This document shows, piece after piece, positions 1 through 64,000 of a DNA stretch of 64,000 bases; position 1 is the stretch's first letter, and each line of letters begins with the position of its first letter. The position numbers were made by a program, and so were the translations under genes. The stretch comes from Scenedesmus sp. PABB004. Lineage: Eukaryota. The stretch spans positions 310,001 through 374,000 of the forward strand of contig JABVCE010000022.1 of assembly GCA_014905635.1 (NCBI GenBank). Direction: 5' to 3'. The notes beneath the pieces are model-generated. The model was not told the DNA's origin and did not search any database. It saw only the letters and a program-made list of their open reading frames with translations.

Positions 1-11
1 TCTGTCCGCCC

Positions 12-2124
12 ATGGCTATGATGGACGACGAGGCGCTGCTGGAGCGCCTCTCCGGTGAGCAGCGGCGCCGCGGGGGCTCGTGAGTCGGGGGCTTCTCGGG
101 TCCGGGCAGTCTGGCGCGGCATGGGCCGGCGGGTGCTGCGGGCCCGGGGGGATCGGTGGAGCCGCGGCGCTGGCGCTGAGCGCCCGCGGCCGTCCCCGCT
201 CGCAGGCAGCGACAGCGATGGCGCGCCCCTCGAGCCGGACCAGCAGGCCGGCGGGGAGGGCACTGCCGGGTCCAAGAAGCGGGTGGAGTGCCAGGTGCGT
301 CCGAGGGAGCGCGGGCGGGGCCGCTGCCCGGGCGGCGACGGCCGTCACCGGCGCCGCCGGCCGCTGCCCGCGACCGCTGCTCGACGCCCCGTCCGCCGCC
401 GTGCAGGTGGTCGGCTGCACCGTCAACGTCGCTGCCGAGGGCAAGGCGTACTGCCTGAAGAAGCGGCTCTGCCCCGAGCACATGCGGGTGCGGCGATGCG
501 CGCGCGCGCGCAGGCTGCCGGCGGCGGGCGCGCCGCTCGGGCTTTTTGCTGCTTGGGCTGCGTGCCAGCGGCACGCCGCGCGGGCCGGCGCCGCGGCGGC
601 GGCCCAAACAGGCGTGCGCGCTGTTGCTCACGGGCAGCGCCACCCGCCCCGGGCGTGCGCGCGCGCGCGCGCGCAGGCCGAGGCCATCGTGCGCAAGGGC
701 TACGGCGATGAGCAGTGGCGGTTCTGCTTCCAGTGTGGCAAGCTCGAGCCCGTGAGCAGCTTTGACGGCACCAAGCGGTGAGCCGCGCGCGCCGGCGCGG
801 CGTGCCACCTGGCACGCGCCTGCCACGCGCCGCGCCCCGCGTGCGCGGCGCCGCTGAGCGCCCGCCGCCGCCGGCGCGCAGGAGCTGCCGCGTGCGGCTG
901 CAGAAGCGCCGCCAGCCGCCCAAGCGCGCCGCGACGTGGGGCGGCGGCGCGTTTGCCAAGCGCCACTCGGGCGCCGCGGGCGGCTGGGCCGACGAGGCGG
1001 AGCTGGCGGCGATGATGATGGGCGGCTGGGGCCCCGACCACCCCGACGCGCAGCAGCTGCTGGCGCTGCAGGCGATGGAGCAGCAGCTGCTCCTGCAGGA
1101 GTACGCCGCCAGCGCCGGCTGGGCGACGGCCGGGGAGGCGGCGGCGGCGCTGCCGATGCTCGGCGCCGTGCAGCGCCGCGTGCGGGCCGCGCCCGGCCGC
1201 AGCACCACCATGGCCTGCCTCTCCAGCGCCAACGGCCTGGCCGGCGCCGCGCTGCCGCGCTGGCCGGGCGGCGGCGCGGCCGGGCTGCCGCAGGCGCTCG
1301 TGGCGGTGCCCTGCCACAGCGCGCCCATCCCGTCGTTCGGCCCCGCCGGCGGCGCGCACGCGCCGCGCGACGTGTGGATGTCGGCGGGCGGCAGCCCCGC
1401 CCTGAGCGGCGCGCCCAGCGGCGCGAGCCTGGGCGGCGGCGGCGGGTCGGGCGGCGCGCTGTGCGCCCCGCGCGACGACCTGGACGCCGCGCTGGACCAG
1501 CTCCTGGCCGGCCTCGGCACCGGCGACGCCGCCCTGCTGGACCTGCACATCAGCGACGCCGAGATGCAGGCCATCATGGGCGGCGGCCTGCCGGCGGCGC
1601 CGGGCGGCTGCGCCGCCGCGATGCCCGCGTGCGCCCCGCACCCGGCGCTGCAGGCCAAGCTCAGCGCGGGCGCCTCGTCCGCGAGCGGCGCGACGGCGCT
1701 GCCCGACGACGGCCTCGCGCTCGGGGGCTCGCCGGGCGCGCCGCCGCGCCTGGCCGCGCTCACTGAGCACGTGGGCGAGCTGCAGGACCTGCTGGAGCGC
1801 ACGCGCAGCCTGTTTGCCAACATGCACACGTACGAGCCGGAGACGGCGGCGGGGCTGGTGCAGCAGCTCAAGGGCGCAATCCAGGCCAAGCGCGCGGCCG
1901 CGGCGGCGGCGGTGTCAGCGCCCGCGCCGGCGCCCGCGCCGGCGCCCCCGCAGCAGCTGCAGTTCCAGCAGCAGCAGCAGCAGCCGCCGCCGCAGCAGCT
2001 GCTGCTCCAGCGCCGCCAGGCCGCCGCGCTCCTCTTGGAGCAGCGCCTGTCGGCCATGACGCAGCCGGGCGGCATGCTGCAGCCCATGGCCTGCGACATG
2101 GACGAGGCCAGCGTGCACGTGTGA
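12..2124 (+). CDS. SBP (SQUAMOSA promoter-binding) domain transcription factor, 5 exons
   Basis: GT-AG exons 12-54, 206-294, 407-487, 677-777 and 882-2124 join to give CQVVGC...YCLKKRLCPEHMR...WRFCFQCGKLEPVSSFDGTKRSCRVRLQKRRQ, the SBP pattern. A low-complexity A/G/Q tail follows. Confidence 0.9.
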
Positions 2125-3612
2125 GCGCGGCGGCCGCGTCGACGAACAAAGAGAGCATGCTATGTTGTGCGGCCGCACGCACAGCCTGATGGCGCCGTGT
2201 GTGCTGAGCCCGGCTGTGCACTAATGCGCCCCCCTTACGTACGATTTGATCACGAACCTACGCACGCACCACGTATGCACAACTCAAGCACTTGGCACGG
2301 CGCTGGCACAACACGCTGCGCGCGTTGCGCTTCTCACCACCCGGGAGGGGCTCTATTCGTGCGGCGCCCAGCGTCGCAGCACGCTGGCGTCCGCAGAGCG
2401 TCGGGGCTCACAACTGGCCCCCCGTTAACAGGGCCTGGGCTTTGCGTGCCGTGGTTCACTTGCCCCACCTCTGCCGGCTGCATCCGGCGTGCTGGCGGCT
2501 GGGCTCTGTTCCGTTCTGTCTTGGCTGGGCCATAACAACGACACCGGACCAACATGGTGCCGCAAATAACGCCCCGCGCGGCGCGGGGCGGCATAGTCAT
2601 AAGCGTGTGGGTGCATGCGGGCTGGGGTGCATTTCGACTGTCAGCTGTCGACTTTGGCGCGCGCGGTGACTTGGGCGTGCGCAGGCACAGCACCGCCGGC
2701 GCGCCTGCTTCCCGGCATGGCACGGCGCAGCAGCAGGCCCCCGCCGGGCCTGCCCCGCTTTGTGCGCGTGTTCCAACTTGTCGTGTGGGCGACCCGGCGG
2801 GCAGGAGCGGCGTGCGCGGGCGCAGCAGGGGCAGCGACACAACCACGGTGTGGCAGCGCGGCCGCCGGGGCGGGATGCGGGACGTGTTTGGTCGACCCGC
2901 GCAACTCGTTGGCAAGGGGCGGGATGCCGAGCACGCGGGCCTGAGACCTGCGCACTCTCTCACCACACAGAGTCTGAATGAGCGACCCGGCTGTGCGGGC
3001 GGGGCAAGAGCGGCGGCGGCCGAGGGTGGGACGGGGCAGGGCGGGCTCTCTCTCTCGTGCAGCGCACCTTTAGGGGCGGCTGGCGGTGTGCGTGCGGCTG
3101 GTGTGGTGTGGTGTGTGCGTCAACCCGCTCGCGCGAGGCGAATTCCACCGTGCAATGCCGCTGCGCAGCAGGCCGGACGTCCGCCGGTGCCACGCCTCCG
3201 CGCGCCCTGCGCCAACGTCAGACGTTCCACACACCGTGGCCGCGCCCGTTCGGACCCTCGGCGCACGCACGCACGCAGCCAGAGCTGGGAGCCTGCTGTA
3301 ACACAGTTCGCCCCCGCTCGTACGGTTAGCTTAAGCCGCGCCTGCGACGCCCCCGCCCCGACGCGCCCGCCAGAAGCACGGGGAATCTCTCTCAGACGTT
3401 AATAATCGCTTCTGCTGGTCGTGCAGCCTCTCGCCCAGGCCGCAGCGCCCCGGCGGCCCGCAGCGCGCCCGCCGCGTGCGACCCGGGGTGCCTGCGTGCA
3501 GAAGCCGGCTCGTGCCGCAGGCGCGGCGCGCCCTGCGGGCGGAGCTCGCGCGGCATCCTCTGGCGCGGCCCTGCGCCACCGCGGCCCGCGCGAGCCGCGC
3601 GGCGGGGTCGTG

Positions 3613-5474
3613 ATGCCCAGCATGGATTGCTGCAGCGCTGACATGGAGTCCGGTCGGGGTGAGTCGCGCTGATCCGGAGCAGCAGCGCGCGGGGGTGACG
3701 CCCGTCGCCCGGCGTCGCCGAGGGCGCGGGAGGCTGGGGCGCCCTGGGCCTCTCGCCCACAGGCCGCCGACGCCGCACGCCGCAGGCGCCGCGCCGGCGC
3801 GGTCCGAGTCGGCGGCCGCCGCCGCGGGCTGCCCGCCGGGCAGCAGCAGCCAGGGCGGCGACAGCCGGGGCAGCAACGACGCCGACGCCGCCGCCGGCGA
3901 CGCGGCGCGCCGCGGGAAGGCGCCGCCGATGCAGTGCCAGGTCGAGGGCTGCGCCAGCGACCTCACCGCGGAGGGCAAGGCGTACTGCATGAAGCGCCGC
4001 CTCTGCAACGAGCACATGCGCGCCGACGCCGTCGCCGTGCGCGACCGCCAGGGGCAGTGGCGCTTCTGCTTCCAGGTGCGGAGGGGGGCGGGGCGCTCGG
4101 GGGGCGCCGCAGCGCGGCCAAGCGGCGAGCCCGCGCGCCCGGTCGGTCGGTGCCGCCGCGCCAACGCGCGCCCGCCGCGTGCCCGCCCGCCGCCCGCAGT
4201 GCGGCAAGCTCGAGCCGCTGGCGCGCTTCGAGGGGCTCAAGCGCTCCTGCCGCGTGCGCCTCGCGCAGCGCAAGCAGCGCGAGACGCGGCGCTGCGCGTC
4301 GGACGTGGGCAACGCGTACGGCCGCGGCAAGGCCGCCAGCAGGGCCGGCAGGGCCGGCCGCGGCGCCGACGCGGGCGGCGGCGGCGGCGGGCTGCTGGCG
4401 GACCTGCAGCCCGAGCTGCTGCCGCGTGTGCTCGGGGGCGTCCTCGAGGAGGGCGAGGAGGAGGAGGACGATGAGGCGGAGCGCTACGACCTGCCCACGG
4501 GCGCCGGCAGGATGCTGCTGGCGCAGGCGACCAGCTTTGGCGCGCTGCGCCCGCCCGTGTTCCGCGGCGCCTCCACCGGCCACCAAGACATGCTCAGCCT
4601 GCTGCGCCAGGCGCAGCAGGCGCCCCACGCGCTCGACGGCCACGGCCACCACCACAGCACGCCGCTGCCCACGCTCGCGCTGGGCGGCGCGCGCGGCGCA
4701 CTGGCGCACCGGCTCAGCCTCGGGCCCGCCGCCGCCTGGTCGGACGCGTGCGTGTCGGCGCCGCTGCCGGCCGTGGCGGTGCCGTGCGGCGCGGGCCCCG
4801 AGGCGGCGGCGCTCGCCGAGCACCTGCAGCGCAGCGGCAGCCTGGCGGCCCTGGCTGCCCCGTCGCCGTGCAGCGGGGGCGCGTCGGCGCCGCTGCCGGC
4901 GCTCAGCGCCGCCGCACAGCACGCGTACGGCGGGCTGTCGGGCCCGCTGCCGTCCGGCGTCGCCGCCGCCACGCGCGTGGCGGCGGGCCTAGGCGGCATG
5001 TCGGCGCCGCTGCCCCTGGCGGGCGCGGCGAGCGGCGGGCCCCACGCAGTGGGGTGCGGGCTTGAGGCGAGCGCCGACCTGTGCATGCTGCTGCTGGACG
5101 AGCTGCTGGCGGAGTGCGGCGCCGGCGGCGGCGCGCCCCCGCTGCTGCTCGGCGACGACGGGCCGCCCGCCGACGAGGCGCTGCCGTACGAGGACGCCGA
5201 GCTGCGCGGCATCCTGGAGAGCGCTCTCGAGAGCGCGACTGGCGACGCGGCGCCGCGCGCGCTCCGCGCCGGCGACGCCTGGCCGGCCAGCAGCAGCAGC
5301 AGCCAGGCCGGCGGCGGGCCGTGGCCGGCGGCCGGGGCCTGGGGCGGCGCGCTGGCTGCGAAGCGCGAGCCTGGCCTGGACCTGCAGCAGCGGGTCGGGC
5401 ACGCGCAGGCGCGGCTGGAGCAGGTCCGGCTGGCGCTCCGCGTGGCCGACCCAGCCGCCTCGGCCTGCTCCTGA
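3613..5474 (+). CDS. Second SBP-domain transcription factor (tandem paralog)
   Basis: CQVEGCASDLTAEGKAYCMKRRLCNEHMRADAV...WRFCFQ|CGKLEPLARFEGLKRSCRVRLAQRKQR, with an intron at ~4076-4199. Start at 3613 (MPSMDCC, donor ~3659) is inferred. Confidence 0.88.
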
Positions 5475-6996
5475 GCACACCCGCGCGCGCGACGCAGCAG
5501 CCCCCTGAGCGGCATCTGCGCGCGAGGCCGCGCGCGTCTCTCTCAGTCGACTGCGAGTGTTTGGTGCGCGCGCCTTGCATCTCTTGTGCTGCGTCCCCCT
5601 ACTAACACACCCGCGGGCAGCAGTCTGCCTGTTGTGTGCCATCGCTGATGGTGTGCCGGAAAGCCCGGCACTGAGTTTGAGCGCACTGAGTTTGGCTGAG
5701 CGCGCGTCCGAGTGGTGCGTGCGCCACCTGGCGCGTGACCTGGCGTGCTGCGCGCGCGCCGGCGGCCCGGCGCCCGCACACGCGCTCCCCCACCACCAAT
5801 CAAACACCAGCACCTGCTCCTCGAGCAGCAGATTGGCCGCACAGGGCGTGCGCCGCTGCTGCTGCTATGAGCAGGGATTGCGCACCCCGCGGACTTGCAG
5901 CCGCTCAGGCTGCGCAGCCTCTCGACTGCTGCCAGTGCTCTGAACAGCATGATGCTCGCTCGCTAGTGAGCTGAGCCTAGCCTGGGAACAACTGCAGTCT
6001 ATGCGCGCGCGGCAGAGCCGCCGGCGCCTTGCTCTGCACCTTGAACGCGGCACAGCCGCCTAGCGGCCCACGCATGCACCTGCACAGGCAAGAAGGCGCT
6101 GCCGCGCTGTGGCCTTGGTTTGTAGTTGCCGGGCTGTGAAATCAATCAAAGATAACCTCGTGACGAGGAGCACCCTGCTTGTTCGTTTGCACACGTCCCT
6201 CACCTCGGGCTGGCGACCTGGCGCAGCGGCACCGCGCGTGACCTGGCGCGCGCCAACCAAGGCTTGGCCGCTCCTGGTTTTTTTTTCACATCTGGCCTCA
6301 ACACACACGGATGCCATGCGCCGCACACCAGCAGGCGAGCGCGCGGGGGGGGGGGCAACGGCGTGGTTTCTGTCTGCGGGGCGGGGCGGGGCGCGGTGAA
6401 GGGCGCTATGCGCTATTGAGCACGCGAGGGGCGGACGCCCTGCCGTGCTGCTGCTGAGCCTCCCAAACAACATGGCTGGTACACCAGGCCGGCCAATAAA
6501 GAAAAACAAAGAACAAACGCTGTGCACTCAAAACGACTAGAGCTGCTGTTCAACAGCTGCCTCGGGCGTGGGCGGCGCTGGCGCTGGCTGGCAGCGCCAG
6601 CGCCGGGCGCGCGACGACGGCGGCGTAGGCCGCTGGCTGGCCGCTGGCTGGCAGCGCAACTTGGCCGTGAGCTACGGGCACCACTGCGGCGGCTGGACGT
6701 GATCGGGGCGGGCCAGATCGGGGCTGCCGGCGCCTGCGTGCAGCAGGCTGCACAACTGGTTCGGGCGCGTCGTATCCCTCTCATCCCTCTCTGGCTGGCG
6801 GTGAGGAAGCTGTTTCCTCTCGTGGCCGGGCTGTCTCTCTTGGCGCGACCACCGTTATATGCTCCGTCATCGGCACACAAACAAGCAGATCTGTTCGAAC
6901 CATCCCTTCGCGACCTTGATGCCACGGGCCTGGAGGCAATGCGCGCATCAGTGATGTTGTTGCTGGCCTGTAACGATACGATAACGACGACGCGAC

Positions 6997-8335
6997 TCAC
7001 TCCGCAAACAGCGGGTTCCGCTCAACCAGCACCGGCGGCGGGCCGCTGGCGCCGGGCCTGCCACGCAGCTCGCCGCGCTCCGCGGCGTACGCGCGCCCCG
7101 GCGCGCAGCCGTCGCCGTCGTCGTCCGAGAGGTCGCTGCCGCAGCTGCAGCCACCCAGGAGGGTGCACACGCACGCAGCGCAGGCGGCGCGCGCGGACGC
7201 CTGGCCTGCGGCGGCGGGCGCGTGGCAGGCGCTGCTGTCGCCGTCGTTGCTGGCCGCTGCGGGCGGCGCCTGCGGGCTGGGCGGCGGCGCCTGGGCAGGC
7301 GTGCACGCTCCCTCGACGCTGTCGCCGTCGTCCGCGCGCGACAGCTGCGGCAGCAGGCAGCGCGGCTGCACGCGCTGGCCCAGGCCGAGGCCGCCGCGCG
7401 TGGCGCAGCTGCGGGAGCTGCCTGCACTGCCGCCCGTGCTGCCGGCGCTGCCCCGGGCGCCGGCGCCGGCCGCCGGCGTGGCCGAGTGCGCGCACGTGGC
7501 CGCCTGGTCCGCCCGCAGGCCGCCGGCGTCGTCGCTGCCCGAGGCGCCGCCGACCTGCCGCGACGGGGGAGAGCGGGGCCGCGGCGGGCAGGGCGCGATC
7601 GGCCGAGGCGCGCACGCCGCCGCGCCCGCGCGCCGGGGCCTGCACGCCGCGCGGCGCGCCCGGCGCAAGCATATGCCCGCACCTGCGCCGCCGCCACGGG
7701 CGCCATGCCAGCGGACGTGAGCCGGCGGTTTGCCTCATGCAGCTGCTGCTGCAGCTGCAGGTAGCGCCCCTGCCAGGGGCAATGCCCCTGCGCGGCAAGC
7801 GGCAGGCCGGTCGGCGCGGCGTCCGCCGTCGCCGAGCGGCTCGCGGCGCCCGCCGCGGCGCACCTCTGCGAGGCGCTGCCCCAGCAGCGCGGCGCCTGCA
7901 GTCTGCTCTGAGCCGATCCACCTCTTGAGCATCGCGAGCTGCTCGTCGCGCTCCGCCAGCGTGGCTTCGAGCGAGGCCAGCGCGGCGGCAAACCCGCTGA
8001 GTTTGCAGGCCAGCCCGTCGATCTCCGCCTGCGCCAGGGCGAGCGCCGGCGGGCGCGGGCGGTGTGGGCGTGTGCAGCCGGGTCCTGGCAGCAGGTCCCA
8101 TTGGCGGGGGGCATGCGCGGGCGCGGGCGCGGGCGCGGGCGGGGCGGCGTGCCGCGCGGCGCGCGGCGGCCAGGCGCCTGGCGGAGAGAGAGACTGCCTG
8201 CCCTGGCCCCTCGTGGCCCACCTGCGCCAGGGCGAGCCGCCGCCGCGCCTGCGCGGCCTCCGGCCCGCCGCCGCCGCCGCCGCTGTTCCCGCTGCCCAGT
8301 CCGCCGCCCAGTCCGCGCGAGAGCGACGCGAGCAT
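6997..8335 (-). CDS. Hypothetical coiled-coil protein, 4 exons
   Basis: Phase-consistent GT-AG exons: MLASLSRG...LALAQ|AEIDGLACKLSGFAAALASLEATLAERDEQLAMLK...RLAE|GRYLQLQQQLHEANRRL...|VGGASG...ERNPLFAE*. Heptad-like middle; no family recognised. Confidence 0.6.
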
Positions 8336-8875
8336 GGCAACGGACGCGCTCTGGCGGCCTGGTGAGCGATCTGGCGAGCACGCGCCGCCTCTGCGAGCCG
8401 CGCGCCGTCCGCGCGCCGACGCCGATACACGCGCTTGCCGGGGGCTGGGTGGGGGTCGCACAGCACGGGGGACCGGCCTGGCGCAGCGGGGGGTCATGCG
8501 CACGGCTCGCGCAGAACCGCGGCGGTTTGAACAAGCTCGAAGCCCGCGGCCCGCGGCTGGCGCGTGCGCGCCGGCAGAGAAGGCGCGCCTTCGTCGTCCC
8601 CCTCGCCGCGAGCCAGCCGCGCGCGCTCGCTCCCAAAACGATGCCCGCCGCGCGCGCCGCCCGACACCGCCGCGAGCGGCGCGGGTCCGCGCAGCATGGG
8701 CGGCCGCGCCAACGCAGCATGGGCTGACGCTGCCGCCACGGCCTCGGGTGCGGTGGCGGGCACGCCGCCGGGGCCACAGCACGGCAGCACGGCAGCACCG
8801 TGTGCAGACGCTGGCGCGGGCGCGGCCGCCGCCCGCGGCGCGCCTGCCGCCGGCGCCGCGCGCCGCCGCGGGCGT

Positions 8876-9415
8876 TCAGCCCTGCTCGGCCGCGAGCGCG
8901 AGCTGCTTGTCTGTCGCGCCGAGCACCGTCAGCAGGGGCCGCGCGTTGGCCGCGGGCGGGGGGTCCTCGCGCAGGAGCAGCACGCTGCCGAGCGTGTCAA
9001 CGTAGCGCCCCGACAGCGCGGCGCCGCCGCGCGCGGGGCGCAGCCGCGGCTGCTCGCTGCCCAAGCCCTGCGGCGGCGGCGGCGGCGGCGGCGGGGGCAG
9101 CACGGCGGCGGCGCGCCGTCCCGGCGGCGGTCGGCGGCGGGCGGGCCGCGCGGCGGGGCACGGGCCGCGGCGGCGCGCGGCGCTCGCCGCACCTCAAACC
9201 GGACCTCCGCGCCCGGGCCGAACGCCGCCGCGTCCAGGCCCCTGGGGAGCGTCACGTACACGTACTGCACCTCCTCGTCGCCTGGAGGTGATAGGCAGCG
9301 ATGGGCAGGCGAGCGGCGGCAGCGAGCGCTGCTGCTGCTGCCGCAGCGCGGTGCCCGCCCAGCAGCACCGCTGCCGTCGCCCCGCACCTTCGACGCTGAC
9401 GGGTGCGTCGCTCAT
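8876..9415 (-). CDS. TFIIIC subunit 6 (tau55/GTF3C6-like, triple-barrel domain) protein, 3 exons
   Basis: MSDAPVSVE|GDEEVQYVYVTLP...VRFE|GLGSEQPRL...LSGRYVDTLGSVLLL...TDKQL resembles the family pattern acidic-YVxxxL...GLDTxxPxL...GxYxDTLGT. Confidence 0.7.
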
Positions 9416-9896
9416 GCTCAGACGCGCGCCTCAGCGGCCCGCGACCCGCCGCGGCGCAGCCAGAGGCGAGGCGCTAGCGGCGGGCGGGCGGCGGCAGCGG
9501 CGTGGAGGGCACGCTGTCGCGGCGGGTGGCGACGGGGCGGGGTGGGCGACGGCGCTTCCGGCGGGCGCGCTGGCGCCGGGGCTTCAGCGCGGCTGCACCG
9601 CCGCGGCGCGCGTCGGCGAACGTGCATGGCGTTCGGCCTGTGGTCATCGGTTGCGTTGTGTTGCTTCCACACACACGTCAGTTCAGTGCACATGACGACA
9701 TGGTTGTGATCCGTCGACCGAGGCGGCAGTTATGTGCGACGCCGTGGTGGTACAAGTGCGCCGCCCCGTGCGCAGCCCCCGCCGCGCTCTCCCTCGGCCC
9801 TCGACAGTGCGGCCGCAGCAGTCAACACAACAGGAGCGCACACCACGCAGCTCTCACGCACCCGCACGCCGCCGGCGGCCGCGCCGCCGGCGCGGC

Positions 9897-12086
9897 TCAC
9901 CCAAACATGCGCAGCGCGGCGAGCGCGGTGAGGGCCGCGGTGAGGCAGCCCGCGGTCACGTCGACCGTGCGGTCGTTCAGCCACGCGCCGGCGTGCGCGA
10001 GCCCGCTGATGCGCGACACGCCGGGCCCGGGTCTGCTGCTCAGCGCGCCGCGCGCGCTGTCGTAGCCAGTGAACTGCAGCGCCGCGCCCAGCAGCGAGTC
10101 CAGCAGCGACCCGATCACGCCCGCGACCAGCCCGAGCGGCAGCAGCCGCCACTGCTCCATCGCGGCCTGGCGCTGCGCGGCCGGCGGCGGCGGTGCGTGT
10201 GGGCGCCGCGGCGGGCGGCCACGCGCGCCCGGCCGCGCCCCCCCCCCCCCAGCCCGCGCTGCCCGCGGCGCACCTGCACGCCAAACACCCACAGCGTCGG
10301 CGACGCGAGCGCGGCGCCATAGAAGAGCGCGCCGATCAGCAGCCCGCCCGCCGCGGCGGCGCAGAGGCCCTGCAGCGTCACGCCGCCGTGCGTGCCGCGC
10401 CGCACGGGCTGCAGCGTCGTCGCGAGGCGCGGCTGGTCGGGCGAGAGCTGCCCCAGCTCGCGCGACCACGCGTCGCCGGCGGCGCAGGCGTACCAGCCGA
10501 GCACGGCGCCCTGCAGCAGCGTGAGGAGGTCGGCGCGCCACCCCTCCACGCTCGGCAGCGGGCCGAGGGGCAGGTCGAGGCAGCCGGCCATCGCCCCGTA
10601 AGCGACCGCCAGCACGGCCGGCACCGCGGTGGCGGCCAGCACCTGCGGACGCGCGCGTGCGCGCGCGCGCCGCGTCGGGCCAGCCGGCCCGGCTGCCTGC
10701 TGCGGCGCGCCAGCGCGCCGGCTGGCCGAGCGGCGGCCGCAGCCCCCCCCCCCTCCCCCCGCGCCCGCGCGCTGCCGCCCTGCGCGCCGGGCGCACACCT
10801 CAGGCCAGTCGCGCGGCGGCGCCGGCGCCGGCGGCGAGAGCTGCTGGTAGTCGGGGGCCTGCCGCGCCTCGCGCAGCACGCGCAGCGCGTGCGCGCTGAC
10901 CGCGTGCGCCAGCATGACAGCGCCAAAGCGCAGGCTGCAGCCGAGCGTGGCCACGCACGCGGCCGCCACGAGCACCGCGCCGGGCGGCGTCACCGCGTCG
11001 CGCTGGTACGCGCGCGCTGGCGGGGCGGGGCGGCGAGCGGCGGCGGCGAGCGGCGGCGGCGAGCGGCGGCGGCGAGCGGCGGCGGCGAGCGGCGGCGGCG
11101 AGCGGCGGCGGCGATCGGCGGCGTGAGCGGGCCGCGCTGGCACCGGCGCCGGCGCCGCGCTGCGCCGCGCCCGCAGCTGCCCCCCTCCTCGCCCCCTCAC
11201 CTGCCAGCGCCAGCGCGCCCAGCGTCGCGCCGGCCCACTGCCAGCCCAGGCCAAACGCGTGCGACGCGACCAGCGCAGCCGCGGCCGCCGCCGCGAGCGC
11301 CACGTTGCGCGCTGCGCCCAGCGCGCCTGCCCACCGGCCCGGCGGCCGCGCGCTGCGCAGCTTGTGTATCGACCCCAGCCCGCCCTCCGCCGCCGCAAGC
11401 GCCTGCTGCGCCTTGCGAATGGCGTCCTCAACGCCCGGCGCCTGCGCCGCCGGCGCCGCCGGCGGCGGATGGTGGTGCCCGCTGCCGCTGCCCGGCGCCG
11501 CCGCGCCGCTGGCGCCGGCGCCGGCCGCCGCGTGCTCCTCCCTCTGCTGCGGCTGGGACTGCGGCTGCTGCTGCTCCTGCTGCTGCTGCGGCTGCTGCTG
11601 CTGCTGCTGCGGCTGCTGCTGCTGCGGCTGCGGCTGCTGCTGCGGCTGCGGCGCTGCCGCCGCCGGGACGCCCGCTGCGCCGCCGCTGTGCGGCGCGGCG
11701 TCGCTCAGCGGCTGCAGCCCGTTGGTGCTGCCGCTGCTGCTGCCGTTGAGCGCGCGATACATCTCAGAGTAAGACTGAAACGGTGCGCTGCTCGCCGTGG
11801 TGCTCACGCCGTCCGCAGGCGCCGCGGCGGCGGGCGGCGCCGCCTGCGCGCTCGGGCGCACCGCGTCGCCGCCGCCCTTGTCGGCCGCTGCGGCCGCGGC
11901 CGCGCCGCCGCGCGGGCGGCGCAGCCTCGGCGCCGCGGCTGCCCCCGGCAGCACCGGCCGGCGCGCCCGCGCCAGGCCGCCGCCGTCCGCGCCGCCGCGC
12001 CGCGGCGCCGAGGGTGCGGCGCTGCCGCTGCGCACGGGGCGCGCCCGCCATGCCTGCTGCAGCCGCTGCGCCTGCAGCGCCTGCAT
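9897..12086 (-). CDS. DUF92/TMEM19-family (PGR/VTE6-related) membrane protein with a transit-peptide-like N-terminus
   Basis: YACAAGDAWSRELGQLSPDQPRLATTLQPVRRGTHGGVTLQG...GVIGSLLDSLLGAALQFTG matches DUF92 motifs. Several TM helices; Arg/Ala/Ser-rich N-terminus from MQALQAQR. Confidence 0.8.
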
Positions 12087-12501
12087 GCAAGGCCTGCCCA
12101 CCGCTGGGGAGCGCTGCGGGAGAGAGGCGCCTGCTGCCGCGTGGGTCGTGCGAGCCCTGCGACGCGCGCCCGCCGCGTGGGCTGCCGGCAGCGCGCGCGG
12201 CGAGCCCACGCACGGGCGCACGCATGCGCCCGGGCGGCCGCGGGGGCCGGCGGGCGCTGGCGCAGGAGGTCGCGCCCGCTGCTGCGTCGCACCTGCGCCG
12301 CGGCCGGCTTCGCCGGGCTCCCCGATGCTCTAGGGGAGCGGCGTTCACTCCCCTGTTGTGCCCGATCGGGTCCTCGACGCGCCCGATCGCGGCGATGTTG
12401 CCCCGCCGGTCGCGCCGGCAAACGCGCAAGATGAAGCGCTGGATTGGGGCGGTTCGGTCCAGACGTGACTGCCCGCGGCGGCGCCGGCGGGCGCAGGGCG
12501 C

Positions 12502-12534
<33 letters not shown>

Positions 12535-13038
12535 GGCGCTGCGGCGCCAGGCCCTGGCCCCGCGCGCCCTGCGCCTGCCCGGCGCCGCGCCCGCCGGCGT
12601 TTGGCCTGGCCCGGGCTGCTGCGCCGTGCATCAACAGCTGAGCAGGGCGCTGGGCTTGTCGCGCCGCGGGACGGCCTGGCCAGCGCGGTTGTCGGAGCAG
12701 CCAGGCTGGCCGGCAGCCAGGCTGGTCGGCCAGCCCGGCGCCGCGGCAGCGGCGGCGGGGGGTGAGGAAGCAGCGGCAAACGCTCTGCCTGGGAGAGGGG
12801 GACACGGCTCCGCTCTGTTTACAGTGCATCGGCGACGGCGGCGACGACGACCAGCCTGACCGCGCCCTGCTCAAGTTGTCGTGCCTGCCCACCCCCTATC
12901 CTCTCTCGCGCACCTACCCGCCCGGCCCGCGCCGCACCGCGCCCCGCCGACCGCCGACCGCCTGGCGCCTTGGAGCGTGGGCGGCGCGCAGGCCGCGTGG
13001 CCGCCGCGCGCGCTCGCGCGCTCGCACGCCGCGCCGCG

Positions 13039-15221
13039 TCACGCGTCGGCGCGGCGCGCGCGCAGCAGGCGGCGGCCGTAGCCGCCGTAATCGCTGTAAT
13101 CGCTCCCGCCCCAGCCGCTGCCGCCGCTGTAATAGGGCTGCTGATACATGCCAAAGCCGAGGCTCCCGCCCCAGGGGCTCCAGGCGCCGCCGCCCGAGGT
13201 GGAGGACGCGTACGCGTTGGCAAAGCTGCCCCCGCCGCCCCAGCCGCCGCCGCCCGCGGCGGCGTTGGCGGAGACCGACGCGGAGCTGCCGCCCCACTGC
13301 AGCAGCCGGCGGCCCGCGCCGGGGGCGGCCGACGCGAGGCGGCGGCCCCACCAGCCGCCGCCGGAGCCGGCGCTCGCGCTCGCGCTCGCGCTCGACCCGC
13401 CCCAGCCGCCCCAGGGGCCGCCGCCGGACCAGCTGTTGGCGTTGGCGTTGGCAAAGCTGTTGGACCCGCCCCAGCCGCCCCCATAATACGGGCTGTAGCC
13501 TCCCCAGCCACCGCCATAGTAGGGGCTGTAGCCGCCCCAGCCGAGGCCCCCCCAGCGCAGACCGTCGGCGGCCTTGGCGCCGAGCAGCTTGCGGCCGCCC
13601 GCGGGCGCGGGCGCGGCGCCGTCCGCGGGAGCGGCGCCAAAGAGCGACGTCAGCCGGCGGCCCCAGTAGCCTGCCGGGCGGCGCGGCGCGGCGGGGCGCG
13701 CGGCCGGGCGCGCGGCCGTCAGGCGTGCGGCGGAGGGGCGCGGGCGCGCGGTCGCGCTGGCCCGCGCCCGCGCGGCGGCGCGCCGCTCACCGCGACGGCC
13801 GTAGCCGCCGTAGCCGCCCCCCCAGCCACCGCCGTACGGCCGGCCGTAGCCGCCGTAGGGCCTGCGGGGTCGGCGGGGACGGGGGCGGGTCGGTGCGCGC
13901 CGCCGCGCAGCGACAGGGCAGCCGCGCGCTGGGGTTAAGGGTTGAGGGTTTAGGCGCATGGGCGCACCTGTAGCCGCCGCCGCCGTAGGACTGCGCCTGC
14001 GCCTGGGCCTGGGCCTGGCTCATGGAGCCGCCTGGGCGAGGGCAGCGGGGCAGGGGGTGAGGCTGCAGCGCGCGCGGGGCTGCCGTGTGCGCAGCGGGGG
14101 CGCCGCGGGTGCCGCGCCGTGGCCGTCGCGCGGCGACGCACCCCAGCCGCCGCCCATGGACTGCGCCTGAGCCTGGGCCTGCGCCGCGGAGCCTGTGGGG
14201 GCGCGCAGCGCGCGGCGGGGCGGGAGTCAGCGCACGCGCGGGCGGCTGTGCCCCGCGCGGGCGGCTGCAGCGCACGCGCGGCGCCCTCTCACCGCCCCAG
14301 CCGCCGCTGCCCGCCTGCGCCTGGGCCTGCGCCTGGCTCATGGAGCCGCCTGGCGAGGGAGCGGGGGCAGCGGTGAGCACGGGCGGCGCGGTCAGCCCCG
14401 CCCGCCCGCCCGCTCGCGCGCGGCCGGCTGTGCCCCGCGACTGCGACGTCGCGCCGCTGCTCACCCCAGCCGCCGCCCATGGACTGCGCCTGGGCCTGGG
14501 CCTGCGCCGCGGAGCTGCCCCAGCCGCCGCCGCCGCCGTAATAGGGGGAGCCCCAGTCCGCGGCCTTGGCCGACGCGGCCGACGTCGCAGCGCTCGCCGA
14601 CTTGGCCGCCTGCGCGCCCAGCAGCTTGCGCTCTGCGCGGGAGGTGCCAGGGGCGGGCCGACGGGGCGTGCCGGGGCGGACGGTGGAGGGTGGGCGGCAT
14701 GCCTGGGGCGCGGCGGCACCCGGCGCGCTCAAACAGCGGCGGCGAGCCTTGTTGGCCGCTGGTGACACGCGCCCTGGCGCCGCCAGTCCGCGGGGTCGCT
14801 GGCCGCAGCTTTGGTCGTCGCGACGGCACGCGCGGCGCGCCACGCGCGCGGCACAGCGCTCGCTGTCGGTAATCGCATCGCCCGCCGCGCGATTACCGAG
14901 AGCCCGCGCACCTGATCCACCGGCGCCGGGTCCCTCGAGCGCGCTGGCGCGAGCGGTGGCCAGCGCTGCGCACGGCGGTGAGCAGCGGGGCGGCGTCAGG
15001 CGGGGCGGGCAGCAGCGCGCAGCCTGCTGGCCGCCGGGCCGCGCGCCGCGGGCGCTGCAACGCTGGCCGTCCAGACGCGACTCGCGCGATCTGCCCGGCA
15101 GGCCGCCCGCTCGCAGCAGGCGCAGGCAGGGCGCCGGTTATCGATAATCTGATGCGCGCCCCCGCCCCGTCGCCGCTCGCGCACCGGCCGCCGCGATCGC
15201 CAGCACGACCAGCGTGCGCAT
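13039..15221 (-). CDS. Secreted Gly/Trp/Tyr/Ala-rich repetitive precursor protein, 8 exons, ~377 aa
   Basis: GT-AG exons 15221-15185, 14965-14912, 14632-14465, 14349-14293, 14192-14142, 14031-13968, 13861-13791 and 13670-13039 sum to 1134 nt in one open frame. Signal peptide MRTLVVLAIAAAALATARA; RKLL/GRRL motifs. Confidence 0.85.
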
Positions 15222-15697
15222 CGTGAGCAACTCTACGGTGCGCGCACCAGGGCGCGGGGGCCGCAGTGGGTTGTGGCGCGCCGGGCTGGCGCGGTGGGCG
15301 GGCGCTGGCGGCTGTGAAGACCCTGGGAGTGCGTGTGCGTGACACGCCTGTACACGGGGCGGGCGGGGCGCTTTAGTAGCAGCGCGGTTCTCGAGTAAGC
15401 TGGCCCGACGCTACGCCTCCCGGGATTATTTGCCCCGAGCCAAGCGGCGTGCGCCGCTTCGCTCACAGCCCCTGTGAGGCGGCCCCCTCCGCGCCGACCG
15501 GCACCAGCGCCGCGTGCGTGCGTCTGCGGCGGCGGCGGCAGCGGTGCGAGCGGCGGTCAGCCGCGCTTGACCGGCCCCCAGCGCTCGACCGGCCCGACCG
15601 CGGGGCCCCGCGCTCGCCGGGCCGCTCTAACACGCCGTTCCCAGCAGCTCACGCACCCGGCGCCGCAGCCGCGCGTGCGCGCCGCCGCACTGCGCCA

Positions 15698-17118
15698 GGT
15701 GCGCTGCTGCCGGGTGCGGCGCTGCGGGTGGGGCGTGCACGCGGCTGAGCGGCGGGCGGGCCCGTGTGGCGGGGGCGGGGCGAACACGTTCCTGTTGTAC
15801 ATGTTGGAGTGGGAGGGGTCCTAACACGACAGCCCCGGGGTCGGCGCACGCGGCGCGCCAGGCGTGCGTGCCGCGAGAGCCCTGGCCCGCTCCCTGGTGG
15901 CTGCGCCGCCGCGCGCGCCGGCGCGCGCCGGCCGGCCCGCGGGCCAGGCGGCGGCGCCGCTTGCGAGGCCCAGCCGCGCGCCGGCACCGCGCTCCGATCA
16001 GCGCCACAGCTGCAGTACGCTCCGCGCACGCCGCGCCTGCCGGCTTGCAGGGGCAGCGCGCGCAGCCCGCCGGAGGGCGCCGGCGCCGCCGTGGAGCGCC
16101 GGCGGCAGCGCCGGGGCCGGCGGCGGCAGCGGCGGCGGCGGCGCGGTCCGCGGACAGGCCGCACGCCCGGCGCGTGCCGTGGCGCAGCGCGCAGCCCAGC
16201 CGCCGCGCGGCGCCGCGCACGCGTCGCGCGCCAGCCCAGGCCAGGCCGTGCACGCGCAGGGCAGCGAGGCGCGCGTCCAGGGCTGGGCAGCTGCCAGCTG
16301 ACCTCAACTGTGCTGGCTGTGGCCTGCTGGCCTGGCCAGGGGGCAAGGCAGGTCTGCAGACAGGTCTGCCTGCAGACTGCAGGTGTGACGTCACGTGCCG
16401 CGGCGGCTCGGCCTGAGCACGCCGCGTGCTGCTGCGCCGCCGCGCCGCCGCCATCGCGACTGCTGCCGCCGCGTGCCCCTTGGTGGCGAGCGATGCCGAG
16501 CGCGATCAGGGCGCCGGCCGCACTGTCACACCAGGCGCCGCTGCAGCTCGCCGTAGGCACGTGCAGGTGTCGCCGCGTGCAGCCAGGCCTCCGCGCGCAG
16601 GCCAGCCGCGCTTCGAGCGGCAGCGTGTGTGTCGGCATCCCCTGGCGCCAACATTGGCGCCGCGCGCCGCCGCCGCCGCTGCCGCCGCCGGCCCCGGCGC
16701 TGCCGCCGGCGCGCCGCGCTCCACGGCGGCGCCGGCGCCCTCCGGCGGGCTGCGCGCGCTGCCCCTGCAAGCCGGCAGGCGCGGCGTGCGCGGAGCGTAC
16801 TGCAGCTGTGGCGCTGATCGGAGCGCGGTGCCGGCGCGCGGCTGGGCCTCGCAAGCGGCGGCGCCGCCTGGCCCGCGGGCCGGCCGGCGCGCGCCGGCGC
16901 GCGCGGCGGCGCAGCCACCAGGGAGCGGGCCAGGGCTCTCGCGGCACGCACGCCTGGCGCGCCGCGTGCGCCGACCCCGGGGCTGTCGTGTTAGGACCCC
17001 TCCCACTCCAACATGTACAACAGGAACGTGTTCGCCCCGCCCCCGCCACACGGGCCCGCCCGCCGCTCAGCCGCGTGCACCGCCCCACCCGCAGCGCCGC
17101 ACCCGGCAGCAGCGCACC
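15698..17118. repeat. Long inverted repeat (arms 15698-16145 and 16663-17118, ~517-bp spacer); foldback-like element or inverted duplication
   Basis: By direct reading the arms are reverse complements, apart from a 1-nt indel, a 7-nt indel and an isolated mismatch. GCCA lies immediately outside both ends. Confidence 0.95.
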
Positions 17119-17203
17119 GCCACCGCGCTTGCGTGTCCTCCTCCGCCAGCTGCCGTCCGTCGCTGCGCCCCGTCCGTCCCGTGCAGCGCCCCCGCTCTGC
17201 GCC

Positions 17204-19510
17204 ATGCTGGGACCGTCGAGAGCGGGCCTGGCGCGCTCCGGCCTGGCGCAGGTGCGGCGGCGCGGGCGCGCGGCTGCGGGGAGCGAGCGTAGTAGAACGG
17301 CGAAGCGAGCTGCTCCCCCCCCGGCTCGCAGGACCTGCCCCAGGCCGGTGGCGACTGCGAGAACGACTTTTTCATCTACGTCTTCAAGGTGCGCTGCCGC
17401 GCGGGGCGCCCGGCGCGCTGGGCGCGGCGGGGGCGGGCGATGAGGCGAGGCATCGGCGAGCAGCTCGCGCGCCAGGCAGCCCGAGGCGCCAGCGGCCCGT
17501 CCAGTGCCGCTCCAGCGCCCGGATCAAGCGCCAGACGGCGCCGCGGCAGCCAGGGACGCCGGGCGAGGGCGGGGCGGCCTTTATAGTCCCCCGGGCCTCG
17601 CCCGCCTCGCGCGCGCGTCCGGGCGGCGCCCGGCGGTGCGCCCGTGGCCTCGGGAGGGCGGGCGGGAGCGGCTGGAGGCAGCTTCGGCCAGCTGGTCTGT
17701 TGGAGGGTCCGGGCTGTTGTGGGCGCGACGCCGCCGGCCGGGCGTGTGGCCGCGCTCACCGCCGCCGCGCCGCCGCCCCCGTCCCGCTGCGCAGGTGCAG
17801 CCCTGCCCCAAGCGGTGAGCGCGCGCGCGCGCCGCAGCGGCCGCTCGCTGCGGGCGCAGGCGCGGGCTCGTGCGGGCGCCCGCCGGCGCAGCCCGCGGCG
17901 GCGCGCCCACACGCCGCCGCCGCCGCGCGCAGTGGCGCGCACGACTGGAGCAGCTGCCCCTACGCGCACCCCAAGGAGAAGGCGCGGCGGCGCGACCCGC
18001 GCGTCTACAAGTATGCCTCCACGCCCTGCCCCGAGAGCCTCAAGGTGCGGCGGCGCGGCGCGGCGGCAGCGGGCAGGCGGCGCGGCGGCGCGGCGGGCAG
18101 GCGGCGGTGGGGGCGCCGCTCGCATCGCGCGCGCGCGCGCACGCGCGAGCCGACGCGCGCCCCCGCCCCCGCCGCCCCGCGCGCGCGCAGGGCGTGAGCT
18201 GCGGCCGCGGCGTCGACTGCCACTACGCACACAGCGTGTACGAGTACTGGCTGCACCCCAGCCGCTTCCGCACGCAGGCGCGCGCCGCGCGCCCGCCGCG
18301 CCGCGCGGTGGCCGGCGCCGCGCGCGCCGCGCGCCCACGCCGCCGCGCCCACGCCGCGCCCACGCCCACGCCGCCCCGCCCCGTGCGCCGCGCCGCGCAG
18401 ATGTGCAAGAAGGGCAACCAGTGCAACCGCGCGCTCTGCTTCTTTGCGCACAGCGCGAGCGAGCTGCGCTTCCCCGAGACGGGCGACGACCTCGAGGCGG
18501 CGGCGGTCGACGCCGCGGCGGCGAGCGCGACCGCGGGCGCGCTGCCGCCCGCGGTGTGCGGCGCGCCGGCCGCGGTGTTCACGCCCGCGAGCATGCTCGT
18601 GCCGGGGCTGCCCGGCGGCTACGGCGCGCTGCCCAGCATCATGGGCCTTGGCCAGGTCTGCGGCGACGGCGGCGCGGCGGCCCACATGGCCGCGGCGCAG
18701 CTCGCGGCCATGGGCGGCGCCGGCTACGGCATGGTGCCGGTCGGTGCGCCGCCGCCCATGCTCGTGCGCCAGGACGGCTCGGGCGCGTACGCGCTCGGCG
18801 GGTCGGACGGCAGCTTTGCCGGCGTCGACCCCGCCAGCCTCAGCGACCCGCTGCCGCGCCTCGGCGGCGACGGCATGGGCGCGCCCAGCTCGGCCGCGTG
18901 GCTGCAGCTCGCGGCCGCCAGCCAGCTGCCGGTGAGCCAGGTCATGGGCGCGATCCAGCCCCCGCCGGCGCACGCGCAGTCGGCCCAGGCGCGCGGCCAC
19001 GCGCTCCACGCGCCCAACGCGCTCGCGCTCCAGCAGCAGGCGCGCGGCGCGGCGGCGGGGCTGCAGTGCGTGAACGCCGGCGCCGGCGCGGGCAGCCCCG
19101 GCGCCGGCGCCGACCACCTGGCCACGAGCCTCGCCGGCATGGCGCTGGTCGACGACAACAGCGCCAGCTCCTGCCTCACCTCCCTCTCCGGCGACCAGCA
19201 GTACCTCACCGTGTTGGCCGGCGGCGGCGGCGGCAGCAGCCTCGACCTGTCGTCGGCGCTCACGGGCGGCGGCGTGTCGTCGCCCGTCAAGGCCTCCGCC
19301 GGCATGGACCTGCTGCTCCTGCAGCAGCAGCTGCACGCGCAGCAGCAGGCGCAGCTCGCCAAGCTCGGCAGCGGCAGCATGGCCAGCACCGTCGCGAGCT
19401 GCGGCGCGGCCGCCGGCAGCCGCTCCTCGAGCGGCGCGCTCTCGTACCACCTCGTGCCGCCCATGCAGGCGCCGGCCGCCGCGGGCGGCTGGGGCGTGCG
19501 CATGGCGTGA
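17204..19510 (+). CDS. Plant-type RR-TZF tandem CCCH zinc-finger RNA-binding protein, 6 exons
   Basis: [39 protein letters not shown]...[58 protein letters not shown]. The last intron needs a GC donor at 18278. Confidence 0.92.
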
Positions 19511-20946
19511 GCGCGCCCGCGCGCCGCCCGGCGGCGGCGCAGCAGGGACAGCAGGGACAGGGACAGAGAGCGTGAGGATGAGTGTGAGACAGGGAGCGCA
19601 CAACCCAACCACCTTTCGCAGACGGCGGCGTCGGCGCACGGCGCGCCCGCCGGCGGCGGGCCGACGCCGCACGCATCACCGCGCTCTCGTTGAAGGCTTC
19701 TCTCATGACGGGGCTGCGCGCCGTGCGTGTGCTTTTTGATATCAAAAAAGCCTCGCACACATGCCCGCACGCCGTGCCGCGTGCGGCGCCCCCCTTGGTC
19801 AACCACGGTGGCAATGCACTCGCGCGCGTCGCGGGGGCTTCGGGCGCCTGGCGGCCGCCGCGCCGCTGCGCCGCGGTGCGCGCTCGGCAGTACTACTCCG
19901 TTGGACGCCGCCCGCCGCCCGCCTGGGCGGCGGCGGCCTGCCTGCTGGCTGGTTGTCGCATGTGTGTGTCGCTGGGTCTCGCTGGGTCGCCGCGCGACGT
20001 GCTGCGCGCGGCGTACTGCTCTAAACCTTCAACCCAACCCCCCGGTCCGCGTGGGCGCCTCGGGAGCTGCGCCGGCGGCTGGCTGGCGCGCGCGCCTCAC
20101 TCACTGTCGTGAGCTACACACGGCGCACTGCACTGGCCCGCCCCCGCGCGGGCGGGGGCGGCGCCACGGCCCGCCGACTGCCGCGAGTGCTCAACCCAAC
20201 CGCGCCCTGCGGCAGGCGCTCCGGTGATTTATGGTGCTTGCTTCCCCGCCGCGCTGCGTCTCTCTCCCTTGATGGTGGTGATGGCAACCCAACGCCCAGC
20301 GCGCGCCGCCGCCCGCCGGCCCCCGTGCGGGGGCCGGCGGCGGCGGCCGCGCTCTCAGTAGTAGTAGTAGCCACGGGCTCCTGCACTCGTGTGTCGTTGC
20401 CGCGCGCGCGCACGCCTACTACTTCAGTCGCCCCCATGCCTCGCCGCGCGGGCGCATGCCCGCGCGCGCGGGCCTGGCGGGCCGCTCGTCGTCGCCAGAA
20501 CCCCCACAACATCAACGCTTTGCCCAGCCCCCTCCTCCCTTGTCGGCGCAGCCGGCCGGACCCAACCGCCCCAACCCCACTGCCAACCCAACGCCGGGGC
20601 TTGACCGTCTGCTGCAGAAGGAAACGGGGTAATTGTCGCAGTAAAGTCGCCGCCGCTCGCGCGCGCCGCCGGTCGCGCCGCAACCCGCTGCCGCCGCCGC
20701 CCGCCTGTCGAGCGCGATCTGGGGCCCGGCCGCACTCTCGCAGTGCGCTGGCAGCGCGCGGGCGCGGCGCAGGCGGCCGCCCGGCCGTCTGCCCGCGGGG
20801 TTGCTGCTGCTGCGCTCCCACGTCCTCCGCCCGCCCGGCGCCCTCGCCGTCCAGAGGCGCTCCGCCGGCGTGATCGGCTGAGCTGCGATCGGCCGCCCGC
20901 CGCGCCCGCGCTGCTCTGCGGCGTCACCACTCGCAGCGCCAGCAGC

Positions 20947-22323
20947 ATGCTCGGCCAAGCGCCGCGGCTGCGCAGCCACGTGTCCAGCGCCGCGGGAGCC
21001 GCCAGCTGCTCGGCCGCGGGCCAGGTGGGGCTGCGGGGCCGGCGTCCGGGCGCGCTGCTGGATGCCGCCCGGCGCAAACGCCCTCACGGCGCCGTGCCGC
21101 CCCGCGCAGGCTCGCGCGCTCGGCCGCCCGAGGCGGGTCTCCGTGCGCTGCTTCCAGCAGCATGCGCCGCCGGCGGCGTCCGCAGGCGCGCCGGGGGCGG
21201 GGCGCTCGCCGCGAGGTCGCTTCACCCCGCGCCCCGCAGCGCGCGGCGCGGCCGCTCAGCCCGCCATCGCGCCTGCCCCGCAGTCGGCTCCATCAACAAG
21301 GTCAAGCTGAGCTTCAAGCTCCCCTATCACTGCACCTTTGGGCAGGAGGTCTGCCTCGTCGGCTCGGGCGAAGCCCTGGGCAACTGGAGCGTCGAGAACG
21401 CCAAGCCCATGCACTGGACCGACGGCGACGTGTGGGAGGTGGAGTTTGAGGTCACCACGGGGTGCGTGCGGCGCCGCGCCCCCCGCCGCGCCCCCCGCCT
21501 CGCCCGCGCGGGCGCCGCTGCTGCCGCGCGCGCCGCCCGACCGCGCACCGCCGCGCACCGCGCCGCGCCGCCGCCAGGCCCGAGGTCGAGCTGGAGTACA
21601 AGTACGTCGTGCGCAGCACCGACGGCGGCGTGCTGTGCTGGAAGCCGGGCGAGAACTGCCAGATCCGCGTGCCCGTGTGGCTGCAGGAGGAGAAGGCCAT
21701 CGCGGAGGGCGTGCTCGTGCGCGACGCGTGGGACGGCTCGCTGCAGGACATCGAGCTCGAAGTCACGGGCTTCACGCGCGCCGAGTTCACGGAGGAGGAG
21801 GAGCGCGCGGCGGTGCAGTCGGCGGTGCGCGCGCGGCGGCGCGCCCGCGCGCGCGCGGCGCCGACCGCGCCGGCAGCAGCTGCGCCAACGCCGGCGCCGG
21901 CGGCCCCCCTGCAGCCGCTCGCCGCCGACGGCGCGTGCTCTGCCCGCTGCGCGGCCGCAGGTCGACCGAGCGCTGCACGAGCTGTCGCACGCAATGACGT
22001 CGTCAGCGTCGGTGCAGACCAAGAAGCAGGGTGCGGCCGCCCGCCGGCGCGGCTGGGCAGCGGCGGCAGCGGCGGCAGCGCGGCCGCACCGGCTGCCGCC
22101 ACCGACCGCTGGCCGACGCGTGCTGCCGCTGCCCGCCCGCGCCCTCGCAGACCCGACCGCGCCGGAGGTGCTGCAGGCAGACCGCCTGGTCGCGGCCGCC
22201 GCGCGCAAGGCGGTGGCGATGCACCGCGCGTTTGAGGCCAGCAAAGCGCTGCAGGCGCTGCCCATGCCCGCGGGCCAGGAGGTGGCAGCCGAGCAGCCGC
22301 AGCAGCGCCCGGACGCCGCGTGA
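20947..22323 (+). CDS. CBM20 starch-binding-domain protein, probably plastid-targeted
   Basis: KLSFKLPYHCTFGQEVCLVGSGEALGNWSVENAKPMHWTDGDVWEVEF...LEYKYVV...WKPGEN is a CBM20 signature, followed by a helical C-terminus. The N-terminal exon structure is uncertain. Confidence 0.85.
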   Translation: MLGQAPRLRSHVSSAAGAASCSAAGQVGLRGRRPGALLDAARRKRPHGAVPPRAGSRARPPEAGLRALLPAACAAGGVRRRAGGGALAARSLHPAPRSARRGRSARHRACPAVGSINKVKLSFKLPYHCTFGQEVCLVGSGEALGNWSVENAKPMHWTDGDVWEVEFEVTTGCVRRRAPRRAPRLARAGAAAAARAARPRTAAHRAAPPPGPRSSWSTSTSCAAPTAACCAGSRARTARSACPCGCRRRRPSRRACSCATRGTARCRTSSSKSRASRAPSSRRRRSARRCSRRCARGGAPARARRRPRRQQLRQRRRRRPPCSRSPPTARALPAARPQVDRALHELSHAMTSSASVQTKKQGAAARRRGWAAAAAAAARPHRLPPPTAGRRVLPLPARALADPTAPEVLQADRLVAAAARKAVAMHRAFEASKALQALPMPAGQEVAAEQPQQRPDAA

Positions 22324-23261
22324 GGCGCGCGCGCGTGGCGGGCGCCGCCGCAGCGGCGGCGGCGTGGCAGCGCGCGGCGTGTGTACCATCAGCAGAGGTC
22401 GGCGGGCGGCTCCCAACACATGACCAGCGCTTCTTGGCGCCGCGTGCGGGCGCGGCGGCCGGCGTTAGCGGGAGAGCGGGGTCGCAGAGCCAGCGGCCGC
22501 GGGCGGGCGGGGCGGGCAGGGCGGCGGTCGTGTGCCCTGCGGCAGCCGGCACTGCCGTTTGTTGTCGTGGGTCGGTTGTTCACGTGTGGTGGCTGCAAAG
22601 AAGAAGGGACGCCGCGTGCTGCTGTGCAAGCAGCAGGGCCCCGCGCAGCAGCCGGGGGCCGCCCACCACCCCCGGGCGCGGGGCGCCGCGCGCTCCCTCT
22701 GCATGCATGTGTGGGCGGGCGCGCCGGTGGGGCAGCGGAACGGGGCCGGCCGGCGGTCGCCTCGGCGGCCGCGGCGGCCCCGCGGCTCCTCCAGCGCGCG
22801 CGGTGTGACCCCCCTTTGACCCCGCCGGGGCGGCGTGTGGTTTGCTCCAGCTCAGAACTTCTCTCAAGCTGTCACAGGCTCCCTGTGCTCTCCCTTCCCT
22901 CCGTCCGTCGTCGCCGCCCGCACGCAGTGGAGGTGCGCAGCGCAGCACCCCCTCGCAGCAGCAGCACTCGCGCAGCCGGCAGCTGCGCGACAGTTCGGGC
23001 GCCCGATCTCATGTCATGTCAGGCAGGCCGCCACAGCGCGAGGAGGCCCGGGTGTGCTCGCAGGCCAGCGCGTCGGCGAGCCGTCGCCACAGTGGCAGCT
23101 GCTGCCGGGGCCCGTTCGCATCGCAGCACCCGGCGCGCGCGTGCGAGCGCATTGGCCGCGCCGCCGCGGCCGCCGCGCCCCGGCGTGCGGCGCGCACAGG
23201 ACGCGCGCTCCGCTGCGGTCTGCGCGTCGTCTCTGTTACTCGCAGCGCGTCGCATACATGC

Positions 23262-24326
23262 TCAAATGCTCTGTGTGATGTACTGCACGATCTTGTCGGG
23301 CGGCGTGTCGACGTACTGCAGGTAGTCCACGATCTTCCGCAGCCCGCCGTCCACGTCCAGCCCCAGCAGCGACGGCCGCCGCGACACCGCGGCGCCGACG
23401 TCGGACACGCCGACGGACGCCAGAAAGTCGAAGAACGGCGCGAGGCGCCCCGCGACGTCGTAGCTGAGCACCGGCGGGTGCGCGGTCACGACCTGTGGCC
23501 GCCGGCCGGGCGGGCGCCGGGCGCGCGCGCGTGTGGGCAGGGGAGGGGCGCGCGGGGGCGGGCGGGGGCCGGCGCGCGCCCTGCGCAGCCTGCGTGCGCG
23601 CGGCTGCGCATGCGTCGCGCGCGGCGGCGGGGCGCCGCCGGCTCACCGCCACGATCTGCTGCTGGCTGAGCCCCTGCCCCTGCAGGAACGCGACCACGGG
23701 CTGCATGTCCTGCTCCACGCTCAGCGGCCGCGCGTTGGCGTTGACGGAGCGCTTGGCGTCATTGTACTGCACAAACCTGCGGCAGCGCGCGCGGCGCGCG
23801 TCGGCGGCGCGCGTCGGCGGCGGCGCTGCGCGCGGCCGCGCGTCGGCGGCGCGCGTCGGCGGCGCGCGTCGGCGGCGGCGCTGCGGGCGGCCGCGCAGCG
23901 GCGCGGCCGGCGCACAGGCTGTTGGGGTTTGTCGCGATGTCGAGCACGCGCGCAATCTCAGCCGTATTGGTGAGGCCGATCTGCTTGAGGTAGGCCGCCG
24001 CCGCGAGGTAGGTGGGGTCGACCTGGCCGGCGAGGCCTGCCGGCGGCGCGCCCCGGGGGCGTCGGGGCGGTGGGGCGCTGTGCTCCCGCGCGGGCGCGGC
24101 CCGCCGCGCCCCACGCGCGCGCGCACGCACCCGAGCCGCGCGCCGACTGCGCCTCGGGGGCGCCCGCAGCGGCCGCGACGCGCCGCCGGCCCGCCGCGGC
24201 GGCGTGGCGCGCGCGCGGCGGCGGCGCGAGTGGCCGCTGGCCGCTGCTCGCGGCCCGCGGCGGCCGGCTGCGCCCGGGCCGCGCCGGCGCGGCGGCGGCC
24301 GCGCCGCGCGCCATAGCCACGGCCAT
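23262..24326 (-). CDS. Small organellar mTERF-family protein, 4 exons
   Basis: Transit-like N-terminus, then YLKQIGL..., LSVEQDMQPVVAFLQGQGLSQQQIVA|VVTAHPPVLSYDVAGRLAPFFDFLASVGV...RRPSLLGL, typical mTERF repeats. Confidence 0.82.
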
Positions 24327-24937
24327 GGAGCTGCTGCTGCTGCTGAGTGTGGCTGCAGGCGCCGGCGGAGCGCAGCGGCGGCGGCGGCGGCGGCGGCAGC
24401 AGAGGCGGCGGCGGCGGCAGAGGCGGCGGCGGCAGAGGCGGCGGGGCGTTCGGCACGAGAGTAGGATTGGGCGGAGCACTGGCAGCAGCTGTGCCGGCAC
24501 TGCTGCGAGCGTGCGGGGAAAAAACTGGCTCTCTGTGTTAAAGCCGCTTCTGCTGCTCGCACGAGTCCTGACCGCGCAGTAGATGGAGCCCAGCACGGCT
24601 GCCAGCGGCACCGCCTGCGTGTGCGCCGTTGGCCATCACCACCGCTGGCCACATCTCTGTCTGCTCCACGCCCCGCCTGAGCGCTCCGCACTCGCTCAGC
24701 CCGGCAGCCGGTCCAGGCCAGGCCCAGATCCCTGCTCCCCCGCGCCAGGCACGCGCAGACCGCGGCGGCGGCACCGGCGGGGCAGCGGTTGGAGCTGCTG
24801 CTGCGGCCGCGGCGGCGAGGTCGCCGGACTTCCTCCACTCCTGCGCAGGCGGCAAGCAGCTGGACAGCCGGGCCGCTGGGCAGGGGCGGCGTCGCCGCCA
24901 CTGACCACGCCGGCGGCGGCGGCGGCGCGGCGCGGCG

Positions 24938-27900
24938 ATGGCGCACGGCGTCGTGCCCGCCGGCAGCGCGCTGCGCGGCGCCAACGGCTACCTTGGCGGC
25001 CTGCTCGGCGGCGGGCGCCGCGGCGACGACGAGCCGGCCGGCGCGGCCGCAGAGGAGCGGCAGTCGCTGCTCGCGGCCGGCGGCGCGGCGGCGTTTGAGC
25101 TCGGCCCCCGCGCCCCCGACGCCGCCGGCGGCGCCTGCCCGGGCCGCGCGCCGCCGCCGCCGCCGCGCCTGCCCGTGAGCAGCAGCCCCGGCGGCGGCGG
25201 CCCGCGGCCGAGCGGCGCCGGCGCGCGCGGCCGCGCGCCGCCGCCCGCGCCGCCGCTGCGCACCGCGGGCGCCGGCGGCGCGCCGGGGCGGCCAAACCTT
25301 GAGAGTCTCGACTATGAGCTGGCTGAAAACACAGTGTATCGCACAGACACGGCGGCGCGCACGCACCTCGACCACATCACAAAGTCGGGAGCCAAGTGGA
25401 GCATGTGCTTCGCGCTCGGTGCGTGCGACGCTGCGCGGGCGCGGGCGGGCGGGGCCGCGGTCGCGGCGCCGCCGCCCATGACTAGCGCCGCCGCGGCGCG
25501 CAGGCGTGCTGACCGCGGTCGCCGCGTTTGCCGTGAACCTGGGGGTGGAGAACCTCGCGGGCTTCAAGGTGCGCCGCCGGCCAGGGGCTGGGCCGCGCGC
25601 AGGCCGGGACGCCATGGGCCGGGCCGCAGCGCGCCCGGCCGCGCCGCCCGCAGCCGCCCGCCGGCCGCCGGCCGCCGGCCGCCGCCCACGCCGCCCCCCG
25701 CCCGCGCGCCGCCGCCGCCCGTGCGCCGCCGCCGCCGCCGCGCCCAGTTCTGGGCCACGCTGACGCTTCTCGACCGGGGCCAGGCGCTCGCGAGCTACGC
25801 CGTCTACGCCGGGACCAACGTCGCGCTCGTCACCGCGTCCGTGTGGCTCACGACCGCGCTCGCGCCCGCTGCGGCGGGCAGCGGCATTGCAGAGGTCAAG
25901 GTGCGCCGCGAGGGTTTGGGGCGGTGGGCGTTGGGGCGGCGGGCGTCTGGGCGGCGGGCGTTGGGGCGGCGGGCGTCTGGGCGGCGGGCGCCGGGCGGTG
26001 CCGGCCCTGCTCCCCCGTGCGCGCTGGCCCCCGCGCTGCGGACCCACCGCCGCCCTCCCTCCCCCCCCCCCCCCCCACACACACGTCACGCACACGTCAC
26101 GCGCACTCGCCAGGCGTACCTCAATGGCATTGACGTCCCCGGCATCTTCCTGTGCCGCACGCTCGCGGTCAAGCTGCTCGGCAGCGTCGGCGCGGTCGCG
26201 GGCGGGCTCGCCGTCGGCAAGGAGGGGCCCTTTGTGCACGCCGGCGCCGCGATGGGCGCGCTGCTCAGCCAGGCGCGCGGCGCGCGGGCGGCGGCGCGCG
26301 GGTGGCGGCGCGCGGGTGGCGGCGTGCGGGCGGCGGCGCGCCGGCGGCCCAACGCGCGCCGGCGGCCCACGCGCCGCGCCGCGCCGCAGGGCGGCACCGG
26401 CGACGCGCACCTGCCCTGGTTCAAGCGCTTCTGGAATGACCGCGACCGCGCCGACATGGTCGCCTGCGGCACCGCGGCGGGTGCGGCACCGCGCCGCCGC
26501 AAACGCGCCGCCGCCGCCGCTGGCCCGCCGCCGCCGCGGACGACGCGCCCGGCGGCGCGCGCAGGCGTCGCGGCGGCGTTCCGCGCGCCCGTGGGCGGCG
26601 TGCTGTTTGCGCTGGAGGAGATGACCAGCTGGTGGCGCAACCAGCTGCTCTGGTACGCCTTTTTCACCACCGCCGTCGTCAGCGTCACGGGTGCGCGCCG
26701 CGCCGCGTTGGCGGGCCATGGGGGGAGCCTCCCCTAGCGCTGCGTCACGCCGCCGCCGCCGCCGGCCCACGCGCCGGGCCGCCGCGCGCCGCCGCCGCGC
26801 CGCCGCCGCCGCCGCCGCGCCGCGCCGGCAGTGCGCACGCTGATGCGGCTGTGCAGCGCCGAGAAGACGGGCGCATGCGGGTTCTTTGGCGCGGGCGGGT
26901 ACCTGCTGTATGAGATCACAGAGGGCCAGGCGCGGCGGCGGCGGCGGTGGCGGCGGCGGCAGCGGCGCGGGGCGTGCAGCAATGGGGGAGAGAGGGGGCC
27001 GTGCAGGGCGTGTGGCCGGGGCTGGCGCGGCGGGCGCGGGGCGGACGTGCGCCGCCGCCGACACCGCCGCCGCCGCCGCGCCGCGTGTGGGCGCGCAGTC
27101 CAACTTTGAGGCGCTGGAGCTGCTGCCGATGCTGCTGCTGGGCGTGATCGGCGGCCTGCTGGGCAGCGCGTTCAACCACCTCAACGCCGCGCTCAGGTGC
27201 GGGCGCAGCATGTGCCGCGCGCGCGGCGTGCGGGCCGCGGCGCATGCAGCGCGCTGGCGCCGCGCTGCGCCAGGGGATGCTGTGGGCCACGGGCCGGGCC
27301 TCGGGCCACCGCCGGCTGGGCCCGCCCGGCGGCCGCGGCGGCGGTCGGCCGCCCGCGGCCCCGCAGCCCGCCGGCCCCACGCGGCCCGCCGCGGCCCGCC
27401 GCTGCGCCGCGATGCGCCGCGCAGCGAGGTGCGCAAGGCGCGGCTCGCGCGCCACGGCGCGCGCGGGCGGCTGTGGGAGGGCGCCGCGGCGGCGCTGCTC
27501 GTCTCGACCGTCTCCTTCTTGCTGCCGATGCTCGTGGCCTGCCGGGTGCGCGCCCGCGGCGCGCCGGCCGCCGGCCGCCGTCGCCCGCCCTGCCCTCCCG
27601 CGCGCCGTGACGCCGCCCGCCGCCACCGCTGTGCGCGCACGCGCGCGCGCGCGCGCAGCCGTGCCCGCCGGACGTGGCCGAGGGCTGCCCGCGCAGCGAC
27701 AACAGCCACAGCGGCAACTTTGTCGGCTTTGGCTGCGCCGCGTCGAGCCAGTACAACGACCTGGCGACCATCTTCTTCAACACACAGGCACGCGCAGTGC
27801 GGGGAGGAAGGGGCGGCGCCGCGCGTGGGCGGGGGCGGACAGAGGTGCAGGCGGCGCCCGCCAGGGCGGTCCCGCACGCAGCCGCCCACAGCTCCCGCCG

Positions 27901-30196
27901 CGCCGCGCCGCGCCGCGCCGCGCCTCCTGCCGCGCCCGCCAGGACGACGCGATCCGCAACCTCTTCAGCAGCCGCACCAAGGCCGAGTACGGCGTCGGCG
28001 CGCTCACGACCTTCACGGTCACGTTCTTCGCCCTCGCCGTCGCCTGCTACGGCCTCGCCGTGCCCACGGGGCTCTTCGTGCCGTCCATCCTCTGCGGCGC
28101 CGCGTACGGGCGGCTCGTGGGCGTGTTCGTCGCCGACATGCGCCCCGGCGCGACCGGCGCGATCGACGAGGGCACGTACGCGCTGCTCGGCGCGGCGAGC
28201 TTCCTCGGCGGCGCGATGCGCATGACGGTCGCGACGTGCGTGATGCTGCTGGAGCTGACCAACAACCTGCCGCTGCTGCCGATGATGATGCTCGTCACGC
28301 TCGTGGCCAAGGCGCGCGGCGCGCGCGCGCGCGGGGGCCCGGGGAGGGCTCAAGGGCCAAGGGTTCAAGGGCTGAGGGCGCTCAGGGCTCAGGGCTTAAG
28401 GCTCAGCGAGGTTTCACGGGCTGCGGGGCTTCCCTTGTGGGGCTCGACCAGGGCTCGACGGGGGCTGGCGCCCTCCCTGCGCGCGCGCCCCGCCTGCCCA
28501 CGACCGCCCCGCGCCGCCCCGCCCCGTGCCGCACGCGCCGCGCCGCGCCGCGCCGCGCCGCGCCGCGCGCAGGCTGTCGGCGACGGCACGGGCGTGAAGC
28601 CGCTGTACGAGAGCCTCATCGACCTCAAGGGCCTCCCCTTCCTCGAGCGCAGCCCGCACGGCCTCATGCGTCACATCACCGCCGCCGAGGCGGCCGGCCA
28701 GCCCGCGGTCAGCTTTGCGCGCGTCGAGCGTGTCGGCACGCTGCTCGCCGTGCTGCGCGGCACGCCGCACAACGGCTTTGCCGTGCTCGGGTCGGCGCCC
28801 GACGGCGAGCCGCACATCCTTGGCATCGTGCTGCGCAGCCAGCTCGCGGTGCTGCTGCGCAGCCGGCGCTGCTTCCAGCCGACGCCCTTCGTGTCGGAGG
28901 CGCGCCGCCGCCGCCGCGCCGCGCCGCCGCGCCCGCGTCGCGCCCCGCGCGCTGCGCCCGCGCCGCGCCCCGCGCGTCTCGCCCACCATGTCCCCCGCTG
29001 CACGCCCCCCCCCCCCACACACACACGCACACACACGCGCGCCCAGGTCGCGGGGCGCGTCGCGTTCAGCTACCAGCAGAGCGACTTTGCGCGCCCCATC
29101 AGCGAGCCGCCGCCCGACGCGGCCGGCCTGAGCCTGAGCGAGCAGGAGCAGGGCATGTACATCGACCTCGGGCCCTACGCAAACCCCAGCTACTATGTGG
29201 TCCAGGCGCGCGCGGCAGCAGCGGCGGCGGCGGCGGCGGCGCGCCCGCCCGCGGCAGCGCACCGCCGCGCGCGCCGCGCGCGCTGCTGCGCGGCGGCCGC
29301 GCCGCGCCGCGCCGGGCCGCGCGCGCGCGCGGCGGGCGCGCGCAAGGCGCCGCCCAAGCGCGCGCCGCCCAAGCGCGCGCGCCGCCCAAGCGCGCGCGCC
29401 GCCGCGCGCGCGCGCGCCGCCCGCGCGCGCGCGCCGCCCGCGCGCGCACGCCGCTCACCCTCTCCCCCCCCCTTCCCCCTCTTGCAGGAGGACACGTCGC
29501 TGGCCAAGGCCTACACGCTCTTCCGCTCCCTCGGGCTGCGCCACCTCGCCGTCATCCCCCGCGCGTCGGCGGTCGTGGGCGTCATCACGCGGCACGACCT
29601 CCAGGCCAGCGCGCTCGAGGCGACCTGCCTGGAGCAGCTGACGCTCGGCGCGGGTGCGCGGCGCGGCGCGGGGCGGGGCGGGGCGGGGCGGGGCACAACG
29701 CGGCGCCCGCCCACCTCGCGCGCGCGCCCGCGCAGGCGTTGCGGGGCTGGCGAGCGCGCTGCGCGGCACGGTGCGCGACGCGGTCGACGCGTACCAGCAC
29801 CAGGCGACCACCAGCAGCAGCGGCGCGCCCAGCCCGCCGCCGCCGGCGGCGACGGCGCTGCCGCCGCCGCTCGCGTCGCTGGCGCCGGGCCGCGACCGGG
29901 GCGGCGGCGGCGGAGCCGGCGGCGCCGGCGCGCAACGGCCGGGCGGCAAGGCGCCCGCGCGGCTGGGCAGCGGGGAGGCGCGCGGCACGCCCATGGCGGC
30001 CGCGGCCTCGGCGCTGGAGATCGCGGCTGACGGGAGCAGCTGCGGCAGCGGCAGCGGCGCGCTCGCGTGGGGCGCGCCGCCGCGCGGCGGCAGCGGCCGC
30101 CCCGGCTTGGCCAGCCGGCGCAGCTCGGCCAGCGACGGGTGGGAGGACTTTGACGCGCCGGACGGCGGCGGCGCCGCGCGGCAGGCGGCGCGCTGA
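24938..30196 (+). CDS. CLC family anion/H+ exchanger with two CBS domains (CLC-d-like), 15 exons
   Basis: ESLDYE, GSGIAEVKAYLNG, GKEGPFVH, AFRAPVGGVLFALEE, YNDLATIFFNTQDDAIRNLFS, PTGLFVP, RMTV, HNGF and LGLRHL motifs all assemble in frame using 8 GT and 6 GC donors. Confidence 0.96.
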
Positions 30197-30252
30197 CGCG
30201 GCGGGCCAGGTCAACGCGCGCAGCGCGCGGTCAAGGCGCTCGCGGCGCTGCG

Positions 30253-30257
30253 TGTAA
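30253..30257 (+). terminator. TGTAA chlorophyte polyadenylation signal of the CLC gene
   Basis: TGTAA lies 57 nt after the stop codon; UGUAA is the established major poly(A) signal in chlorophytes. Confidence 0.6.
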
Positions 30258-30421
30258 CCGCTCGGCGCAGCCAGGACCCGGCGCGGGCGCACTGCTGCGA
30301 GCAGCACGACCCCTGAAAAATGCCGCGGCCGAGCCGAGCCTGAAGCGCGCTGCCTCTTGCCGCGCTGCTCTGCGCGGGTGGCGACGCGCCCAGAAGCGGC
30401 CTCCCCCTCGCCACACGCGCC

Positions 30422-32602
30422 ATGGAGGGCTCGCCGCCGGACCCGGACGGCTCGTGCGCGGAGCTGGGCGGCGCCGCTGCGCCGCCGCCGCCGCGGCGCG
30501 GCCCCGGCGGCAAGTCCAGCCACGTCGCGTCCATGCGGTCGCTCGGGCTCCTCCACGACCTGCAGGCGCGCGCCGACCCTGCGCCGCCGACCTGCAGGCG
30601 GCGGCCGCCCGCTGCTCCGCCGCCGCGCCGCTCACGCGCCGCGCCGCATGCGCGCCGGGCCGGACCCGCGCAGGAATACGTCACGAGCTTGCAGGCCACC
30701 GCCGATGAGCAGGCCAGCGAGCTGGCGCGGCTGCGGGGAGAGAAGCGAGAGGCAGAGAGGGCGCGAGCAGCGCAGCGCGGCGCGCGCTGCGGCTCCCGCG
30801 CGCGGCGGCTCTCGCGCCGCGCCGCGCGCTGGCGCCCCGCGCCGGCTGGCGCCCACGGCGCCCGGCTGCGCCGGCGCAGGTGCTGGCCAGGGAGCGGGGC
30901 GCGGCGCCGGTGGTGCAGCACTTTGCCGCGTCCGAGGTGGCCGAGCTGCCGCCGCGGCTGCGCGCGCTGTTTGAGGATAACAAGGTGCTCAAGGAGCAGG
31001 CGCGGCGGTACAAGGCGCGGGCCGCCGACGCGGAGCGCGGCGCCGCCGCGGCGGAGCAGCAGTGCCTCGCGCTGCAGGCGGCGGTGCGGGCGCTCAAGCT
31101 GCAGCTGGCGGAGGGCGCGAGCAGTGCCGAGGCGCTGGCGGCGGAGGCGGGGCTGCGGGCGCAGGCCGACGCGGCCACGCGCGCGCTGGAGGTGCGGCGC
31201 CGCTGGAGGGCGCGGCAGTTGCCAGCTGCCACCGCCAGCCCGACCAGGCGCAGCCGGGTGCGGGCGAGCTGCCCCAGCCGCCGCCGCCGCCGCCGCCGCA
31301 GAAGCTGCAGCACGCGCACGCGGTGCTCGGCGCAAAGCTGGAGACCGACGCGCGGAGCCACCGCCAGGCGCTGGCGGCGGGCGCGCGCGAGCGCGGCGCG
31401 CTGGAGCAGCAGGCGGCGGAGCTGGCCGTGCAGGTGGAGGCCAAGGACCGCGAGGCGCGCGCCGCCGTGCTGGCCGCGCGGCACGCGCAGCGCGCGCTGG
31501 CGGAGGCCCGCGGCGCCGCCGCGCGCGCGGCCGCCGGCGCGGACGCGCGCGTGGCTGCCGCGGTGGCCGAGGAGACCGCGCAGCACAGAGCGGTCGCCGA
31601 CGCGCGCGTGCACCTCATGCTCTGCGTTCTCACCGACCACGGCCCGGCGCCGGGGCGAGGCGGCGGCCGCGACGCCGGCGGCGAGTACGCGCCGCCGCGG
31701 CAGCAGCTGGCAGCCGCGGCGACGTGCGGCGGGGGCGACGACGGGCCGGGCGGCGGCCCCGGCGGCAGCTCGAGCTTGGGCGCCGGCACCGGCGGCGGCG
31801 GCGCGCGCGCTGGGCCGCCCATGAGCCGAGCGGACGCGGCGCTCGTGCTCCAGGCGGGCGCGCGCGGGTTCCTGGCACGGCGCGCGCTGCGGCGGCAGCG
31901 CGCGGCTGAGCAGCAGGCGGCGGTGCTCATCCAGGTGCGCGCGGCGGCGGCGCGCCCACGGCGGGGCGCGCAAGGGCCGGCTGCGGCACCGCCAGCGCGG
32001 CGCCGGGCGGCGGCGACCCGGCTCACGCGCACGCGGCCGGCCCGCCCCGCCCGTCCGCGCAGGCGGGCGCGCGGGGCATGCGCGCGCGGCGGCAGGTGCA
32101 GGCAATGCTCCAGGCTGCGCAGCTGCCCGTGGCGCTGGCGTGCGTGGGCGGCGGCGGCGCGAGCGGGCGCGCTTCGTGCGCGGCCAGCCTGCCCATGGAG
32201 CTGCCGGCGCTCGAGCCCGGAGCGCAGCCGCACGAGGCGGCTGCGCGGCGCGCAGCCAGCTGCAGCGGCGCCGCGGCGGCGTGCGGCCCGGCGCGCGGCG
32301 CGGCGAGCCCCGCCGGCGGCGGCAGCCGGCGGGGGGCGAGCAGCAGCGGCGAGGCGCCTGGGGCGGGGCGGGCGGCGCCGACGGCCAGGGTCCCGCGAGC
32401 GCCGCTGAAGCCGCCCCTGCCACGGCAGGCCGGCTCTGCCTCGCCGCGCGTCGGAGGCAGGCCCGGCGGCGGCAGGGCTGCCAGCGCAGCGGCGGGCGGC
32501 GCTGGCGGCGGCGGGGCGGCCGGCGCCTCCCAGCGCTCGCAGCAGCGGCGGCCAGCGAGACCGGCGCAGCAGGATCTGCCGCCTGGCGCGGGCGTCGCTT
32601 GA
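30422..32602 (+). CDS. Coiled-coil protein with two IQ calmodulin-binding motifs (possible lebercilin-like segment)
   Basis: ELPPRLRALFEDNKVLKEQARRYK coiled coil; AALVLQAGARGFLARR and AAVLIQ|AGARGMRARR fit IQxxxRGxxxR. The 5' exon boundaries are uncertain. Confidence 0.65.
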
Positions 32603-32675
32603 GAGGTGCGGAGGACCCGGCGTGACACCGTGGGCCGGGGCGGCTCGCTTGCAAGCAGGCTCCGCGCGCCCCTGC

Positions 32676-35600
32676 TCACCAGCCTCCCCCGCCCCAGCCG
32701 CCGCACAGCGCGGCCGCGGCGACGCGCGCCTCCGCCGCGGCCGCCGCGGCCTCACCCAGCAGCGCCGCCTGGTCCAGCAGCTCTGCCTGGCACTCGCGAG
32801 CCACGTCGCCCCACACCCCGCCGCCACAGCAAGCCGCGCCCAGTCTCGCCCCGGGCGCGCACGCGTTGGGCGTGGCGGGCGGCAGCACCGCCCAGCCCCC
32901 CGGCTCCCCACGGCACCGGGGCCAGGCGGCGGCAGCAGCACCGCCGCTCGCGGCCCCAGCCGCCGCGCTGCCCGGCCACGGCCAGTCGACGCCGACGGCC
33001 GCCGCCCAGCGGCTGCGTGGGTGCGCGCCGCTCGGCAGGGCCTGCGCTCGCGCATCCCACGCGCTGGCGACGGCGTCCGCCGCCTCAACGGCGTCCTCTG
33101 CTGCCTCGGCCTGCCACTGCTGCTGCTCCTGCCGCCGCCAGCGCTGCCAGCGCCGCCGCTCCGCCGCCAGGGCCGAGTGCAGCGCCTGCTCGCGCCCCCG
33201 CTCCAGGTGCGCCGCACGCTCAAGCTGCTGCAATGCCGCATCAATGCCGCGCAGCTGCTCGTCCAGGCTGCTCGGGCTGGGGCTGCGCGGCCAGCGGCGC
33301 GGCGCACGCCAGGGCGCGGTCGCTGCCGTCGCCGGCAGCGGTGGCGGCGGCTGCAATGCCGGAGGCGACGGCGGCGCCCCGGCGCTGCCCGTGTCGCTGC
33401 TGCTGCTGCTGCTGCTGTAGCCAGAGGTCGTGCTGCAGCTGCCCCGGGGCTGCCGCCTGCGCACCGACCGGCCTGGCACAGCCGGCGGCGCCGCGCAGCC
33501 CCGGCAGCAATGGCACAGGCAGCCGCCGCAGCAGGCACCAGTGGCGGTGCCGCCGGTCTGGCCACCCGCCAGGCTCCAAGTGGCATGCTGAGCGGCCGGC
33601 GGCACCAGCTGCGGTGGCTGCTCCGGCTGGTGGCGCGGCGGCAACGGCTGCGGCAGCTGCTCTGGCTGCTCGTGCGTCTGCCGCCGGGGCTGCTCCGGCA
33701 GCGGCTCCGACTGCTCTGGCGGCTCCGGCGGCGGCAGCGGCCATGGCAGCTGTGCTGTGACTGCTGATGCTGCGCCAAAACCAGCGGCTCCGGGCTGCTG
33801 CGCCTCTGGCTCCAGCGCCGGCTGCTGGCGCTGCGGCGGGAGATGCGCAGGCGCAGCCCCCGCCTCGCTGCCGCCGTCAGCCAGCGCCAGCTCGAGCGTA
33901 ATGCTGCTGCAGCCGCTGGCGACGCCGGGCAGGCTGAGGTAGCTGCTCTCCGCGAAGCTGGCACCCGCCGCGGGCGGGGACGCCGTGCACGGCGAGGCAG
34001 CAGGCTGTTGAGCGCGGGGCGCGGCTGGAGCCGGCGCCGGCGCCGCTGCGCCCTGCCCTGCTGCCGCCCGCGCTGCGGAAGTTGGCTGCCCGCCGAGGCG
34101 CTGCTCCAGCGCCTCGGGGCCTTGCGGGTCGCTGCCGTCTGCGCCAGGCAGGGGCGGCGAGTCCTGCAGGGCGGTCGCCTGCACTGGCGAGTCCGCGGTG
34201 CTGGCGCCGGCGAGCGCGGCGCAGCCGACAGCAGCTGCTGTCGCTGCAGCCAGCTGCGCCAGCGCGCCAGTGCCGCTGTGACCGCGCGGCGCGTGCTGCA
34301 GCTCCTCCGCCGGGGCCGTCGCTGCCAGCGGCTCGCCTGCGCCAGGGCACGGCGCGGGCACCGCCGGGACCGCAGACTCCGGCGCGGAGGGCTGCGCCTG
34401 GACCAGCGCGGGCGCCTGCGCCAGCGCAGCCTGCTCTGCAGCCGGCGGTGTGACGCAGGCTGGCACCGCCGTGCCGCCGCCGCCCGCATCTGGCCCCGCG
34501 ACGCCAGCGTCGGTGGGCTCGCCTGGCGCACACCCCTGCGCTGGCGGGGGAGCCACAGCTGCAGCCTCCACCTGCTTGGCTGACTCGGCCGCTGCCAGCT
34601 CAGGCGCGTCCGGCTGCGGCGCCGGCAGGGGCGCCTGACTGGTGGGGCCCGCCTCGGCGGCCTGCGGCAGCAGCAGCTCGCCAGCCAGCTCCGCGCCGGC
34701 CATCGGCGCCTTGACCGCGGGCTGCGGGGGTCTCGGCTGCTGGACCGGCTCGTCCGCGAGCTGCGCCGGCTGCGGCGGCAGCGTCAACGGTGGCTGCAGC
34801 GTCTGGCGCGGCTCCGCCTCCGCGCCTGGCTGCGGCGCGGCTTGCGTGGCCTGCGCGGCCGCCGCCGGAGCCTCCGCCGCCGGCGGGGCCCGCGCCGCCA
34901 TCCAGGCGAACTCAAGTATGCCGGTCTTGGCGGCAGAGCGCGGCGACAGCGGCAGCCCCACCGCGCCGCCCACGCTGCCGGGGCACTCAAAGTCCAGCTC
35001 CGCGCTGCGCTCGCGCCCAAGCAGCCAGCTGCCGCCATCCTCGCTGCTGCTGCTGTTGCTCGGCTCGCCGCCTGCGTCGGGCGCTCGCTGGCTGGCCGCC
35101 TCGGCAGGGGCCTGCGCCGGCAGCGCTGGCTCCGCGTGCAGCGCTGGCCCTGGCTCCGCGGCCGGGTGCGTCTCGGGCTCGTCGCGCGCGTCGGGCGCCT
35201 CCTCCCACCAGCGATCCTCCTGCGCCGCCCCTGCGTGCCCGGCCGCCGCCCGCGCCGCCACCTCGTTGGCTCGCATCAGCGCCTCAAAGTCGCCCGAGCT
35301 GCTGCTGCTGCTTCCACCGATGCTGCCAGCGATGCTGCCTGCGATGCTGCCTGGCGATGCAGTCAGGGAGGCCTCGGCGGCGGCGACTGGGTGCTGCTGC
35401 AGTTGGGGCCGGCCGGCGGGCGACTCCTCCGCGGTGCTGCCTGCAGTGGCAACCAGGCCGCCAGGCCGCCGCAGCACGATGGCACTGCCGGCAGGCGCCT
35501 CAACGCGCATGCTGGCGGGCTCGCCCTGGAGAGCGGGCGGCTCGCCAACCGGGTTGCCATCAGCGACCGCTGGCACCGCGCCGCGCGACAGCCAGGGACC

Positions 35601-37304
35601 AGGCCGCGCCGCAGCTCCAGCGTCAGGGCCTGCCCCGCCTGCCGGGCCACCTGCTGGCCGCGCCGGCACCTGAAAAGTCACAGCGCGCTGCGAAGCGGGT
35701 GCCGCGCCCTCCTGCGGTGGCTGCTCCGCGCCGTCGCCCGCCTCGCCGGCCAGCTCCGGCCCGCCCGCGCCCGCCGCATTCGCCGCCGCTGCGGCTGCCT
35801 CGGCCGTCGCCGCGTCGGACAGCCGCCGGCCGGGCTCGGCCGCCTCTGCCGCCAGCACGAGTGCCTCAAACCCGCTGCCGTCCTCGTCGCCGCCGTCCCC
35901 ACCGCCGCCAGGCTCGTCGCTGGCCGCCTGAGGCTGCTGCTCAGCCGGCCGCGTGGCGCCCTCAAGCGCACGCAGCTGCCACTCAATGGAGTCGCCGGCT
36001 GTGCGCTCGGGCAGCTGGCACACGCTTCCGCCGCCAACGCTGCTGCCGCTGCCGCGTCCAGGCTGCTCCACCTGGGCGTCCAGGCCCGCCTCCTCGCAGC
36101 ACGCGCGCAGCGCCTCCGCGGACAGCCGCCGCCCCGGCGCCGCCTGTTCCAGGCTGAGCAGCTCTGACTCAAAGTCCAGGCTGCCGCACGTGCTGCCTGG
36201 CGCGTCGTCGCGCACCGCCGCCCGGCTGCCAGGCTCGAGCCCGGCCGGTGGCAGCGGCCGCGCGTCGCTGCTGCGGTGCGCCTTGATGGCCCAGCCGCCA
36301 GCCACATCAGTGCCGGGCTCCGCCTTGATGAGCGCCGCCCGGCCGTCCGGCGACGCGCCGCCCGGCGCGCTGGCCCGCCTCCCCCAGCCGCACGGCGGCG
36401 GCGCCGCGGACTGCGCCTGCTCCAGGCCCTGCTCCGGCTGCTCCTCCGGCGCCGTGCTCTGCTGCGCGGGGCGCGCCGCTGCGGCCAGCAGTGCATCGAC
36501 GTCCGTCTGCAGGCTGGTCAGCGCGTGCAGCGCGCGCTCCAGCAGCGCACGCTGGTGCAGGCGCTGCTGCCACAGCACGGCCTCCAGCGGGTTCAGCACC
36601 GCCAGCAGCGCGTGGTGGTCGGGCTCAGGCGCGGCCGCGCCGCGCGGGCTCGCGCTGGCGGTCCGGCCCTGCCCCGGCGCTGCCGACCACAGCAGCAGCT
36701 GCGCTGCCGCCAGCGGGCCCTGCCCCTCGGCGGAGCCGCCACTCCCACTCCGGCCGCTGCCGCTGCCACTGTCGCTGCCGGCGCCGCTGCCGCTGCCACT
36801 GTCGCTGCCGGCGCCGCTGCGGCTGCCCGGCGCGCTGCGCGCGGCCCGCCCGCGCCCGGCCGGCGGCTGCGCATGCTGGGCCCACGCCGGCTGCAGCGTC
36901 GCCTGGGTGGCCACCCAGCTGTCAACGGGGTTCTCGGCCTGTAGAAAGGCGGCCGTGGGCTGGCTGCCGACGACGCGCCCCGCGTGGCGCGCGGCGCTGC
37001 CGGCCGCGCACATCCGCCCCCCGCCCGACGACGCGTGGCTGGCAGGCGCGGTGGGGGAGCTGACGCAGCTGCTCGTCTCCTCCACGATCGCCGCCAGCCG
37101 CGGCGCGCGCGGCTCGCCGCCGCCGCCATCGTCGGCTGGCGGCGTGGCAGGCCCCTGGCCGCCGCTGGCCTGGGGCTGTTCGCCGCTGCCGCCGCGCGTT
37201 GGCGGTGCCGCGCCCGCGGTGGCGTCGACGGTGTCCAGCCAGAAGCTCGACGCCGAGCTGCCGCCGCTGCGCCAGCTGCCGCCGCTGCGCCGCGGGGCCG
37301 CCAT
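32676..37304 (-). CDS. Very long (~1540 aa) apparently intronless low-complexity hypothetical protein
   Basis: A 4.6-kb open frame with protein-like composition (A/P/Q/S/E with Leu-rich helical blocks such as LLERALHALTSLQTDVDALL and SLDEQLRGIDAALQQLER). The 3' end may be spliced. Confidence 0.65.
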   Translation of the reverse strand: MAAPRRSGGSWRSGGSSASSFWLDTVDATAGAAPPTRGGSGEQPQASGGQGPATPPADDGGGGEPRAPRLAAIVEETSSCVSSPTAPASHASSGGGRMCAAGSAARHAGRVVGSQPTAAFLQAENPVDSWVATQATLQPAWAQHAQPPAGRGRAARSAPGSRSGAGSDSGSGSGAGSDSGSGSGRSGSGGSAEGQGPLAAAQLLLWSAAPGQGRTASASPRGAAAPEPDHHALLAVLNPLEAVLWQQRLHQRALLERALHALTSLQTDVDALLAAAARPAQQSTAPEEQPEQGLEQAQSAAPPPCGWGRRASAPGGASPDGRAALIKAEPGTDVAGGWAIKAHRSSDARPLPPAGLEPGSRAAVRDDAPGSTCGSLDFESELLSLEQAAPGRRLSAEALRACCEEAGLDAQVEQPGRGSGSSVGGGSVCQLPERTAGDSIEWQLRALEGATRPAEQQPQAASDEPGGGGDGGDEDGSGFEALVLAAEAAEPGRRLSDAATAEAAAAAANAAGAGGPELAGEAGDGAEQPPQEGAAPASQRAVTFQVPARPAGGPAGGAGPDAGAAARPGPWLSRGAVPAVADGNPVGEPPALQGEPASMRVEAPAGSAIVLRRPGGLVATAGSTAEESPAGRPQLQQHPVAAAEASLTASPGSIAGSIAGSIGGSSSSSSGDFEALMRANEVAARAAAGHAGAAQEDRWWEEAPDARDEPETHPAAEPGPALHAEPALPAQAPAEAASQRAPDAGGEPSNSSSSEDGGSWLLGRERSAELDFECPGSVGGAVGLPLSPRSAAKTGILEFAWMAARAPPAAEAPAAAAQATQAAPQPGAEAEPRQTLQPPLTLPPQPAQLADEPVQQPRPPQPAVKAPMAGAELAGELLLPQAAEAGPTSQAPLPAPQPDAPELAAAESAKQVEAAAVAPPPAQGCAPGEPTDAGVAGPDAGGGGTAVPACVTPPAAEQAALAQAPALVQAQPSAPESAVPAVPAPCPGAGEPLAATAPAEELQHAPRGHSGTGALAQLAAATAAAVGCAALAGASTADSPVQATALQDSPPLPGADGSDPQGPEALEQRLGGQPTSAARAAAGQGAAAPAPAPAAPRAQQPAASPCTASPPAAGASFAESSYLSLPGVASGCSSITLELALADGGSEAGAAPAHLPPQRQQPALEPEAQQPGAAGFGAASAVTAQLPWPLPPPEPPEQSEPLPEQPRRQTHEQPEQLPQPLPPRHQPEQPPQLVPPAAQHATWSLAGGQTGGTATGACCGGCLCHCCRGCAAPPAVPGRSVRRRQPRGSCSTTSGYSSSSSSSDTGSAGAPPSPPALQPPPPLPATAATAPWRAPRRWPRSPSPSSLDEQLRGIDAALQQLERAAHLERGREQALHSALAAERRRWQRWRRQEQQQWQAEAAEDAVEAADAVASAWDARAQALPSGAHPRSRWAAAVGVDWPWPGSAAAGAASGGAAAAAWPRCRGEPGGWAVLPPATPNACAPGARLGAACCGGGVWGDVARECQAELLDQAALLGEAAAAAAEARVAAAALCGGWGGGGW

Positions 37305-37663
37305 GCGGCGCTGCGAGCAGCGTCGGCCTCACCGCGCGCGCCGCCTTGCCCTGGCGCGCGCCTGCGTGCCCCGGGTGGCTTCCATGGCGGTCGGGGAGCT
37401 GACACAGGCGGGCGGGGGCGCAGAGGGAGCGGAGCAGCGGCGTGCGGAGCGGCTGCCAGTCGGTGCGCGCCGGCTCGGCGCGAGACCGCGTGCGAGCGTC
37501 GAGCTCACCGGTAGTGAGCTTGCGGGCGGACCGGTGCGGGCAGGCGGACGACTGGGATGCGAAGGCCAGCGGTCGCGTCGTGCGGCAGCGTTGACTCGGA
37601 CGGCTCTTCATTTTTACGGACGGCTCTCGTGTATCCCCCCTCTCAGCCCCCCCCCCCCCCCCC

Positions 37664-38570
37664 ATGGCGCTGCCCGAGCTGTTCCGGCAACGCGGCGCCC
37701 TCACCGCGCTGCGCCCCGCCGCCGTGGCGGCGGCCGCGGACCGGCACGCCGCCGCGCAGGAGGACGCCAAGCCGCAGCTGCTCCTGCAGCTGGAGCAGGG
37801 CGTCGCGCGCGCGGCGCGCGCGGCCGCCGGCCTGCAGGGCAGCTGCGCGTGGAGCGCGCGGCGGCTGGCGCTCGACGCCCACCGCCAGGCGCGCGCGCGC
37901 GGGCCTGCGAGGCCCCCGACGCGCGCCGCCGTTCCGACGCGCGCCGCCGCCATTCCTGGCAGGCGTTTGACGTGTTTGTGTCGTGCATGACCACCTACCG
38001 CCCGCTGCTGCTGCGCGTCCGCGCCGCGTACGCTGCGGCGCTGGACGACGCACTCGCGAGCGCGCACGACCGCGTCGCCCTGTCCGGTCAGCTGTCGCTC
38101 GCGCCCGTGCGGCACGTGAGCGCAGGCGCGCAGTGCGGGCGCGCGGCGCAGGTGCGCGGGCGCGCGGCGCGCGGTGGGTGCAGGCGACACCCACCAGGCG
38201 CCGGTGCCGCCGCCTGGCAGGCGGAGGCGGTCGCGACGGCGCGGGCCGACGCCGAGGCGGCGGCGGTGGCGATGGCGCAGGAGCTGCAGGACAAGCTGGG
38301 CGAGCTGGAGCGCGCCGCGGCCGAGGTGCGCACGCTGCGCCATGCGGCGCTCGCCGGCCGCGCCGGCGCGCGTCGCGGCGATCGTGCGGTGCGCCCGGGT
38401 GCGCGCAGGCGGAGCGGGAGTGCGCCGAGGCGGAGGAGGCGCTGCAGTGTCTGCAGAGGACGGTCCTGCAGGCGCGGCGGGAGGCGGACCAGCTCCAGCA
38501 GTCCAACGCGTGCGCCGGGCGGGAGCTGCTGGCGGCCTCGAGCTGGGCGCACCTCGCCGCGAGCGGCTGA
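37664..38570 (+). CDS. TSNAXIP1 N-terminal-domain coiled-coil protein, 4 exons
   Basis: KPQLLLQLEQGV...RLALDAHRQ|AFDVFVSCMTTYRPLLLRVRAAY resembles the TSNAXIP1/CLHC1 N-domain pattern KPxFLxQLE...YRExFxxFIxxFKTYKPLLxxIKxxY. The first intron has a GC donor (37889). Confidence 0.72.
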
Positions 38571-38859
38571 TCAGGAGGAGTGCTGAGTTAAACACCCGGG
38601 GACCGCCAGGCCCAGCTGCAGCGCTGGGGCCGCCCCGCCTCGCGCGCCGTGCTGAAAATCACGCACGGGGGGTGAAAAAAGCTCGTCTCTGCTGCAAGCG
38701 CGCGCCAAAATGCCCGGCCGCTCGTCCCAGAGCGGCGGCGCGCGCGCCGCACACGTACTACGCCACGCCGCTCGGCTGCCAACGCCAACGCCGGCGCCAA
38801 CCCTCGCTGAGCCCGCCGCGACAAGGGGGCACCCCGCCACCCCCGCCGGCCTGGCTCAC

Positions 38860-39692
38860 TCACACGTTCTGCTGCGTCTTGGCCCCCTCCTCCTGCAGGC
38901 GCGGCCGGCGAGGGGGCGGTGGTGGGCCCCGCGAAGCCGCGCCGCGCGCGTGGCTCCCACGCCGCCGGCGCCGCGCCGCCGGCGCCCCGCGCACCTGGCG
39001 GGAGTGGATGTTGGGGGTCCGCGCCTCCTCAGACACCATGAAGTCAGAGGACTTGAACACCTGCACGAGCCACGGCGCGGGCGGGCCGGCGGCGGGGCCC
39101 GTCAGCCGTCCGCCGCGCCAGGGACTACACCGTGCCGCCCGGCGCCCTGCCCAGCCAGCTGCGCCGCCGCCGAGCGCGCGGGGCCGGCCGCGCACGCGCC
39201 TGCTGGTCCTTGCCCGAGGTCTTCATGTCGCCCGCCGTGCCGCGCAGCTTCGCGCGCCGCGCCTCCTTGCTGCGGGCGTCGGTGGGGCGCCGGCGGGGGC
39301 GGCGGTGGCGGGGAAGGCGGCGGTGGCGGGGAAGGCGGCAGTGGCGGGGAGGGCGGCGGTGGCGGGGCCGCGGCGGCGCCAGCCGGGCGGCGCTGCTGCG
39401 GCGGCGCTGCTGCGCCGCCCCGCCCTCACGCGGCGAGCGCCTCCTTGAAGTCCTTGGCCTGCGCCGAGCCGCTGGAGAGCAGCACCAGGCCCGTGCCCAG
39501 CAGCAGCGCCCTGCAAGGGGGCGGGCGGAGAGCGGTGGTTTGCGGCAGCTCCGGCATGCGTGGCACACCGCGCTCGCCCCGCGCGTCCGAGGTCCCGCAC
39601 CTCCTGCCCTTCGGCTTTGGGACCTGACGCACTCTCCCCGCGACAACCGGGCGCGCCTGCGCGACGGCCGGACGCGTGGCGGCGACGAGCAT
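38860..39692 (-). CDS. Small uncharacterised thylakoid-lumen-type protein with a Tat-like signal, 5 exons
   Basis: MLVAATRPAV...GR|RALLLGTGLVLLSSGSAQA-KDFKEALA|AKEARRAKLR...DQQ|VFKSSDF...HSRQ|EEGAKTQQNV*: twin Arg, hydrophobic core and AxA cleavage site. Confidence 0.75.
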
Positions 39693-41260
39693 CGCGGCGC
39701 TCTGCTGCTGCTGCGGGTGCTCGGCTCGTGCCGGGGCGGGCGGGCTGTGCCGGTGCGCGGGAGCGGTGAGGCCGCGACGAACGAGGGCGGCTGGCGGCGT
39801 TTCGCGACCATTGCGGTTCAGCAACGCACCCCGTCCTGGCACACACGCGCGCCCTCGAGGCTGTCGACACACACACACGCACGGACGCACGCACGCGTGC
39901 AGGGGCACCCCTGCACGCCGCAAGTTGGGACACACAGTGCTGGGGGTGCCGCCGAGTTCGCGGCGGCGGGCCAAGGGACCCAACGACGGCCCGCCCAACC
40001 TCTCCCGTGCAGTGCCAGACCAGACCTCTCGTGAGCCATGGCAAGTGCTGCGACCCCGTCGCCGCCGTCCCGTGCGTGAGGCGCGCGAGGCATATCATCA
40101 ACGTGGCGCGCCAATGAGCTGTGCGCGTGCCATGGGAGAGATGGGGGCGGGTCGAGGCGAGGCGAGGGGGGGGGGGGCGTCTCGGGCGCCTGGGCCCGGG
40201 CGGCCCGCCCGGTCTTGAATCCAGGGCCCCCACTAGGAAGCATCAGTCCAACGCAACGCAAAGCCCAGCAGTGCGCCGCCCGCGAGTGAAGACATGTTAT
40301 GTGATTGCGCCCGCCCGGACGGGGCGGCCGCGATGTCGCCGCCGCGCCGCGCCGCGCCGCGCCGCGCCCGCGCCGCAGTGCTGACCCGTGGCTGAGCGCC
40401 GAACCAGAACGGAAACGGAATCGAAGTGCGCGCGTGCTTGGCTGGGGCCCAGGCCGCTAAACACCCATGGGCGACCGTGCCTGACAGCACAGGTCATGAC
40501 GATCCCTCGCCCGAGGCGGGGCCGCGTGCGCCCTGCCCTGCCGCCCTCGCAGCAGCGGCGCGCCAGCCGGTCACGGACGCGAGGAGAGGTGCGACAGAGA
40601 GAGGGCTGGTGCGGTGAGCCGCGATTGGGCGGGACTCACTCACACCACCACCAGGCAAAGCATGCAAACACGACATGTGACCGAGCAGAGCAACCCACGC
40701 AGGCACGCAGACAGACAGAGACAGAGACGTGCACGCAGGGCGCCTGGCGAGGGCCACAGCATGCGTCGCGCGATCGAGCGCAACTGAACGCACTCCCACA
40801 AACCCCCGCAGTCCATGCAGCCCGCGCGCCACTCGGCGCACCAGCCGCTGCGGCAGCAATCGCCGCGGCCCGCCAGCATGCGCGGCAGGCCCCCCCGCAG
40901 CGGTGGGGTGGTCGGTCGACACCCAGCACACACACCGAGCACGCACGGGCGGCGCGGCGCGGAACGTCCGTGGCCGCGCCGTCGCCAGGCCCGCGCACAC
41001 ACGCGGTCCAAAGCAGCCGTCCCTGAGCAGCGCGCCCGCCCGGCGCACCAACGCGATCCACCACCACGCGGCCCGTTCGGCTGCTCAACAGCGGCGGCGC
41101 GCTGCACAGCTGCCAGGCCGCCACGCCCCGCCGCCCCGGGGCCGCGGCGCCGCTGCATGCTGCGCAGCTGTTGAACCCCCTCGTCCGCGTTCGCACCCCC
41201 CCCCCCTCTGCACGCGCTGCACGCCCACAGCCGTGAACGCGGCAGCAGGCACCGGGGGCC

Positions 41261-43673
41261 TCACAGCCAGCCCAGCTGGTGCCCGCCGCCCGCGCCGGCC
41301 TGCGCCTGCGCGCCGACGCCGGCCGGGCTGGTCAGGCTCTCCATGGTGTTGTTGTCGCAGCTGCTCAGCGCCTCCTCGCCGCCGCCGCCGCCGCCCAGGC
41401 CCCCCAGCGCCCCGGACGCCGCGTGCAGCTGCTGCAGCTGCAGCAGCTGCGCCACTTGGGCGCTGTCGAGCGCCCCCGGCGCGCTGGCCGGCAGGGGCTG
41501 CAGCGCCAGCAGATAGTCAGACGGCAGCTGCCCAGCACCAGCTGCCGTCGCGCTCGCGCCGCCGGTCAGCATCGGGGCGCTGCAGCCCAGCGGCCACGTC
41601 GCGTGGGTCGGGGGCGAGCCGGCCCCTGAATCGCCGCCGCCGCCGCCGCCGGGCAGCAGCACCCACTCGCCGCCGGGCGGCCCCGTGCCCGACAGGACCT
41701 GGAAGCTGCCGCTGCCGCCCGCGGCCGCGCCGGCCAGCGACAGCGTCGGCAGGCCGGACGAGGGGGCGGCCAGCGCCCAGCTGCCACTGCAGCTCATGGT
41801 GCTGCCGTTGCTGACGGCGTGCGCCAGCGGCTGCTGCGGCGAGCCCCGCGCCGACAGCGCGCCCTGCAGCTGCTGCAGCTGCTGCAGCTGCGCCAGCAGC
41901 GCCGCCTGGTCGTTCGACACCTGGCGCTGCAGCGGCGAGCCCACCGCATGCAGCTGTGCGGGCAGGGGCTCGCCCCCGGCGGCCGCCGCCCCTGCTGCCG
42001 CCGCGGCCGCGGCGCCTGCCTGGTTCTGCAGCGCCGCGCGCGCGCCAGGCGACGGGCCCAGCGCGGTCGTGAGCGCCCGCAGCTGCTGCTGCGCCTGCGC
42101 CGCCACCTGGCGGCTGCTGGCTGCGTCCGCCCGGCTGCTCTGGACCTCACGCACGAGCGACTCCAGCAGGGCCGACATGCCCGCCAGGCCGCTGCCGCGC
42201 GGCGCCGCGAGCCCCGCGCTCGCGTCGGCGTCCGCCAGCGGCGCGGCCGCCGGCGCCGCCGGCAGCTGCATCGCGGCGCCCCAGTCGGTGCTGGGCATGG
42301 CCGGCATGGCTGGCGCCTGCGCGTGCTGCTGGAACGTCGCCGCGGGCACCATCAACATGCTGCTGGTGGTGCTCTCGCACGCGCTCGAGCGCCGGCTGTC
42401 GCCCTCCTGCGCGCAGCCGGGCGCCGGCCACGCCGCCACCGTGCCGCCGGTGGCGCGCCAGCCCGGGCCGCTGGGTGAGCACGCGACCGCCGCCGCCGGG
42501 TGCTGCGGGAGCTGCAGCCACACCGTGCGCACGCCGCCGCCCGCCTGAGGGCTGGCGAGGTACGCCGGCTGGACGAACGCCGGCTGGCCCTCGCTCGGCA
42601 GGCCGCTGTCGCGCCGCAGCCGGCTGGGCCCCCCAAACGCGGCGGGCACGTCGCGGCTGGGCATGCGCAGCTGCTCCGCGCCGTGCGCGAAGAAGCACAC
42701 CTGCGCGCGCGGGCGGCGGCGTGGGCGGCGCAAGTCGGCGACGACCCCCCGGGAGAGGGGTGCCGAGCCAGGCGCCGAGCCTGGCGCCGCGCGCGGCCGC
42801 GCCAGGCCCGGCCGCACACCTCGCGGTGGCAGTCGTCGCCGTCCTTGCAGAGCATCGTCCGGAACTTCATGGGGTGCAGCCACGACTCAAACACCTGCGC
42901 GGCCGCGCGCCCCGCGCGTGAGGCCCGGCGTGCGCCGCGCCGCGCGGCGCCGCGCCGCGCCGCGCCGCGCACGTGGTGGCTGTGCGGGCAGGACGCCCCC
43001 AGCTCGCAGGCCTCGCCCTGCACGCGGCGGCGGCGGTCGCGGGGGCAGCGTGTGTGGGCGCCGCGCGCGAGCGCGGCTTCAGGGCGCAGACGGGCGCTGC
43101 GCGCTGCGCTGCGCGCGCCTTGACGATCGCCGGGCACATGTGGCAGTCGTAGCGGTGCGTCCGCGGGTCTCGGCGCTTGGCCTTCTCGCCCGGGTGCGCG
43201 AACGGGCACCTGGCGCGGCGGCGGCGGCGGCGCGGCGGCGGCGTGGGCCGCGCCCGGTAGCCGACGCGCGTAGCTGTCGCCGGCGCCGCCAGGCAGGCGG
43301 CGGTCGCTGCGCGGCAGCGCGCCCCGCCCGCGTGCTCACGTCGTCCACTCGTGGCTATAGCGCTGCGGGCGGGCGGTGCGGGCGCGCGGCGGCGCCGGGG
43401 GTGGGGCCGAGTCGGATGCCACCGGAAACCGGCGCGCAGGGGCGCGCTGCGGGGTCGGCGGCCCACCTTGGAGCACGGGAGGATCTTGTGCGCGTACATG
43501 ATGAACTCGGCCGACTGATACACCGCCTGGGGCACGCGCTGATGATGAGGCCCGCCGGTGCCATCGTCGCGGCTGCGCGTGCGCGCGGGGCGCGCCTCAG
43601 CCGCCGCGGGAGCACGCGAAGACGGCACCCACGCGCCGCACCGCGCGCGCTCGCACCTGCGCCCGGGCTCCAT
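41261..43673 (-). CDS. Second RR-TZF tandem CCCH zinc-finger protein, 7 exons
   Basis: SAEFIMYAHKILPCSK|RYSHEWT|TCPFAHPGEKAKRRDPR...CPAIVK|GEACELGASCPHSHH|VFESWLHPMKFRTMLCKDGDDCHRE|VCFFAHGAEQLR. GC donor at 43118. Confidence 0.92.
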
Positions 43674-43853
43674 CGCGGGCGCGCAGGGCGCGCGAAGGCC
43701 CGTATCGCACGCGTCGCTCGCTGACCCTGCGCCGGGTAGCAGCGAGGCGGCCGTCCCGCAGCCCGTGAGACTGGCCGGCGTGCTGTGCGGCGCGCCGGTC
43801 GAGCGGGGGCGCGGTTGGTCGTAGCGTGCTGTGCCCTGCACCGTCACAGCTGC

Positions 43854-44142
43854 CCGCTCGCCTGGGGCGCTGGCGTCGCCGCGGCGCGCTGAGCGCAGTT
43901 GCCTGCGCCGATCGCGCCGCCAGGCTGCGCGCCGGCGCCAGGCGCGGCGCCGCGCCGCCGCCGCAATCGGGCGCGGCGATTGCGCCTGCGCGCCGTGTGG
44001 CCTGCGCGCGGCGGCCGCCGCCAGGCCTCCGTGGCGCGCGGCGGGGCGCCAGCGCGCCCGCAAGCTCGGTCACACGCGTTCCCGCGCGCCCGTGGGCACC
44101 GATCACGGCAGCGCGGCTGCGAGCGCGGCGGCAAGCTCGCGC
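43854..44142. repeat. Direct repeat copy 1 (~290 bp; thioesterase C-terminal codons plus 3' UTR)
   Basis: Near-identical to 45983-46271 at a constant offset of 2129. Confidence 0.95.
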
Positions 44143-45739
44143 AGCCACGCCGCCTTGGCGGCCGGCTGCAGCGGCCACAGGTGGTGGCCCGCCACCTCGC
44201 TGGCGGTCACGGGGCCGTGCGTGCAGCCTCCCCACGCCTGCGCGACGTGCGGGCGCGCCTGGCGGGGCCCGCGCGGCCGGGCTGCACGCGCCGGCCCGCG
44301 GGCCGCGGCGCCGCGGCCCGCAGGCAGTCGCACCTCCACCATCGCGCGGGTCACGCGCCGGTCGGCGGCGCCCCAGAACAGCCGCAGCGGGAAGGTGAAG
44401 GCGCGGGGCGGGTCGGGGCTGCGCGGCGGCCGCGTGAAGGCGCGTCACGGCGGCCGTGGCGGGCCAGCGCGCCCGCGCAGCTCACCGACCGCCGGCCGGC
44501 CGGCCCTGGCGCCTCGCGGCGGCCACGTGAGCGGCGCACCTCGGCGCGTACTCGTCAAAGAGCCGGAAGTCGGCCCGCAGCTGCGCGCCGTACACGGCCC
44601 ACTGCGCCGGCGCAAACACCGCGTCCCTGACGTCCCAGCCGCGGCACTCCTCCTGCGCGCGCGCCGCGCCGCGCCGCGCGCGTGGGTGCGCCGGCGGCGC
44701 CGCGCGGCGCGGGCGCGCGCGCGCGCGCGCGCGCCTGGCCAGCGTGCGGCGCCGCCGGCACCTTGAACTGAGCCTCGTCCAGCGCCGCTTGGCGGCGCCA
44801 GGGCCGCGCCGCCTCGGGGATGCCGGGCCAGGGCATGGCCGACAGGCACGCGACGGCGGGCTCGGGGAAGCCTGCGCGGTGGCGGCCCGGTGGGGGCCTC
44901 CGCGGCGCGCACGGCGCGCGGCTTGGCGCGCGGCCGCCCAGCTTGTTTTGGCCGCGGCCGCCTGCGCAGGCTGCCGCCGCCGCGCGGCGCGCCTGCGCGC
45001 GTGCCGGCTGCGCACCCTCGGCGCGCAGGAGCAGCAGCAGCTCCCAGGCGGCCCAGGCGCCCATCGAGTGCCCGCAGACCGCCCAGGCGCCCGCCGCCGC
45101 CAGCGCCGGCGCGACGAGCGGCAGCAGCTCCCGCGCGACCGCCTGCAGCGTCGGCAGCGGCGCCTCGCGCGCGCGCAGGGCGCGCCCGGGCAGCTGCGGC
45201 GCGAGCAGCTGCCAGCGCCGCGCACGCGCGAGCTCCAGCAGGGGGCTGGGCGCGCGCCGCGCGCCGGTGCCCTCCGACGTCCACATGTCCTGGCGCCGCC
45301 GGCGGCGGCGGCGGGGCAGCGGGCGGGGCGTGGGCTCGCTCTGGCGCAGGACCCCTGCAGCCGCTCCCCCTGCAGCTGCCGCCGCCCACCTCGGCGCAGC
45401 CGGCGCAGTGGAACGCAATCACGACCGCCGCGGGGCGCGCGCATGCGGTGCGTGGCAGCCCCGGAAACGCGGCCGCGGCCGCGCGCACGTCGGGCGCGGG
45501 CCAGCGCGCGGCGAGCGCGGCGAGGTCTGACGGCGCGTAGTGCTGCCGCAGCTGCTCCTCGGTCCTGCGGTGCGTGTGCGTGGGACGCGCGCCGGTGCGC
45601 GCCGCCCGCGCGCCGCCCGCGCGCCGCACCAGCGCTCGAGCTCCTCCTCGCTCGGCTCCGGCGGCAGCGGCCTGCCGGCCTCCTCGGCCTCCTCGCGCAG
45701 CACCTCCAGCAGGTTGATCTTGCGCAGCAGGGCAGCCAT
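44103..45739 (-). CDS. Type II thioesterase (GrsT/TEII-like alpha/beta hydrolase), multi-exon
   Basis: FHCAG, QLPGRALRAREAP, GHSMG nucleophile elbow, LRADF, FWGAADRRV and GHHLWPL catalytic-His region, all in TEII order. Confidence 0.88.
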
Positions 45740-45982
45740 CGTGGCCACAGCAGCGGCGCGACCGGCGGTCGCTGCAGCGCTGCGGCCACCGGCGAGCCGC
45801 GCGGGCTCCTCGCAGGTGTCGTAGGCGCCCGCGAAGCTCGCGAGGAGTAGTCACGCGAGCTCAGGGCGGCGGCGTCGCGCCGTCGGGGCGGCGCGTGTTT
45901 TTGCGGTGGACGCGCCAAGGGTGCGCCGGCAGCTGCCGGCGGGGCTGGGTTGAGCTACGGGGGCACTCTGGAGCCTGCCGCG

Positions 45983-46271
45983 CCGCTCTCCTGGGGCGCT
46001 GGCGTGGCCGCGGCGCGCTGAGCGCAGTTCCCTGCGCCGATCGCGCCGCCAGGCTGCGCGCCGGCGCCAGGCGCGGCGCCGCGCCGCCGCCGCAATCGGG
46101 CGCGGCGATTGCGCCTGCGCGCCGTGTGGCCTGCGCGCGGCGGCCGCCGCCAGGCCTCCGTGGCGCGCGGCGGGGCGCCAGCGCGCCCGCAAGCTCGGTC
46201 ACACGCGTTCCCGCGGGCCCGCGGCCAGCGGTCACGGCAGCGCGGCTGCGAGCGCCGCGGCAAGCTCGCGC
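45983..46271. repeat. Direct repeat copy 2, immediately downstream of the ARH-like stop codon
   Basis: Near-identical to 43854-44142. Confidence 0.95.
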
Positions 46272-46273
46272 GC

Positions 46274-48134
46274 TCACGCCAGCAGCGTCGGCGCCGCCTT
46301 GCACCCGAGCCCCGCCAGCTCCTGCCCCAGCGCTACGACTGTGTGCTTGCTCACGCGCAGCGTCGCCCAGGGCCCGCCCTCCTCGAGTTGCTGCGCCGCC
46401 GCCGCCTCGGCAGCGCCCGCGCCGCCGCCCTGCTGCTGCTGCTCCTCGCCGCCGGTGGGAGCGGCGCCGGCGCCGGCGCCGGCGCCGCGGGCCGCGGCCG
46501 CATCGTCGTCGCCCACGAGCTGCGCCCACCAGTCTGCGGGCAGCCAGTCGCAGCCGTGCAGCGCGCCGGCGAGCGCGCCGACGAGGCCGGCGGTCGTCGC
46601 GGCAAAGCCGCCCAGGCTGGCTGCCAGCATCACCGCCTGCCGCGGGTGCCGCCAGCTCGCCACGACGACCGCGAGCGCGAGCGCGGCCGCCTGGCTGCCC
46701 GTGACGGCGAGGCCCGACTTGGTCAGCCGGTTGGCGGTGCCCACGAGCTGCGCCCAGTCCGGCCCCGCCCAGAAGGCCCGCCAGTCCGTGACCTCGCCCA
46801 GCCCCGCCAGCGCCGGCAGGCGCGCGCGCAGCAGCTCCAGCTTGGCGGCCATGCTCGGGCTGCCGGCGCACACGTCCGCGACGTGGTCCAGCAGCTGCTC
46901 CGGCGTCGCGGTCGCGGCGTCGGCCCTGCGGCGCGGCGCGGCGCGGCGCGGCGCGGCGCGGCGTGGACGGCCGGCCCCGGCGGCGGCGGCGGCGCGGCCC
47001 CGGGCCCGCGCGCGCGTGCGCCCCACCTCAGCAGCCACGCGACCGCCGCGGCGACGGCGAGCGCGCCGGCGCCGCCCTCGTCGCTGGGGTGCGTGAACGC
47101 GACCGCCGCGTCGACCGCGGCCGCGAGCGCGTCGCGCGGCGCGCCCGCGTACGCGATGCCCACCGGCACGCCGCGCAGCGCGGCGGTGAAGTCTTCGGGG
47201 CCGTGGCGCTGGCGGTCGGGGCGGTGCGAGCAGGACTGCGACGCGCGGCTGGGGGTCGTCGCGAGGAGGGCCTCCGCCCGGTGCGCGAGCGTGAACGGGT
47301 TGGCGCCTGCGCGCCGGCGGCGCGGCGGCGGGGCCGGGCGCTCGGCGGGCGCCGGCGGCGCGGCGGCGCGCCCGGCGGGCGCCCCCGCGCCGCGCCCGCG
47401 GCGGCGGCGGGGCAGGGCGCGCACCGCCGGCGAGGGCGTCGAGCGCGAGCTCTGTGTACGGGCTGCAGCGCTGCGCGCCGCCGGGGCTGTAGCTGCTCGC
47501 GAGGCAGTCGGCAATCTCCAGCGCGTCGGCGGCGCGCGCGCGGGCGAGGCCCCAGGCCACCGCGAGCATCGCGACCCAGTCGCCGGTCACGTGCCCCGGC
47601 GGCAGGGGCCCCGGCGGCGCGGCGGCAAGGTCAAAGGTCCAGGCCATGTCGCCGAGGCCGTCCGGGAAGAGGCGGGCGAGGCGGTACGGCTTCTCCGGCT
47701 CCACCTGCGCGCCCAGCGCGTTGCCCGCCATGGAGCCGACCAGCGCGCCGACCGCGCGGCCGGGCGCGCCGGCGAGCGCGAGCGCGGGGTCGGCCACCGC
47801 CGCGGCAGCCGGCGCTGGCGCCGCGGCCGCCCGCGCGGCGGGCGCCGCCCGCCGCCGACGGCCGCCACCGCCGCCAGCCGGTGCGACCGACCGTGGCCCA
47901 GCATCCGGGCGGGGGCACCCGGCCGCGGCGCGCAGCCGGCTGGCGAGCGCCGCCGCTGCTGCTGGAGGCGGCGCGCCGCTGCCGCCGCGCAGGCCTGTGG
48001 CGTCGGTGCGGGCGGCGTCAGTGGGCCCTGCTCTGCCATGCGGAAGCCCCACGGGATCGGCGGGGCCCTGCCGCGCGCGCGGGGAGCCCACCTGCGCGCA
48101 TCGAGGCCCCTGAGGGCGCCCGCAGCGCCTGCAT
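46274..48134 (-). CDS. ADP-ribosylglycohydrolase (ARH/DraG)-fold protein with degenerate metal-binding motifs, transit-like N-terminus, 4 exons
   Basis: GALVGSMAGNALGAQVE, VTGDW, AALRGVPVG, FTHPS and GGFAATTAGLVGALAGALHGCDWLPADW follow ARH motif order. Start MQALRAP at 48134 is inferred. Confidence 0.85.
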
Positions 48135-48689
48135 TGCTGCCCGCTTGCGCCCGCAGTCGTCACCGATGCGCGGTGGGAGAGCGCGGGCGGCGCAGTGACG
48201 CGAGAGGGCGCCCGGTGCTGCGTGTCTGCTGCTTGCTGCTGCTGCCGGCGCGGCGGCTGTCGGCGACGCGGCGCGCTCTAAATCACACGAGGGCAGGCCA
48301 GGGAGGGGTGAGACGGGCGGGGGGCGTGCTCAGGGCGATCCCAGCAGCGAACGCCGGGCCTGCGGCGGGGCTGAACCGCGGTGGCGCTGAAGATAGACTT
48401 GTTGCCTGTACACCGCCGCCCTGCAACCAGAGACAACTGAGCCCCCAAGTACCCCCACAACACCTCCCAACGCCTCCCGTCGGCAGCATCGCAGGGCAGG
48501 TCAGCAGTGAGGCAGTGTCGCCGGTGGTCAGGCTGGGCCGCCGCGCCGTGCGGCTGCCGGCCTGCCCAGCTCCCGCTCCCGCTGCTGCTGCTGCTGCTGC
48601 TGCTGCAGCTGCTGCAGCTGCTGCTGGGCACCCTGAACGCGAACGCTCATGCCCTCCCCGTCGGCACACACGTGACGCGCACGCGCGCA

Positions 48690-48692
<3 letters not shown>

Positions 48693-48727
<35 letters not shown>

Positions 48728-48736
48728 CACACACAC
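48693..48736. repeat. (CA)n microsatellite
   Basis: About 20 near-perfect CA units, intergenic. Confidence 0.9.
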
Positions 48737-49370
48737 TGTCGTGGCCACGCCGCCGCGGCCCGCGCCGCCGGCCGCGCACAGCGCCGAGCACCCCACGGCC
48801 CGCTCGCCGCCGCGCCCTCGTGCAAACGCCCAGCAGCAGCAGCAGCAACGCGCGGCAGCCGGGCAGGCCTGCAGCCCGCCGGCGCGTGCGGCGTCACGGG
48901 CGCTCGCTGGCGTCACGTCAGGGGTGGGTTCGCACAACAGAGAGATGATGGCGCGCCGCGAATTGCCCGCGCGTGGGCGCCCCGCCGATCCGATCCGCCC
49001 GCCAGCTCTCCTCCCAGGTTGGCTGCGCGCCGCCGCTGCCGGGGCCGCGCCTGCCTGGCGGCAGGGGGCTGTAGCCGTTGGCCGCGGCTCATATGGTGGT
49101 GATTTGGTCGACTCGGGCCGAGGCCTACGCTACGGTCAGCGCTCGCCCCCCCACCGCCTTCCTGCACACCATTCACGCGCGCGCCGCGGGAGGGTTGGGT
49201 GCCGCTGTGTGTGCCTGCTGCTGCGATACAGAGTCGTGCGAAGAGGGTTTGGCGCGACGCCCGCACACCCGCAAAAGTGCGCTGAGAGTGAGCCAGCGGC
49301 AACCAAAAATCAGGGGCGAGCAGCAGGGCAGGGCGGCGGGCGCGCAGACAGCTGTGCACACGGGTGAGGG

Positions 49371-49676
49371 TCACGCAGCCGCCTCCACCGCCGCTGCGGG
49401 CTCCGGCGCTTCGGCCGACGCAGGCTCCGTCGGCGCGGCGGGCTCTGCTGCGGCTGCAGCGGGCTCGGCCGCGGCGGGCTCGGCCGGCGCGGGCTCCTCC
49501 ACCCTTGCAGGCTCCGCCGGCGGTGGCGCACTGGGCGCAGGCTCCGTCGGCGCAGGCTCCGTCGGCGCTGGCTCCGTCGGCGCCAGCGACGCAGCAGGCG
49601 CTGGCGCCGCAGCGGGCGCAGTCTCCGTCGGTGCAGGCTCTGCCGGCGCCGGCGCCGCGGCGGGCGCTGGCGGCGC

Positions 49677-49716
<40 letters not shown>

Positions 49717-50234
49717 TGCTGCGGGTGCTCCGGAATGCCTGCCATCAGCGCTGCCTGGAGCTGCAGCTGCTGGTGCTGCGCGAGCCCGTGGCCGAAGCTG
49801 GCGGGCGCGGGCGCCATGCTGCCAGCCAGCGCAGCGGCGACCGCGGCAGACGCCGCGTCGGCGCTGCTGCTGGCGGGCCCGCTGCGGCCGCCTCCGCCGC
49901 CGCTGCTGGCGCGGCGCGCGGGCATGGCCTGCTGGCCGATGCCGCCGCCGCCGCTCCCGCGCGGGCCGCCCAGGTGCGCCTGGCCGCCGCCCCAGTGGCC
50001 GCCCTGGTGCTCCATGCTGCTTCGCCGGCCGGCGTTGGACGCCGCGAGCGCCGCCTCCACCGCCTGCGCGCCCGCGCTCATGTGCTGGCCCAGCTGCTGC
50101 GCGCTGCCGCCGCTGGCGCTGCCGCCGCCGCCGGTGCTGCCGGCGCTGAGGCGCTTCTGGGCCACCTCCTGCGCCGCGACCAGCGAGCCCCAGGTGTCGA
50201 CGCGCGTCGGCACTGCGCCGGAGCGGCTGGCCAG

Positions 50235-50329
<95 letters not shown>

Positions 50330-51959
50330 CGCCGCGGCCCTCGCCGTGCGCGTGCTGGTGGTTGCCGCCGCCGCCGCCACCGCCGCCGCCGTTGGCGCCG
50401 CCGTGCTGGTGCTGCTGGTGCTGCTGCTGGTGCTGCTGGTGGTGCTGCTGCTGCTGGTGCTGCGCCGCCTGCTGCGGCGCCATCGCCAGCGGCATCATGT
50501 GCTGCGGCGCGACCATCACGCCGCCCTGCGTCATGTAGGGCGCCATGCCGGCCATGCCCTGCACGCCGGGCATCTGCATCTGCATCATGTGCTGCGGCAC
50601 CGCCATCTGCATGCCCGCCGGCACCGCGAGCATCTGGCCCTGCCCGCCGCTGACCGGGAGCTGGATCATCATCGGCGCCATGCCCCCGCCGGGCATGAGC
50701 GCGGGCACGAGCTGCCCCATGTGCCCGCCCGCCGCCGCGACCGCGGCCGCCTGCTGCACGAGCAGCTCGTTGCTCGTCGTCGCGAGCAGCGCCTGCAGCG
50801 GCTGGAACGCGCCCGGCGGCGGCGGCGGCGGCTGCCCGCCGCCGCCCGCGCGGTGCGTCGCGCAGACCGCCGCGCCGGGCGGCAGCCGGCCCTCGCGCAG
50901 CATCGCCAGCATCTCGGCCGGCTCGTACGGCCCCTGCGCCTTGGCGCTGCCGTGCTCGCCCGCGAGGACGTACCACACCGGCGCCATGTGCGGCGGCGTA
51001 TTGCCCGCGGTGAATAGCTGCGCCGCGACCGCGAGCGGGTCGAGCGGCGGGCCGCCGCCGAGCACGCCCCCGAGGCCGGCGCCGCCGGGCAGCGCGTGCA
51101 TCGCGCCCGCCGGCAGCGCGACGTAGCCGCCGCCGGGCGCGGCGATGAACTGGGGCGCCATGGCCATGCCGCCCTGCATGCCCCCCGCCATGCCCTGGCC
51201 GCCGCGGGCCTTGGAGGGGCTCGGCGGCATCATGCCGCCGCCGCCGCCGGCGCCGCCACGCGGCCCGCCGCCCTGCATGCCGCCACGCTGCTGCTGCTGC
51301 TGGCCCTGCTGCCGCTGGCCCTGCTGCTGGCCCTGCTGCTGCTGGCCCTGCTGCTGGCCCTGCTGCTGCTGCTGCTGCTGCGGCGGCGGCGGCTTGGCGC
51401 CGCCGTGCTGCTCGCCGCCGTCCATGCTGTGCCGCGCGCCGTCGGCGCCCATCGGCGACGCCGACGCCGCGCGCGCGGCGGTCGCCGCCTGCGCCGCGGT
51501 GTGCTGCTGCATCACCGCCGACGTCACCACCTGCCCCAGCGGCGCCACGCTGCCGCTCGCCATGTGCCGCACCTGCGCCGGCTGCCCCGGGCCGCCCGCC
51601 TGCACCGAGTCGCGGCTGGAGCAGGGCACGAGCGCGTAGCCCGCAGCCGCCGCCTCCAGCAGCGCGCCGAGCGGCGCAAACGCGCGCGCCACGGGCATGT
51701 GGTTTGAGCTGCCGGCCATGGCCGCCACGGGCGTGGCGTCGGTGAAGCGCAGCTGGCCGCTGGGCTGCAGGTACGCCTGGTACATCTGAAGGCCGGTGAA
51801 GGGCCCCGCAAACGCACGCTCGCTGCGCTGCACCCACCAGCGCACCTGCGCGGCGGTGGCCGCCGCCTGGTCCTGCAGGAACAGCAGCGCCGCGGCCTGC
51901 ATCAGCGCCGGCGTGTGCGCCAGGCCCTGGCCCTGCGCGCCGCTGCCCGCGTCGCCGCG

Positions 51960-51993
<34 letters not shown>

Positions 51994-52017
51994 TCGGCCG
52001 CCGCGCCGTTGCCGGCG

Positions 52018-52051
<34 letters not shown>

Positions 52052-54131
52052 CGTAGCCGCTGTGCTGCTGCTGCCCGCCGCCGCGGCCCTTGCCGCCGCC
52101 GGGCTCGCCGCCCGCGACCGCGCCGCTGCCGCTGCTGCTGGTGCGCGGCAGCGCGCCGTTGGCCGCGCCGTCGCCGCCGCCGCCGGGCGCCGCGTAGCCT
52201 GGCAGCTGGTACCCCAGCACGGGCTGGCCGCCCGCCTGCATCGCGGCGTACACGCCAGCGACGCCCTGGCCCGGCACGGCCTGCTGCTTGAACCACATCG
52301 CCTGCGGCATCCCCTGCATCGCGTAGCCCGCCGGCGGCGTGCCGGCCATGGCGAGGCCCTGCATCTGCAGCTGCTGCATCTGCTGCTGCGCCGCCGCGAC
52401 CTGCTGCTGGCGCATGCCCGCCAGGCCGCCCATCTGCCCCGCCGCGGCGAGCATGGCCGCCTGCGCCGCGGCCGCCTGGCCCGCGCCGCCCTGCTGCGGC
52501 TGGCCCTGCGCCGCCGCGGCCGCCGCCATGCCCTGCATGGTGTTGGCCGCCATCAGGATGCCGCGCGACGCGCTGCCACCGGCGCTGCCGGCGCCGCCGG
52601 CGCCGCGGCCGCCGCCGGCATAGCCCGCCTTGGCGCCGCCGCCGAGGGCGGAGCCCGGGCTCGCGCCGCCGGGGCCGCGGCCGGCGCCGCCGCGGCCGCC
52701 CAGCGCGGCGTCGCCGGCCGCCGCGGCCGCCAGCGCGAGCGGGTCCACGTCCTGCCCGCCCGCCGCCTGGCGCGCCGCGGCGCGCAGCGCCATGGGGTGC
52801 TGGAAGGCGGCGCGCGGCTTCTGCGCGCCGCCGCCGCCGCCGGCGTCCAGGCCCGCCACGGCGGCGGCCGCCGCCGCGCCGGCGGGGCCCACGAGGCCGG
52901 GGCCGCTGCGCGGGCGCTGCGCGGGCGGCGCGGGCGCGCCGCCCTTGCCCACCGAGCCGGCGCGCGGCGCGCCGAGGGCGCCGCCGCCCGGCGGCCCGCC
53001 CGGCGGCGCCGCCTTGGCCTTGGCCTTCTTGCCCGCGGCGCCCGCCGCGCCGCCGCCCTGCGGCGGCGCCGCGCCGGGCTCGTTCCAGTTGGGCTTGGGC
53101 AGGCCGCGCTGGAGGTCGTGCTTGTTGACCGCGTCGTACGTGAGCCCCGCCGCAATCGCGGGCAGCAGCTGGCCGAGCGGCTTGAAGAACTTTGCGCCCG
53201 GCAGGCGCTGCGCGTTGTAGTCGCTTGCGATGATGCCGCAGAGCTGCAGGTCGCCCGGCGACGCGGCGGTGCTGGCGGCCTGCTGCTTGTTGATGCCCTT
53301 GGGCGGGCGGCCGCCGAGCAGCCAGTCGGTCATCTGGTCGGACGAAAACGGCCCGCAGCGGTCGCCGCTGCCCAGGATGACGCGCCACTTGAGGTCGGCG
53401 TCCTTGCCGGCAAAGCCGTCGCGCCCGAGCAGCTTGCTCAGCGCGGCCGCCCACTCCTCGCTGCCAGGGGCGATGTCGGGCATCGGCCCGCTGCCGCCGC
53501 CGCCGGCGGCCGCCGCGGCCGCGGCCGCCGCCGCCATCGCCGCCATGTGCGCCTCGTGCAGCGACGAGTTGCCGCTGCCGGCGCTGCCCGCGCGCGGCGC
53601 CGGCTGCGGCGCGGCGCGCGCGGCCGCGGCTGCGGCGCTGCTGCCCGCGCCCGCGCGCGCCGCCGCTGCTGCGGCCGCGGCGGCCGCCGCGGCCGCCGCG
53701 CCGCGCTGGTCCATCACGTGCGCGGCGTCGAGCGCGCCCGGCACGGGGCGGCCGCCCTTGGCGGCGCCGGCGGCGCTCTGCGGCGTCGCGGGGCCCTCGT
53801 CTGGGCCGCCCCTGCCGAGGCGCAGCGGCGTGTAGCCGATGCCCGCCTCAGCGTTGTCCATGAGCTTCTGCAGCGGCTGGAACGCCGGCAGCGTGGGCGA
53901 GGGCGTGCCGGGGTCGGCGGGGTGCACGCCGGCGCACTTGAGGTCCACCGGCAGCTGGGCGTCGGCCCACCAGCGGCACATCGTGCTGGCGTCGAACGGG
54001 CCCTGCAGCTCGCCCTTGAGGTCGACATAGTACCAGCGCGGCCAGTCCGTGACGGACGGCAGGCCCGCCGTGAACAGGCGCACGTGGGCCTGGCCCGACG
54101 GGCCCGCAGGCGCGGGCGGGGCGCTCGCCAT
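49371..54131 (-). CDS. Intronless ~1586-aa protein with four GYF-like domains and Q/G/M-rich linkers
   Basis: WYYVDLKGELQGPFDASTMCRWW, WRVILGSGDRCGPFSSDQMTDWL, WWVQRSERAFAGPFTGLQMYQAY and WYVLAGEHGSAKAQGPYEPAEMLAML. QQQG repeats and a C-terminal (PT)EPA repeat. Confidence 0.85.
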
Positions 54132-54729
54132 GGCGCCGCTCGCTGCGGCCTCGCTCCTGCGCGGCGGGGCAACAGATCTAAGCGCGCGCCCGCGCACGAG
54201 GCGCGCCGGGACCCCCACCGCGCCCACCCGCCCACCACACCGCCCAGCAGCGCCCGAGCGCGCGCGGGGGCCCAACCTGTCTGCTGAGTGCTACCCCTCA
54301 GGCGGCGCCTGCTGCGGCGCGGGCCATAGAGCGTGGGAGAACGTGCCGTGCGTGTCGCTGCCGTCGAGACCGCGCTGCGGCGGCGGGTCGAGGCCTGCCG
54401 TCGCGCCGCTGCGCCCGGGCCTGATGATGCGGTGTGTCTGGGCCGGCTGGCGCCGCAGGGCGACCAGCGGTGCGCGCCGAAACGTGGTGGGGCGGGCTTT
54501 GTCCGGCGGGGCGGTCAGGGGCGAGCCCGAGGCGCTGGCCCACGCGGCCTTGAGCCCGAGCACACCCGCCGGTGAGCACTCCCCCAGCGGCGCGCCCTCT
54601 CCGCGTGCACTCCGCGAGTGCGCCTCGAACGCCGCGCCGCAGCGCCGCCTCGGCACCGGGAGCAGCTGCAGCGCGTGCTGCTCAGCCGCGCCCGGCGCCA
54701 GGCGGGGCGGCGCCCGGCCGGGGCCCGCC

Positions 54730-56465
54730 ATGCTCTCCCGGGCGGCCGCGCGGCTCGGGGCGGCTGCAGCCGCGCAGCGGGGCGGGGCCGCCCTCGATCG
54801 CCTGGCAGCGGCCGGCGGCGCCGCTGCCGCGGCGGCGCCCGGCGGCGCGTCCGCCGTGGGGGCCGCCCCGGCGTGGCCCGGTGGCGCCCGGGACCGCACC
54901 TGGGACGCCAGCACCAGCGCGGCGCCACCGCCCGGCGCGGGCGCCGGCGGCGGCGCGTGGTGGCAGGCGCAGCAGCGCCGCGCGCTCGCGTGGCAGCGCA
55001 GCGCCACGGCCGCCAACCCGACGCTGCCGCCGGCGCTCGGGCAGCTCATCGCCGCGGCGGCCGCCGACCGCGCGGCGCGGCCGCCGCCGCCGGCGCTCGA
55101 GGCGCGGCCGCTGCGCTTTGAGTCGCGCCGGTCGGGCGTGATCACGATCAAGGCCGGCATGATGCAGGACTGGGATGAGTATGGCGCACGCGTGCCGCTC
55201 ACGGTGCTCTGGATCGACGAGTGCATGGTGCGCGGCGGGCGTGGGCGCGCGGGGGGCTCGCCGGCGGGGCGAGCTGGGGCGTGGGGGCGCGCGACTGCGC
55301 CGCCTGCCGACACACCGCGCGCGCGCCGCCGCGCGCCGCGCGCGCTCAGGTGGTGCGATACAAGCACGCGGCGCGCGACGGCGTGACGTCGCTCGTGCTG
55401 GGCGCGGGGGCGAAGCGCCCGAAGCAGCTGCACCCGCGCCAGCTCGGCGAGTACGCGGCGGCAGGGGTGCCGCCGAAGCGCAAGCTCTGGGAGTGCCGCG
55501 TGAGCGAGGACGCGGCGCTGCCGCCGGGCACGCTGCTCGGCGCGGCGCACTTTGTGCCGGGGCAGCTGCTCGACGTGAGCGGCGTGACCAAGGGCAAGGG
55601 CTTTGCGGGCGTGATGAAGCGCTGGGGCTTTGCCGGCCAGGGCGCGAGCCACGGCAACACGAAGCACCACCGCGCGCCGGGGTCCATCGGCGGCCGCACC
55701 GACCCGGGCAAGGTCTGGAAAGGCAAGAAGATGCCCGGACACCTCGGCGTGGAGCGGGTGACGTTCAAAAACCTGTGGCTCCACAAGGTGCGGCGGCGCT
55801 GGCCGGGGTGTGGGCGCGTGTCGGCGCGTGGGCGTGTGCGCGCGCGCGTGTGGGTGGGTGGGTGGGTGGGTGAGGGGCAGGCGTTTTGAGGTGCAGGCGG
55901 GCGCGGCAAGGCCGGCGCGGGCCGCCGCGCTGACGCGCCGCCGCACTGCCGCGCGCCGCCGCGCCCAGGTCGACCCCGCGCGCAACCTGCTGTACGTCCG
56001 CGGCCAGGTGCCGGGCCCGGCCGGCAGCCACGTCTTCGTCCGCGACGCCTGCCGGTGCGCGGCGCGGCGCGGCGCCGCCCGGCTCGCACGCGCGCGCGCG
56101 CGCGGCGCGGCGCGGCGAGGCGGGGCCGGGCACCGACGCGTGCCCTGCCCCGGCCGCGCAGGTGGAAGTGGGCGGCGCGGCAGGCGGCGGGGCTGCCCTT
56201 CCCGACCTTCCTCGGCGCGGAGCTGCCCGAGCCCGCGACGGCGCCGAGCGACCGGCCAGACCCCTACCGGGTGCGCCCCGGCCGCGCGCGCCGCGGCGCG
56301 GCGCCGCCGCGGGGCCTTCCAGCAGCCCGCGGCCGGCGCGCGCCGGCAGCCGCGACCCACGTGCGCCGCGCCCTGCCCGCGTTGCGCTGCGCCCTTGAAC
56401 CCTAAACCCCGCAGGTGTACCGCGAGGACATTGGCTACTTTGAGGCCAACTGGAAGGGCGACTGA
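54730..56465 (+). CDS. MRPL3: Mitochondrial ribosomal protein uL3m, 5 exons
   Basis: [74 protein letters not shown] and [12 protein letters not shown]-terminal presequence MLSRAAARL. Confidence 0.95.
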
Positions 56466-56749
56466 GGCCGCGGCTGCGGCGCAACGGCCGAGCCTGCGCG
56501 GCGGGCTCGCGCAGGCCCGCGGGGGCGGCGGCGGCCGTCGGCGCCGGCGCTGCGCGCGCAGGCCGTGGCTGTGTTGCGCGCGTGCTCTGCTGGAATGCAG
56601 GGCGCGGACGGCGTGCGCACACTGGTGAGCCGCCTGGCACGCGCGGCGGCGACCGCGGTCAACCGGCTGTTAACGCGGCCCCCCCCCGCGTGCGACCAGC
56701 AACTTCCCACCGCCTGCGCGCGCGGCCCCCCGAGCCGCCAGCCCGCGCG

Positions 56750-57725
56750 TCACGGCTCTGCCGCGTCGCCGCCCGACTCGGCGCCGCCGGCGGGCAGGCT
56801 GGTGAGGGTGTAGTGCAGCTGGTATCGGATGACCCGCCCCGCGGCGTGCTGCGCCTGCGCACCACGCGCGCGGGTGCGGCGGGGCCCGGCGTCACAGGTG
56901 GGTGGCCTGGCTCCGCGCCAGGCGCTGCGCGGCGCCCGGCGCTGCGCCGCGCGCCTTGTAGCACGGCGGCACGGCGCGCGCGTCGTCGTCGGGCCCTGCG
57001 CCGGCGCGGGCGTCGGCGAGGCGGTCGAACTCGTCCAGGTCAGAGTCGGCGCCGCCCGACGAGGCCGCGGCCGCGCTGGACGCCGCGCCCACGCTGCCCG
57101 CGCGCCCGCGGCCGCGCGGCGCCGGCGCAGCCGCGGCGCCCAGCGCGGCGGCGGTGACGGGCACCGCGCCGGCGCCGCCGCGCGGCGCGGCGTCGCGCGC
57201 GGCGGCGCTCTCCAGCGTGAGCGCCGACAGGTGGCTGCCCAGGCTGCTGGCCAGCCTGGCGGCGGCCTGCGGGCGCGATGGCGGCAAAGGCGGTGAGGGG
57301 GCCCCCGACGCGCGGGGCCCCGCCGCGCCCGCCGCTCAGCCCCCGCGTTCGCGCGCGCGGGGGACTGAGAGCCATGCCAGCCCACCCGGCCGCCCTTCGC
57401 CGCGCGCGGGTCGGCATAGAGCAGCGCGTCGTGCAGCGCCGCCCACGCGCGCGGCAGGCGCATCGGCCCGAGGCGGCGCAGGTCGAGCTCCAGCGCGGGC
57501 GGCGGCGCGTGCGCGGCGCCATCGTAGACCACCCCCTCCAGGCCCTGCGCCGCGGCGCCAGACGATACATCGTCAATTGCTATATAGCAATTGAAGGCGC
57601 CGGCGCCGGCGCCGGCGGCGGCTGGGCGCGCGCGCGGCGCGCCGCGCCACGCCGCCCACCAGCTTGGGGCAGCTCACGGCGACGGCCGTCGCCCAGCTGC
57701 CGGCGAGCGTGCCCAGCAGCTGCGG

Positions 57726-57760
<35 letters not shown>

Positions 57761-59018
57761 GCTGCTCGATGCTGCCCCTGACGCTGCGGTCCTTGGCGAA
57801 ACGCAGCGCGAAGAAGAGGCCGCTCGCGGGGCAGGAGATTGCCAGCTCGCCTACGAGCGCGCGCGTGCGTGCGGTGGCAGCTGCAGCCTGCGCGCGCGCG
57901 GGGGGGGGGGGGGGCGGCGGCGACCGCCGGGGCGCCGCCGCACCCTTGAACGCCACGGGGCAGCTCGCGCTGGTGGGCGCGAGCAGGTGCAGCGCGGGCC
58001 AGGCGATCGTGTAGTCCTCGCCCCAGCCGAGCAGCTGCAGCCGCCCACCGGCGCCGGGCTGGTCGCCCAGCTCCAGCTTCACGCTGAGCTCGCGCCCCAG
58101 CCGCTTGGCCTTGGCCACCGCGTGCGGCAGCAGCCCCAGGCTCAGCAGCGCAAGCGGCACGCCCTGCGCGCGGCAGCGGGCGGCGGCGGCTGCTGGACGC
58201 TGCGGCGGCGGCGCGGCCGCGGCTGGGTGTCGCGGCGGCGGCCACGCCGCCGCGGCTGGGCGCTGAGCGGGCGGGCAGCCCGGTGCGGCGCGGCCGGCAG
58301 CGGCGGCGGCTCGTGCCTGCACGCCCACAAAGGTCTTGGGCCCCTCTGCCGCATCAAACGTCGCAATCTCCTGCAGCCACGCCGCAAAGCGCTGCCCGCT
58401 CCCCGCCGCGGCGCCCGGCCCCGGCGGCGCCGGCGCGGGCGGCCCGCCCTCCGCGCGCGCGGCCGGCGCGGCCGGCGCGGCGGCGCCCTCTCCTGGCGCG
58501 CCGGCGCGGGGGGTGCGGTGCGTGCTCGAGGCGGGGTAGCCGCAACGGCCGGCCGCGAGGCGCGCGCGGCGCAGCCGCCGCGCCGCGCGGTCGCGCGGCT
58601 CATCCGCACCCAGGAGGCGGTGGGAGAGGTAGTGGTGCCCCAGCACCATGAGCGGAACGTCCTGCGGGTCCTCGCTGCGGCGCAGCAGGTCTGTCAGGAA
58701 CGCGACACACAGCTGCGCGACCGCGAGCAGCCGCTCCAGCGGCTCCGGCGCCTGCGCCACCGCGAGCAGCAGCTGCCCGTGCCGCATGTGCTTGTCGTCC
58801 TGCGCCCGCGAGCGGCGTCGGCGGCAGTGGCGCGCGGCGTCGGCCGCTGCGCAGCCTCGCGTGGGCCGCTGCTGGCGCCGCCCCGTCGCCGCTCCGGTGC
58901 AGCCTTGCAGCGCAGCGCCGTGGCCCCTGGCGAGCCCCTGCACCCGCTGCGAGGGCGGCGGGCGCTTGCTGGCGCCCTGGACGCCGCCCAGGACACCGCG
59001 CAGCGGCGGCGCAGCCAT
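56750..59018 (-). CDS. Divergent oxysterol-binding-protein (ORP/OSBP)-like protein, ~7 exons
   Basis: QLLLAVAQAPEPLERLLAVAQLCV, GEDYTIAWP, GELAISCPASG, VRGSI, LAGSW and RAWAALHDAL appear in ORD-domain order, but the EQVSHHPP signature is absent. Confidence 0.65.
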
Positions 59019-59108
59019 GTCGCGCGGCTGGACTGCCGATCTGCTGCTGCGCTGTGGACGGCTGATCGACAGGAATCGCAGTGGGACTGAGGCCGGCAGC
59101 GCGCGAGC

Positions 59109-59550
59109 TTACAAGCCGCCAGCGCGCGGGGGCGGCCGTTCGCGCCCAGCGAGGCAGGCTCGCCCGCGCCTGCGCTCGTTTTGGCCCGCCTCGCTCGCCA
59201 GGCCGCCTACTTGCGCTTCTGCGAGTGGGCGTGAGGCGGCGCGCGCATCGCTGAGCGCTGGGCCTTCGTCTAGGTGCGCTCGCGCTGCGCGCACGAGCCG
59301 GCCCAGCAGCACGCACCCAGACAAACACGGGCGCGGCGCAGGCAACGCACGTCGGCGCGTGCGGACAGGCCGGCGCGTAGGCCAAGCTCTGCGCCGCGGC
59401 GTCGTTGACAGCGTGCCTCAGCTTATATTCCCAGGCGTCGTCGGGGACCCCGTGCGCCGCCGCGGCAGCCCAGACGCTGGGACCCGCGGGGTCGGCGCCG
59501 GCCAGGGCGGCGCGCGCCGCCGCCGCGTGCTGCTGCTGCTGCGACGCCAT
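59109..59550 (-). CDS. Small hypothetical Cys-containing protein
   Basis: MASQQQQH...WEYKLRHAVNDAAAQSLAYAPACPHAPTCVACAAPVFVW, then a GT donor. TGTAA on the minus strand at 59109-59113. The last exon is uncertain. Confidence 0.55.
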
Positions 59551-59697
59551 CGCTGCTGGTGCGGCGTGGAGGAGTGCTGCGGAAACTGCTGGCCGTGGGG
59601 ACGGGTGGCAGCGGGCCCAGCACCCAAGGCGCCAGCTGCAGGAGCAGCCAAAAACCCTCGCGTCACACGTCACAGCCGCGACGCCACTTTTCGCTAG

Positions 59698-59790
59698 CTA
59701 GCTGCCGCCCGAGACCACCACGCTGCCCTGCTGCACGCCTCGCAAGCGGCAGTGGTGCCTGTTCGCCTGCTTGGTCGCTGCCACCTGCGC

Positions 59791-59833
<43 letters not shown>

Positions 59834-60335
59834 GGCAAGCGTTGGCCGGCGCGCGCCGCGCGCACGACCTCGGCTCCGCCCCGCCGCTGCGCCCCGCGCT
59901 CCGGGCGCGCCCGCCGCACCTGCTGCAGGCTGCCCCCGCCGGCGGTGGGCTCCTGCAAAAAGGCGTGCGCCGTGTCGCCGTCGCCGTCAGTCTGAAGGCT
60001 CGCTGCATACCAGCCGAGGCCCTGCACGCCGCCACCGCAGTGCGCCGGCGCGTCCTGCAGCACCGGGCCGCCCGCCACCGCGTGGCTCTGCTGCCGCGAG
60101 CGCTTGTGGCCCGCCTCGCGGTGCGGCTCTGCGGCGCCGCTGCCGCCGCCGCCGCCGCCCTGCTGCTGCTGCTGCTGCGCCTGCCGCGCCTGCTGCCCCC
60201 AGCCGCTGTCGTCGTCGGCGCCCTGCGCGCGGCGTCCGTGAGTGCGGCCGCGGCGCAGCGGGCTGTCGGCCGGCGCCCCGCGCACCGCACCTTGCCCCAG
60301 AGGAAGTTCTTGACGCCCTGCAGGATGGAGGCCAT
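59698..60335 (-). CDS. Small uncharacterised protein with a TUSC2-like DxDGDxAxxF motif, 3 exons
   Basis: MASILQGVKNFLWGK|...GGGVQGLGWYAASLQTDGDGDTAHAFLQE...|VAATKQ...GGS*, with clean GT-AG phase-0 introns. Confidence 0.65.
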
Positions 60336-60812
60336 CGCTGCCGCACGGACGCCGCCGCCGCGCGGCGCGCCGCTGCTGCTGCGTTGCCGCCGCGGCGCGT
60401 GCTTGCCCGCTGGGCTCAGGGCGTGCTCTTTGGGCCAGTCGCGACGTCTGTCCGCCCGGAGGTGCCTCACAGCGCGGCCGATTGGGCCGGAGACGCGCGA
60501 GCAGCCCGGCCGAACCTTTCTGTTGCAGCGCGCCTGGGTGCGCGCAGGGCGCGTGGCTGCTCGACGTTTGGAAGTGCGGTGAGCTCCGCACGGTCTCGCA
60601 GGAGCACCGTCGGCCCGCCATTTGGCAAAAGGAGCTGGCCGGCCGCTTGTCAGGCGGCAGCGGCGCCGCCGCCGCCGCGGTGCTCCAGCGCCTCAGCGCC
60701 GCGCCCCGTCGCTTCGCCGCGGTCAGTCCTACGCCAGGCGTTGCGCCGCCGCCGCCCGCCGCCGCTCCCGCCGCCAGCGACGCGCCAGCCGCTGCCTCGC
60801 GGTGCGCGCGCG

Positions 60813-61305
60813 ATGGCCGCGCAGCTCGCCGACGACGACGCCGCGCGCCTGGTGAGCCGTCCCCCAGCTGCCTAGGCTGCCTGGGCGTGCTGCCCGCAGC
60901 CGCGAGCGCGCACGTGAGCGCTCGCGCTCCCACGCGCGCAGGCCGAGTTTGAGCGCCAGGCCGACCCCGGCGACGCGGACCAGCAGGCCCTGCTGGCGGA
61001 GATGCGCACGCACCTGCACAAGCTGCAGGAGCTCAAGCGCGCGGAGGACCCGCGCCTCTCCTTCTGCACGCCCGAGTTCAAGGAGGCGCAGCGCACCTTT
61101 GGCGACGCCTTCAAGGTGCGAGGGAGGGGCCAGCGAGCTGCCGGCACGGGCCGAGGCTCCGGCGCGTGACGACTCCCGCCGCCGTGCGCGCGCGCAGCGC
61201 AACTTTGGCCGCCCCGTCGAGTGGGCGCTCGTGCGCGAGCACCCGTGGAGCACGCCGCAGCTGCGCAAGCTCGAGCCCGGGTCCCAGCCCGAACCGGCGG
61301 CGTGA
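60813..61305 (+). CDS. Small hypothetical protein (~105 aa), 3 exons
   Basis: MAAQLADDDAARL|AEFERQ...DPRLSFCTPEFKEAQRTFGDAFK|RNFGRPVEWALVREHPWSTPQLRKL...*, with phase-0 GT-AG introns and non-low-complexity composition. Confidence 0.72.
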
Positions 61306-61453
61306 GCGCCCGGGCGTGAGCGCGCGCCGCGAGGGAGTCGAGGCGAGTCGCAGTTGCCAGCGGTGAACCGCCCTCCCGCAGCCACGCCCCGGCCGCGCCC
61401 GCCCGCGCCTGCCGGCCTCGCCCGACCACCCGCGCCGCGACCGCGCCGCGCGC

Positions 61454-64000
61454 TCACTGCCAGGGCGTCTGGCAGTGCGCGCAGTTAGACTTGCCGCTCG
61501 TGGTGAACCACTTGTAGAGGCAGGCGGGGTGGAACGGCACGCCGCACTGGCGGCAGCTGAGGCGCGGCAGCTGGCCGTTGGCGGCAGAGATGACGCTGTA
61601 GCCTGGGGGCGGGCAAGCGCAGTGGGCGGGCGCAGCGGGTGAGAGAGGTGAGCGCTGCTAGGAGCAGCAAGAGGCGAAGAGGCGCGGTGGGGCGCGGTGG
61701 GGCGCGGCGGCGGCGCGGCGCGCACAGATGAGGCAGGGCTCGACGCCGGCAAACTCCTGCTCCAGGTTGGCGCGCCACATCGCGATCGCCTGCAGCAGGC
61801 CGCTGTTCTGGTTGCGCAGAAACACGGCGATGGAGAGCAGCCACTTGCGCAGGCGGCCGTCCTTGATGCCAACCTGCACGCGCGCGCGCCGAGCGCGGGC
61901 TGGGCGCGGCTGGCGGCCGCGCGCGGCTCCGCCGGCCGGCAGCCGCCGCGCCCTCCCTCGCCCAGGCCCGCGCAGGCGGCCGGGCGCGCGGGCAAGCGCG
62001 CGCAAGCGCGCACGCGCCTTGTTGCGGCACTCGACCTCGGCGGCGCGCAGCGGCGCGGCGGCGGGCAGCTTGACCTGCAGCTCGAGGCTCGCGCCGTCCT
62101 CAATCTCGAGCACCGCCGTGACCTCGCGCGCGGCGGGGCTCGCGCGCACGCGGAACGCGCAGCTGCCGCCGACCTCGCCGCCCGCGCCCGCGGCGTCGCG
62201 CGCGATCGCCGCAAACTCGGCCGCGAGGATGGCCGGCGACTCGTGCCGCGACGTGTAGGCCTCCACCGCCGCCGCGGCGCCGCGGTCGCGCAGGTCACTG
62301 AACCAGAGGCGCGCGCTCGCGGGCAGGCTGGACAGCACGCCGCGGTACGTCGCCGCGGCGGCGAGCCGCCAGCAGCCGGGGCTGGCCGGCAGGCCGAGCG
62401 CGCGCAGCGCGGGCGCCAGCGCCCAGGCGCCGCCGGCGCCGCCGCCGCCGCCGAGCGCCTGCAGCCGCGCGCACAGCTGCGCCTGCGCGGCGGGCGGCAG
62501 CGCGCCCGCGCCCCCGCCCGCGCCGGCGGCGGCGTCGGGCGCGCCCGGCTCCTGCCCGTGCTCCTCCGCGCCGGCGCCGGCGCCGCCGCGCGGCGCGCGC
62601 CGGCCGCGCGGGGCCAGGCCGATGAGCCCGACCACGCGGTCCAGCAGCTCCGGCACCAGCTCCGGCACGTCGCGCAGCGCCTGCGTGAGCCGCGCGCGCG
62701 CGTCCGCCTGGCGCGGGCCGAGGCCCGCGAGGTGCGCGAGAAGCAGCGCCCAGTGCAGCAGGTGCGCCTGCCACGGCCGCGGGCTGGTCAGGCCGGCCGC
62801 CATCTCGGGGCGCAGCCCCGCGCGGACGAGGAAGGTCGCCGGGTCGTCACCGACACCAAACTCCAGCGCCTCCGCGTCGCCCTCGTCGCCGCCGGCGTCG
62901 GCGGCGTGCGTGACGCGCGCCAGGCTCGCCGGGTGCAGCGCGAGCCGCCACGCGAGCGCCTGGAGCGGCTCGCAGGGGCCGTGGTGGTGCACCGCGCCCG
63001 CGCCGCCGCCCGCGTGCGCCATGGGCGCCGCCAGCAGCGCGAGGCAGCAGCTCACGGCGTCGACGCCCAGCAGCTCCAGCCGGTCGTCCGCCGCGGCGAG
63101 CGCCTTGCCGGCCGCCTCGTCGTCGGCGCCCGACAGGCAGCGCGCGAGCAGCGCCCACGTCGCGCCCTCGCCCGCCAGCGCGGCCAGCAGCGCGCCCGCC
63201 GCGTCGGGCCCGCAGCACGACGCGAGCGCGGCGGCGCCGCCGAGCGCGAGCAGCAGCGCGAGCAGCTCGCGCCGCGCCGACGCGAGCGCGAGGTCGAGCT
63301 GCGGCGCGCGGCCGGCCGCCTGGATGGGGCCCTGCAGCCCCAGCACCGCCGCCAGCAGCTGCAGGCCCAGCGACAGCGGGCGCAGGCCGAGCCCCGCGGC
63401 CGCGCCGCGCGCGGCGTCCGCGAGCGGCCCCGCGACGGCGGGCTGGCGCGCGAGCAGGCCCTTGCGCGCGAGGCGGCGCAGCAGCTCGATCGCCATCGCC
63501 GGCGTCATCACCGGCGCGTCGCCGCCGCCCGCCGCGGCAGCGGCGCCGCCGAGCGAGCCCGCCGCGGCGCACGCCGCGCCCGCGAGCCCGCCGGCGGCGC
63601 GCTCGACGTCGCGGCGCGCGGTGCTGAGCCGCGCCTGCGTGTCGCGCAGCACGACGTGCCACTCCGGCGCCGACATGTCCTGCCAGCAGTAGGCGACGCA
63701 GCAGAGCTGCAGCCGGCACAGCAGCAGCGGCATGGCGCCGCCGCCGTCGCCGCCGCCCGCGGCGGCGCCGCCCCCGCTCGGGCCGGCGCCGCAGGCGTGG
63801 CGCAGCAGCGCGGTGAGTCCCTGCCGCTCCACGCCCGTGCTCGCGCCCGCCGCCAGCGCGGGCGCGGGCGCGGCGCGGCCGTGGTGGCCCGCGTGCGCGC
63901 CCGCGTGCGTGGGCTCCTGATGCACCGGGAAGCACGCGACCGCCAGCTGCAGCAGGTCCTGCAGCTCCGCCGCCGCCGCCGGCTCGCTGCAGGCCGCGCC
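61454..64000 (-). CDS. LTN1: E3 ubiquitin ligase listerin, 3' portion (5' end outside the window)
   Basis: LPASARLWF, RWD-like domain, LRKWLLS...WRANLEQEFAGVEPCLICYSVI...LPRLSCRQCGVPFHPACLYKWFTTSGKSNCAHCQTPW RING. One GC donor at 62017. Confidence 0.95.

Follow-up and report, generated by a model that had tools for sequence, protein, structure and literature searches.

Substrates of the subtilases S1P/SBT6.1 (site-1 protease of plants and animals) and SBT3.5, which include RALF23, GOLVEN/CLEL6, PROSCOOP12 and the group-2 pectin methylesterase pro-proteins, carry RxLx/RxxL motifs in the secretory pathway; one or two sites are present and one short peptide or enzyme is released. For S1P-like proteases of algae we know of no natural substrate, and to our knowledge very little has been learnt about the maturation of green-algal secreted proteins by proteolysis beyond Chlamydomonas gametes. 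The cuts reported for S1P/SBT6.1 and SBT3.5 at RxxL/RxLx include RRIL↓A in RALF23 and GRRLM↓GSG in PROSCOOP12 (PMC13082318; the arrow marks the cut), and RKLL and RRLL are described as processing motifs of pectin methylesterase pro-proteins (pro-PMEs; 10.1101/2022.07.28.501549).

Diatom RXL polyproteins comprise the silaffin precursor Sil1p, the cingulins, the frustulins and the silacidins. They are described as having a signal peptide followed by an early RXL and by repeated low-complexity units that end in RR-(I/N)-L; in silaffins, the mature peptides lack the terminal RRIL or RRNL, and RR-x-L is read as a general endopeptidase signal that releases wall-building peptides (PMC4557024).

Chlamydomonas is reported to encode a membrane subtilase of the SKI-1/S1P type together with PC-like subtilases, and convertase sites are counted in 756 of its 771 signal-peptide proteins, G[KR][KR] in 331 of them (PMC6313938). 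The candidate peptide precursors of Chlamydomonas reinhardtii (Luxmi et al. 2018, 2019), with the GATI-amide precursor Cre03.g204500, are described as secreted and domainless, with paired-basic and G-basic-basic sites. As the original prediction for the present locus had stated, PAM is known in Chlamydomonas; it is active there, and three amidated products are reported (PMC6919629); PAM/PHM sequences are recorded in several other chlorophytes, non-ciliated ones included (PMC6529398).

Structural glycine-rich proteins (GRPs) of plants combine a signal peptide with Gly-X repeats containing Tyr and have an extracellular structural role. Ringli and co-workers are said to have presented glycine-rich proteins in 2001 as structural wall components of plants. 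Gly makes up about 60–70% of the classic plant GRPs, and we know of no description of R[RK]LL punctuation in them. The locus presented here lies in a 64-kb stretch of DNA, the whole of which was analysed and is called the window below.

Gene structure

The feature had been placed at 13039-15221, and these positions coincide exactly with the stop and the start of a minus-strand gene. As rebuilt from the sequence, the gene (15221..13039) has eight exons, seven GT..AG introns and a coding sequence of 1134 nt (377 codons), from the ATG at 15221 to the TGA at 13041-13039.

15185..15221, minus strand: exon 1, ATG and first 12 signal-peptide codons; codon-usage score +1.05, GC3 1.00
14912..14965, minus strand: exon 2, 17 codons, remainder of the predicted signal peptide and start of a short pro-region
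14465..14632, minus strand: exon 3, RKLL site, then head of block M1
14293..14349, minus strand: exon 4, Gln/Ala and GGW unit of M1, part of the duplicated two-exon unit D1
14142..14192, minus strand: exon 5, Gln/Ala and GGW unit of M1, in duplication D2
13968..14031, minus strand: exon 6, Gln/Ala unit of M1 with a GGGGY end, in duplication D1
13791..13861, minus strand: exon 7, Tyr/Gly-rich end of M1, with the final YGRR at 13792-13803
13039..13670, minus strand: exon 8, 210 codons and the stop; carries blocks M2 and M3, the two spacers and [G/E]R[RK]L sites 2 to 6 (five of six)
12819..12823, minus strand: TGTAA, probably the poly(A) signal, 216 nt downstream of the stop

Codon-usage scores were positive in seven of the eight exons and negative in all seven introns. 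A gene that is unexpressed or wrongly modelled, with incorrect 5' exons or with intron 7 retained, would be consistent with the negative score of exon 2 (-0.67, the weakest exon), with an intron 7 that is in frame, free of stops and close to zero (-0.10), with DNA of 80% GC that leaves nearly every frame open, and with searches in which no homologue backed the model. A related possibility is that the hydrophobic start is no secretion signal and that the protein is an intracellular low-complexity one of the GW/RG type. Either outcome is held to be very unlikely. The seven canonical introns restore a single frame, their positions are homologous among the duplicated units, and the modelled frame alone among six scores positive for coding in exon 3 (+0.53) and exon 8 (+0.36). 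As the frame of exon 3 contains no ATG upstream as far as 15137, exon 1 is required for the start, and exons 1 and 2 together encode the hydrophobic core of the protein. The TGTAA, which we take to be UGUAA, the green-algal poly(A) signal, stands at the expected distance and is rare: the minus strand has just two copies in all 64 kb.

A Pro-rich, HRGP-like gene on the plus strand was considered and rejected: the plus frames have negative codon-usage scores, and within exon 8 even the best one is broken by 11 stops.

When a DNA sequencing run that shares a small fraction of its sequence words with the window was compared with it, one 261-nt contig was identical to 13808-14068. Among 151 pieces, 122 were less than 90% alike and short, and 62% of the placed sequence diverged from the window; these poorly matching pieces are read as GC-rich low-complexity noise, and the run is uninformative about expression, splicing and variation. 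Judged by its sequence, the locus is a true nuclear gene, with a predicted eight-exon structure, in a green alga of very high GC content. Other exons of the window are of the green lineage, and encode an SBP domain and a CBM20 among others.

Putative secretion signal, composition and predicted disorder

In keeping with the signal peptide of the original prediction, a signal-peptide-like start was recognised by hydropathy, as the only hydrophobic stretch of the chain.

14943..15221, minus strand: signal-peptide-like N-terminus, residues 1-20, interrupted by intron 1

Residues 3-16 have a mean Kyte-Doolittle hydropathy of 2.41. The most hydrophobic 11-mer consists of residues 4-14 (3.03), the best value elsewhere in the protein being 0.88, and Ser20 is preceded by the small residues A-R-A. 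The presence of a signal peptide and the absence of a transmembrane helix were judged by eye, from hydropathy and the -3/-1 rule. From these features we infer that the protein is secreted via the ER and regard it as a candidate orphan low-complexity pro-protein. This start led us to reject an Ago-hook-type GW protein as the leading interpretation.

The 377 residues include 105 Gly, 23 Tyr, 21 Trp, 5 Lys and no Cys, and the Gly fraction of the mature protein is 0.29. Prediction with AlphaFold from the single sequence gave no confident fold (mean pLDDT 43.2, pTM 0.12), and no Pfam family was recognised in exon 8 or in exon 3. The protein is predicted to be intrinsically disordered and of low complexity.

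This composition bears on a first alternative, in which the protein would be an unprocessed structural glycine-rich component of the wall or matrix. It would be secreted whole; its Tyr/Trp-rich Gly blocks would pack or cross-link, for example via the recurring YY pairs, and its linkers would serve as charged hinges, binding to anionic polymers of the wall or aiding solubility. The signal-peptide-like start, the abundance of Gly, Tyr and Trp, the lack of Cys, the predicted disorder and four P-Y-Y-(G/S)-G-G stretches are all consistent with it, as is the tandem duplication of exon-sized units (D1 and D2, below), which is a feature of many structural proteins. However, the mature protein, with 29% Gly (0.30-0.36 in the blocks), would seem to lie well under the figure given above for classic plant GRPs, beside which a Trp content of 21/377 is unusually high. 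Further points against this alternative come from the linkers.

The linker motif

All the motifs listed in the original prediction were found: ERKLL (residues 31-35), YGRR (164-167), YWGRRL (169-174), GGRKLL (192-197), WWGRRL (274-279), AGRRLLQ (286-292) and YGGYGRRLL (362-370). The unit that recurs, in six copies, is [G/E]-R-[R/K]-L-[L/T/A].

14619..14630, minus strand: site 1, (E)RKLL, residues 31-35, about 12 residues past the predicted signal-peptide cut
13648..13659, minus strand: site 2, (G)RRLT, residues 171-175
13582..13596, minus strand: site 3, GRKLL, residues 193-197
13333..13347, minus strand: site 4, GRRLA, residues 276-280
13300..13314, minus strand: site 5, GRRLL, residues 287-291, followed by Gln292
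13063..13077, minus strand: site 6, GRRLL, residues 366-370, followed by a basic C-terminal tail of 7 residues

The frequency of the motif was compared with 20,000 shuffles of the mature part. R[RK]LL is seen four times (shuffle mean 0.002), [WYF]GRR four times (0.033) and GR[RK]L five times (0.013), and none of the 20,000 shuffles attained the observed count for any of the three. Pairs of the form [RK][RK] number eight, for a mean of 1.42 in shuffles. In the six-frame translation of the window, R[RK]LL, [WYF]GRR and GR[RK]L occur at 0.05, 0.03 and 0.09 per 377 residues, and neither a second motif cluster nor another Gly-Trp/Gly-Tyr-rich stretch was found elsewhere in the 64 kb. Within the mature part, counted from residue 21, 10 of the 15 Leu and 16 of the 23 Arg and Lys fall in the basic-pair motifs.

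Across the 15 pairs of sites, the 12-nt motif DNA is 78% identical, whereas the 24-nt flanks are 40% identical, which is background (38% ± 12); the motif has been retained where its surroundings are not alignable. The punctuation by basic pairs noted originally is thus non-random, by shuffling as well as by identity of motif against flank. Internal duplication accounts for part of the repetition, and the sites can therefore not be counted as six independent events. An unprocessed structural protein leaves unexplained both the identity of the linker motifs beside flanks at background and the Leu that follows six of the eight basic pairs (P 1.4e-7), in exact match to a known protease consensus. 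With these points against it, the structural alternative appears somewhat unlikely.

The original prediction had named R[RK]LL as an S1P/SBT6.1 site, and the motif does correspond to described processing motifs of the S1P/SBT6.1 type or of pro-PMEs (10.1101/2022.07.28.501549, PMC13082318). Behind the predicted signal peptide, six R-[RK]-L-[LTA] sites fit RxLx/RxxL: four R[RK]LL, one RRLT and one RRLA, five of them with a preceding Gly. Their use as secretory cleavage motifs is predicted here. The known S1P substrates have one or two sites, whereas this chain has six and would yield three low-complexity blocks. It shares no sequence homology with those substrates (no Pfam family).

The prediction had also taken X-G-R-R for an amidation signal. 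Gly precedes six of the eight basic pairs (P 0.01), with an aromatic residue before the Gly in four of these, but with Gly at 29% of the protein, Gly at this position departs only mildly from expectation. The striking part is the Leu after the pair, not the Gly before it. Since the Leu is far less expected, the grammar suits S1P-type RxLx/RxxL linkers or diatom RXL linkers better than amidation. Moreover, an RxLx-type cut after Leu would leave ends in ...GRRLL, on which PAM could not act until four residues had been trimmed.

Blocks, spacers and internal duplication

The linkers delimit three Gly/Trp/Tyr-rich blocks, with Ala/Pro-rich spacers between them, as had been noted originally.

13792..14618, minus strand: block M1, residues 36-167, 132 aa (span includes introns), Gly 0.30, aromatics 0.11; Ala/Ser head, four Gln/Ala-GGW units, Tyr/Gly tail
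13582..13653, minus strand: spacer 1, 24 aa, Ala/Pro-rich, from site 2 to the end of site 3
13339..13581, minus strand: block M2, residues 198-278, 81 aa, Gly 0.36, aromatics 0.20
13300..13338, minus strand: spacer 2, 13 aa, Ala/Pro-rich, from site 4 to the end of site 5
13069..13299, minus strand: block M3, residues 292-368, 77 aa, Gly 0.32, aromatics 0.18

M3 opens with Gln, residue 292, directly after RRLL, as had been pointed out. Internal duplications were identified. D1 is a two-exon unit repeated in tandem, involving exons 4 and 6. D2 relates exon 5 to the end of exon 3 and the adjoining intron, with 88% identity over 81 nt. D3 relates the M2 core to M3, with 75% DNA identity over 87 nt.

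The original prediction interpreted this layout as a neuropeptide-style polyprotein. An S1P-like protease would cut after R[RK]LL and a convertase after aromatic-G-R-R, a carboxypeptidase B-like enzyme would remove Arg, and PAM would form Trp- or Tyr-amide ends, yielding several amidated signalling or antimicrobial peptides. The formal features of published precursors are indeed found (PMC6313938): a signal peptide without transmembrane helix, multiple paired-basic sites, amidation sites and no recognised domain. The Gly and aromatic residues before the basic pairs speak for it, as do the PAM activity in Chlamydomonas and the PAM/PHM sequences of other chlorophytes described above. However, the same features are reported for 331 of 771 secreted Chlamydomonas proteins (PMC6313938), whereas mass spectrometry is described as finding just three amidated peptides, from the ends or near-ends of large proteins (PMC6919629); in a green alga rich in GC, such grammar lacks specificity.

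The size of the products is also at odds with the prediction of peptides, as blocks of 77 to 132 residues are small proteins rather than neuropeptide-sized. Several similar short peptide copies are not present; an alignable core is common to M2 and M3 alone. Two proteases would be needed at overlapping sites (G-RR↓LL and RRLL↓). The look-alike Gly/Tyr-rich NLPs of nematodes are reported to owe the name 'neuropeptide-like' to history alone and to be candidate antimicrobials (PMC2453101). Release of amidated signalling or antimicrobial peptides is a quite improbable outcome. The observation itself was confirmed and its earlier interpretation partly supported; neuropeptide-like grammar alone has low predictive value in GC-rich algal genomes.

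Search for relatives and processing genes

Relatives were searched with exon 8 (209 aa). A word index and HMMER against proteins of 114-366 aa gave no hit that reached E ≤ 0.01 in the 8000 candidates scored, and the ESM Atlas gave no usable match. None of 598 pattern matches in metagenome contigs and none of 589 in prokaryotic genome contigs was confirmed, and the best hit among PDB sequences had an E of 0.3. No paralogue was found within the window and no orthologue in the protein and contig searches. Because HMMER and tblastn discount low-complexity matches, these blank searches are weak evidence of absence. Among 77 exon pieces of the window, none was found to encode a convertase, a carboxypeptidase B-like enzyme or PAM. 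A literature search on green-algal glycine-rich wall proteins yielded no described relative; a Chlamydomonas wall study reports 8% Gly and offers nothing of use on proteins of this kind (PMC10837150).

No sequence similarity to the C. reinhardtii precursors was found. Their amidated products are described as protein C-termini ending in -GRRR or -GR, or as resulting from one internal cut (PMC6919629), whereas here a basic tail of 7 residues follows RRLL.

Proposed maturation

The reading we prefer, tentatively, is that of a secreted, disordered pro-protein, with six linkers cut by a protease of the secretory pathway so that three Gly/aromatic blocks are freed. The predicted signal peptide would bring the protein into the ER. 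In the mature protein, almost all of the charge and the majority of the leucines are concentrated in short linkers with the six motif copies, and these linkers would be the recognition sites of an S1P/SBT6.1- or SBT3.5-like subtilase cutting RxLx/RxxL after the fourth residue. Alternatively, a kexin-like enzyme might cut after the basic pair. Cutting would discard both Ala/Pro spacers together with a short pro-piece at the N-terminus and the basic tail at the C-terminus, and the products would be three nearly uncharged Gly/aromatic polypeptides of 8-13 kDa. The freed blocks would act extracellularly, either by associating with one another as material of the wall or matrix or as glycine-rich peptides of defence. 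Such extracellular roles are considered most likely, rather than hormone-like signalling.

Paired-basic and G[KR][KR] sites are so common in green-algal secreted proteins that the presence of a motif is no proof of its use, which counts against processing. In addition, hydroxyproline-rich wall proteins are reported to be intact in the Chlamydomonas secretome (PMC6313938), so processing is not obligatory for wall proteins.

The formal layout of the diatom RXL polyproteins recurs in this chain, with an early RXL after the predicted signal peptide and low-complexity units closed by four R[RK]LL and two RRL[TA]. Lys/Ser-rich, silica-forming units in a silicifying organism are not what is found: Lys accounts for 5 of 377 residues, the blocks are Gly/Trp/Tyr-rich and the window belongs to the green lineage. 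The resemblance is one of grammar only, with no link to silica.

In a more elaborate form of the preferred pro-protein reading, which we regard as improbable, a silaffin-like logic would operate in a green alga. An S1P-like protease would cut the six RxLx linkers, and the three blocks, kept soluble by the basic linkers until then, would self-assemble extracellularly or serve as algal glycine-rich defence peptides of a new class; once RRLL had been trimmed away, PAM might give some of them a Trp- or Tyr-amide end.

With six literal S1P-type motifs in a single chain, the protein would be a convenient natural reporter of algal S1P-like activity. If the blocks are released, delivery of self-associating wall or defence polypeptides by an RXL polyprotein exists outside diatoms; if the chain is left uncut, it would still be unusual as a glycine-rich extracellular protein with much Trp, in an alga of extremely high GC content.

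The closest counterpart in composition comes from the Gly/Tyr-rich NLP and CNC (caenacin) peptides of nematodes, which are described as secreted and Gly/aromatic-rich, named neuropeptide-like at first for the look of their processing sites and later treated as antimicrobial (PMC2453101). Those come from small single-block animal precursors, whereas the present protein has no detectable homology to them and its blocks are longer and barely cationic. M3 has a pI of 6.0, and the lack of strongly cationic blocks, unlike most antimicrobial peptides, counts against the preferred reading.

Predicted gene structure

The gene was rebuilt on the minus strand from an ATG at 15221, which starts a 37-nt exon, to a TGA at 13041-13039, its eight exons being joined by seven introns into one frame of 1134 nt. 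Start and stop coincide exactly with the ends of the interval (13039..15221) that the original prediction had assigned to it. All seven introns are of the GT..AG type, with GTG(A/C)G donors and acceptors ending in CAG. The frame of exon 3 can be followed upstream to 15137 without meeting an ATG, so that exon 1 is required for the start. TGTAA, the pentamer that serves as poly(A) signal in green algae, has just two minus-strand copies in the entire window, one of them 216 nt past the stop.

The G+C content is 0.73-0.83 in each 2-kb bin of the window, introns included, an extreme level for a nuclear contig of a eukaryote. Almost all six frames are open, so that ORF lists are useless there and codon-position statistics are needed. 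A codon table was trained on those exons of the window that have Pfam support (1,844 codons). By this table, the proposed frame alone among the six scores above zero, both in exon 8 (+0.36 bits per codon; others -0.31 to -0.99) and in exon 3 (+0.53; others -0.01 to -1.34). Scores were positive in seven of the eight exons and negative in all seven introns, read on in frame; GC3 of the coding sequence is 0.93. The model is weakest at exon 2 (17 codons, score -0.67) and at intron 7 (13671-13790, 120 nt), which is in frame and stop-free, with a score of -0.10, a GC3 of 0.95 and a G+C content of 0.925. If retained, intron 7 would add 40 Arg/Ala-rich residues with more RR pairs, between YGRR and GYWGRRL. 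Reading through introns 2-6 likewise meets no stop, which is not surprising at such G+C.

One 261-nt contig from X1, a DNA sequencing run labelled freshwater metagenome, is identical to 13808-14068; this match is not independent evidence, as X1 may be the sample behind the assembly of the window.

Organization of the predicted protein

The 377 residues include 105 Gly, 72 Ala, 46 Ser, 23 Tyr, 21 Gln, 21 Trp, 20 Arg, 18 Leu, 13 Pro and 5 Lys; there is no Cys, His or N-x-S/T. Judged by eye, the N-terminus has a textbook signal-peptide layout. An uncharged hydrophobic core spans residues 3-16 (mean Kyte-Doolittle 2.41) and comprises the most hydrophobic 11-mer (residues 4-14, 3.03; best elsewhere 0.88); A-R-A directly precedes Ser20. 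The segments follow one another in this order:

Segments of the predicted protein, from N- to C-terminus
1. Putative signal peptide
2. Pro-piece, about 15 residues, ending ERKLL
3. Block M1, 132 aa: Ala/Ser head, four Gln/Ala-plus-GGW units, Tyr/Gly tail ending YGRR
4. Spacer 1, 24 aa, Ala/Pro-rich, ending GGRKLL
5. Block M2, 81 aa, ending WWGRR
6. Spacer 2, 13 aa, ending AGRRLL
7. Block M3, 77 aa, Gln first, ending YGRR
8. Tail LLRARRADA

The four Gln/Ala-plus-GGW units of M1 match exons, and the hexapeptide GYWGRR directly follows this block. Without linkers the blocks are sparsely charged: with the closing RR counted, M1 contains six basic and one acidic residue, M2 four and one, and M3 two and two (pI 6.0). 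A single-sequence AlphaFold model of exon 8 alone had a mean pLDDT of 43.2 and a pTM of 0.12, with one five-residue helix as its sole secondary structure. This fits an intrinsically disordered, low-complexity chain, with the reservation that single-sequence predictions are of low power.

Linker motifs

The seven motif strings named in the original prediction were all found in the protein. The repeated unit is [G/E]-R-[R/K]-L-[L/T/A], at residues 31, 171, 193, 276, 287 and 366. In 20,000 shuffles of the mature part, the observed counts were never reached: R[RK]LL occurs 4 times (shuffle mean 0.002), GR[RK]L 5 times (0.013), [WYF]GRR 4 times (0.033) and [RK][RK] 8 times (1.42), although these statistics overstate the case because the six sites are not independent of one another. 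Six-frame translation of the window yielded 0.05 R[RK]LL and 0.03 [WYF]GRR per 377 residues; outside the gene, only scattered single motifs and no further Gly-Trp/Gly-Tyr-rich stretch were found in it. The basic-pair motifs contain 10 of the 15 Leu and 16 of the 23 Arg and Lys of the mature part (from residue 21), so that the linkers account for the bulk of both charge and Leu. Six of the eight basic pairs are preceded by Gly (P 0.01, given 29% Gly) and six are followed by Leu (P 1.4e-7, given 4.2% Leu). The unexpected feature is therefore basic-basic-Leu, not Gly-basic-basic.

Some of the gene arose by recent internal duplication. Over 81 nt, exon 5 with its intron is 88% identical to the end of exon 3 with its intron; exons 4 and 6 share 81% identity within the 69-nt family D1, and the M2 and M3 cores share 75% over 87 nt. 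An unprocessed structural glycine-rich protein, the main rival reading, would account for this exon-unit duplication as well as for the composition. The six motif sites lie outside such alignable DNA. Over their 15 pairs, the 12-nt motif is 78% identical, versus 40% for the 24-nt flank on either side, near the in-frame background of the coding sequence (38% +/- 12), and synonymous differences (CGC/CGG, CTG/CTC) occur inside the motif. The motif has thus been retained or re-created in surroundings that are now dissimilar, which argues for a constraint acting on the motif itself. A glycine-rich protein that is not processed leaves this retained, exact protease consensus unexplained.

Candidate processing scheme

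Plant S1P/SBT6.1 and SBT3.5 cleave RxxL/RxLx, the canonical mammalian S1P motif, with cuts mapped in RALF23 (RRIL↓A, abolished by RR to GG) and PROSCOOP12 (GRRLM↓GSG) (PMC13082318). Arabidopsis pro-pectin-methylesterases are processed at RKLL and RRLL (10.1101/2022.07.28.501549), tetrapeptides that also occur in papers on nairovirus glycoproteins. The repeat units of the diatom silaffin precursor each end in RRIL or RRNL, absent from the mature peptides; an RXL follows its signal peptide, and RXL was proposed as a general endopeptidase signal of diatom wall proteins (PMC4557024). Chlamydomonas encodes 21 S8 subtilases, among them PC-like enzymes and one type I membrane protein nearest human SKI-1/S1P; convertase-type sites are present in 756, and G(K/R)(K/R) in 331, of its 771 soluble signal-peptide proteins (PMC6313938).

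The most economical reading is that a single protease grammar, R-[RK]-L-x, recurs six times in a secreted pro-protein. Cutting at these sites would remove the short pro-piece, the two spacers and the basic tail, and would release three Gly/aromatic blocks, each of 8-13 kDa and nearly neutral. Polypeptides prone to self-association would be well served by charge confined to removable linkers, and such association is plausible since P-Y-Y-G-G-G and G-G-W-G-G stretches are repeated. The blocks, if released, may serve in the wall, the matrix or defence. That the product is processed in this way is held tentatively, at somewhat under an even chance.

The original prediction had proposed a neuropeptide-style polyprotein with two enzymes, blocks being opened at S1P-type R[RK]LL and closed at aromatic-G-R-R amidation signals. 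Its observation is borne out, and its interpretation is supported in part, as regards the grammar. Amidation is possible in a chlorophyte: PAM is reported from Chlamydomonas, Gonium, Volvox and Ostreococcus, and PHM sequences from Coccomyxa and Chlorella variabilis, whereas land plants lack PAM (PMC6529398). Chlamydomonas ectosomes yielded only three amidated peptides, two of them from protein C-termini, -GRRR and -GR (PMC6919629). The scheme draws on the less striking of the two motif statistics, however, and has overlapping sites to reconcile, G-RR↓LL versus RRLL↓. The gene product is rated here as a predicted secreted, low-complexity, polyprotein-like precursor with S1P/RXL-type linkers, from a green alga and without detectable relatives.

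Search for relatives

Pfam gave no family for the translations of exon 3 and exon 8 (P0001, 209 aa). With the exon 8 translation, a word-index search of proteins of 114-366 aa scored 8000 candidates, none with E <= 0.01; the ESM Atlas returned none, PDB sequences none (best E 0.3), and 598 pattern matches in metagenome contigs and 589 in prokaryote genome contigs gave no confirmed relative. Composition-corrected scores discount such sequences, so that the apparent orphan status is only weakly established.

Genomic neighbourhood

The exons of the window are split by introns; 77 exon-like pieces were scanned against Pfam.

Pfam matches in the window
3869-4340, plus strand, SBP domain
9900-10657, minus strand, DUF92
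21283-21504, plus strand, CBM20
23265-23528, minus strand, mTERF
26108-29673, plus strand, CLC channel with CBS domain
Elsewhere in the window: thioesterase, ADP-ribosylglycohydrolase, GYF, ribosomal protein L3, LTN1 ubiquitin ligase

As the SBP domain is restricted to the green lineage, the window belongs to the nuclear genome of a green alga with very high G+C. The 77 pieces included no exon resembling a protease, a carboxypeptidase or PAM. Two genes for SBP-type transcription factors may lie here, some 3.5 kb from one another: 3869-4340 (plus strand) has clear SBP matches on two exons, and 353-760 (plus strand) has an SBP-like Cys/His pattern by eye and no Pfam match at E <= 0.001. Coiled-coil exons at 30856-31970 (plus strand) match Lebercilin (E 0.00095, below the Pfam cut-off) and carry an IQ motif, a signal too weak to hint at whether the alga builds cilia, which would be relevant to PAM. 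At 49962-52121 and 52146-54104 (minus strand), a very long open, poly-Gln/Gly-rich exon of 720 codons adjoins GYF-domain exons, apparently as parts of a single large GYF-domain gene in which low-complexity tracts are extensive. About 500 nt upstream of the ATG at 15221 lies a 370-nt inverted repeat (15730-16099 and 16716-17085; arms 99% complementary, 616 nt apart), which could be a foldback/MITE-like element or an assembly artefact.

Follow-up and report, generated by a model that had tools for sequence, protein, structure and literature searches.

The window, that is, the whole 64,000-nt stretch analysed here, comes from Scenedesmus sp. PABB004 (contig JABVCE010000022.1, forward strand, positions 310,001–374,000) and contains a CLC-d gene, two tandem-zinc-finger genes (TZF-1 and TZF-2), an IQ/coiled-coil gene, a TSNAXIP1-like gene, a gene for a small protein (putative 'lumen protein'), a putative 'ORP-like' gene and LTN1, all of them with introns that appear to begin with GC. 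A gene model predicted 16 AG|GC donors among 97 introns of the window, 14 of them with a margin of at least 5, in agreement with the hand count of 14 among about 85 introns given in a preliminary description of this DNA. The eight sites named there outside the CLC-d gene all read [CAG/AAG]|GC(G/A)CG on the proposed strand, and all are donors of predicted introns.

The introns of CLC-d were placed by spliced alignment to homologs with any donor dinucleotide allowed, and 6 of the 14 introns in the conserved part were found to start at xAG|GCRCG, with the unconserved tail, where a 15th intron had been called, left out. All six lie on the forward strand in phase 0: 26273..26389 (CAG|GCGCGC, GT in the metagenome relative L122), 26930..27098 (CAG|GCGCGG), 27788..27942 (CAG|GCACGC, GT in L122, L124 and L134), 28312..28572 (AAG|GCGCGC, GT in L124 and L129), 28900..29046 (GAG|GCGCGC) and 29206..29487 (CAG|GCGCGC, GT in L124). 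The same procedure applied to PRP8, which lies on another contig, placed 11 of 31 introns at GC, every one of them after exonic AG. Judged from their sequence, these introns would belong to the U2-type GC-AG class, with GC at +1/+2, AG at the 3' end and a conserved frame that is restored upon removal, and their donor consensus GCGCG is unlike the U12 motif quoted in PMC3033335.

The two zinc-finger genes provide a comparison between paralogs. TZF-1, identified by Pfam, has a predicted GC intron at 18278..18400 (forward strand, CAG|GCGCGC, margin 11.2), splicing of which yields an intact CCCH finger without gaps, and a GT intron at 18045..18190 (forward strand, AAG|GTGCGG), whose position corresponds to the predicted GC intron of TZF-2 at 43018..43118 (reverse strand, AAG|GCGCGC, margin 9.2); both follow the Lys of C-P-x-x-x-K. 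In LTN1, the Pfam profile PF23009 is collinear across the predicted intron 61874..62017 (reverse strand, AAG|GCGCGT, margin 7.0), the match reaching profile position 44 before the intron and continuing from 46 after it. The donors at 30566, 37889, 39199, 43118, 56954 and 58316 are supported by gene model and reading frame, that at 43118 also by the paralog. They comprise the predicted introns 30566..30673 of the IQ/coiled-coil gene (forward strand, CAG|GCGCGC, margin 10.6, gene model only), 37889..37962 of the TSNAXIP1-like gene (forward strand, CAG|GCGCGC, margin 8.6), retention of which would cause a frameshift in a gene with a weak match to PF15739 (E 0.029), 39061..39199 of the small-protein gene (reverse strand, CAG|GCGCGT, margin 5.9), retention of which would lead to a stop, 58164..58316 of the putative 'ORP-like' gene (reverse strand, CAG|GCACGA, margin 10.5), whose next exon gave no Pfam match, and the low-confidence intron 56855..56954 (reverse strand, AAG|GCGCGG, margin 3.6). 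A further call that the preliminary description had not named, 44653..44734 on the reverse strand, is doubtful and may be false, as an in-frame AAG|GTGCCG stands 27 nt upstream.

Such in-frame GT alternatives, which occur at several of the named sites and at 44734 and 62017 among the GC calls, raise the suspicion of prediction artefacts, or of a repair at the RNA level by intron retention, by use of a nearby GT or by C-to-U editing at +2, and the public model P0001 indeed reads through one of the six CLC-d introns (26273). The same model, however, splices the other five, including 26930, at the GC site, and alignments restricted to GT donors are worse: PRP8 then needs 195 gap steps and 2 frameshifts, where the free alignment needs 34 gap steps and no frameshift, and CLC needs 71 gap steps instead of 27. 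Decoy donors offered to the gene model do not fit, GA, GG, CC and AC having been chosen after AG 2, 6, 6 and 0 times with its exon-side term removed. An artefact or such a repair is very improbable, and homology and the gene model together confirm that frequent GC donors are real and not a local peculiarity.

The pooled count covered 784 kb, about 2% of the genome, and was obtained by the gene model with decoy donors, leaving out the C21 block, in which a repeat gene has more than 60 repeated GT introns. It gave 180 predicted GC donors among 1089 introns, or 16.5% (95% interval 14.4–18.9%). The class was seen in 19 of 20 blocks, G+C being 76–80% in the 15 blocks measured, and a held-out 200 kb gave 40 GC donors in 268 predicted introns. 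With PRP8 on another contig, the class thus extends far beyond the window, and the modelled fraction is several-fold above 1–2%, as in GC-AG-rich algal genomes. The preliminary description had set its proposal against a local fluke or mis-annotation, with a fraction near 1–2% or no dependence on AG; the gene model gives 16.5% and a strict dependence.

The dependence on exonic AG, suspected from the window, is indeed sharp. In the pooled gene model 180 of 537 AG-preceded donors are GC, compared with 5 of 552 among all other donors and 0 of 362 among GYGCG donors without AG. Among donors placed by homology in CLC and PRP8, AG precedes 17/17 GC donors versus 16/27 GT donors, and when the exon-side term was removed from the gene model, the GC class ended in AG 164 times and in AC 3 times. 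The proposal that all GC introns are in phase 0 proved wrong, since the phases 0/1/2 number 146/7/27 for AG|GC (n = 180), as compared with 259/28/70 for AG|GT, and 6 of the 11 PRP8 GC donors are in phase 2. The observation that common GT donors read GTGCG rather than GTRAG holds in the larger sample (n = 904), with 608 GTGCG, 163 GTGAG and 3 GTAAG.

The rest of the GC donor is strong on the exon side, has G at +5 (144/144) and excludes G at +4, with no gain of the U1-complementary +3A or +4A. Relative to the intron background, +3A is 0.98-fold and +4A 0.65-fold in GC donors, as against a 6.3-fold enrichment of +4A in GT donors without AG. Compensation by +3A was considered because of an apparently significant excess (21/144 versus 4/365), which vanished against the intron background. 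Dividing out the in-intron C:T ratio in the same context explains this excess as well as most of that of +6C, and leaves a smooth gradient with ln-ratios of 2.6 for CAG, 3.0 for AAG and 3.9 for GAG. GC introns start poor in T, an effect that the model itself may have produced in part. The predicted U1 duplex is weakest for GC donors, at −4.1 versus −7.2 and −5.6 kcal/mol. Exons show no avoidance of the motif as a cryptic site, the Ala codon in xAG-GCG-CGN being GCG in 116 of 132 cases, like controls, so the motif alone must be insufficient.

The preliminary description had further proposed variant U1 or U6 snRNA. Two identical copies of U1 as well as U4, U5 and U6 were found, and the splice-site-reading parts of U1, U5 (loop 1) and U6 (guide) are canonical, which leaves that proposal unsupported. 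A variant U1 was sought by family and DNA searches, which returned the two canonical copies only, the family search having scored 41 of 245 candidates, and may have passed over a very divergent copy. Loss of a METTL16-like or SNRNP27K gene was rejected, as both families match, and so was a change in PRP8, in which 2 of 227 invariant columns differ from few and distant references. U1C differs from its human counterpart at 3 of the first 17 residues.

A different origin of the donors would be recent insertion, in which introners pick up the GC at an AG|GC target site, which is the case in Micromonas pusilla and Aureococcus. The phase 0 bias, the CAG|G...CAG|G ends and the existence of introner families with up to 50% GC donors (PMC9860276) fit such an origin. 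Yet AG|GT donors show a similar phase distribution, and at four of the six GC positions of CLC other algae have GT introns, although this is one gene, and most of the relatives reached by the metagenome scan are distant (27 of 80 loci aligned, four sharing CLC GC positions). No intron families emerged from a filtered BLAST of 821 introns from about 1.5% of the genome, with matches for 6 of 144 GC introns (75–79% identical) and 31 of 677 GT introns, a sample in which small families could be missed; an unfiltered BLAST was discarded because low complexity produced matches for the majority of introns, whether GT or GC. Duplication-like identity between intron ends and flanks, beyond AG, showed no excess over random pairing (p 0.26 and 0.33). 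Recent introners are a very improbable source, although among the majority of GC introns, which lie outside these comparisons, some may be old decayed insertions. The tested ones look like old introns changed from T to C, as the preliminary description had suggested.

As to the cause, the GC donor share rises with the GC content of the intron itself, from 19/106 to 45/105 (p 0.001), and weakly with that of the fourfold sites of the gene (p 0.013). It is unrelated to the GC content of the gene's remaining introns (p 0.89), and GC donors neither cluster by gene (p 0.66) nor associate with first or last intron position or gene length, so that regional GC pressure finds no support in them. The earlier idea that GC pressure converts GT wherever exonic AG pairs stands in its link to base composition and fails in its 'wherever', as about one-third of AG donors are GC. 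In the same AG context, C makes up about one-third at donor +2 versus 92% inside introns, an equilibrium reading of which assumes that intron interiors are neutral.

The best explanation, to which we give a probability of roughly 0.6, is GC pressure acting through T-to-C changes at +2 that are tolerated behind exonic AG, with canonical spliceosomal RNAs. In this model the introns would be ordinary U2-type introns, read by a spliceosome whose U1, U5 and U6 guides are canonical, and strong genome-wide G+C pressure (mutation bias or GC-biased gene conversion) would repeatedly produce T-to-C changes at +2 in old GT introns. Such changes would be tolerated only in donors held on the exon side by −2A and −1G, best with −3C, that also keep +3R and +5G and avoid +4G. 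Selection against C would be weak in these donors, with about one-third of the sites flipped, and would remove C from all others. Since the intron side pairs no better with U1, site choice would have to lean on exon-side contacts and context, namely short introns of about 88% GC that end in a near-invariant CAG. Frequency, AG gate, old positions, canonical snRNAs and the lack of +3/+4 compensation are shown by homology and modelling, while GC pressure as the driver, the pairing logic and the selection strengths are what we infer from them. Published data count against GC pressure, since in PMC3033335 GC content correlates only weakly with the GC-AG fraction, M. RCC299 having 64% GC and a fraction of 2.7%.

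The preliminary description also considered altered U1C or Luc7 recognition. In a rival view of this kind, a changed U1-associated protein relaxes the check at +2, leaving room that GC pressure comes to occupy. The single LUC7 identified no longer has the conserved loop of ZnF2, which reads STDN[DE][QA]R in all but one of 38 close homologs of the GKQ[YF] type and AAPAEGGR here, as read directly from the DNA, where it goes with a 27-nt microexon, whereas in the ~198 residues preceding it no more than 3 further conserved columns differ and the background of divergence is low (8/279 conserved columns in CLC, 2/227 in PRP8). The loop aligns with yeast Asp212, Asp214, Arg215 and Arg216, whose Ala mutants bypass Prp28, which was read as a weakened interface between U1 and the 5' splice site (PMC4986886). 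A lone LUC7 without this polar/acidic loop flanking the U1:5' splice-site duplex could thus shift recognition to the exon side, and exon-side donors are those favoured by LUC7L3-type proteins (PMC11842720). No second LUC7 paralog was found in searches that scored few candidates, matched exon by exon; the GC donors are those with the weakest predicted duplex, and U1 snRNP proteins have been proposed as the cause in other algae (PMC3033335). Against this stand a correlation in one genome, a homolog (P0306) that diverges too, a possible assembly error in LUC7 and an assignment to LUC7L3 by motif and database labels (five 'Luc7-like protein 3', one 'Luc7-like 2'); a weaker duplex could equally worsen weak donors, and the new residues A, P and G have GC-rich codons and may be a by-product. 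A PDB search with the loop exon gave no useful match. A changed protein as the cause is rather doubtful, and its more explicit form, a U1 snRNP retuned through the rebuilt loop of the lone LUC7 to ignore +2 after exonic AG and so to use a routine second donor class, is slightly more so; if true, it would account naturally, and by a single protein, for the GC-AG 'enigma' of GC-rich algae. The ZnF2 divergence is a candidate lead on the cause, which may count against unchanged machinery under GC pressure, the machinery perhaps having changed too.

Comparable GC-AG fractions are known from Aureococcus anophagefferens (39.6%), Micromonas pusilla (22.2%) and Chlorella NC64A (7.7%) (PMC3033335) and from Emiliania huxleyi (56–61%, PMC4028052). 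PABB004 shares with these algae a high genomic GC, a GC-AG fraction far above 1–2%, a canonical U1 5' end, an intact AG acceptor and GC content as the proposed cause. It differs in being chlorophycean, a group in which C. reinhardtii and V. carteri have 2.0% and 2.4% GC-AG, and in that its introns, as far as tested, sit at old positions without forming families, introners being present in M. pusilla and Aureococcus (PMC9860276). The AG gate and the LUC7 change are features of PABB004, neither being reported in the passages on GC-AG-rich algae in PMC3033335 and PMC4028052. The claim that the phenomenon is undescribed for this group thus stands as far as no report on Sphaeropleales GC donors was found in the literature searched, where the tables behind PMC6310983, PMC10639083 and PMC11347168 may hold a number, and falls for GC-AG introns with GC content as their cause, which have been published with two green algae included (PMC3033335, PMC4028052).

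Animals and plants have a minor GC-AG class of U2-type introns (~1%; PMC3167603, PMC6310983), in which, as here, the U1 mismatch from T-to-C at +2 is tolerated only in an otherwise strong site, in PABB004 one with −2A −1G, +5G and no +4G. Here the class is about 14-fold commoner than the plant mean of 1.2%, and its intron side matches the U1 complement no better. The left-handed 5' splice sites promoted by LUC7L3-type proteins are likewise recognized on the exon-side consensus (PMC11842720), with −1G and a +5 that is not G, in contrast to PABB004, in which 144 of 144 GC donors keep +5G and the change is tolerated at +2. A chlorophycean case is thereby added to the short list of genomes with routine GC donors, in which, unlike the introner cases, old GT introns appear to change one by one under a sharp rule. 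Its donors can be counted as a natural experiment on the tolerance at +2 that exon-side contacts provide, with the tractable relative Chlamydomonas (2%) adjoining; the strict AG rule and the changed splicing protein make the cause testable, with LUC7 as a protein candidate for the question that PMC3033335 left unanswered. Of the 201 predicted intron-bearing genes, 80 have one or more GC donors, so that GT-only annotation of such genomes would break many genes.

The eight GC donors named in the preliminary description (18278, 30566, 37889, 39199, 43118, 56954, 58316 and 62017), all in the window (C16:310001-374000, 79% GC) of a genome of 39.97 Mb in 80 contigs, were each found by direct reading of the sequence to consist of CAG or AAG followed by GC(G/A)CG. 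For the test, a spliced profile aligner was written in which the AG acceptor is obligatory and the donor can be left unconstrained, and the CLC gene was aligned with 17 algal CLC-d homologs, leaving out the public protein model P0001, the best match of a CLC exon (100% identical, labelled Scenedesmus sp., with Tetradesmus obliquus among the next at 85%). These matches suggest that the alga is a chlorophycean of Scenedesmaceae type. With free donors the conserved part contained 14 introns, 8 GT and 6 of the form xAG/GCRCG (the slash marking the junction), and the score was 2352 with GT and GC allowed (27 gap steps), 2206 with GT only (71 gap steps) and 2266 with GT, GA and GG. P0001 itself uses the GC site in five of the six CLC GC introns and reads through the remaining one; this 1572-aa model (window 24938-32600) joins CLC to the next IQ/coiled-coil gene, retaining the 26273 GC intron as coding and omitting the exon downstream of the 30566 GC donor.

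At the LTN1 donor 62017 a Pfam domain is collinear over the junction, splicing at 18278 yields an uninterrupted CCCH finger in the zinc-finger gene TZF-1, and the TZF-1 GT intron at 18045 occupies the same position as the GC donor 43118 of its paralog TZF-2. The other named sites are predicted by the gene model, weakly at 56954. The GC donor class as a whole is very probably real.

PRP8, located on another contig (C19, 498-510 kb), was aligned against 22 representatives, giving 31 introns by spliced profile alignment: 19 GT, 11 AG/GC and one unresolved. The free-donor run retained 11/11 GC and 17 GT sites, the three others shifting where the alignment was poor, and GT-only alignment required 195 gap steps and 2 frameshifts, against 34 and 0 with GC allowed. 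Six of the 11 GC donors are in phase 2, so phase 0, earlier ascribed to all such introns, is no rule. For CLC and PRP8 pooled, AG precedes 17/17 GC donors versus 16/27 GT donors.

A census was taken with a two-strand gene HMM whose self-training started from CLC, PRP8 and a single long ORF and covered the window and a further 14 blocks of 40 kb each; GA and GG served as decoy donors, and the non-GT classes received no input from the exon side. The first pass placed AG before 127 GC donors and non-AG before 81 (decoys, 9 and 111), and 40 of 268 confident GT/GC introns in 200 kb held out of training were predicted as AG/GC. In a neutral rerun AG preceded GC 164 times and AC 3 times, excluding a bias to cut after A-rich codons, while AG-preceded decoys numbered 2 (GA), 6 (GG), 6 (CC) and 0 (AC). 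Over 784 kb, or 2% of the genome (margin at least 5, block C21 dropped), AG/GC comprised 180 of 1089 predicted introns (16.5%, interval 14.4-18.9%) at a noise level of 12 decoy calls, rather than the 1-2% that would mark a local fluke or misannotation; the unfiltered count was 239/1410. The suspected dependence on exonic AG held in these predictions, with GC in 180/537 AG-preceded donors and 5/552 others. Block C1:2000001-2040000, with few confident introns, had GC donors in 0/21 confident GT/GC introns. C21 carries at about 70.8-87 kb a predicted gene of >60 near-identical exon-intron repeats, whose introns are all phase 2 with (A, G or C)AG/GTGAG donors.

The GC donors read CAG, AAG or GAG, then GC, G or A at +3, mostly C at +4 and G at +5; those with +4G numbered 0 versus 153 GCG (AG/GT, 52 versus 246), so +4G is excluded, and among non-AG donors of GYGCG type GC occurred in 0/362. 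Relative to intron interiors, GC donors showed no enrichment of +3A (0.98-fold) or +4A (0.65-fold), whereas +4A was enriched 6.3-fold in GT donors without AG; a weak exon side is thus rescued by +4A, and +2C is not. The predicted U1 duplex is weakest for GC donors. The GCGCG:GTGCG ratio is 11.5:1 in intron interiors versus 153:246 at AG donors, with log ratios between them of 2.6 (CAG), 3.0 (AAG) and 3.9 (GAG), suggesting weak and graded selection against +2C if interiors are neutral and at equilibrium. No exonic avoidance of the motif was found; it is common inside exons, so context must choose the true sites. Acceptors in the sample read GCGCAG or CCGCAG (-3C 99%, -4G 75-83%), and interiors contain <7% T with no evident T-rich tract.

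These donors would be best explained by GC pressure that a mostly standard spliceosome filters through its recognition of the exon side, at a probability of roughly 60%. The proposed variant U1 or U6 was not borne out, as the two identical U1 copies have a canonical 5' end and the U6 ACAGAGA box and U5 loop 1 are canonical. The U1 copies lie on C46 in inverted orientation, 5.5 kb apart, and U5 and U4 genes lie on one strand of that contig, 0.8 kb apart. METTL16-like and SNRNP27K genes are both present, PRP8 is changed in 2/227 invariant columns, and U1C differs from human at 3/17 N-terminal residues, including Thr11 to Ala. The U1C gene occurs at the end of C1 and on C61, identical across the 400 nt compared, through either duplication or assembly redundancy.

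The main rival, a retuned LUC7, is rather unlikely, though compatible with GC pressure. Three different searches detected a single LUC7 locus, whose ZnF2 loop reads AAPAEGGR, against STDN[DE][QA]R in 37/38 close homologs, and aligns to yeast residues 210-216, a region where Ala substitutions bypass Prp28 according to PMC4986886. The loop may be a candidate cause, as a lead only, but its divergence is known from one genome and the replacement residues have GC-rich codons. A 27-nt microexon within ZnF2 (L009:2581-2610, C4) encodes nine residues present in the Tetradesmus homolog P0277 and missing from P0278, which suggests conserved alternative splicing.

Intron positions were compared in the 27 of 80 metagenome CLC loci that were aligned. 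Four have introns at CLC GC positions (profile 289, 511, 633, 795), all GT, and in the closest, L124 (76% identity, 58% GC), three of these positions bear GT introns; no intron matching position 394 or 742 occurred among the 27. Neither GC intron families in the intron sample, duplication signals at GC intron ends nor clustering by gene was found, and GC introns are slightly longer and richer in GC than AG/GT introns. The simplest history is that old introns changed from T to C at +2. L122, an unrelated CLC locus from an alga (48% GC), carries CAG/GCAAGT donors, of the classical U1-matched type, at 467 and 686 of the profile, in contrast to those described here.

GC-AG introns average 1.2% in plants (PMC6310983) and reach 2.0% in C. 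reinhardtii and 2.4% in V. carteri. Values of 39.6% for Aureococcus, 22.2% for M. pusilla and 7.7% for Chlorella NC64A appear in PMC3033335, which puts forward high GC content as the cause, describes U1 as canonical and suggests U1 snRNP proteins or base modifications, and 56-61% is given for Emiliania in PMC4028052. The kind of phenomenon is therefore already known, green algae included. No report of GC donors was found for Sphaeropleales, and introns are unmentioned in a comparative paper on that group (PMC12571836). The present analysis adds the strict AG gate, the lack of intron-side compensation, a candidate in LUC7 and the probable origin of GC introns by conversion of older ones.

Upstream of TZF-1, the window contains a 370-nt inverted repeat (15730-16099 and 16716-17085, 99% complementary, 616-nt spacing), which could be a MITE-like element or a hairpin-RNA source. 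A 298-nt direct repeat (43854-44151 and 45983-46280, 96% identical) covers the 3' ends of two adjacent minus-strand genes and the spacer beyond. Tandem paralogs at 12-2121 and 3613-5471 (78% DNA identity across 83 nt) have a common Cys/His domain, which we take to resemble an SBP box.

Follow-up and report, generated by a model that had tools for sequence, protein, structure and literature searches.

The CLC gene and its introns

The window analysed was a 64-kb stretch of Scenedesmus sp. PABB004 DNA (assembly GCA_014905635.1, contig JABVCE010000022.1, positions 310,001 to 374,000), with a GC content of 73-83% in 2-kb steps. A gene for a CLC-d-like chloride channel/exchanger lies on its + strand at 24938..30197. 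The gene model was built from homology and runs from start to stop through 15 exons and 14 introns, giving a protein of 1000 aa whose N-terminus and C-terminus are both common to orthologues. Exon 27943-28311 was 100% identical to the public protein "CLC-D [Scenedesmus sp. PABB004]". Pfam matches on the public gene model (P0001) were Voltage_CLC (PF00654, 3.8e-71) and CBS (PF00571, 2.9e-05), and exon 29488-29653 matched Pfam CBS by itself. The name CLC-d had been given by the sources to many of the 120 matches listed (name level only), and the best solved relative was Arabidopsis CLC-a.

Eight of the introns are of the GT-AG class and were placed on the + strand at 25419-25503, 25569-25747, 25901-26113, 26481-26564, 26691-26831, 27197-27424, 27546-27658 and 29654-29735, a span of 25419..29735. 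All eight begin with GTGCG, and the length of four is a multiple of three (3n). The remaining six introns are of the GC-AG class, and the original prediction of six GC donors among 14 introns was thus reproduced by the homology model.

All six GC-AG introns are on the + strand and in phase 0. Intron 4 (26273..26389, 117 nt) reads cag/GCGCGCG at the donor and CGCAG/ggc at the acceptor; intron 7 (26930..27098, 169 nt) begins at cag/GCGCGGC and intron 10 (27788..27942, 155 nt) at cag/GCACGCG. These are followed by intron 11 (28312..28572, 261 nt, aag/GCGCGCG), intron 12 (28900..29046, 147 nt, gag/GCGCGCC) and intron 13 (29206..29487, 282 nt, cag/GCGCGCG). Each donor had been predicted correctly to the base: its G is the first intron base, it follows an exon ending in AG, and it reads GCGCG or GCACG. 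Introns 4, 11, 12 and 13 (117, 261, 147 and 282 nt; 4/6) are 3n and free of in-frame stops, and for these four an open reading frame alone is no proof against read-through.

Evidence for the GC junctions

At each site all in-frame, stop-free donor/acceptor pairs ending in AG were enumerated and scored with BLOSUM62, the reference being the orthologue of Tetradesmus (P0004). At 6/6 sites the GC-AG pair ranked first. The best GT alternatives scored 13 to 49 units lower, the largest deficit being that at intron 7, and introduced an indel at every site. At intron 10 a GT at 27797, 9 nt downstream of the GC donor, would add three residues that are carried by none of the orthologues.

The spliced protein was also aligned using MAFFT with 10 orthologues, ranging from chlorophytes to moss. 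No gap fell at any of the six junctions in any orthologue covering them, which bears out the expectation that GC splicing restores conserved CLC sequence. The LLSQ/GG junction of intron 4, for example, was unbroken in 8/10 orthologues, these being the ones that cover that point. Transcript-derived orthologues of relatives (P0002, P0007 and P0029) were likewise unbroken across the junction positions they cover. On protein colinearity and coding statistics, the six GC-AG junctions are confirmed at the level of sequence, and splicing at the GC donors is predicted from them.

Four of the six segments (26273-26389, 28312-28572, 28900-29046 and 29206-29487) could in principle be translated, at least in part, as Arg/Ala/Pro-rich insertions. 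They are 3n and without in-frame stop, and the public model P0001 treats 26273-26389 as coding. This reading is very unlikely: no covering orthologue has an insertion at these points, coding potential is negative just past the donor, and the insertions would break up conserved sequence of the transmembrane part and the CBS domain. Three of the four segments are spliced out in the public model, too. Removal is obligatory for the remaining GC introns, 7 and 10, whose lengths of 169 and 155 nt are not multiples of three. Errors of sequencing or assembly, with GC in place of a true GT, are scarcely credible. Extreme GC content does hamper sequencing, but six independent T-to-C errors would be needed, each at donor position +2 and all in phase 0 after AG. 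The same pattern would also have had to arise in the listerin and CCCH genes described below, and at the orthologous intron 10 donor in a related contig of other source, which is GC as well.

Gene models and annotation

Standard gene finders had been expected to mis-model the gene, and this held in part. The public model P0001 is a chimera of the CLC gene and a downstream gene and keeps 26273-26389 in frame; on the other side, it splices 5/6 of the CLC GC donors correctly. A second public model, P0121, reads in frame through a GC-AG intron at 18278..18400 and is fused to a neighbouring gene. In introns of about 88% GC that are poor in stop codons, 3n GC-AG introns can be read through unseen, which is mainly an issue of annotation. 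Retained introns and gene fusions may contribute to the low published count of 7,092 genes (PMC12571836).

GC donors elsewhere in the window

A GC-AG intron was located by orthology in the listerin (LTN1) gene at 61874..62017 on the - strand (phase 0, aag/GCGCGTG...GTGCAG/gtt). Four orthologues (P0141, P0145, P0154 and P0143) continue straight over the junction, and positions 44 and 45 of the Pfam UBC_like profile abut across the splice. Use of a GT 4 nt downstream of the GC donor would put the conserved continuation out of frame. The intron at 18278..18400 (+ strand, 123 nt, cag/GCGCGCG...CGCAG/atg) belongs to a tandem CCCH zinc-finger gene and was identified by motif spacing. It is the sole consensus solution between the adjoining coding segments, and its removal leaves exactly 16 residues between the two fingers, the same inter-finger spacing as in the plant TZF motif (PMC8609832). 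A homologue search with 18398-19468 matched solely the alga's own public protein.

Two further GC-AG introns on the + strand were taken from annotation. One is in the downstream part of P0001 (30566..30879, cag/GCGCGCG; the acceptor is uncertain and 30673 is possible), and the other, known from annotation only, is in P0121 upstream of a CBM20 domain (21186..21283, cag/GCGCGCC).

Outside the CLC gene, the 64-kb window held two validated, two annotated and five candidate GC donors versus 47 GT donors, a GC share of 4/51 to 9/56 (8-16%) in a census based for the most part on coding statistics for which the CLC gene itself was the training set. This baseline may be too low, as the census can miss GC introns inside long open frames. 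For the whole of this one 64-kb window, CLC gene included, the share was 15-21%. GC donors were enriched in the CLC gene, itself chosen post hoc, over the other genes of the window, with a Fisher p between 0.005 and 0.06 according to the way in which candidates enter the count. Among donors preceded by AG, 6/9 were GC in the CLC gene and 4-9 were GC to 21 GT in the other genes of the window.

For a hydrolase junction near 44512/44539, where the sequence is not conserved and alignment did not settle the splice site, GT was entered on the strength of its GTGCGCC consensus. A donor filter based on the drop in coding potential found each of the 14 CLC donors but also picked out numerous GC sites, some of them on the antisense strand of CLC exons, and was left out of the counts for that reason. 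A Pfam scan of small exons gave matches in just 5/92 segments. Rfam at gathering thresholds gave no match in the window, so no snRNA gene lies there.

Donor signal and exon context

All seven GC donors that were found without an AG condition follow an exon-end AG, compared with 24/55 GT donors (Fisher p 0.011); adding the two GC donors known from annotation brings the count to 9/9 (p 0.002). Within the CLC gene alone, GC was used at 6/9 AG-ending donors and at 0/5 other donors (p 0.03). The phase 0 of every CLC GC donor would follow from the third codon positions, which, at 95% G/C and 1% A, restrict an exon-end AG almost wholly to the codons CAG, AAG and GAG.

Downstream of the splice site, positions +3 to +6 did not differ between the GC class and the GT class. 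The two classes share a GYGCG consensus that is far from GURAGU, and both have C at +4 and +6, where the GC donors depart from the classical consensus. The only visible compensation for the +2 mismatch is the AG at exon positions -2/-1, and the argument for compensation is confined to these two positions. The six CLC introns begin with GC, end with AG and, through the exon AG, have the stronger donor match elsewhere that marks U2-type GC-AG introns. Their donors (GCGCG or GCACG) are without an ATCC-type box and so are not U12-type (U12 box as in PMC1557818). A branch-like box, T[GCA]A[CT], was present within 80 nt of the acceptor in only 4/14 CLC introns. Intron bodies are 82-94% GC, about 88% being typical, and stop codons are rare in them.

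Donors at orthologous introns in related algae

In related algal contigs 9/10 donors orthologous to those of the six GC introns were GT, and one was GC. The single GC donor is at intron 10 in a contig of 71% GC (L079), the same position being GT in L074. Orthologous donors were GT at intron 4 in L079 and L080, at intron 11 in four of four contigs (L001, L079, L080 and L074) and at intron 13 in L001, L079 and L080. Over all 27 junctions examined in these four contigs there were 22 GT donors, 1 GC donor and 4 unresolved junctions. A further contig, L002 (74% GC), was dropped from the comparison, as its orthologue is intron-poor and uninformative on donors.

The same intron positions thus form a series in which relatives of 58-64% GC use GT, the relative of 71% GC has one GC donor, and Scenedesmus sp. 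PABB004 has six. Because 9/10 orthologous donors are GT, the GC state of the six CLC donors is, on this comparison, derived in Scenedesmus sp. PABB004.

Proposed explanation and alternatives

The six sites are most probably ordinary U2-type spliceosomal introns whose donors changed from GT to GC under GC drive. The CLC intron positions would be old, being common to other chlorophycean algae, where the donors read GTGCG. A presumed mutation bias or GC-biased gene conversion would have pushed the nuclear genome to about 79% GC, and T-to-C at intron position +2 would have been fixed wherever splicing tolerates it. Judging from published work on GC donors, that tolerance appears to need an exon-end AG, which would keep the pairing of the U1 snRNA 5' end and offset the +2 mismatch. 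Other genes of the window would be subject to the process too, at a reduced rate. A uniform genome-wide rate fits poorly with 6/14 in the CLC gene against 4/51 to 9/56 elsewhere, unless the post hoc choice of the gene is allowed for.

The excess in the CLC gene over the 8-16% found elsewhere in the window would suit a functional cluster, in which weak donors leave room for alternative splicing or a regulated retention of introns and the gene is special in the genome. Retention of the 4/6 GC introns that are 3n and stop-free would keep the frame, and an enrichment of GC donors among alternatively spliced genes has been reported earlier for human, nematode and Arabidopsis (PMC2490688). The gene was selected post hoc, however, and among AG-ending donors the difference is modest (6/9 GC against 4-9 GC to 21 GT). 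A length of 3n is equally frequent among the GT introns of the CLC gene (4/8), and the orthologues of relatives have GT at the same positions, so nothing conserved is tied to the GC state. A function of this kind is improbable. At least as doubtful is an altered splicing machinery (U1 snRNA 5' end, or U1/U5/U6 proteins) that reads C at +2 like U, with GC-AG as a second canonical class. The GYGCG consensus in both donor classes, remote from GURAGU, and a branch-like box in only 4/14 introns, which leaves little recognisable signal, would agree with such a change. Against it, the U1 5' end matches the consensus in Aureococcus and M. pusilla, where GC-AG shares are comparable or higher (PMC3033335), and the strict need for exon AG is itself a prediction of standard U1 pairing.

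An unlikely but somewhat less remote reading is that the introns carry almost no classical signal (GYGCG donors, no branch box, bodies of 82-94% GC) and that GC-AG is a co-equal class whose density varies several-fold between neighbouring genes. If true, a co-equal class would point either to recognition altered through protein factors or U1/U6, or to local hotspots of GC-biased conversion at which individual genes have their splice sites rewritten.

Under the preferred reading, of ordinary U2-type introns shifted from GT to GC, the CLC gene is in all likelihood a strong example of an already described, genome-wide trait of very GC-rich algae, and not a gene-specific device.

Comparison with known systems

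The Scenedesmus sp. PABB004 genome has 78.5% GC and is the most GC-rich among the Sphaeropleales genomes compared (PMC12571836). The literature searched gave no account of the splice sites used by the strain. The phenomenon itself is already published for other algae; what the strain adds is a clean natural series of GC pressure rewriting donors, together with a simple, testable constraint, an obligatory AG at the exon end that imposes phase 0.

The original prediction called six GC donors in 14 introns extreme, against a norm of about 1%. The enrichment of the CLC gene within its window stands, with the range of p values and the post hoc choice given above. The norm does not suit this alga: it derives from animals and plants, in which U2-type GC-AG introns are 0.4-0.9% of introns (Sheth et al. 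2006, PMC1557818), and is set aside by the GC share of the other window genes and by the precedents in GC-rich algae.

In the closest of these precedents, GC-AG introns make up 39.6% in Aureococcus anophagefferens, 22.2% in Micromonas pusilla CCMP1545 and 7.7% in Chlorella sp. (Iwata and Gotoh 2011, PMC3033335). The authors tied the high shares to high G+C and reported an unaltered U1 5' end; two of the species are green algae. As in Scenedesmus sp. PABB004, a very high nuclear G+C goes with a large minority of otherwise ordinary GC introns whose acceptor is AG. Those algae have 64-70% GC, whereas Scenedesmus sp. PABB004 has 78.5%, and the share given here is from one 64-kb window. Pelagophytes are reported to have 14-17% GC-AG introns (bioRxiv 10.1101/2024.10.30.620910). 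The strict rule of exon AG and phase 0, a measurement of the present analysis, is absent from the passages of these sources that deal with the Iwata and Gotoh algae and with pelagophytes.

In Emiliania huxleyi, GC-AG accounted for 56% of 241 manually mapped junctions, and nine GC junctions were verified by RT-PCR (Feldmesser et al. 2014, PMC4028052). There too the shift from GT to GC is credited to GC content and ab initio models mispredict junctions; the authors also tie non-canonical splicing to frequent intron retention. E. huxleyi is a haptophyte with a GC majority and has transcript and RT-PCR proof of its junctions, whereas the present alga is a green alga with a GT majority and its CLC junctions are predicted from the genomic sequence.

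In animals and plants GC 5' splice sites have a better consensus match at the remaining positions, and orthologous introns often switch between GT and GC (PMC1557818). The CLC introns resemble these in their apparent use of the major spliceosome and in the offsetting of the U1 +2 mismatch at other donor positions. They differ in that animal and plant compensation includes positions +3 to +6, whereas here it is confined to the exon AG, and in a frequency that is at least ten-fold higher.

Materials and Methods

The CLC gene model was built by enumerating donor/acceptor pairs at each exon boundary and scoring the joined translation against the CLC orthologue of Tetradesmus obliquus (P0004). The resulting protein was aligned using MAFFT with ten orthologues, including three transcript-derived sequences from relatives and those of Chlamydomonas, Raphidocelis and Physcomitrium. 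Related algal contigs were taken from a metagenome scan, and multi-exon CLC orthologues were present in four of them: L001 (58% GC), L074 (61% GC), the Chlamydomonas-like L080 (64% GC) and L079 (71% GC). Exon-end context was assessed using GC donors found without an exon-end condition (n = 7; six in the CLC gene and one in the listerin gene, LTN1).

Results

The translation of exon 27943-28311 was 100% identical to the public protein "CLC-D [Scenedesmus sp. PABB004]" (P0001, 1572 aa). A protein search with this exon gave 1164 matches at E ≤ 0.001 among 2201 candidates; among the 120 listed, P0001 was followed by proteins from Scenedesmaceae, from other chlorophycean algae and from land plants, many of which carry the name CLC-d in their source records. 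The nearest relatives of solved structure were Arabidopsis CLC-a and human CLC-6 and CLC-7.

The CLC gene model ran on the forward strand from the ATG at 24938 to a stop at 30195-30197; its 15 exons, separated by 14 introns, encoded 1000 residues. All eight GT introns began with GTGCG. Six introns began with GCGCG or GCACG, with first bases at 26273, 26930, 27788, 28312, 28900 and 29206 (+), exactly as in the original prediction, which had also correctly described all six as phase 0 with an exon ending in AG. The GC-AG pair was top-ranked at 6/6 sites, the best GT-AG alternative being 13-49 BLOSUM62 units worse with residues gained or lost, and no covering orthologue in the MAFFT alignment had a gap at these junctions. 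By inference from this colinearity with orthologues, the six predicted GC-AG junctions were confirmed. Intron length was a multiple of three in 8 of the 14 introns (25419-29735, +; binomial P 0.058 against one third). A T[GCA]A[CT] sequence within 80 nt of the acceptor was present in only 4/14, and a branch-point box common to the CLC introns was not found. Poly-C and CA-repeat tracts lay directly before the acceptor in several introns (3, 12 and 13), and intron 3 contained short tandem repeats.

The four related contigs contained 27 CLC junctions, of which 22 had GT donors, one a GC donor and four no clear assignment. The donor orthologous to that of intron 4 was GT in L079 and L080, that of intron 11 was GT in all four contigs, and that of intron 13 was GT in L001, L079 and L080. 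Intron 10 had a GC donor in L079 and a GT donor in L074 and was absent from L080; no intron lay at exactly the position of intron 7, and intron 12 had no clear counterpart among the four. The sole GC donor was thus in the most GC-rich contig. The counterparts of the six GC introns in these contigs thus had 9 GT donors against 1 GC, so the intron positions are old and the GC donors derived.

GC donors were also located in other genes of the window. A GC-AG intron in the listerin gene (62017-61874, -) was crossed without a break by four orthologues, and the Pfam UBC_like profile continued from position 44 to 45 over the junction; the following intron was GT. In a tandem CCCH zinc-finger gene, a 123-nt GC-AG intron (18278-18400, +) was the sole consensus solution joining the coding segments on either side, and once it was removed the two fingers stood exactly 16 residues apart, the spacing given for the plant TZF motif (PMC8609832). 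Two GC donors, at 21186 and 30566 (+), were known from annotation in public models only. The coding-statistics census added more GT donors and five candidate GC-AG introns (31455-31583, +; 37889-37962, +; 56954-56849, -; 43118-42895, -; 39199-39061, -), each with exon-end AG, GCGCG and a CAG acceptor, and each the sole in-frame consensus solution between coding-like segments. An alpha/beta-hydrolase (thioesterase-like) gene had five GT introns by orthologue alignment and one ambiguous junction, and a mitochondrial-type L3 gene had four GT introns in a clean open model. In two adjoining genes (377-1890 and 3839-5450, +) an SBP DNA-binding domain was split by a GT-AG intron.

Outside the CLC gene there were 47 GT donors; GC donors numbered 4 when firm and annotated ones were counted and 9 once the candidates were included (8-16%), a baseline that may be too low because the census was trained on the CLC gene and GC introns within long open frames can escape it. 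The CLC proportion (6/14) exceeded this with Fisher p 0.005 (4 GC) or 0.06 (9 GC), for a gene picked post hoc.

Exon-end AG preceded 7/7 GC donors vs 24/55 GT donors (p 0.011), and 9/9 when the two annotated GC donors were added (p 0.002). Codon position 3 was 95% G/C and 1% A, so that an exon-end AG is practically limited to CAG, AAG or GAG (phase 0) or to a codon-internal AG (phase 2).

The public models were compared with these structures. P0001 spliced 5/6 CLC GC introns but kept 26273-26389 as coding, adding 39 residues. It also took a false GT donor at 30139 within the last exon, skipping the conserved C-terminus and stop, and was a chimera (30139-30393 and on to 32599, +) of CLC and downstream exons. 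The prediction that gene finders would mis-model this gene therefore held for one retained intron and the fusion, but not for the five donors spliced correctly. The downstream gene had weak Lebercilin-like and IQ-motif Pfam matches. A second model, P0121 (17204-22320, +), retained the GC intron 18278-18400 in frame as 41 coding residues and merged the zinc-finger gene with a CBM20 starch-binding-domain gene across a 1.4-kb "intron" (19507-20937). In the nearest listerin models (P0132, P0133, P0135 and P0139) homology ended directly after the residues preceding the GC-AG intron of the window, followed by short unrelated tails, and P0007, a transcript-derived CLC relative, read on beyond the intron-11 position; in these relatives the corresponding introns seem to be either retained or mis-modelled. 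Both Tetradesmus and Scenedesmus sp. NREL 46B-D3 had clear orthologues of the hydrolase gene (44085-45712, -); no identical PABB004 protein was returned among public proteins of 157-2000 residues, so the gene may be unannotated or mis-modelled.

Discussion

Four of the six CLC GC introns are a multiple of three in length and contain no in-frame stop, so read-through would leave the frame intact. These four may be retained in frame, though this is improbable: no orthologue has an insertion at those points and coding potential falls at the GC donors. That the GC donors are assembly errors is implausible in view of the context common to all GC sites. That the GC donors serve regulation, or that the spliceosome is adapted to them, is possible but unlikely, and neither reading gained support here; no snRNA genes were found within the window.

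In other species, GC 5' splice sites are described as fitting the U1-complementary consensus better elsewhere, offsetting the +2 mismatch (PMC1557818). In this alga exon-end AG would likewise compensate the mismatch through U1 pairing. Together with codon composition, a need for AG explains both phase 0 and the exon-end AG.

The main use of the finding is as a caution in annotating the Scenedesmus sp. PABB004 genome, tabulated at 39.8 Mb, 78.5% GC and 7,092 genes (PMC12571836); G+C was 73-83% across all 2-kb steps of the window. No description of its splice-site usage was found in the literature searched. High GC-AG shares are in print for other algae: 39.6% in Aureococcus, 22.2% in Micromonas pusilla and 7.7% in a Chlorella, in a survey that gives the U1 5' end as unchanged (PMC3033335); 14-17% in pelagophytes (preprint, bioRxiv 10.1101/2024.10.30.620910); and 56% of 241 junctions in E. 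huxleyi, attributed to GC content (Feldmesser et al., PMC4028052). The observation of six GC donors is correct and the CLC gene stands above the rest of the window, but calling 6/14 extreme overstated the rarity, given 8-16% in the window and the shares published for other algae. The CLC GC donors add a further case, from a still more GC-rich genome, to a phenomenon already described.
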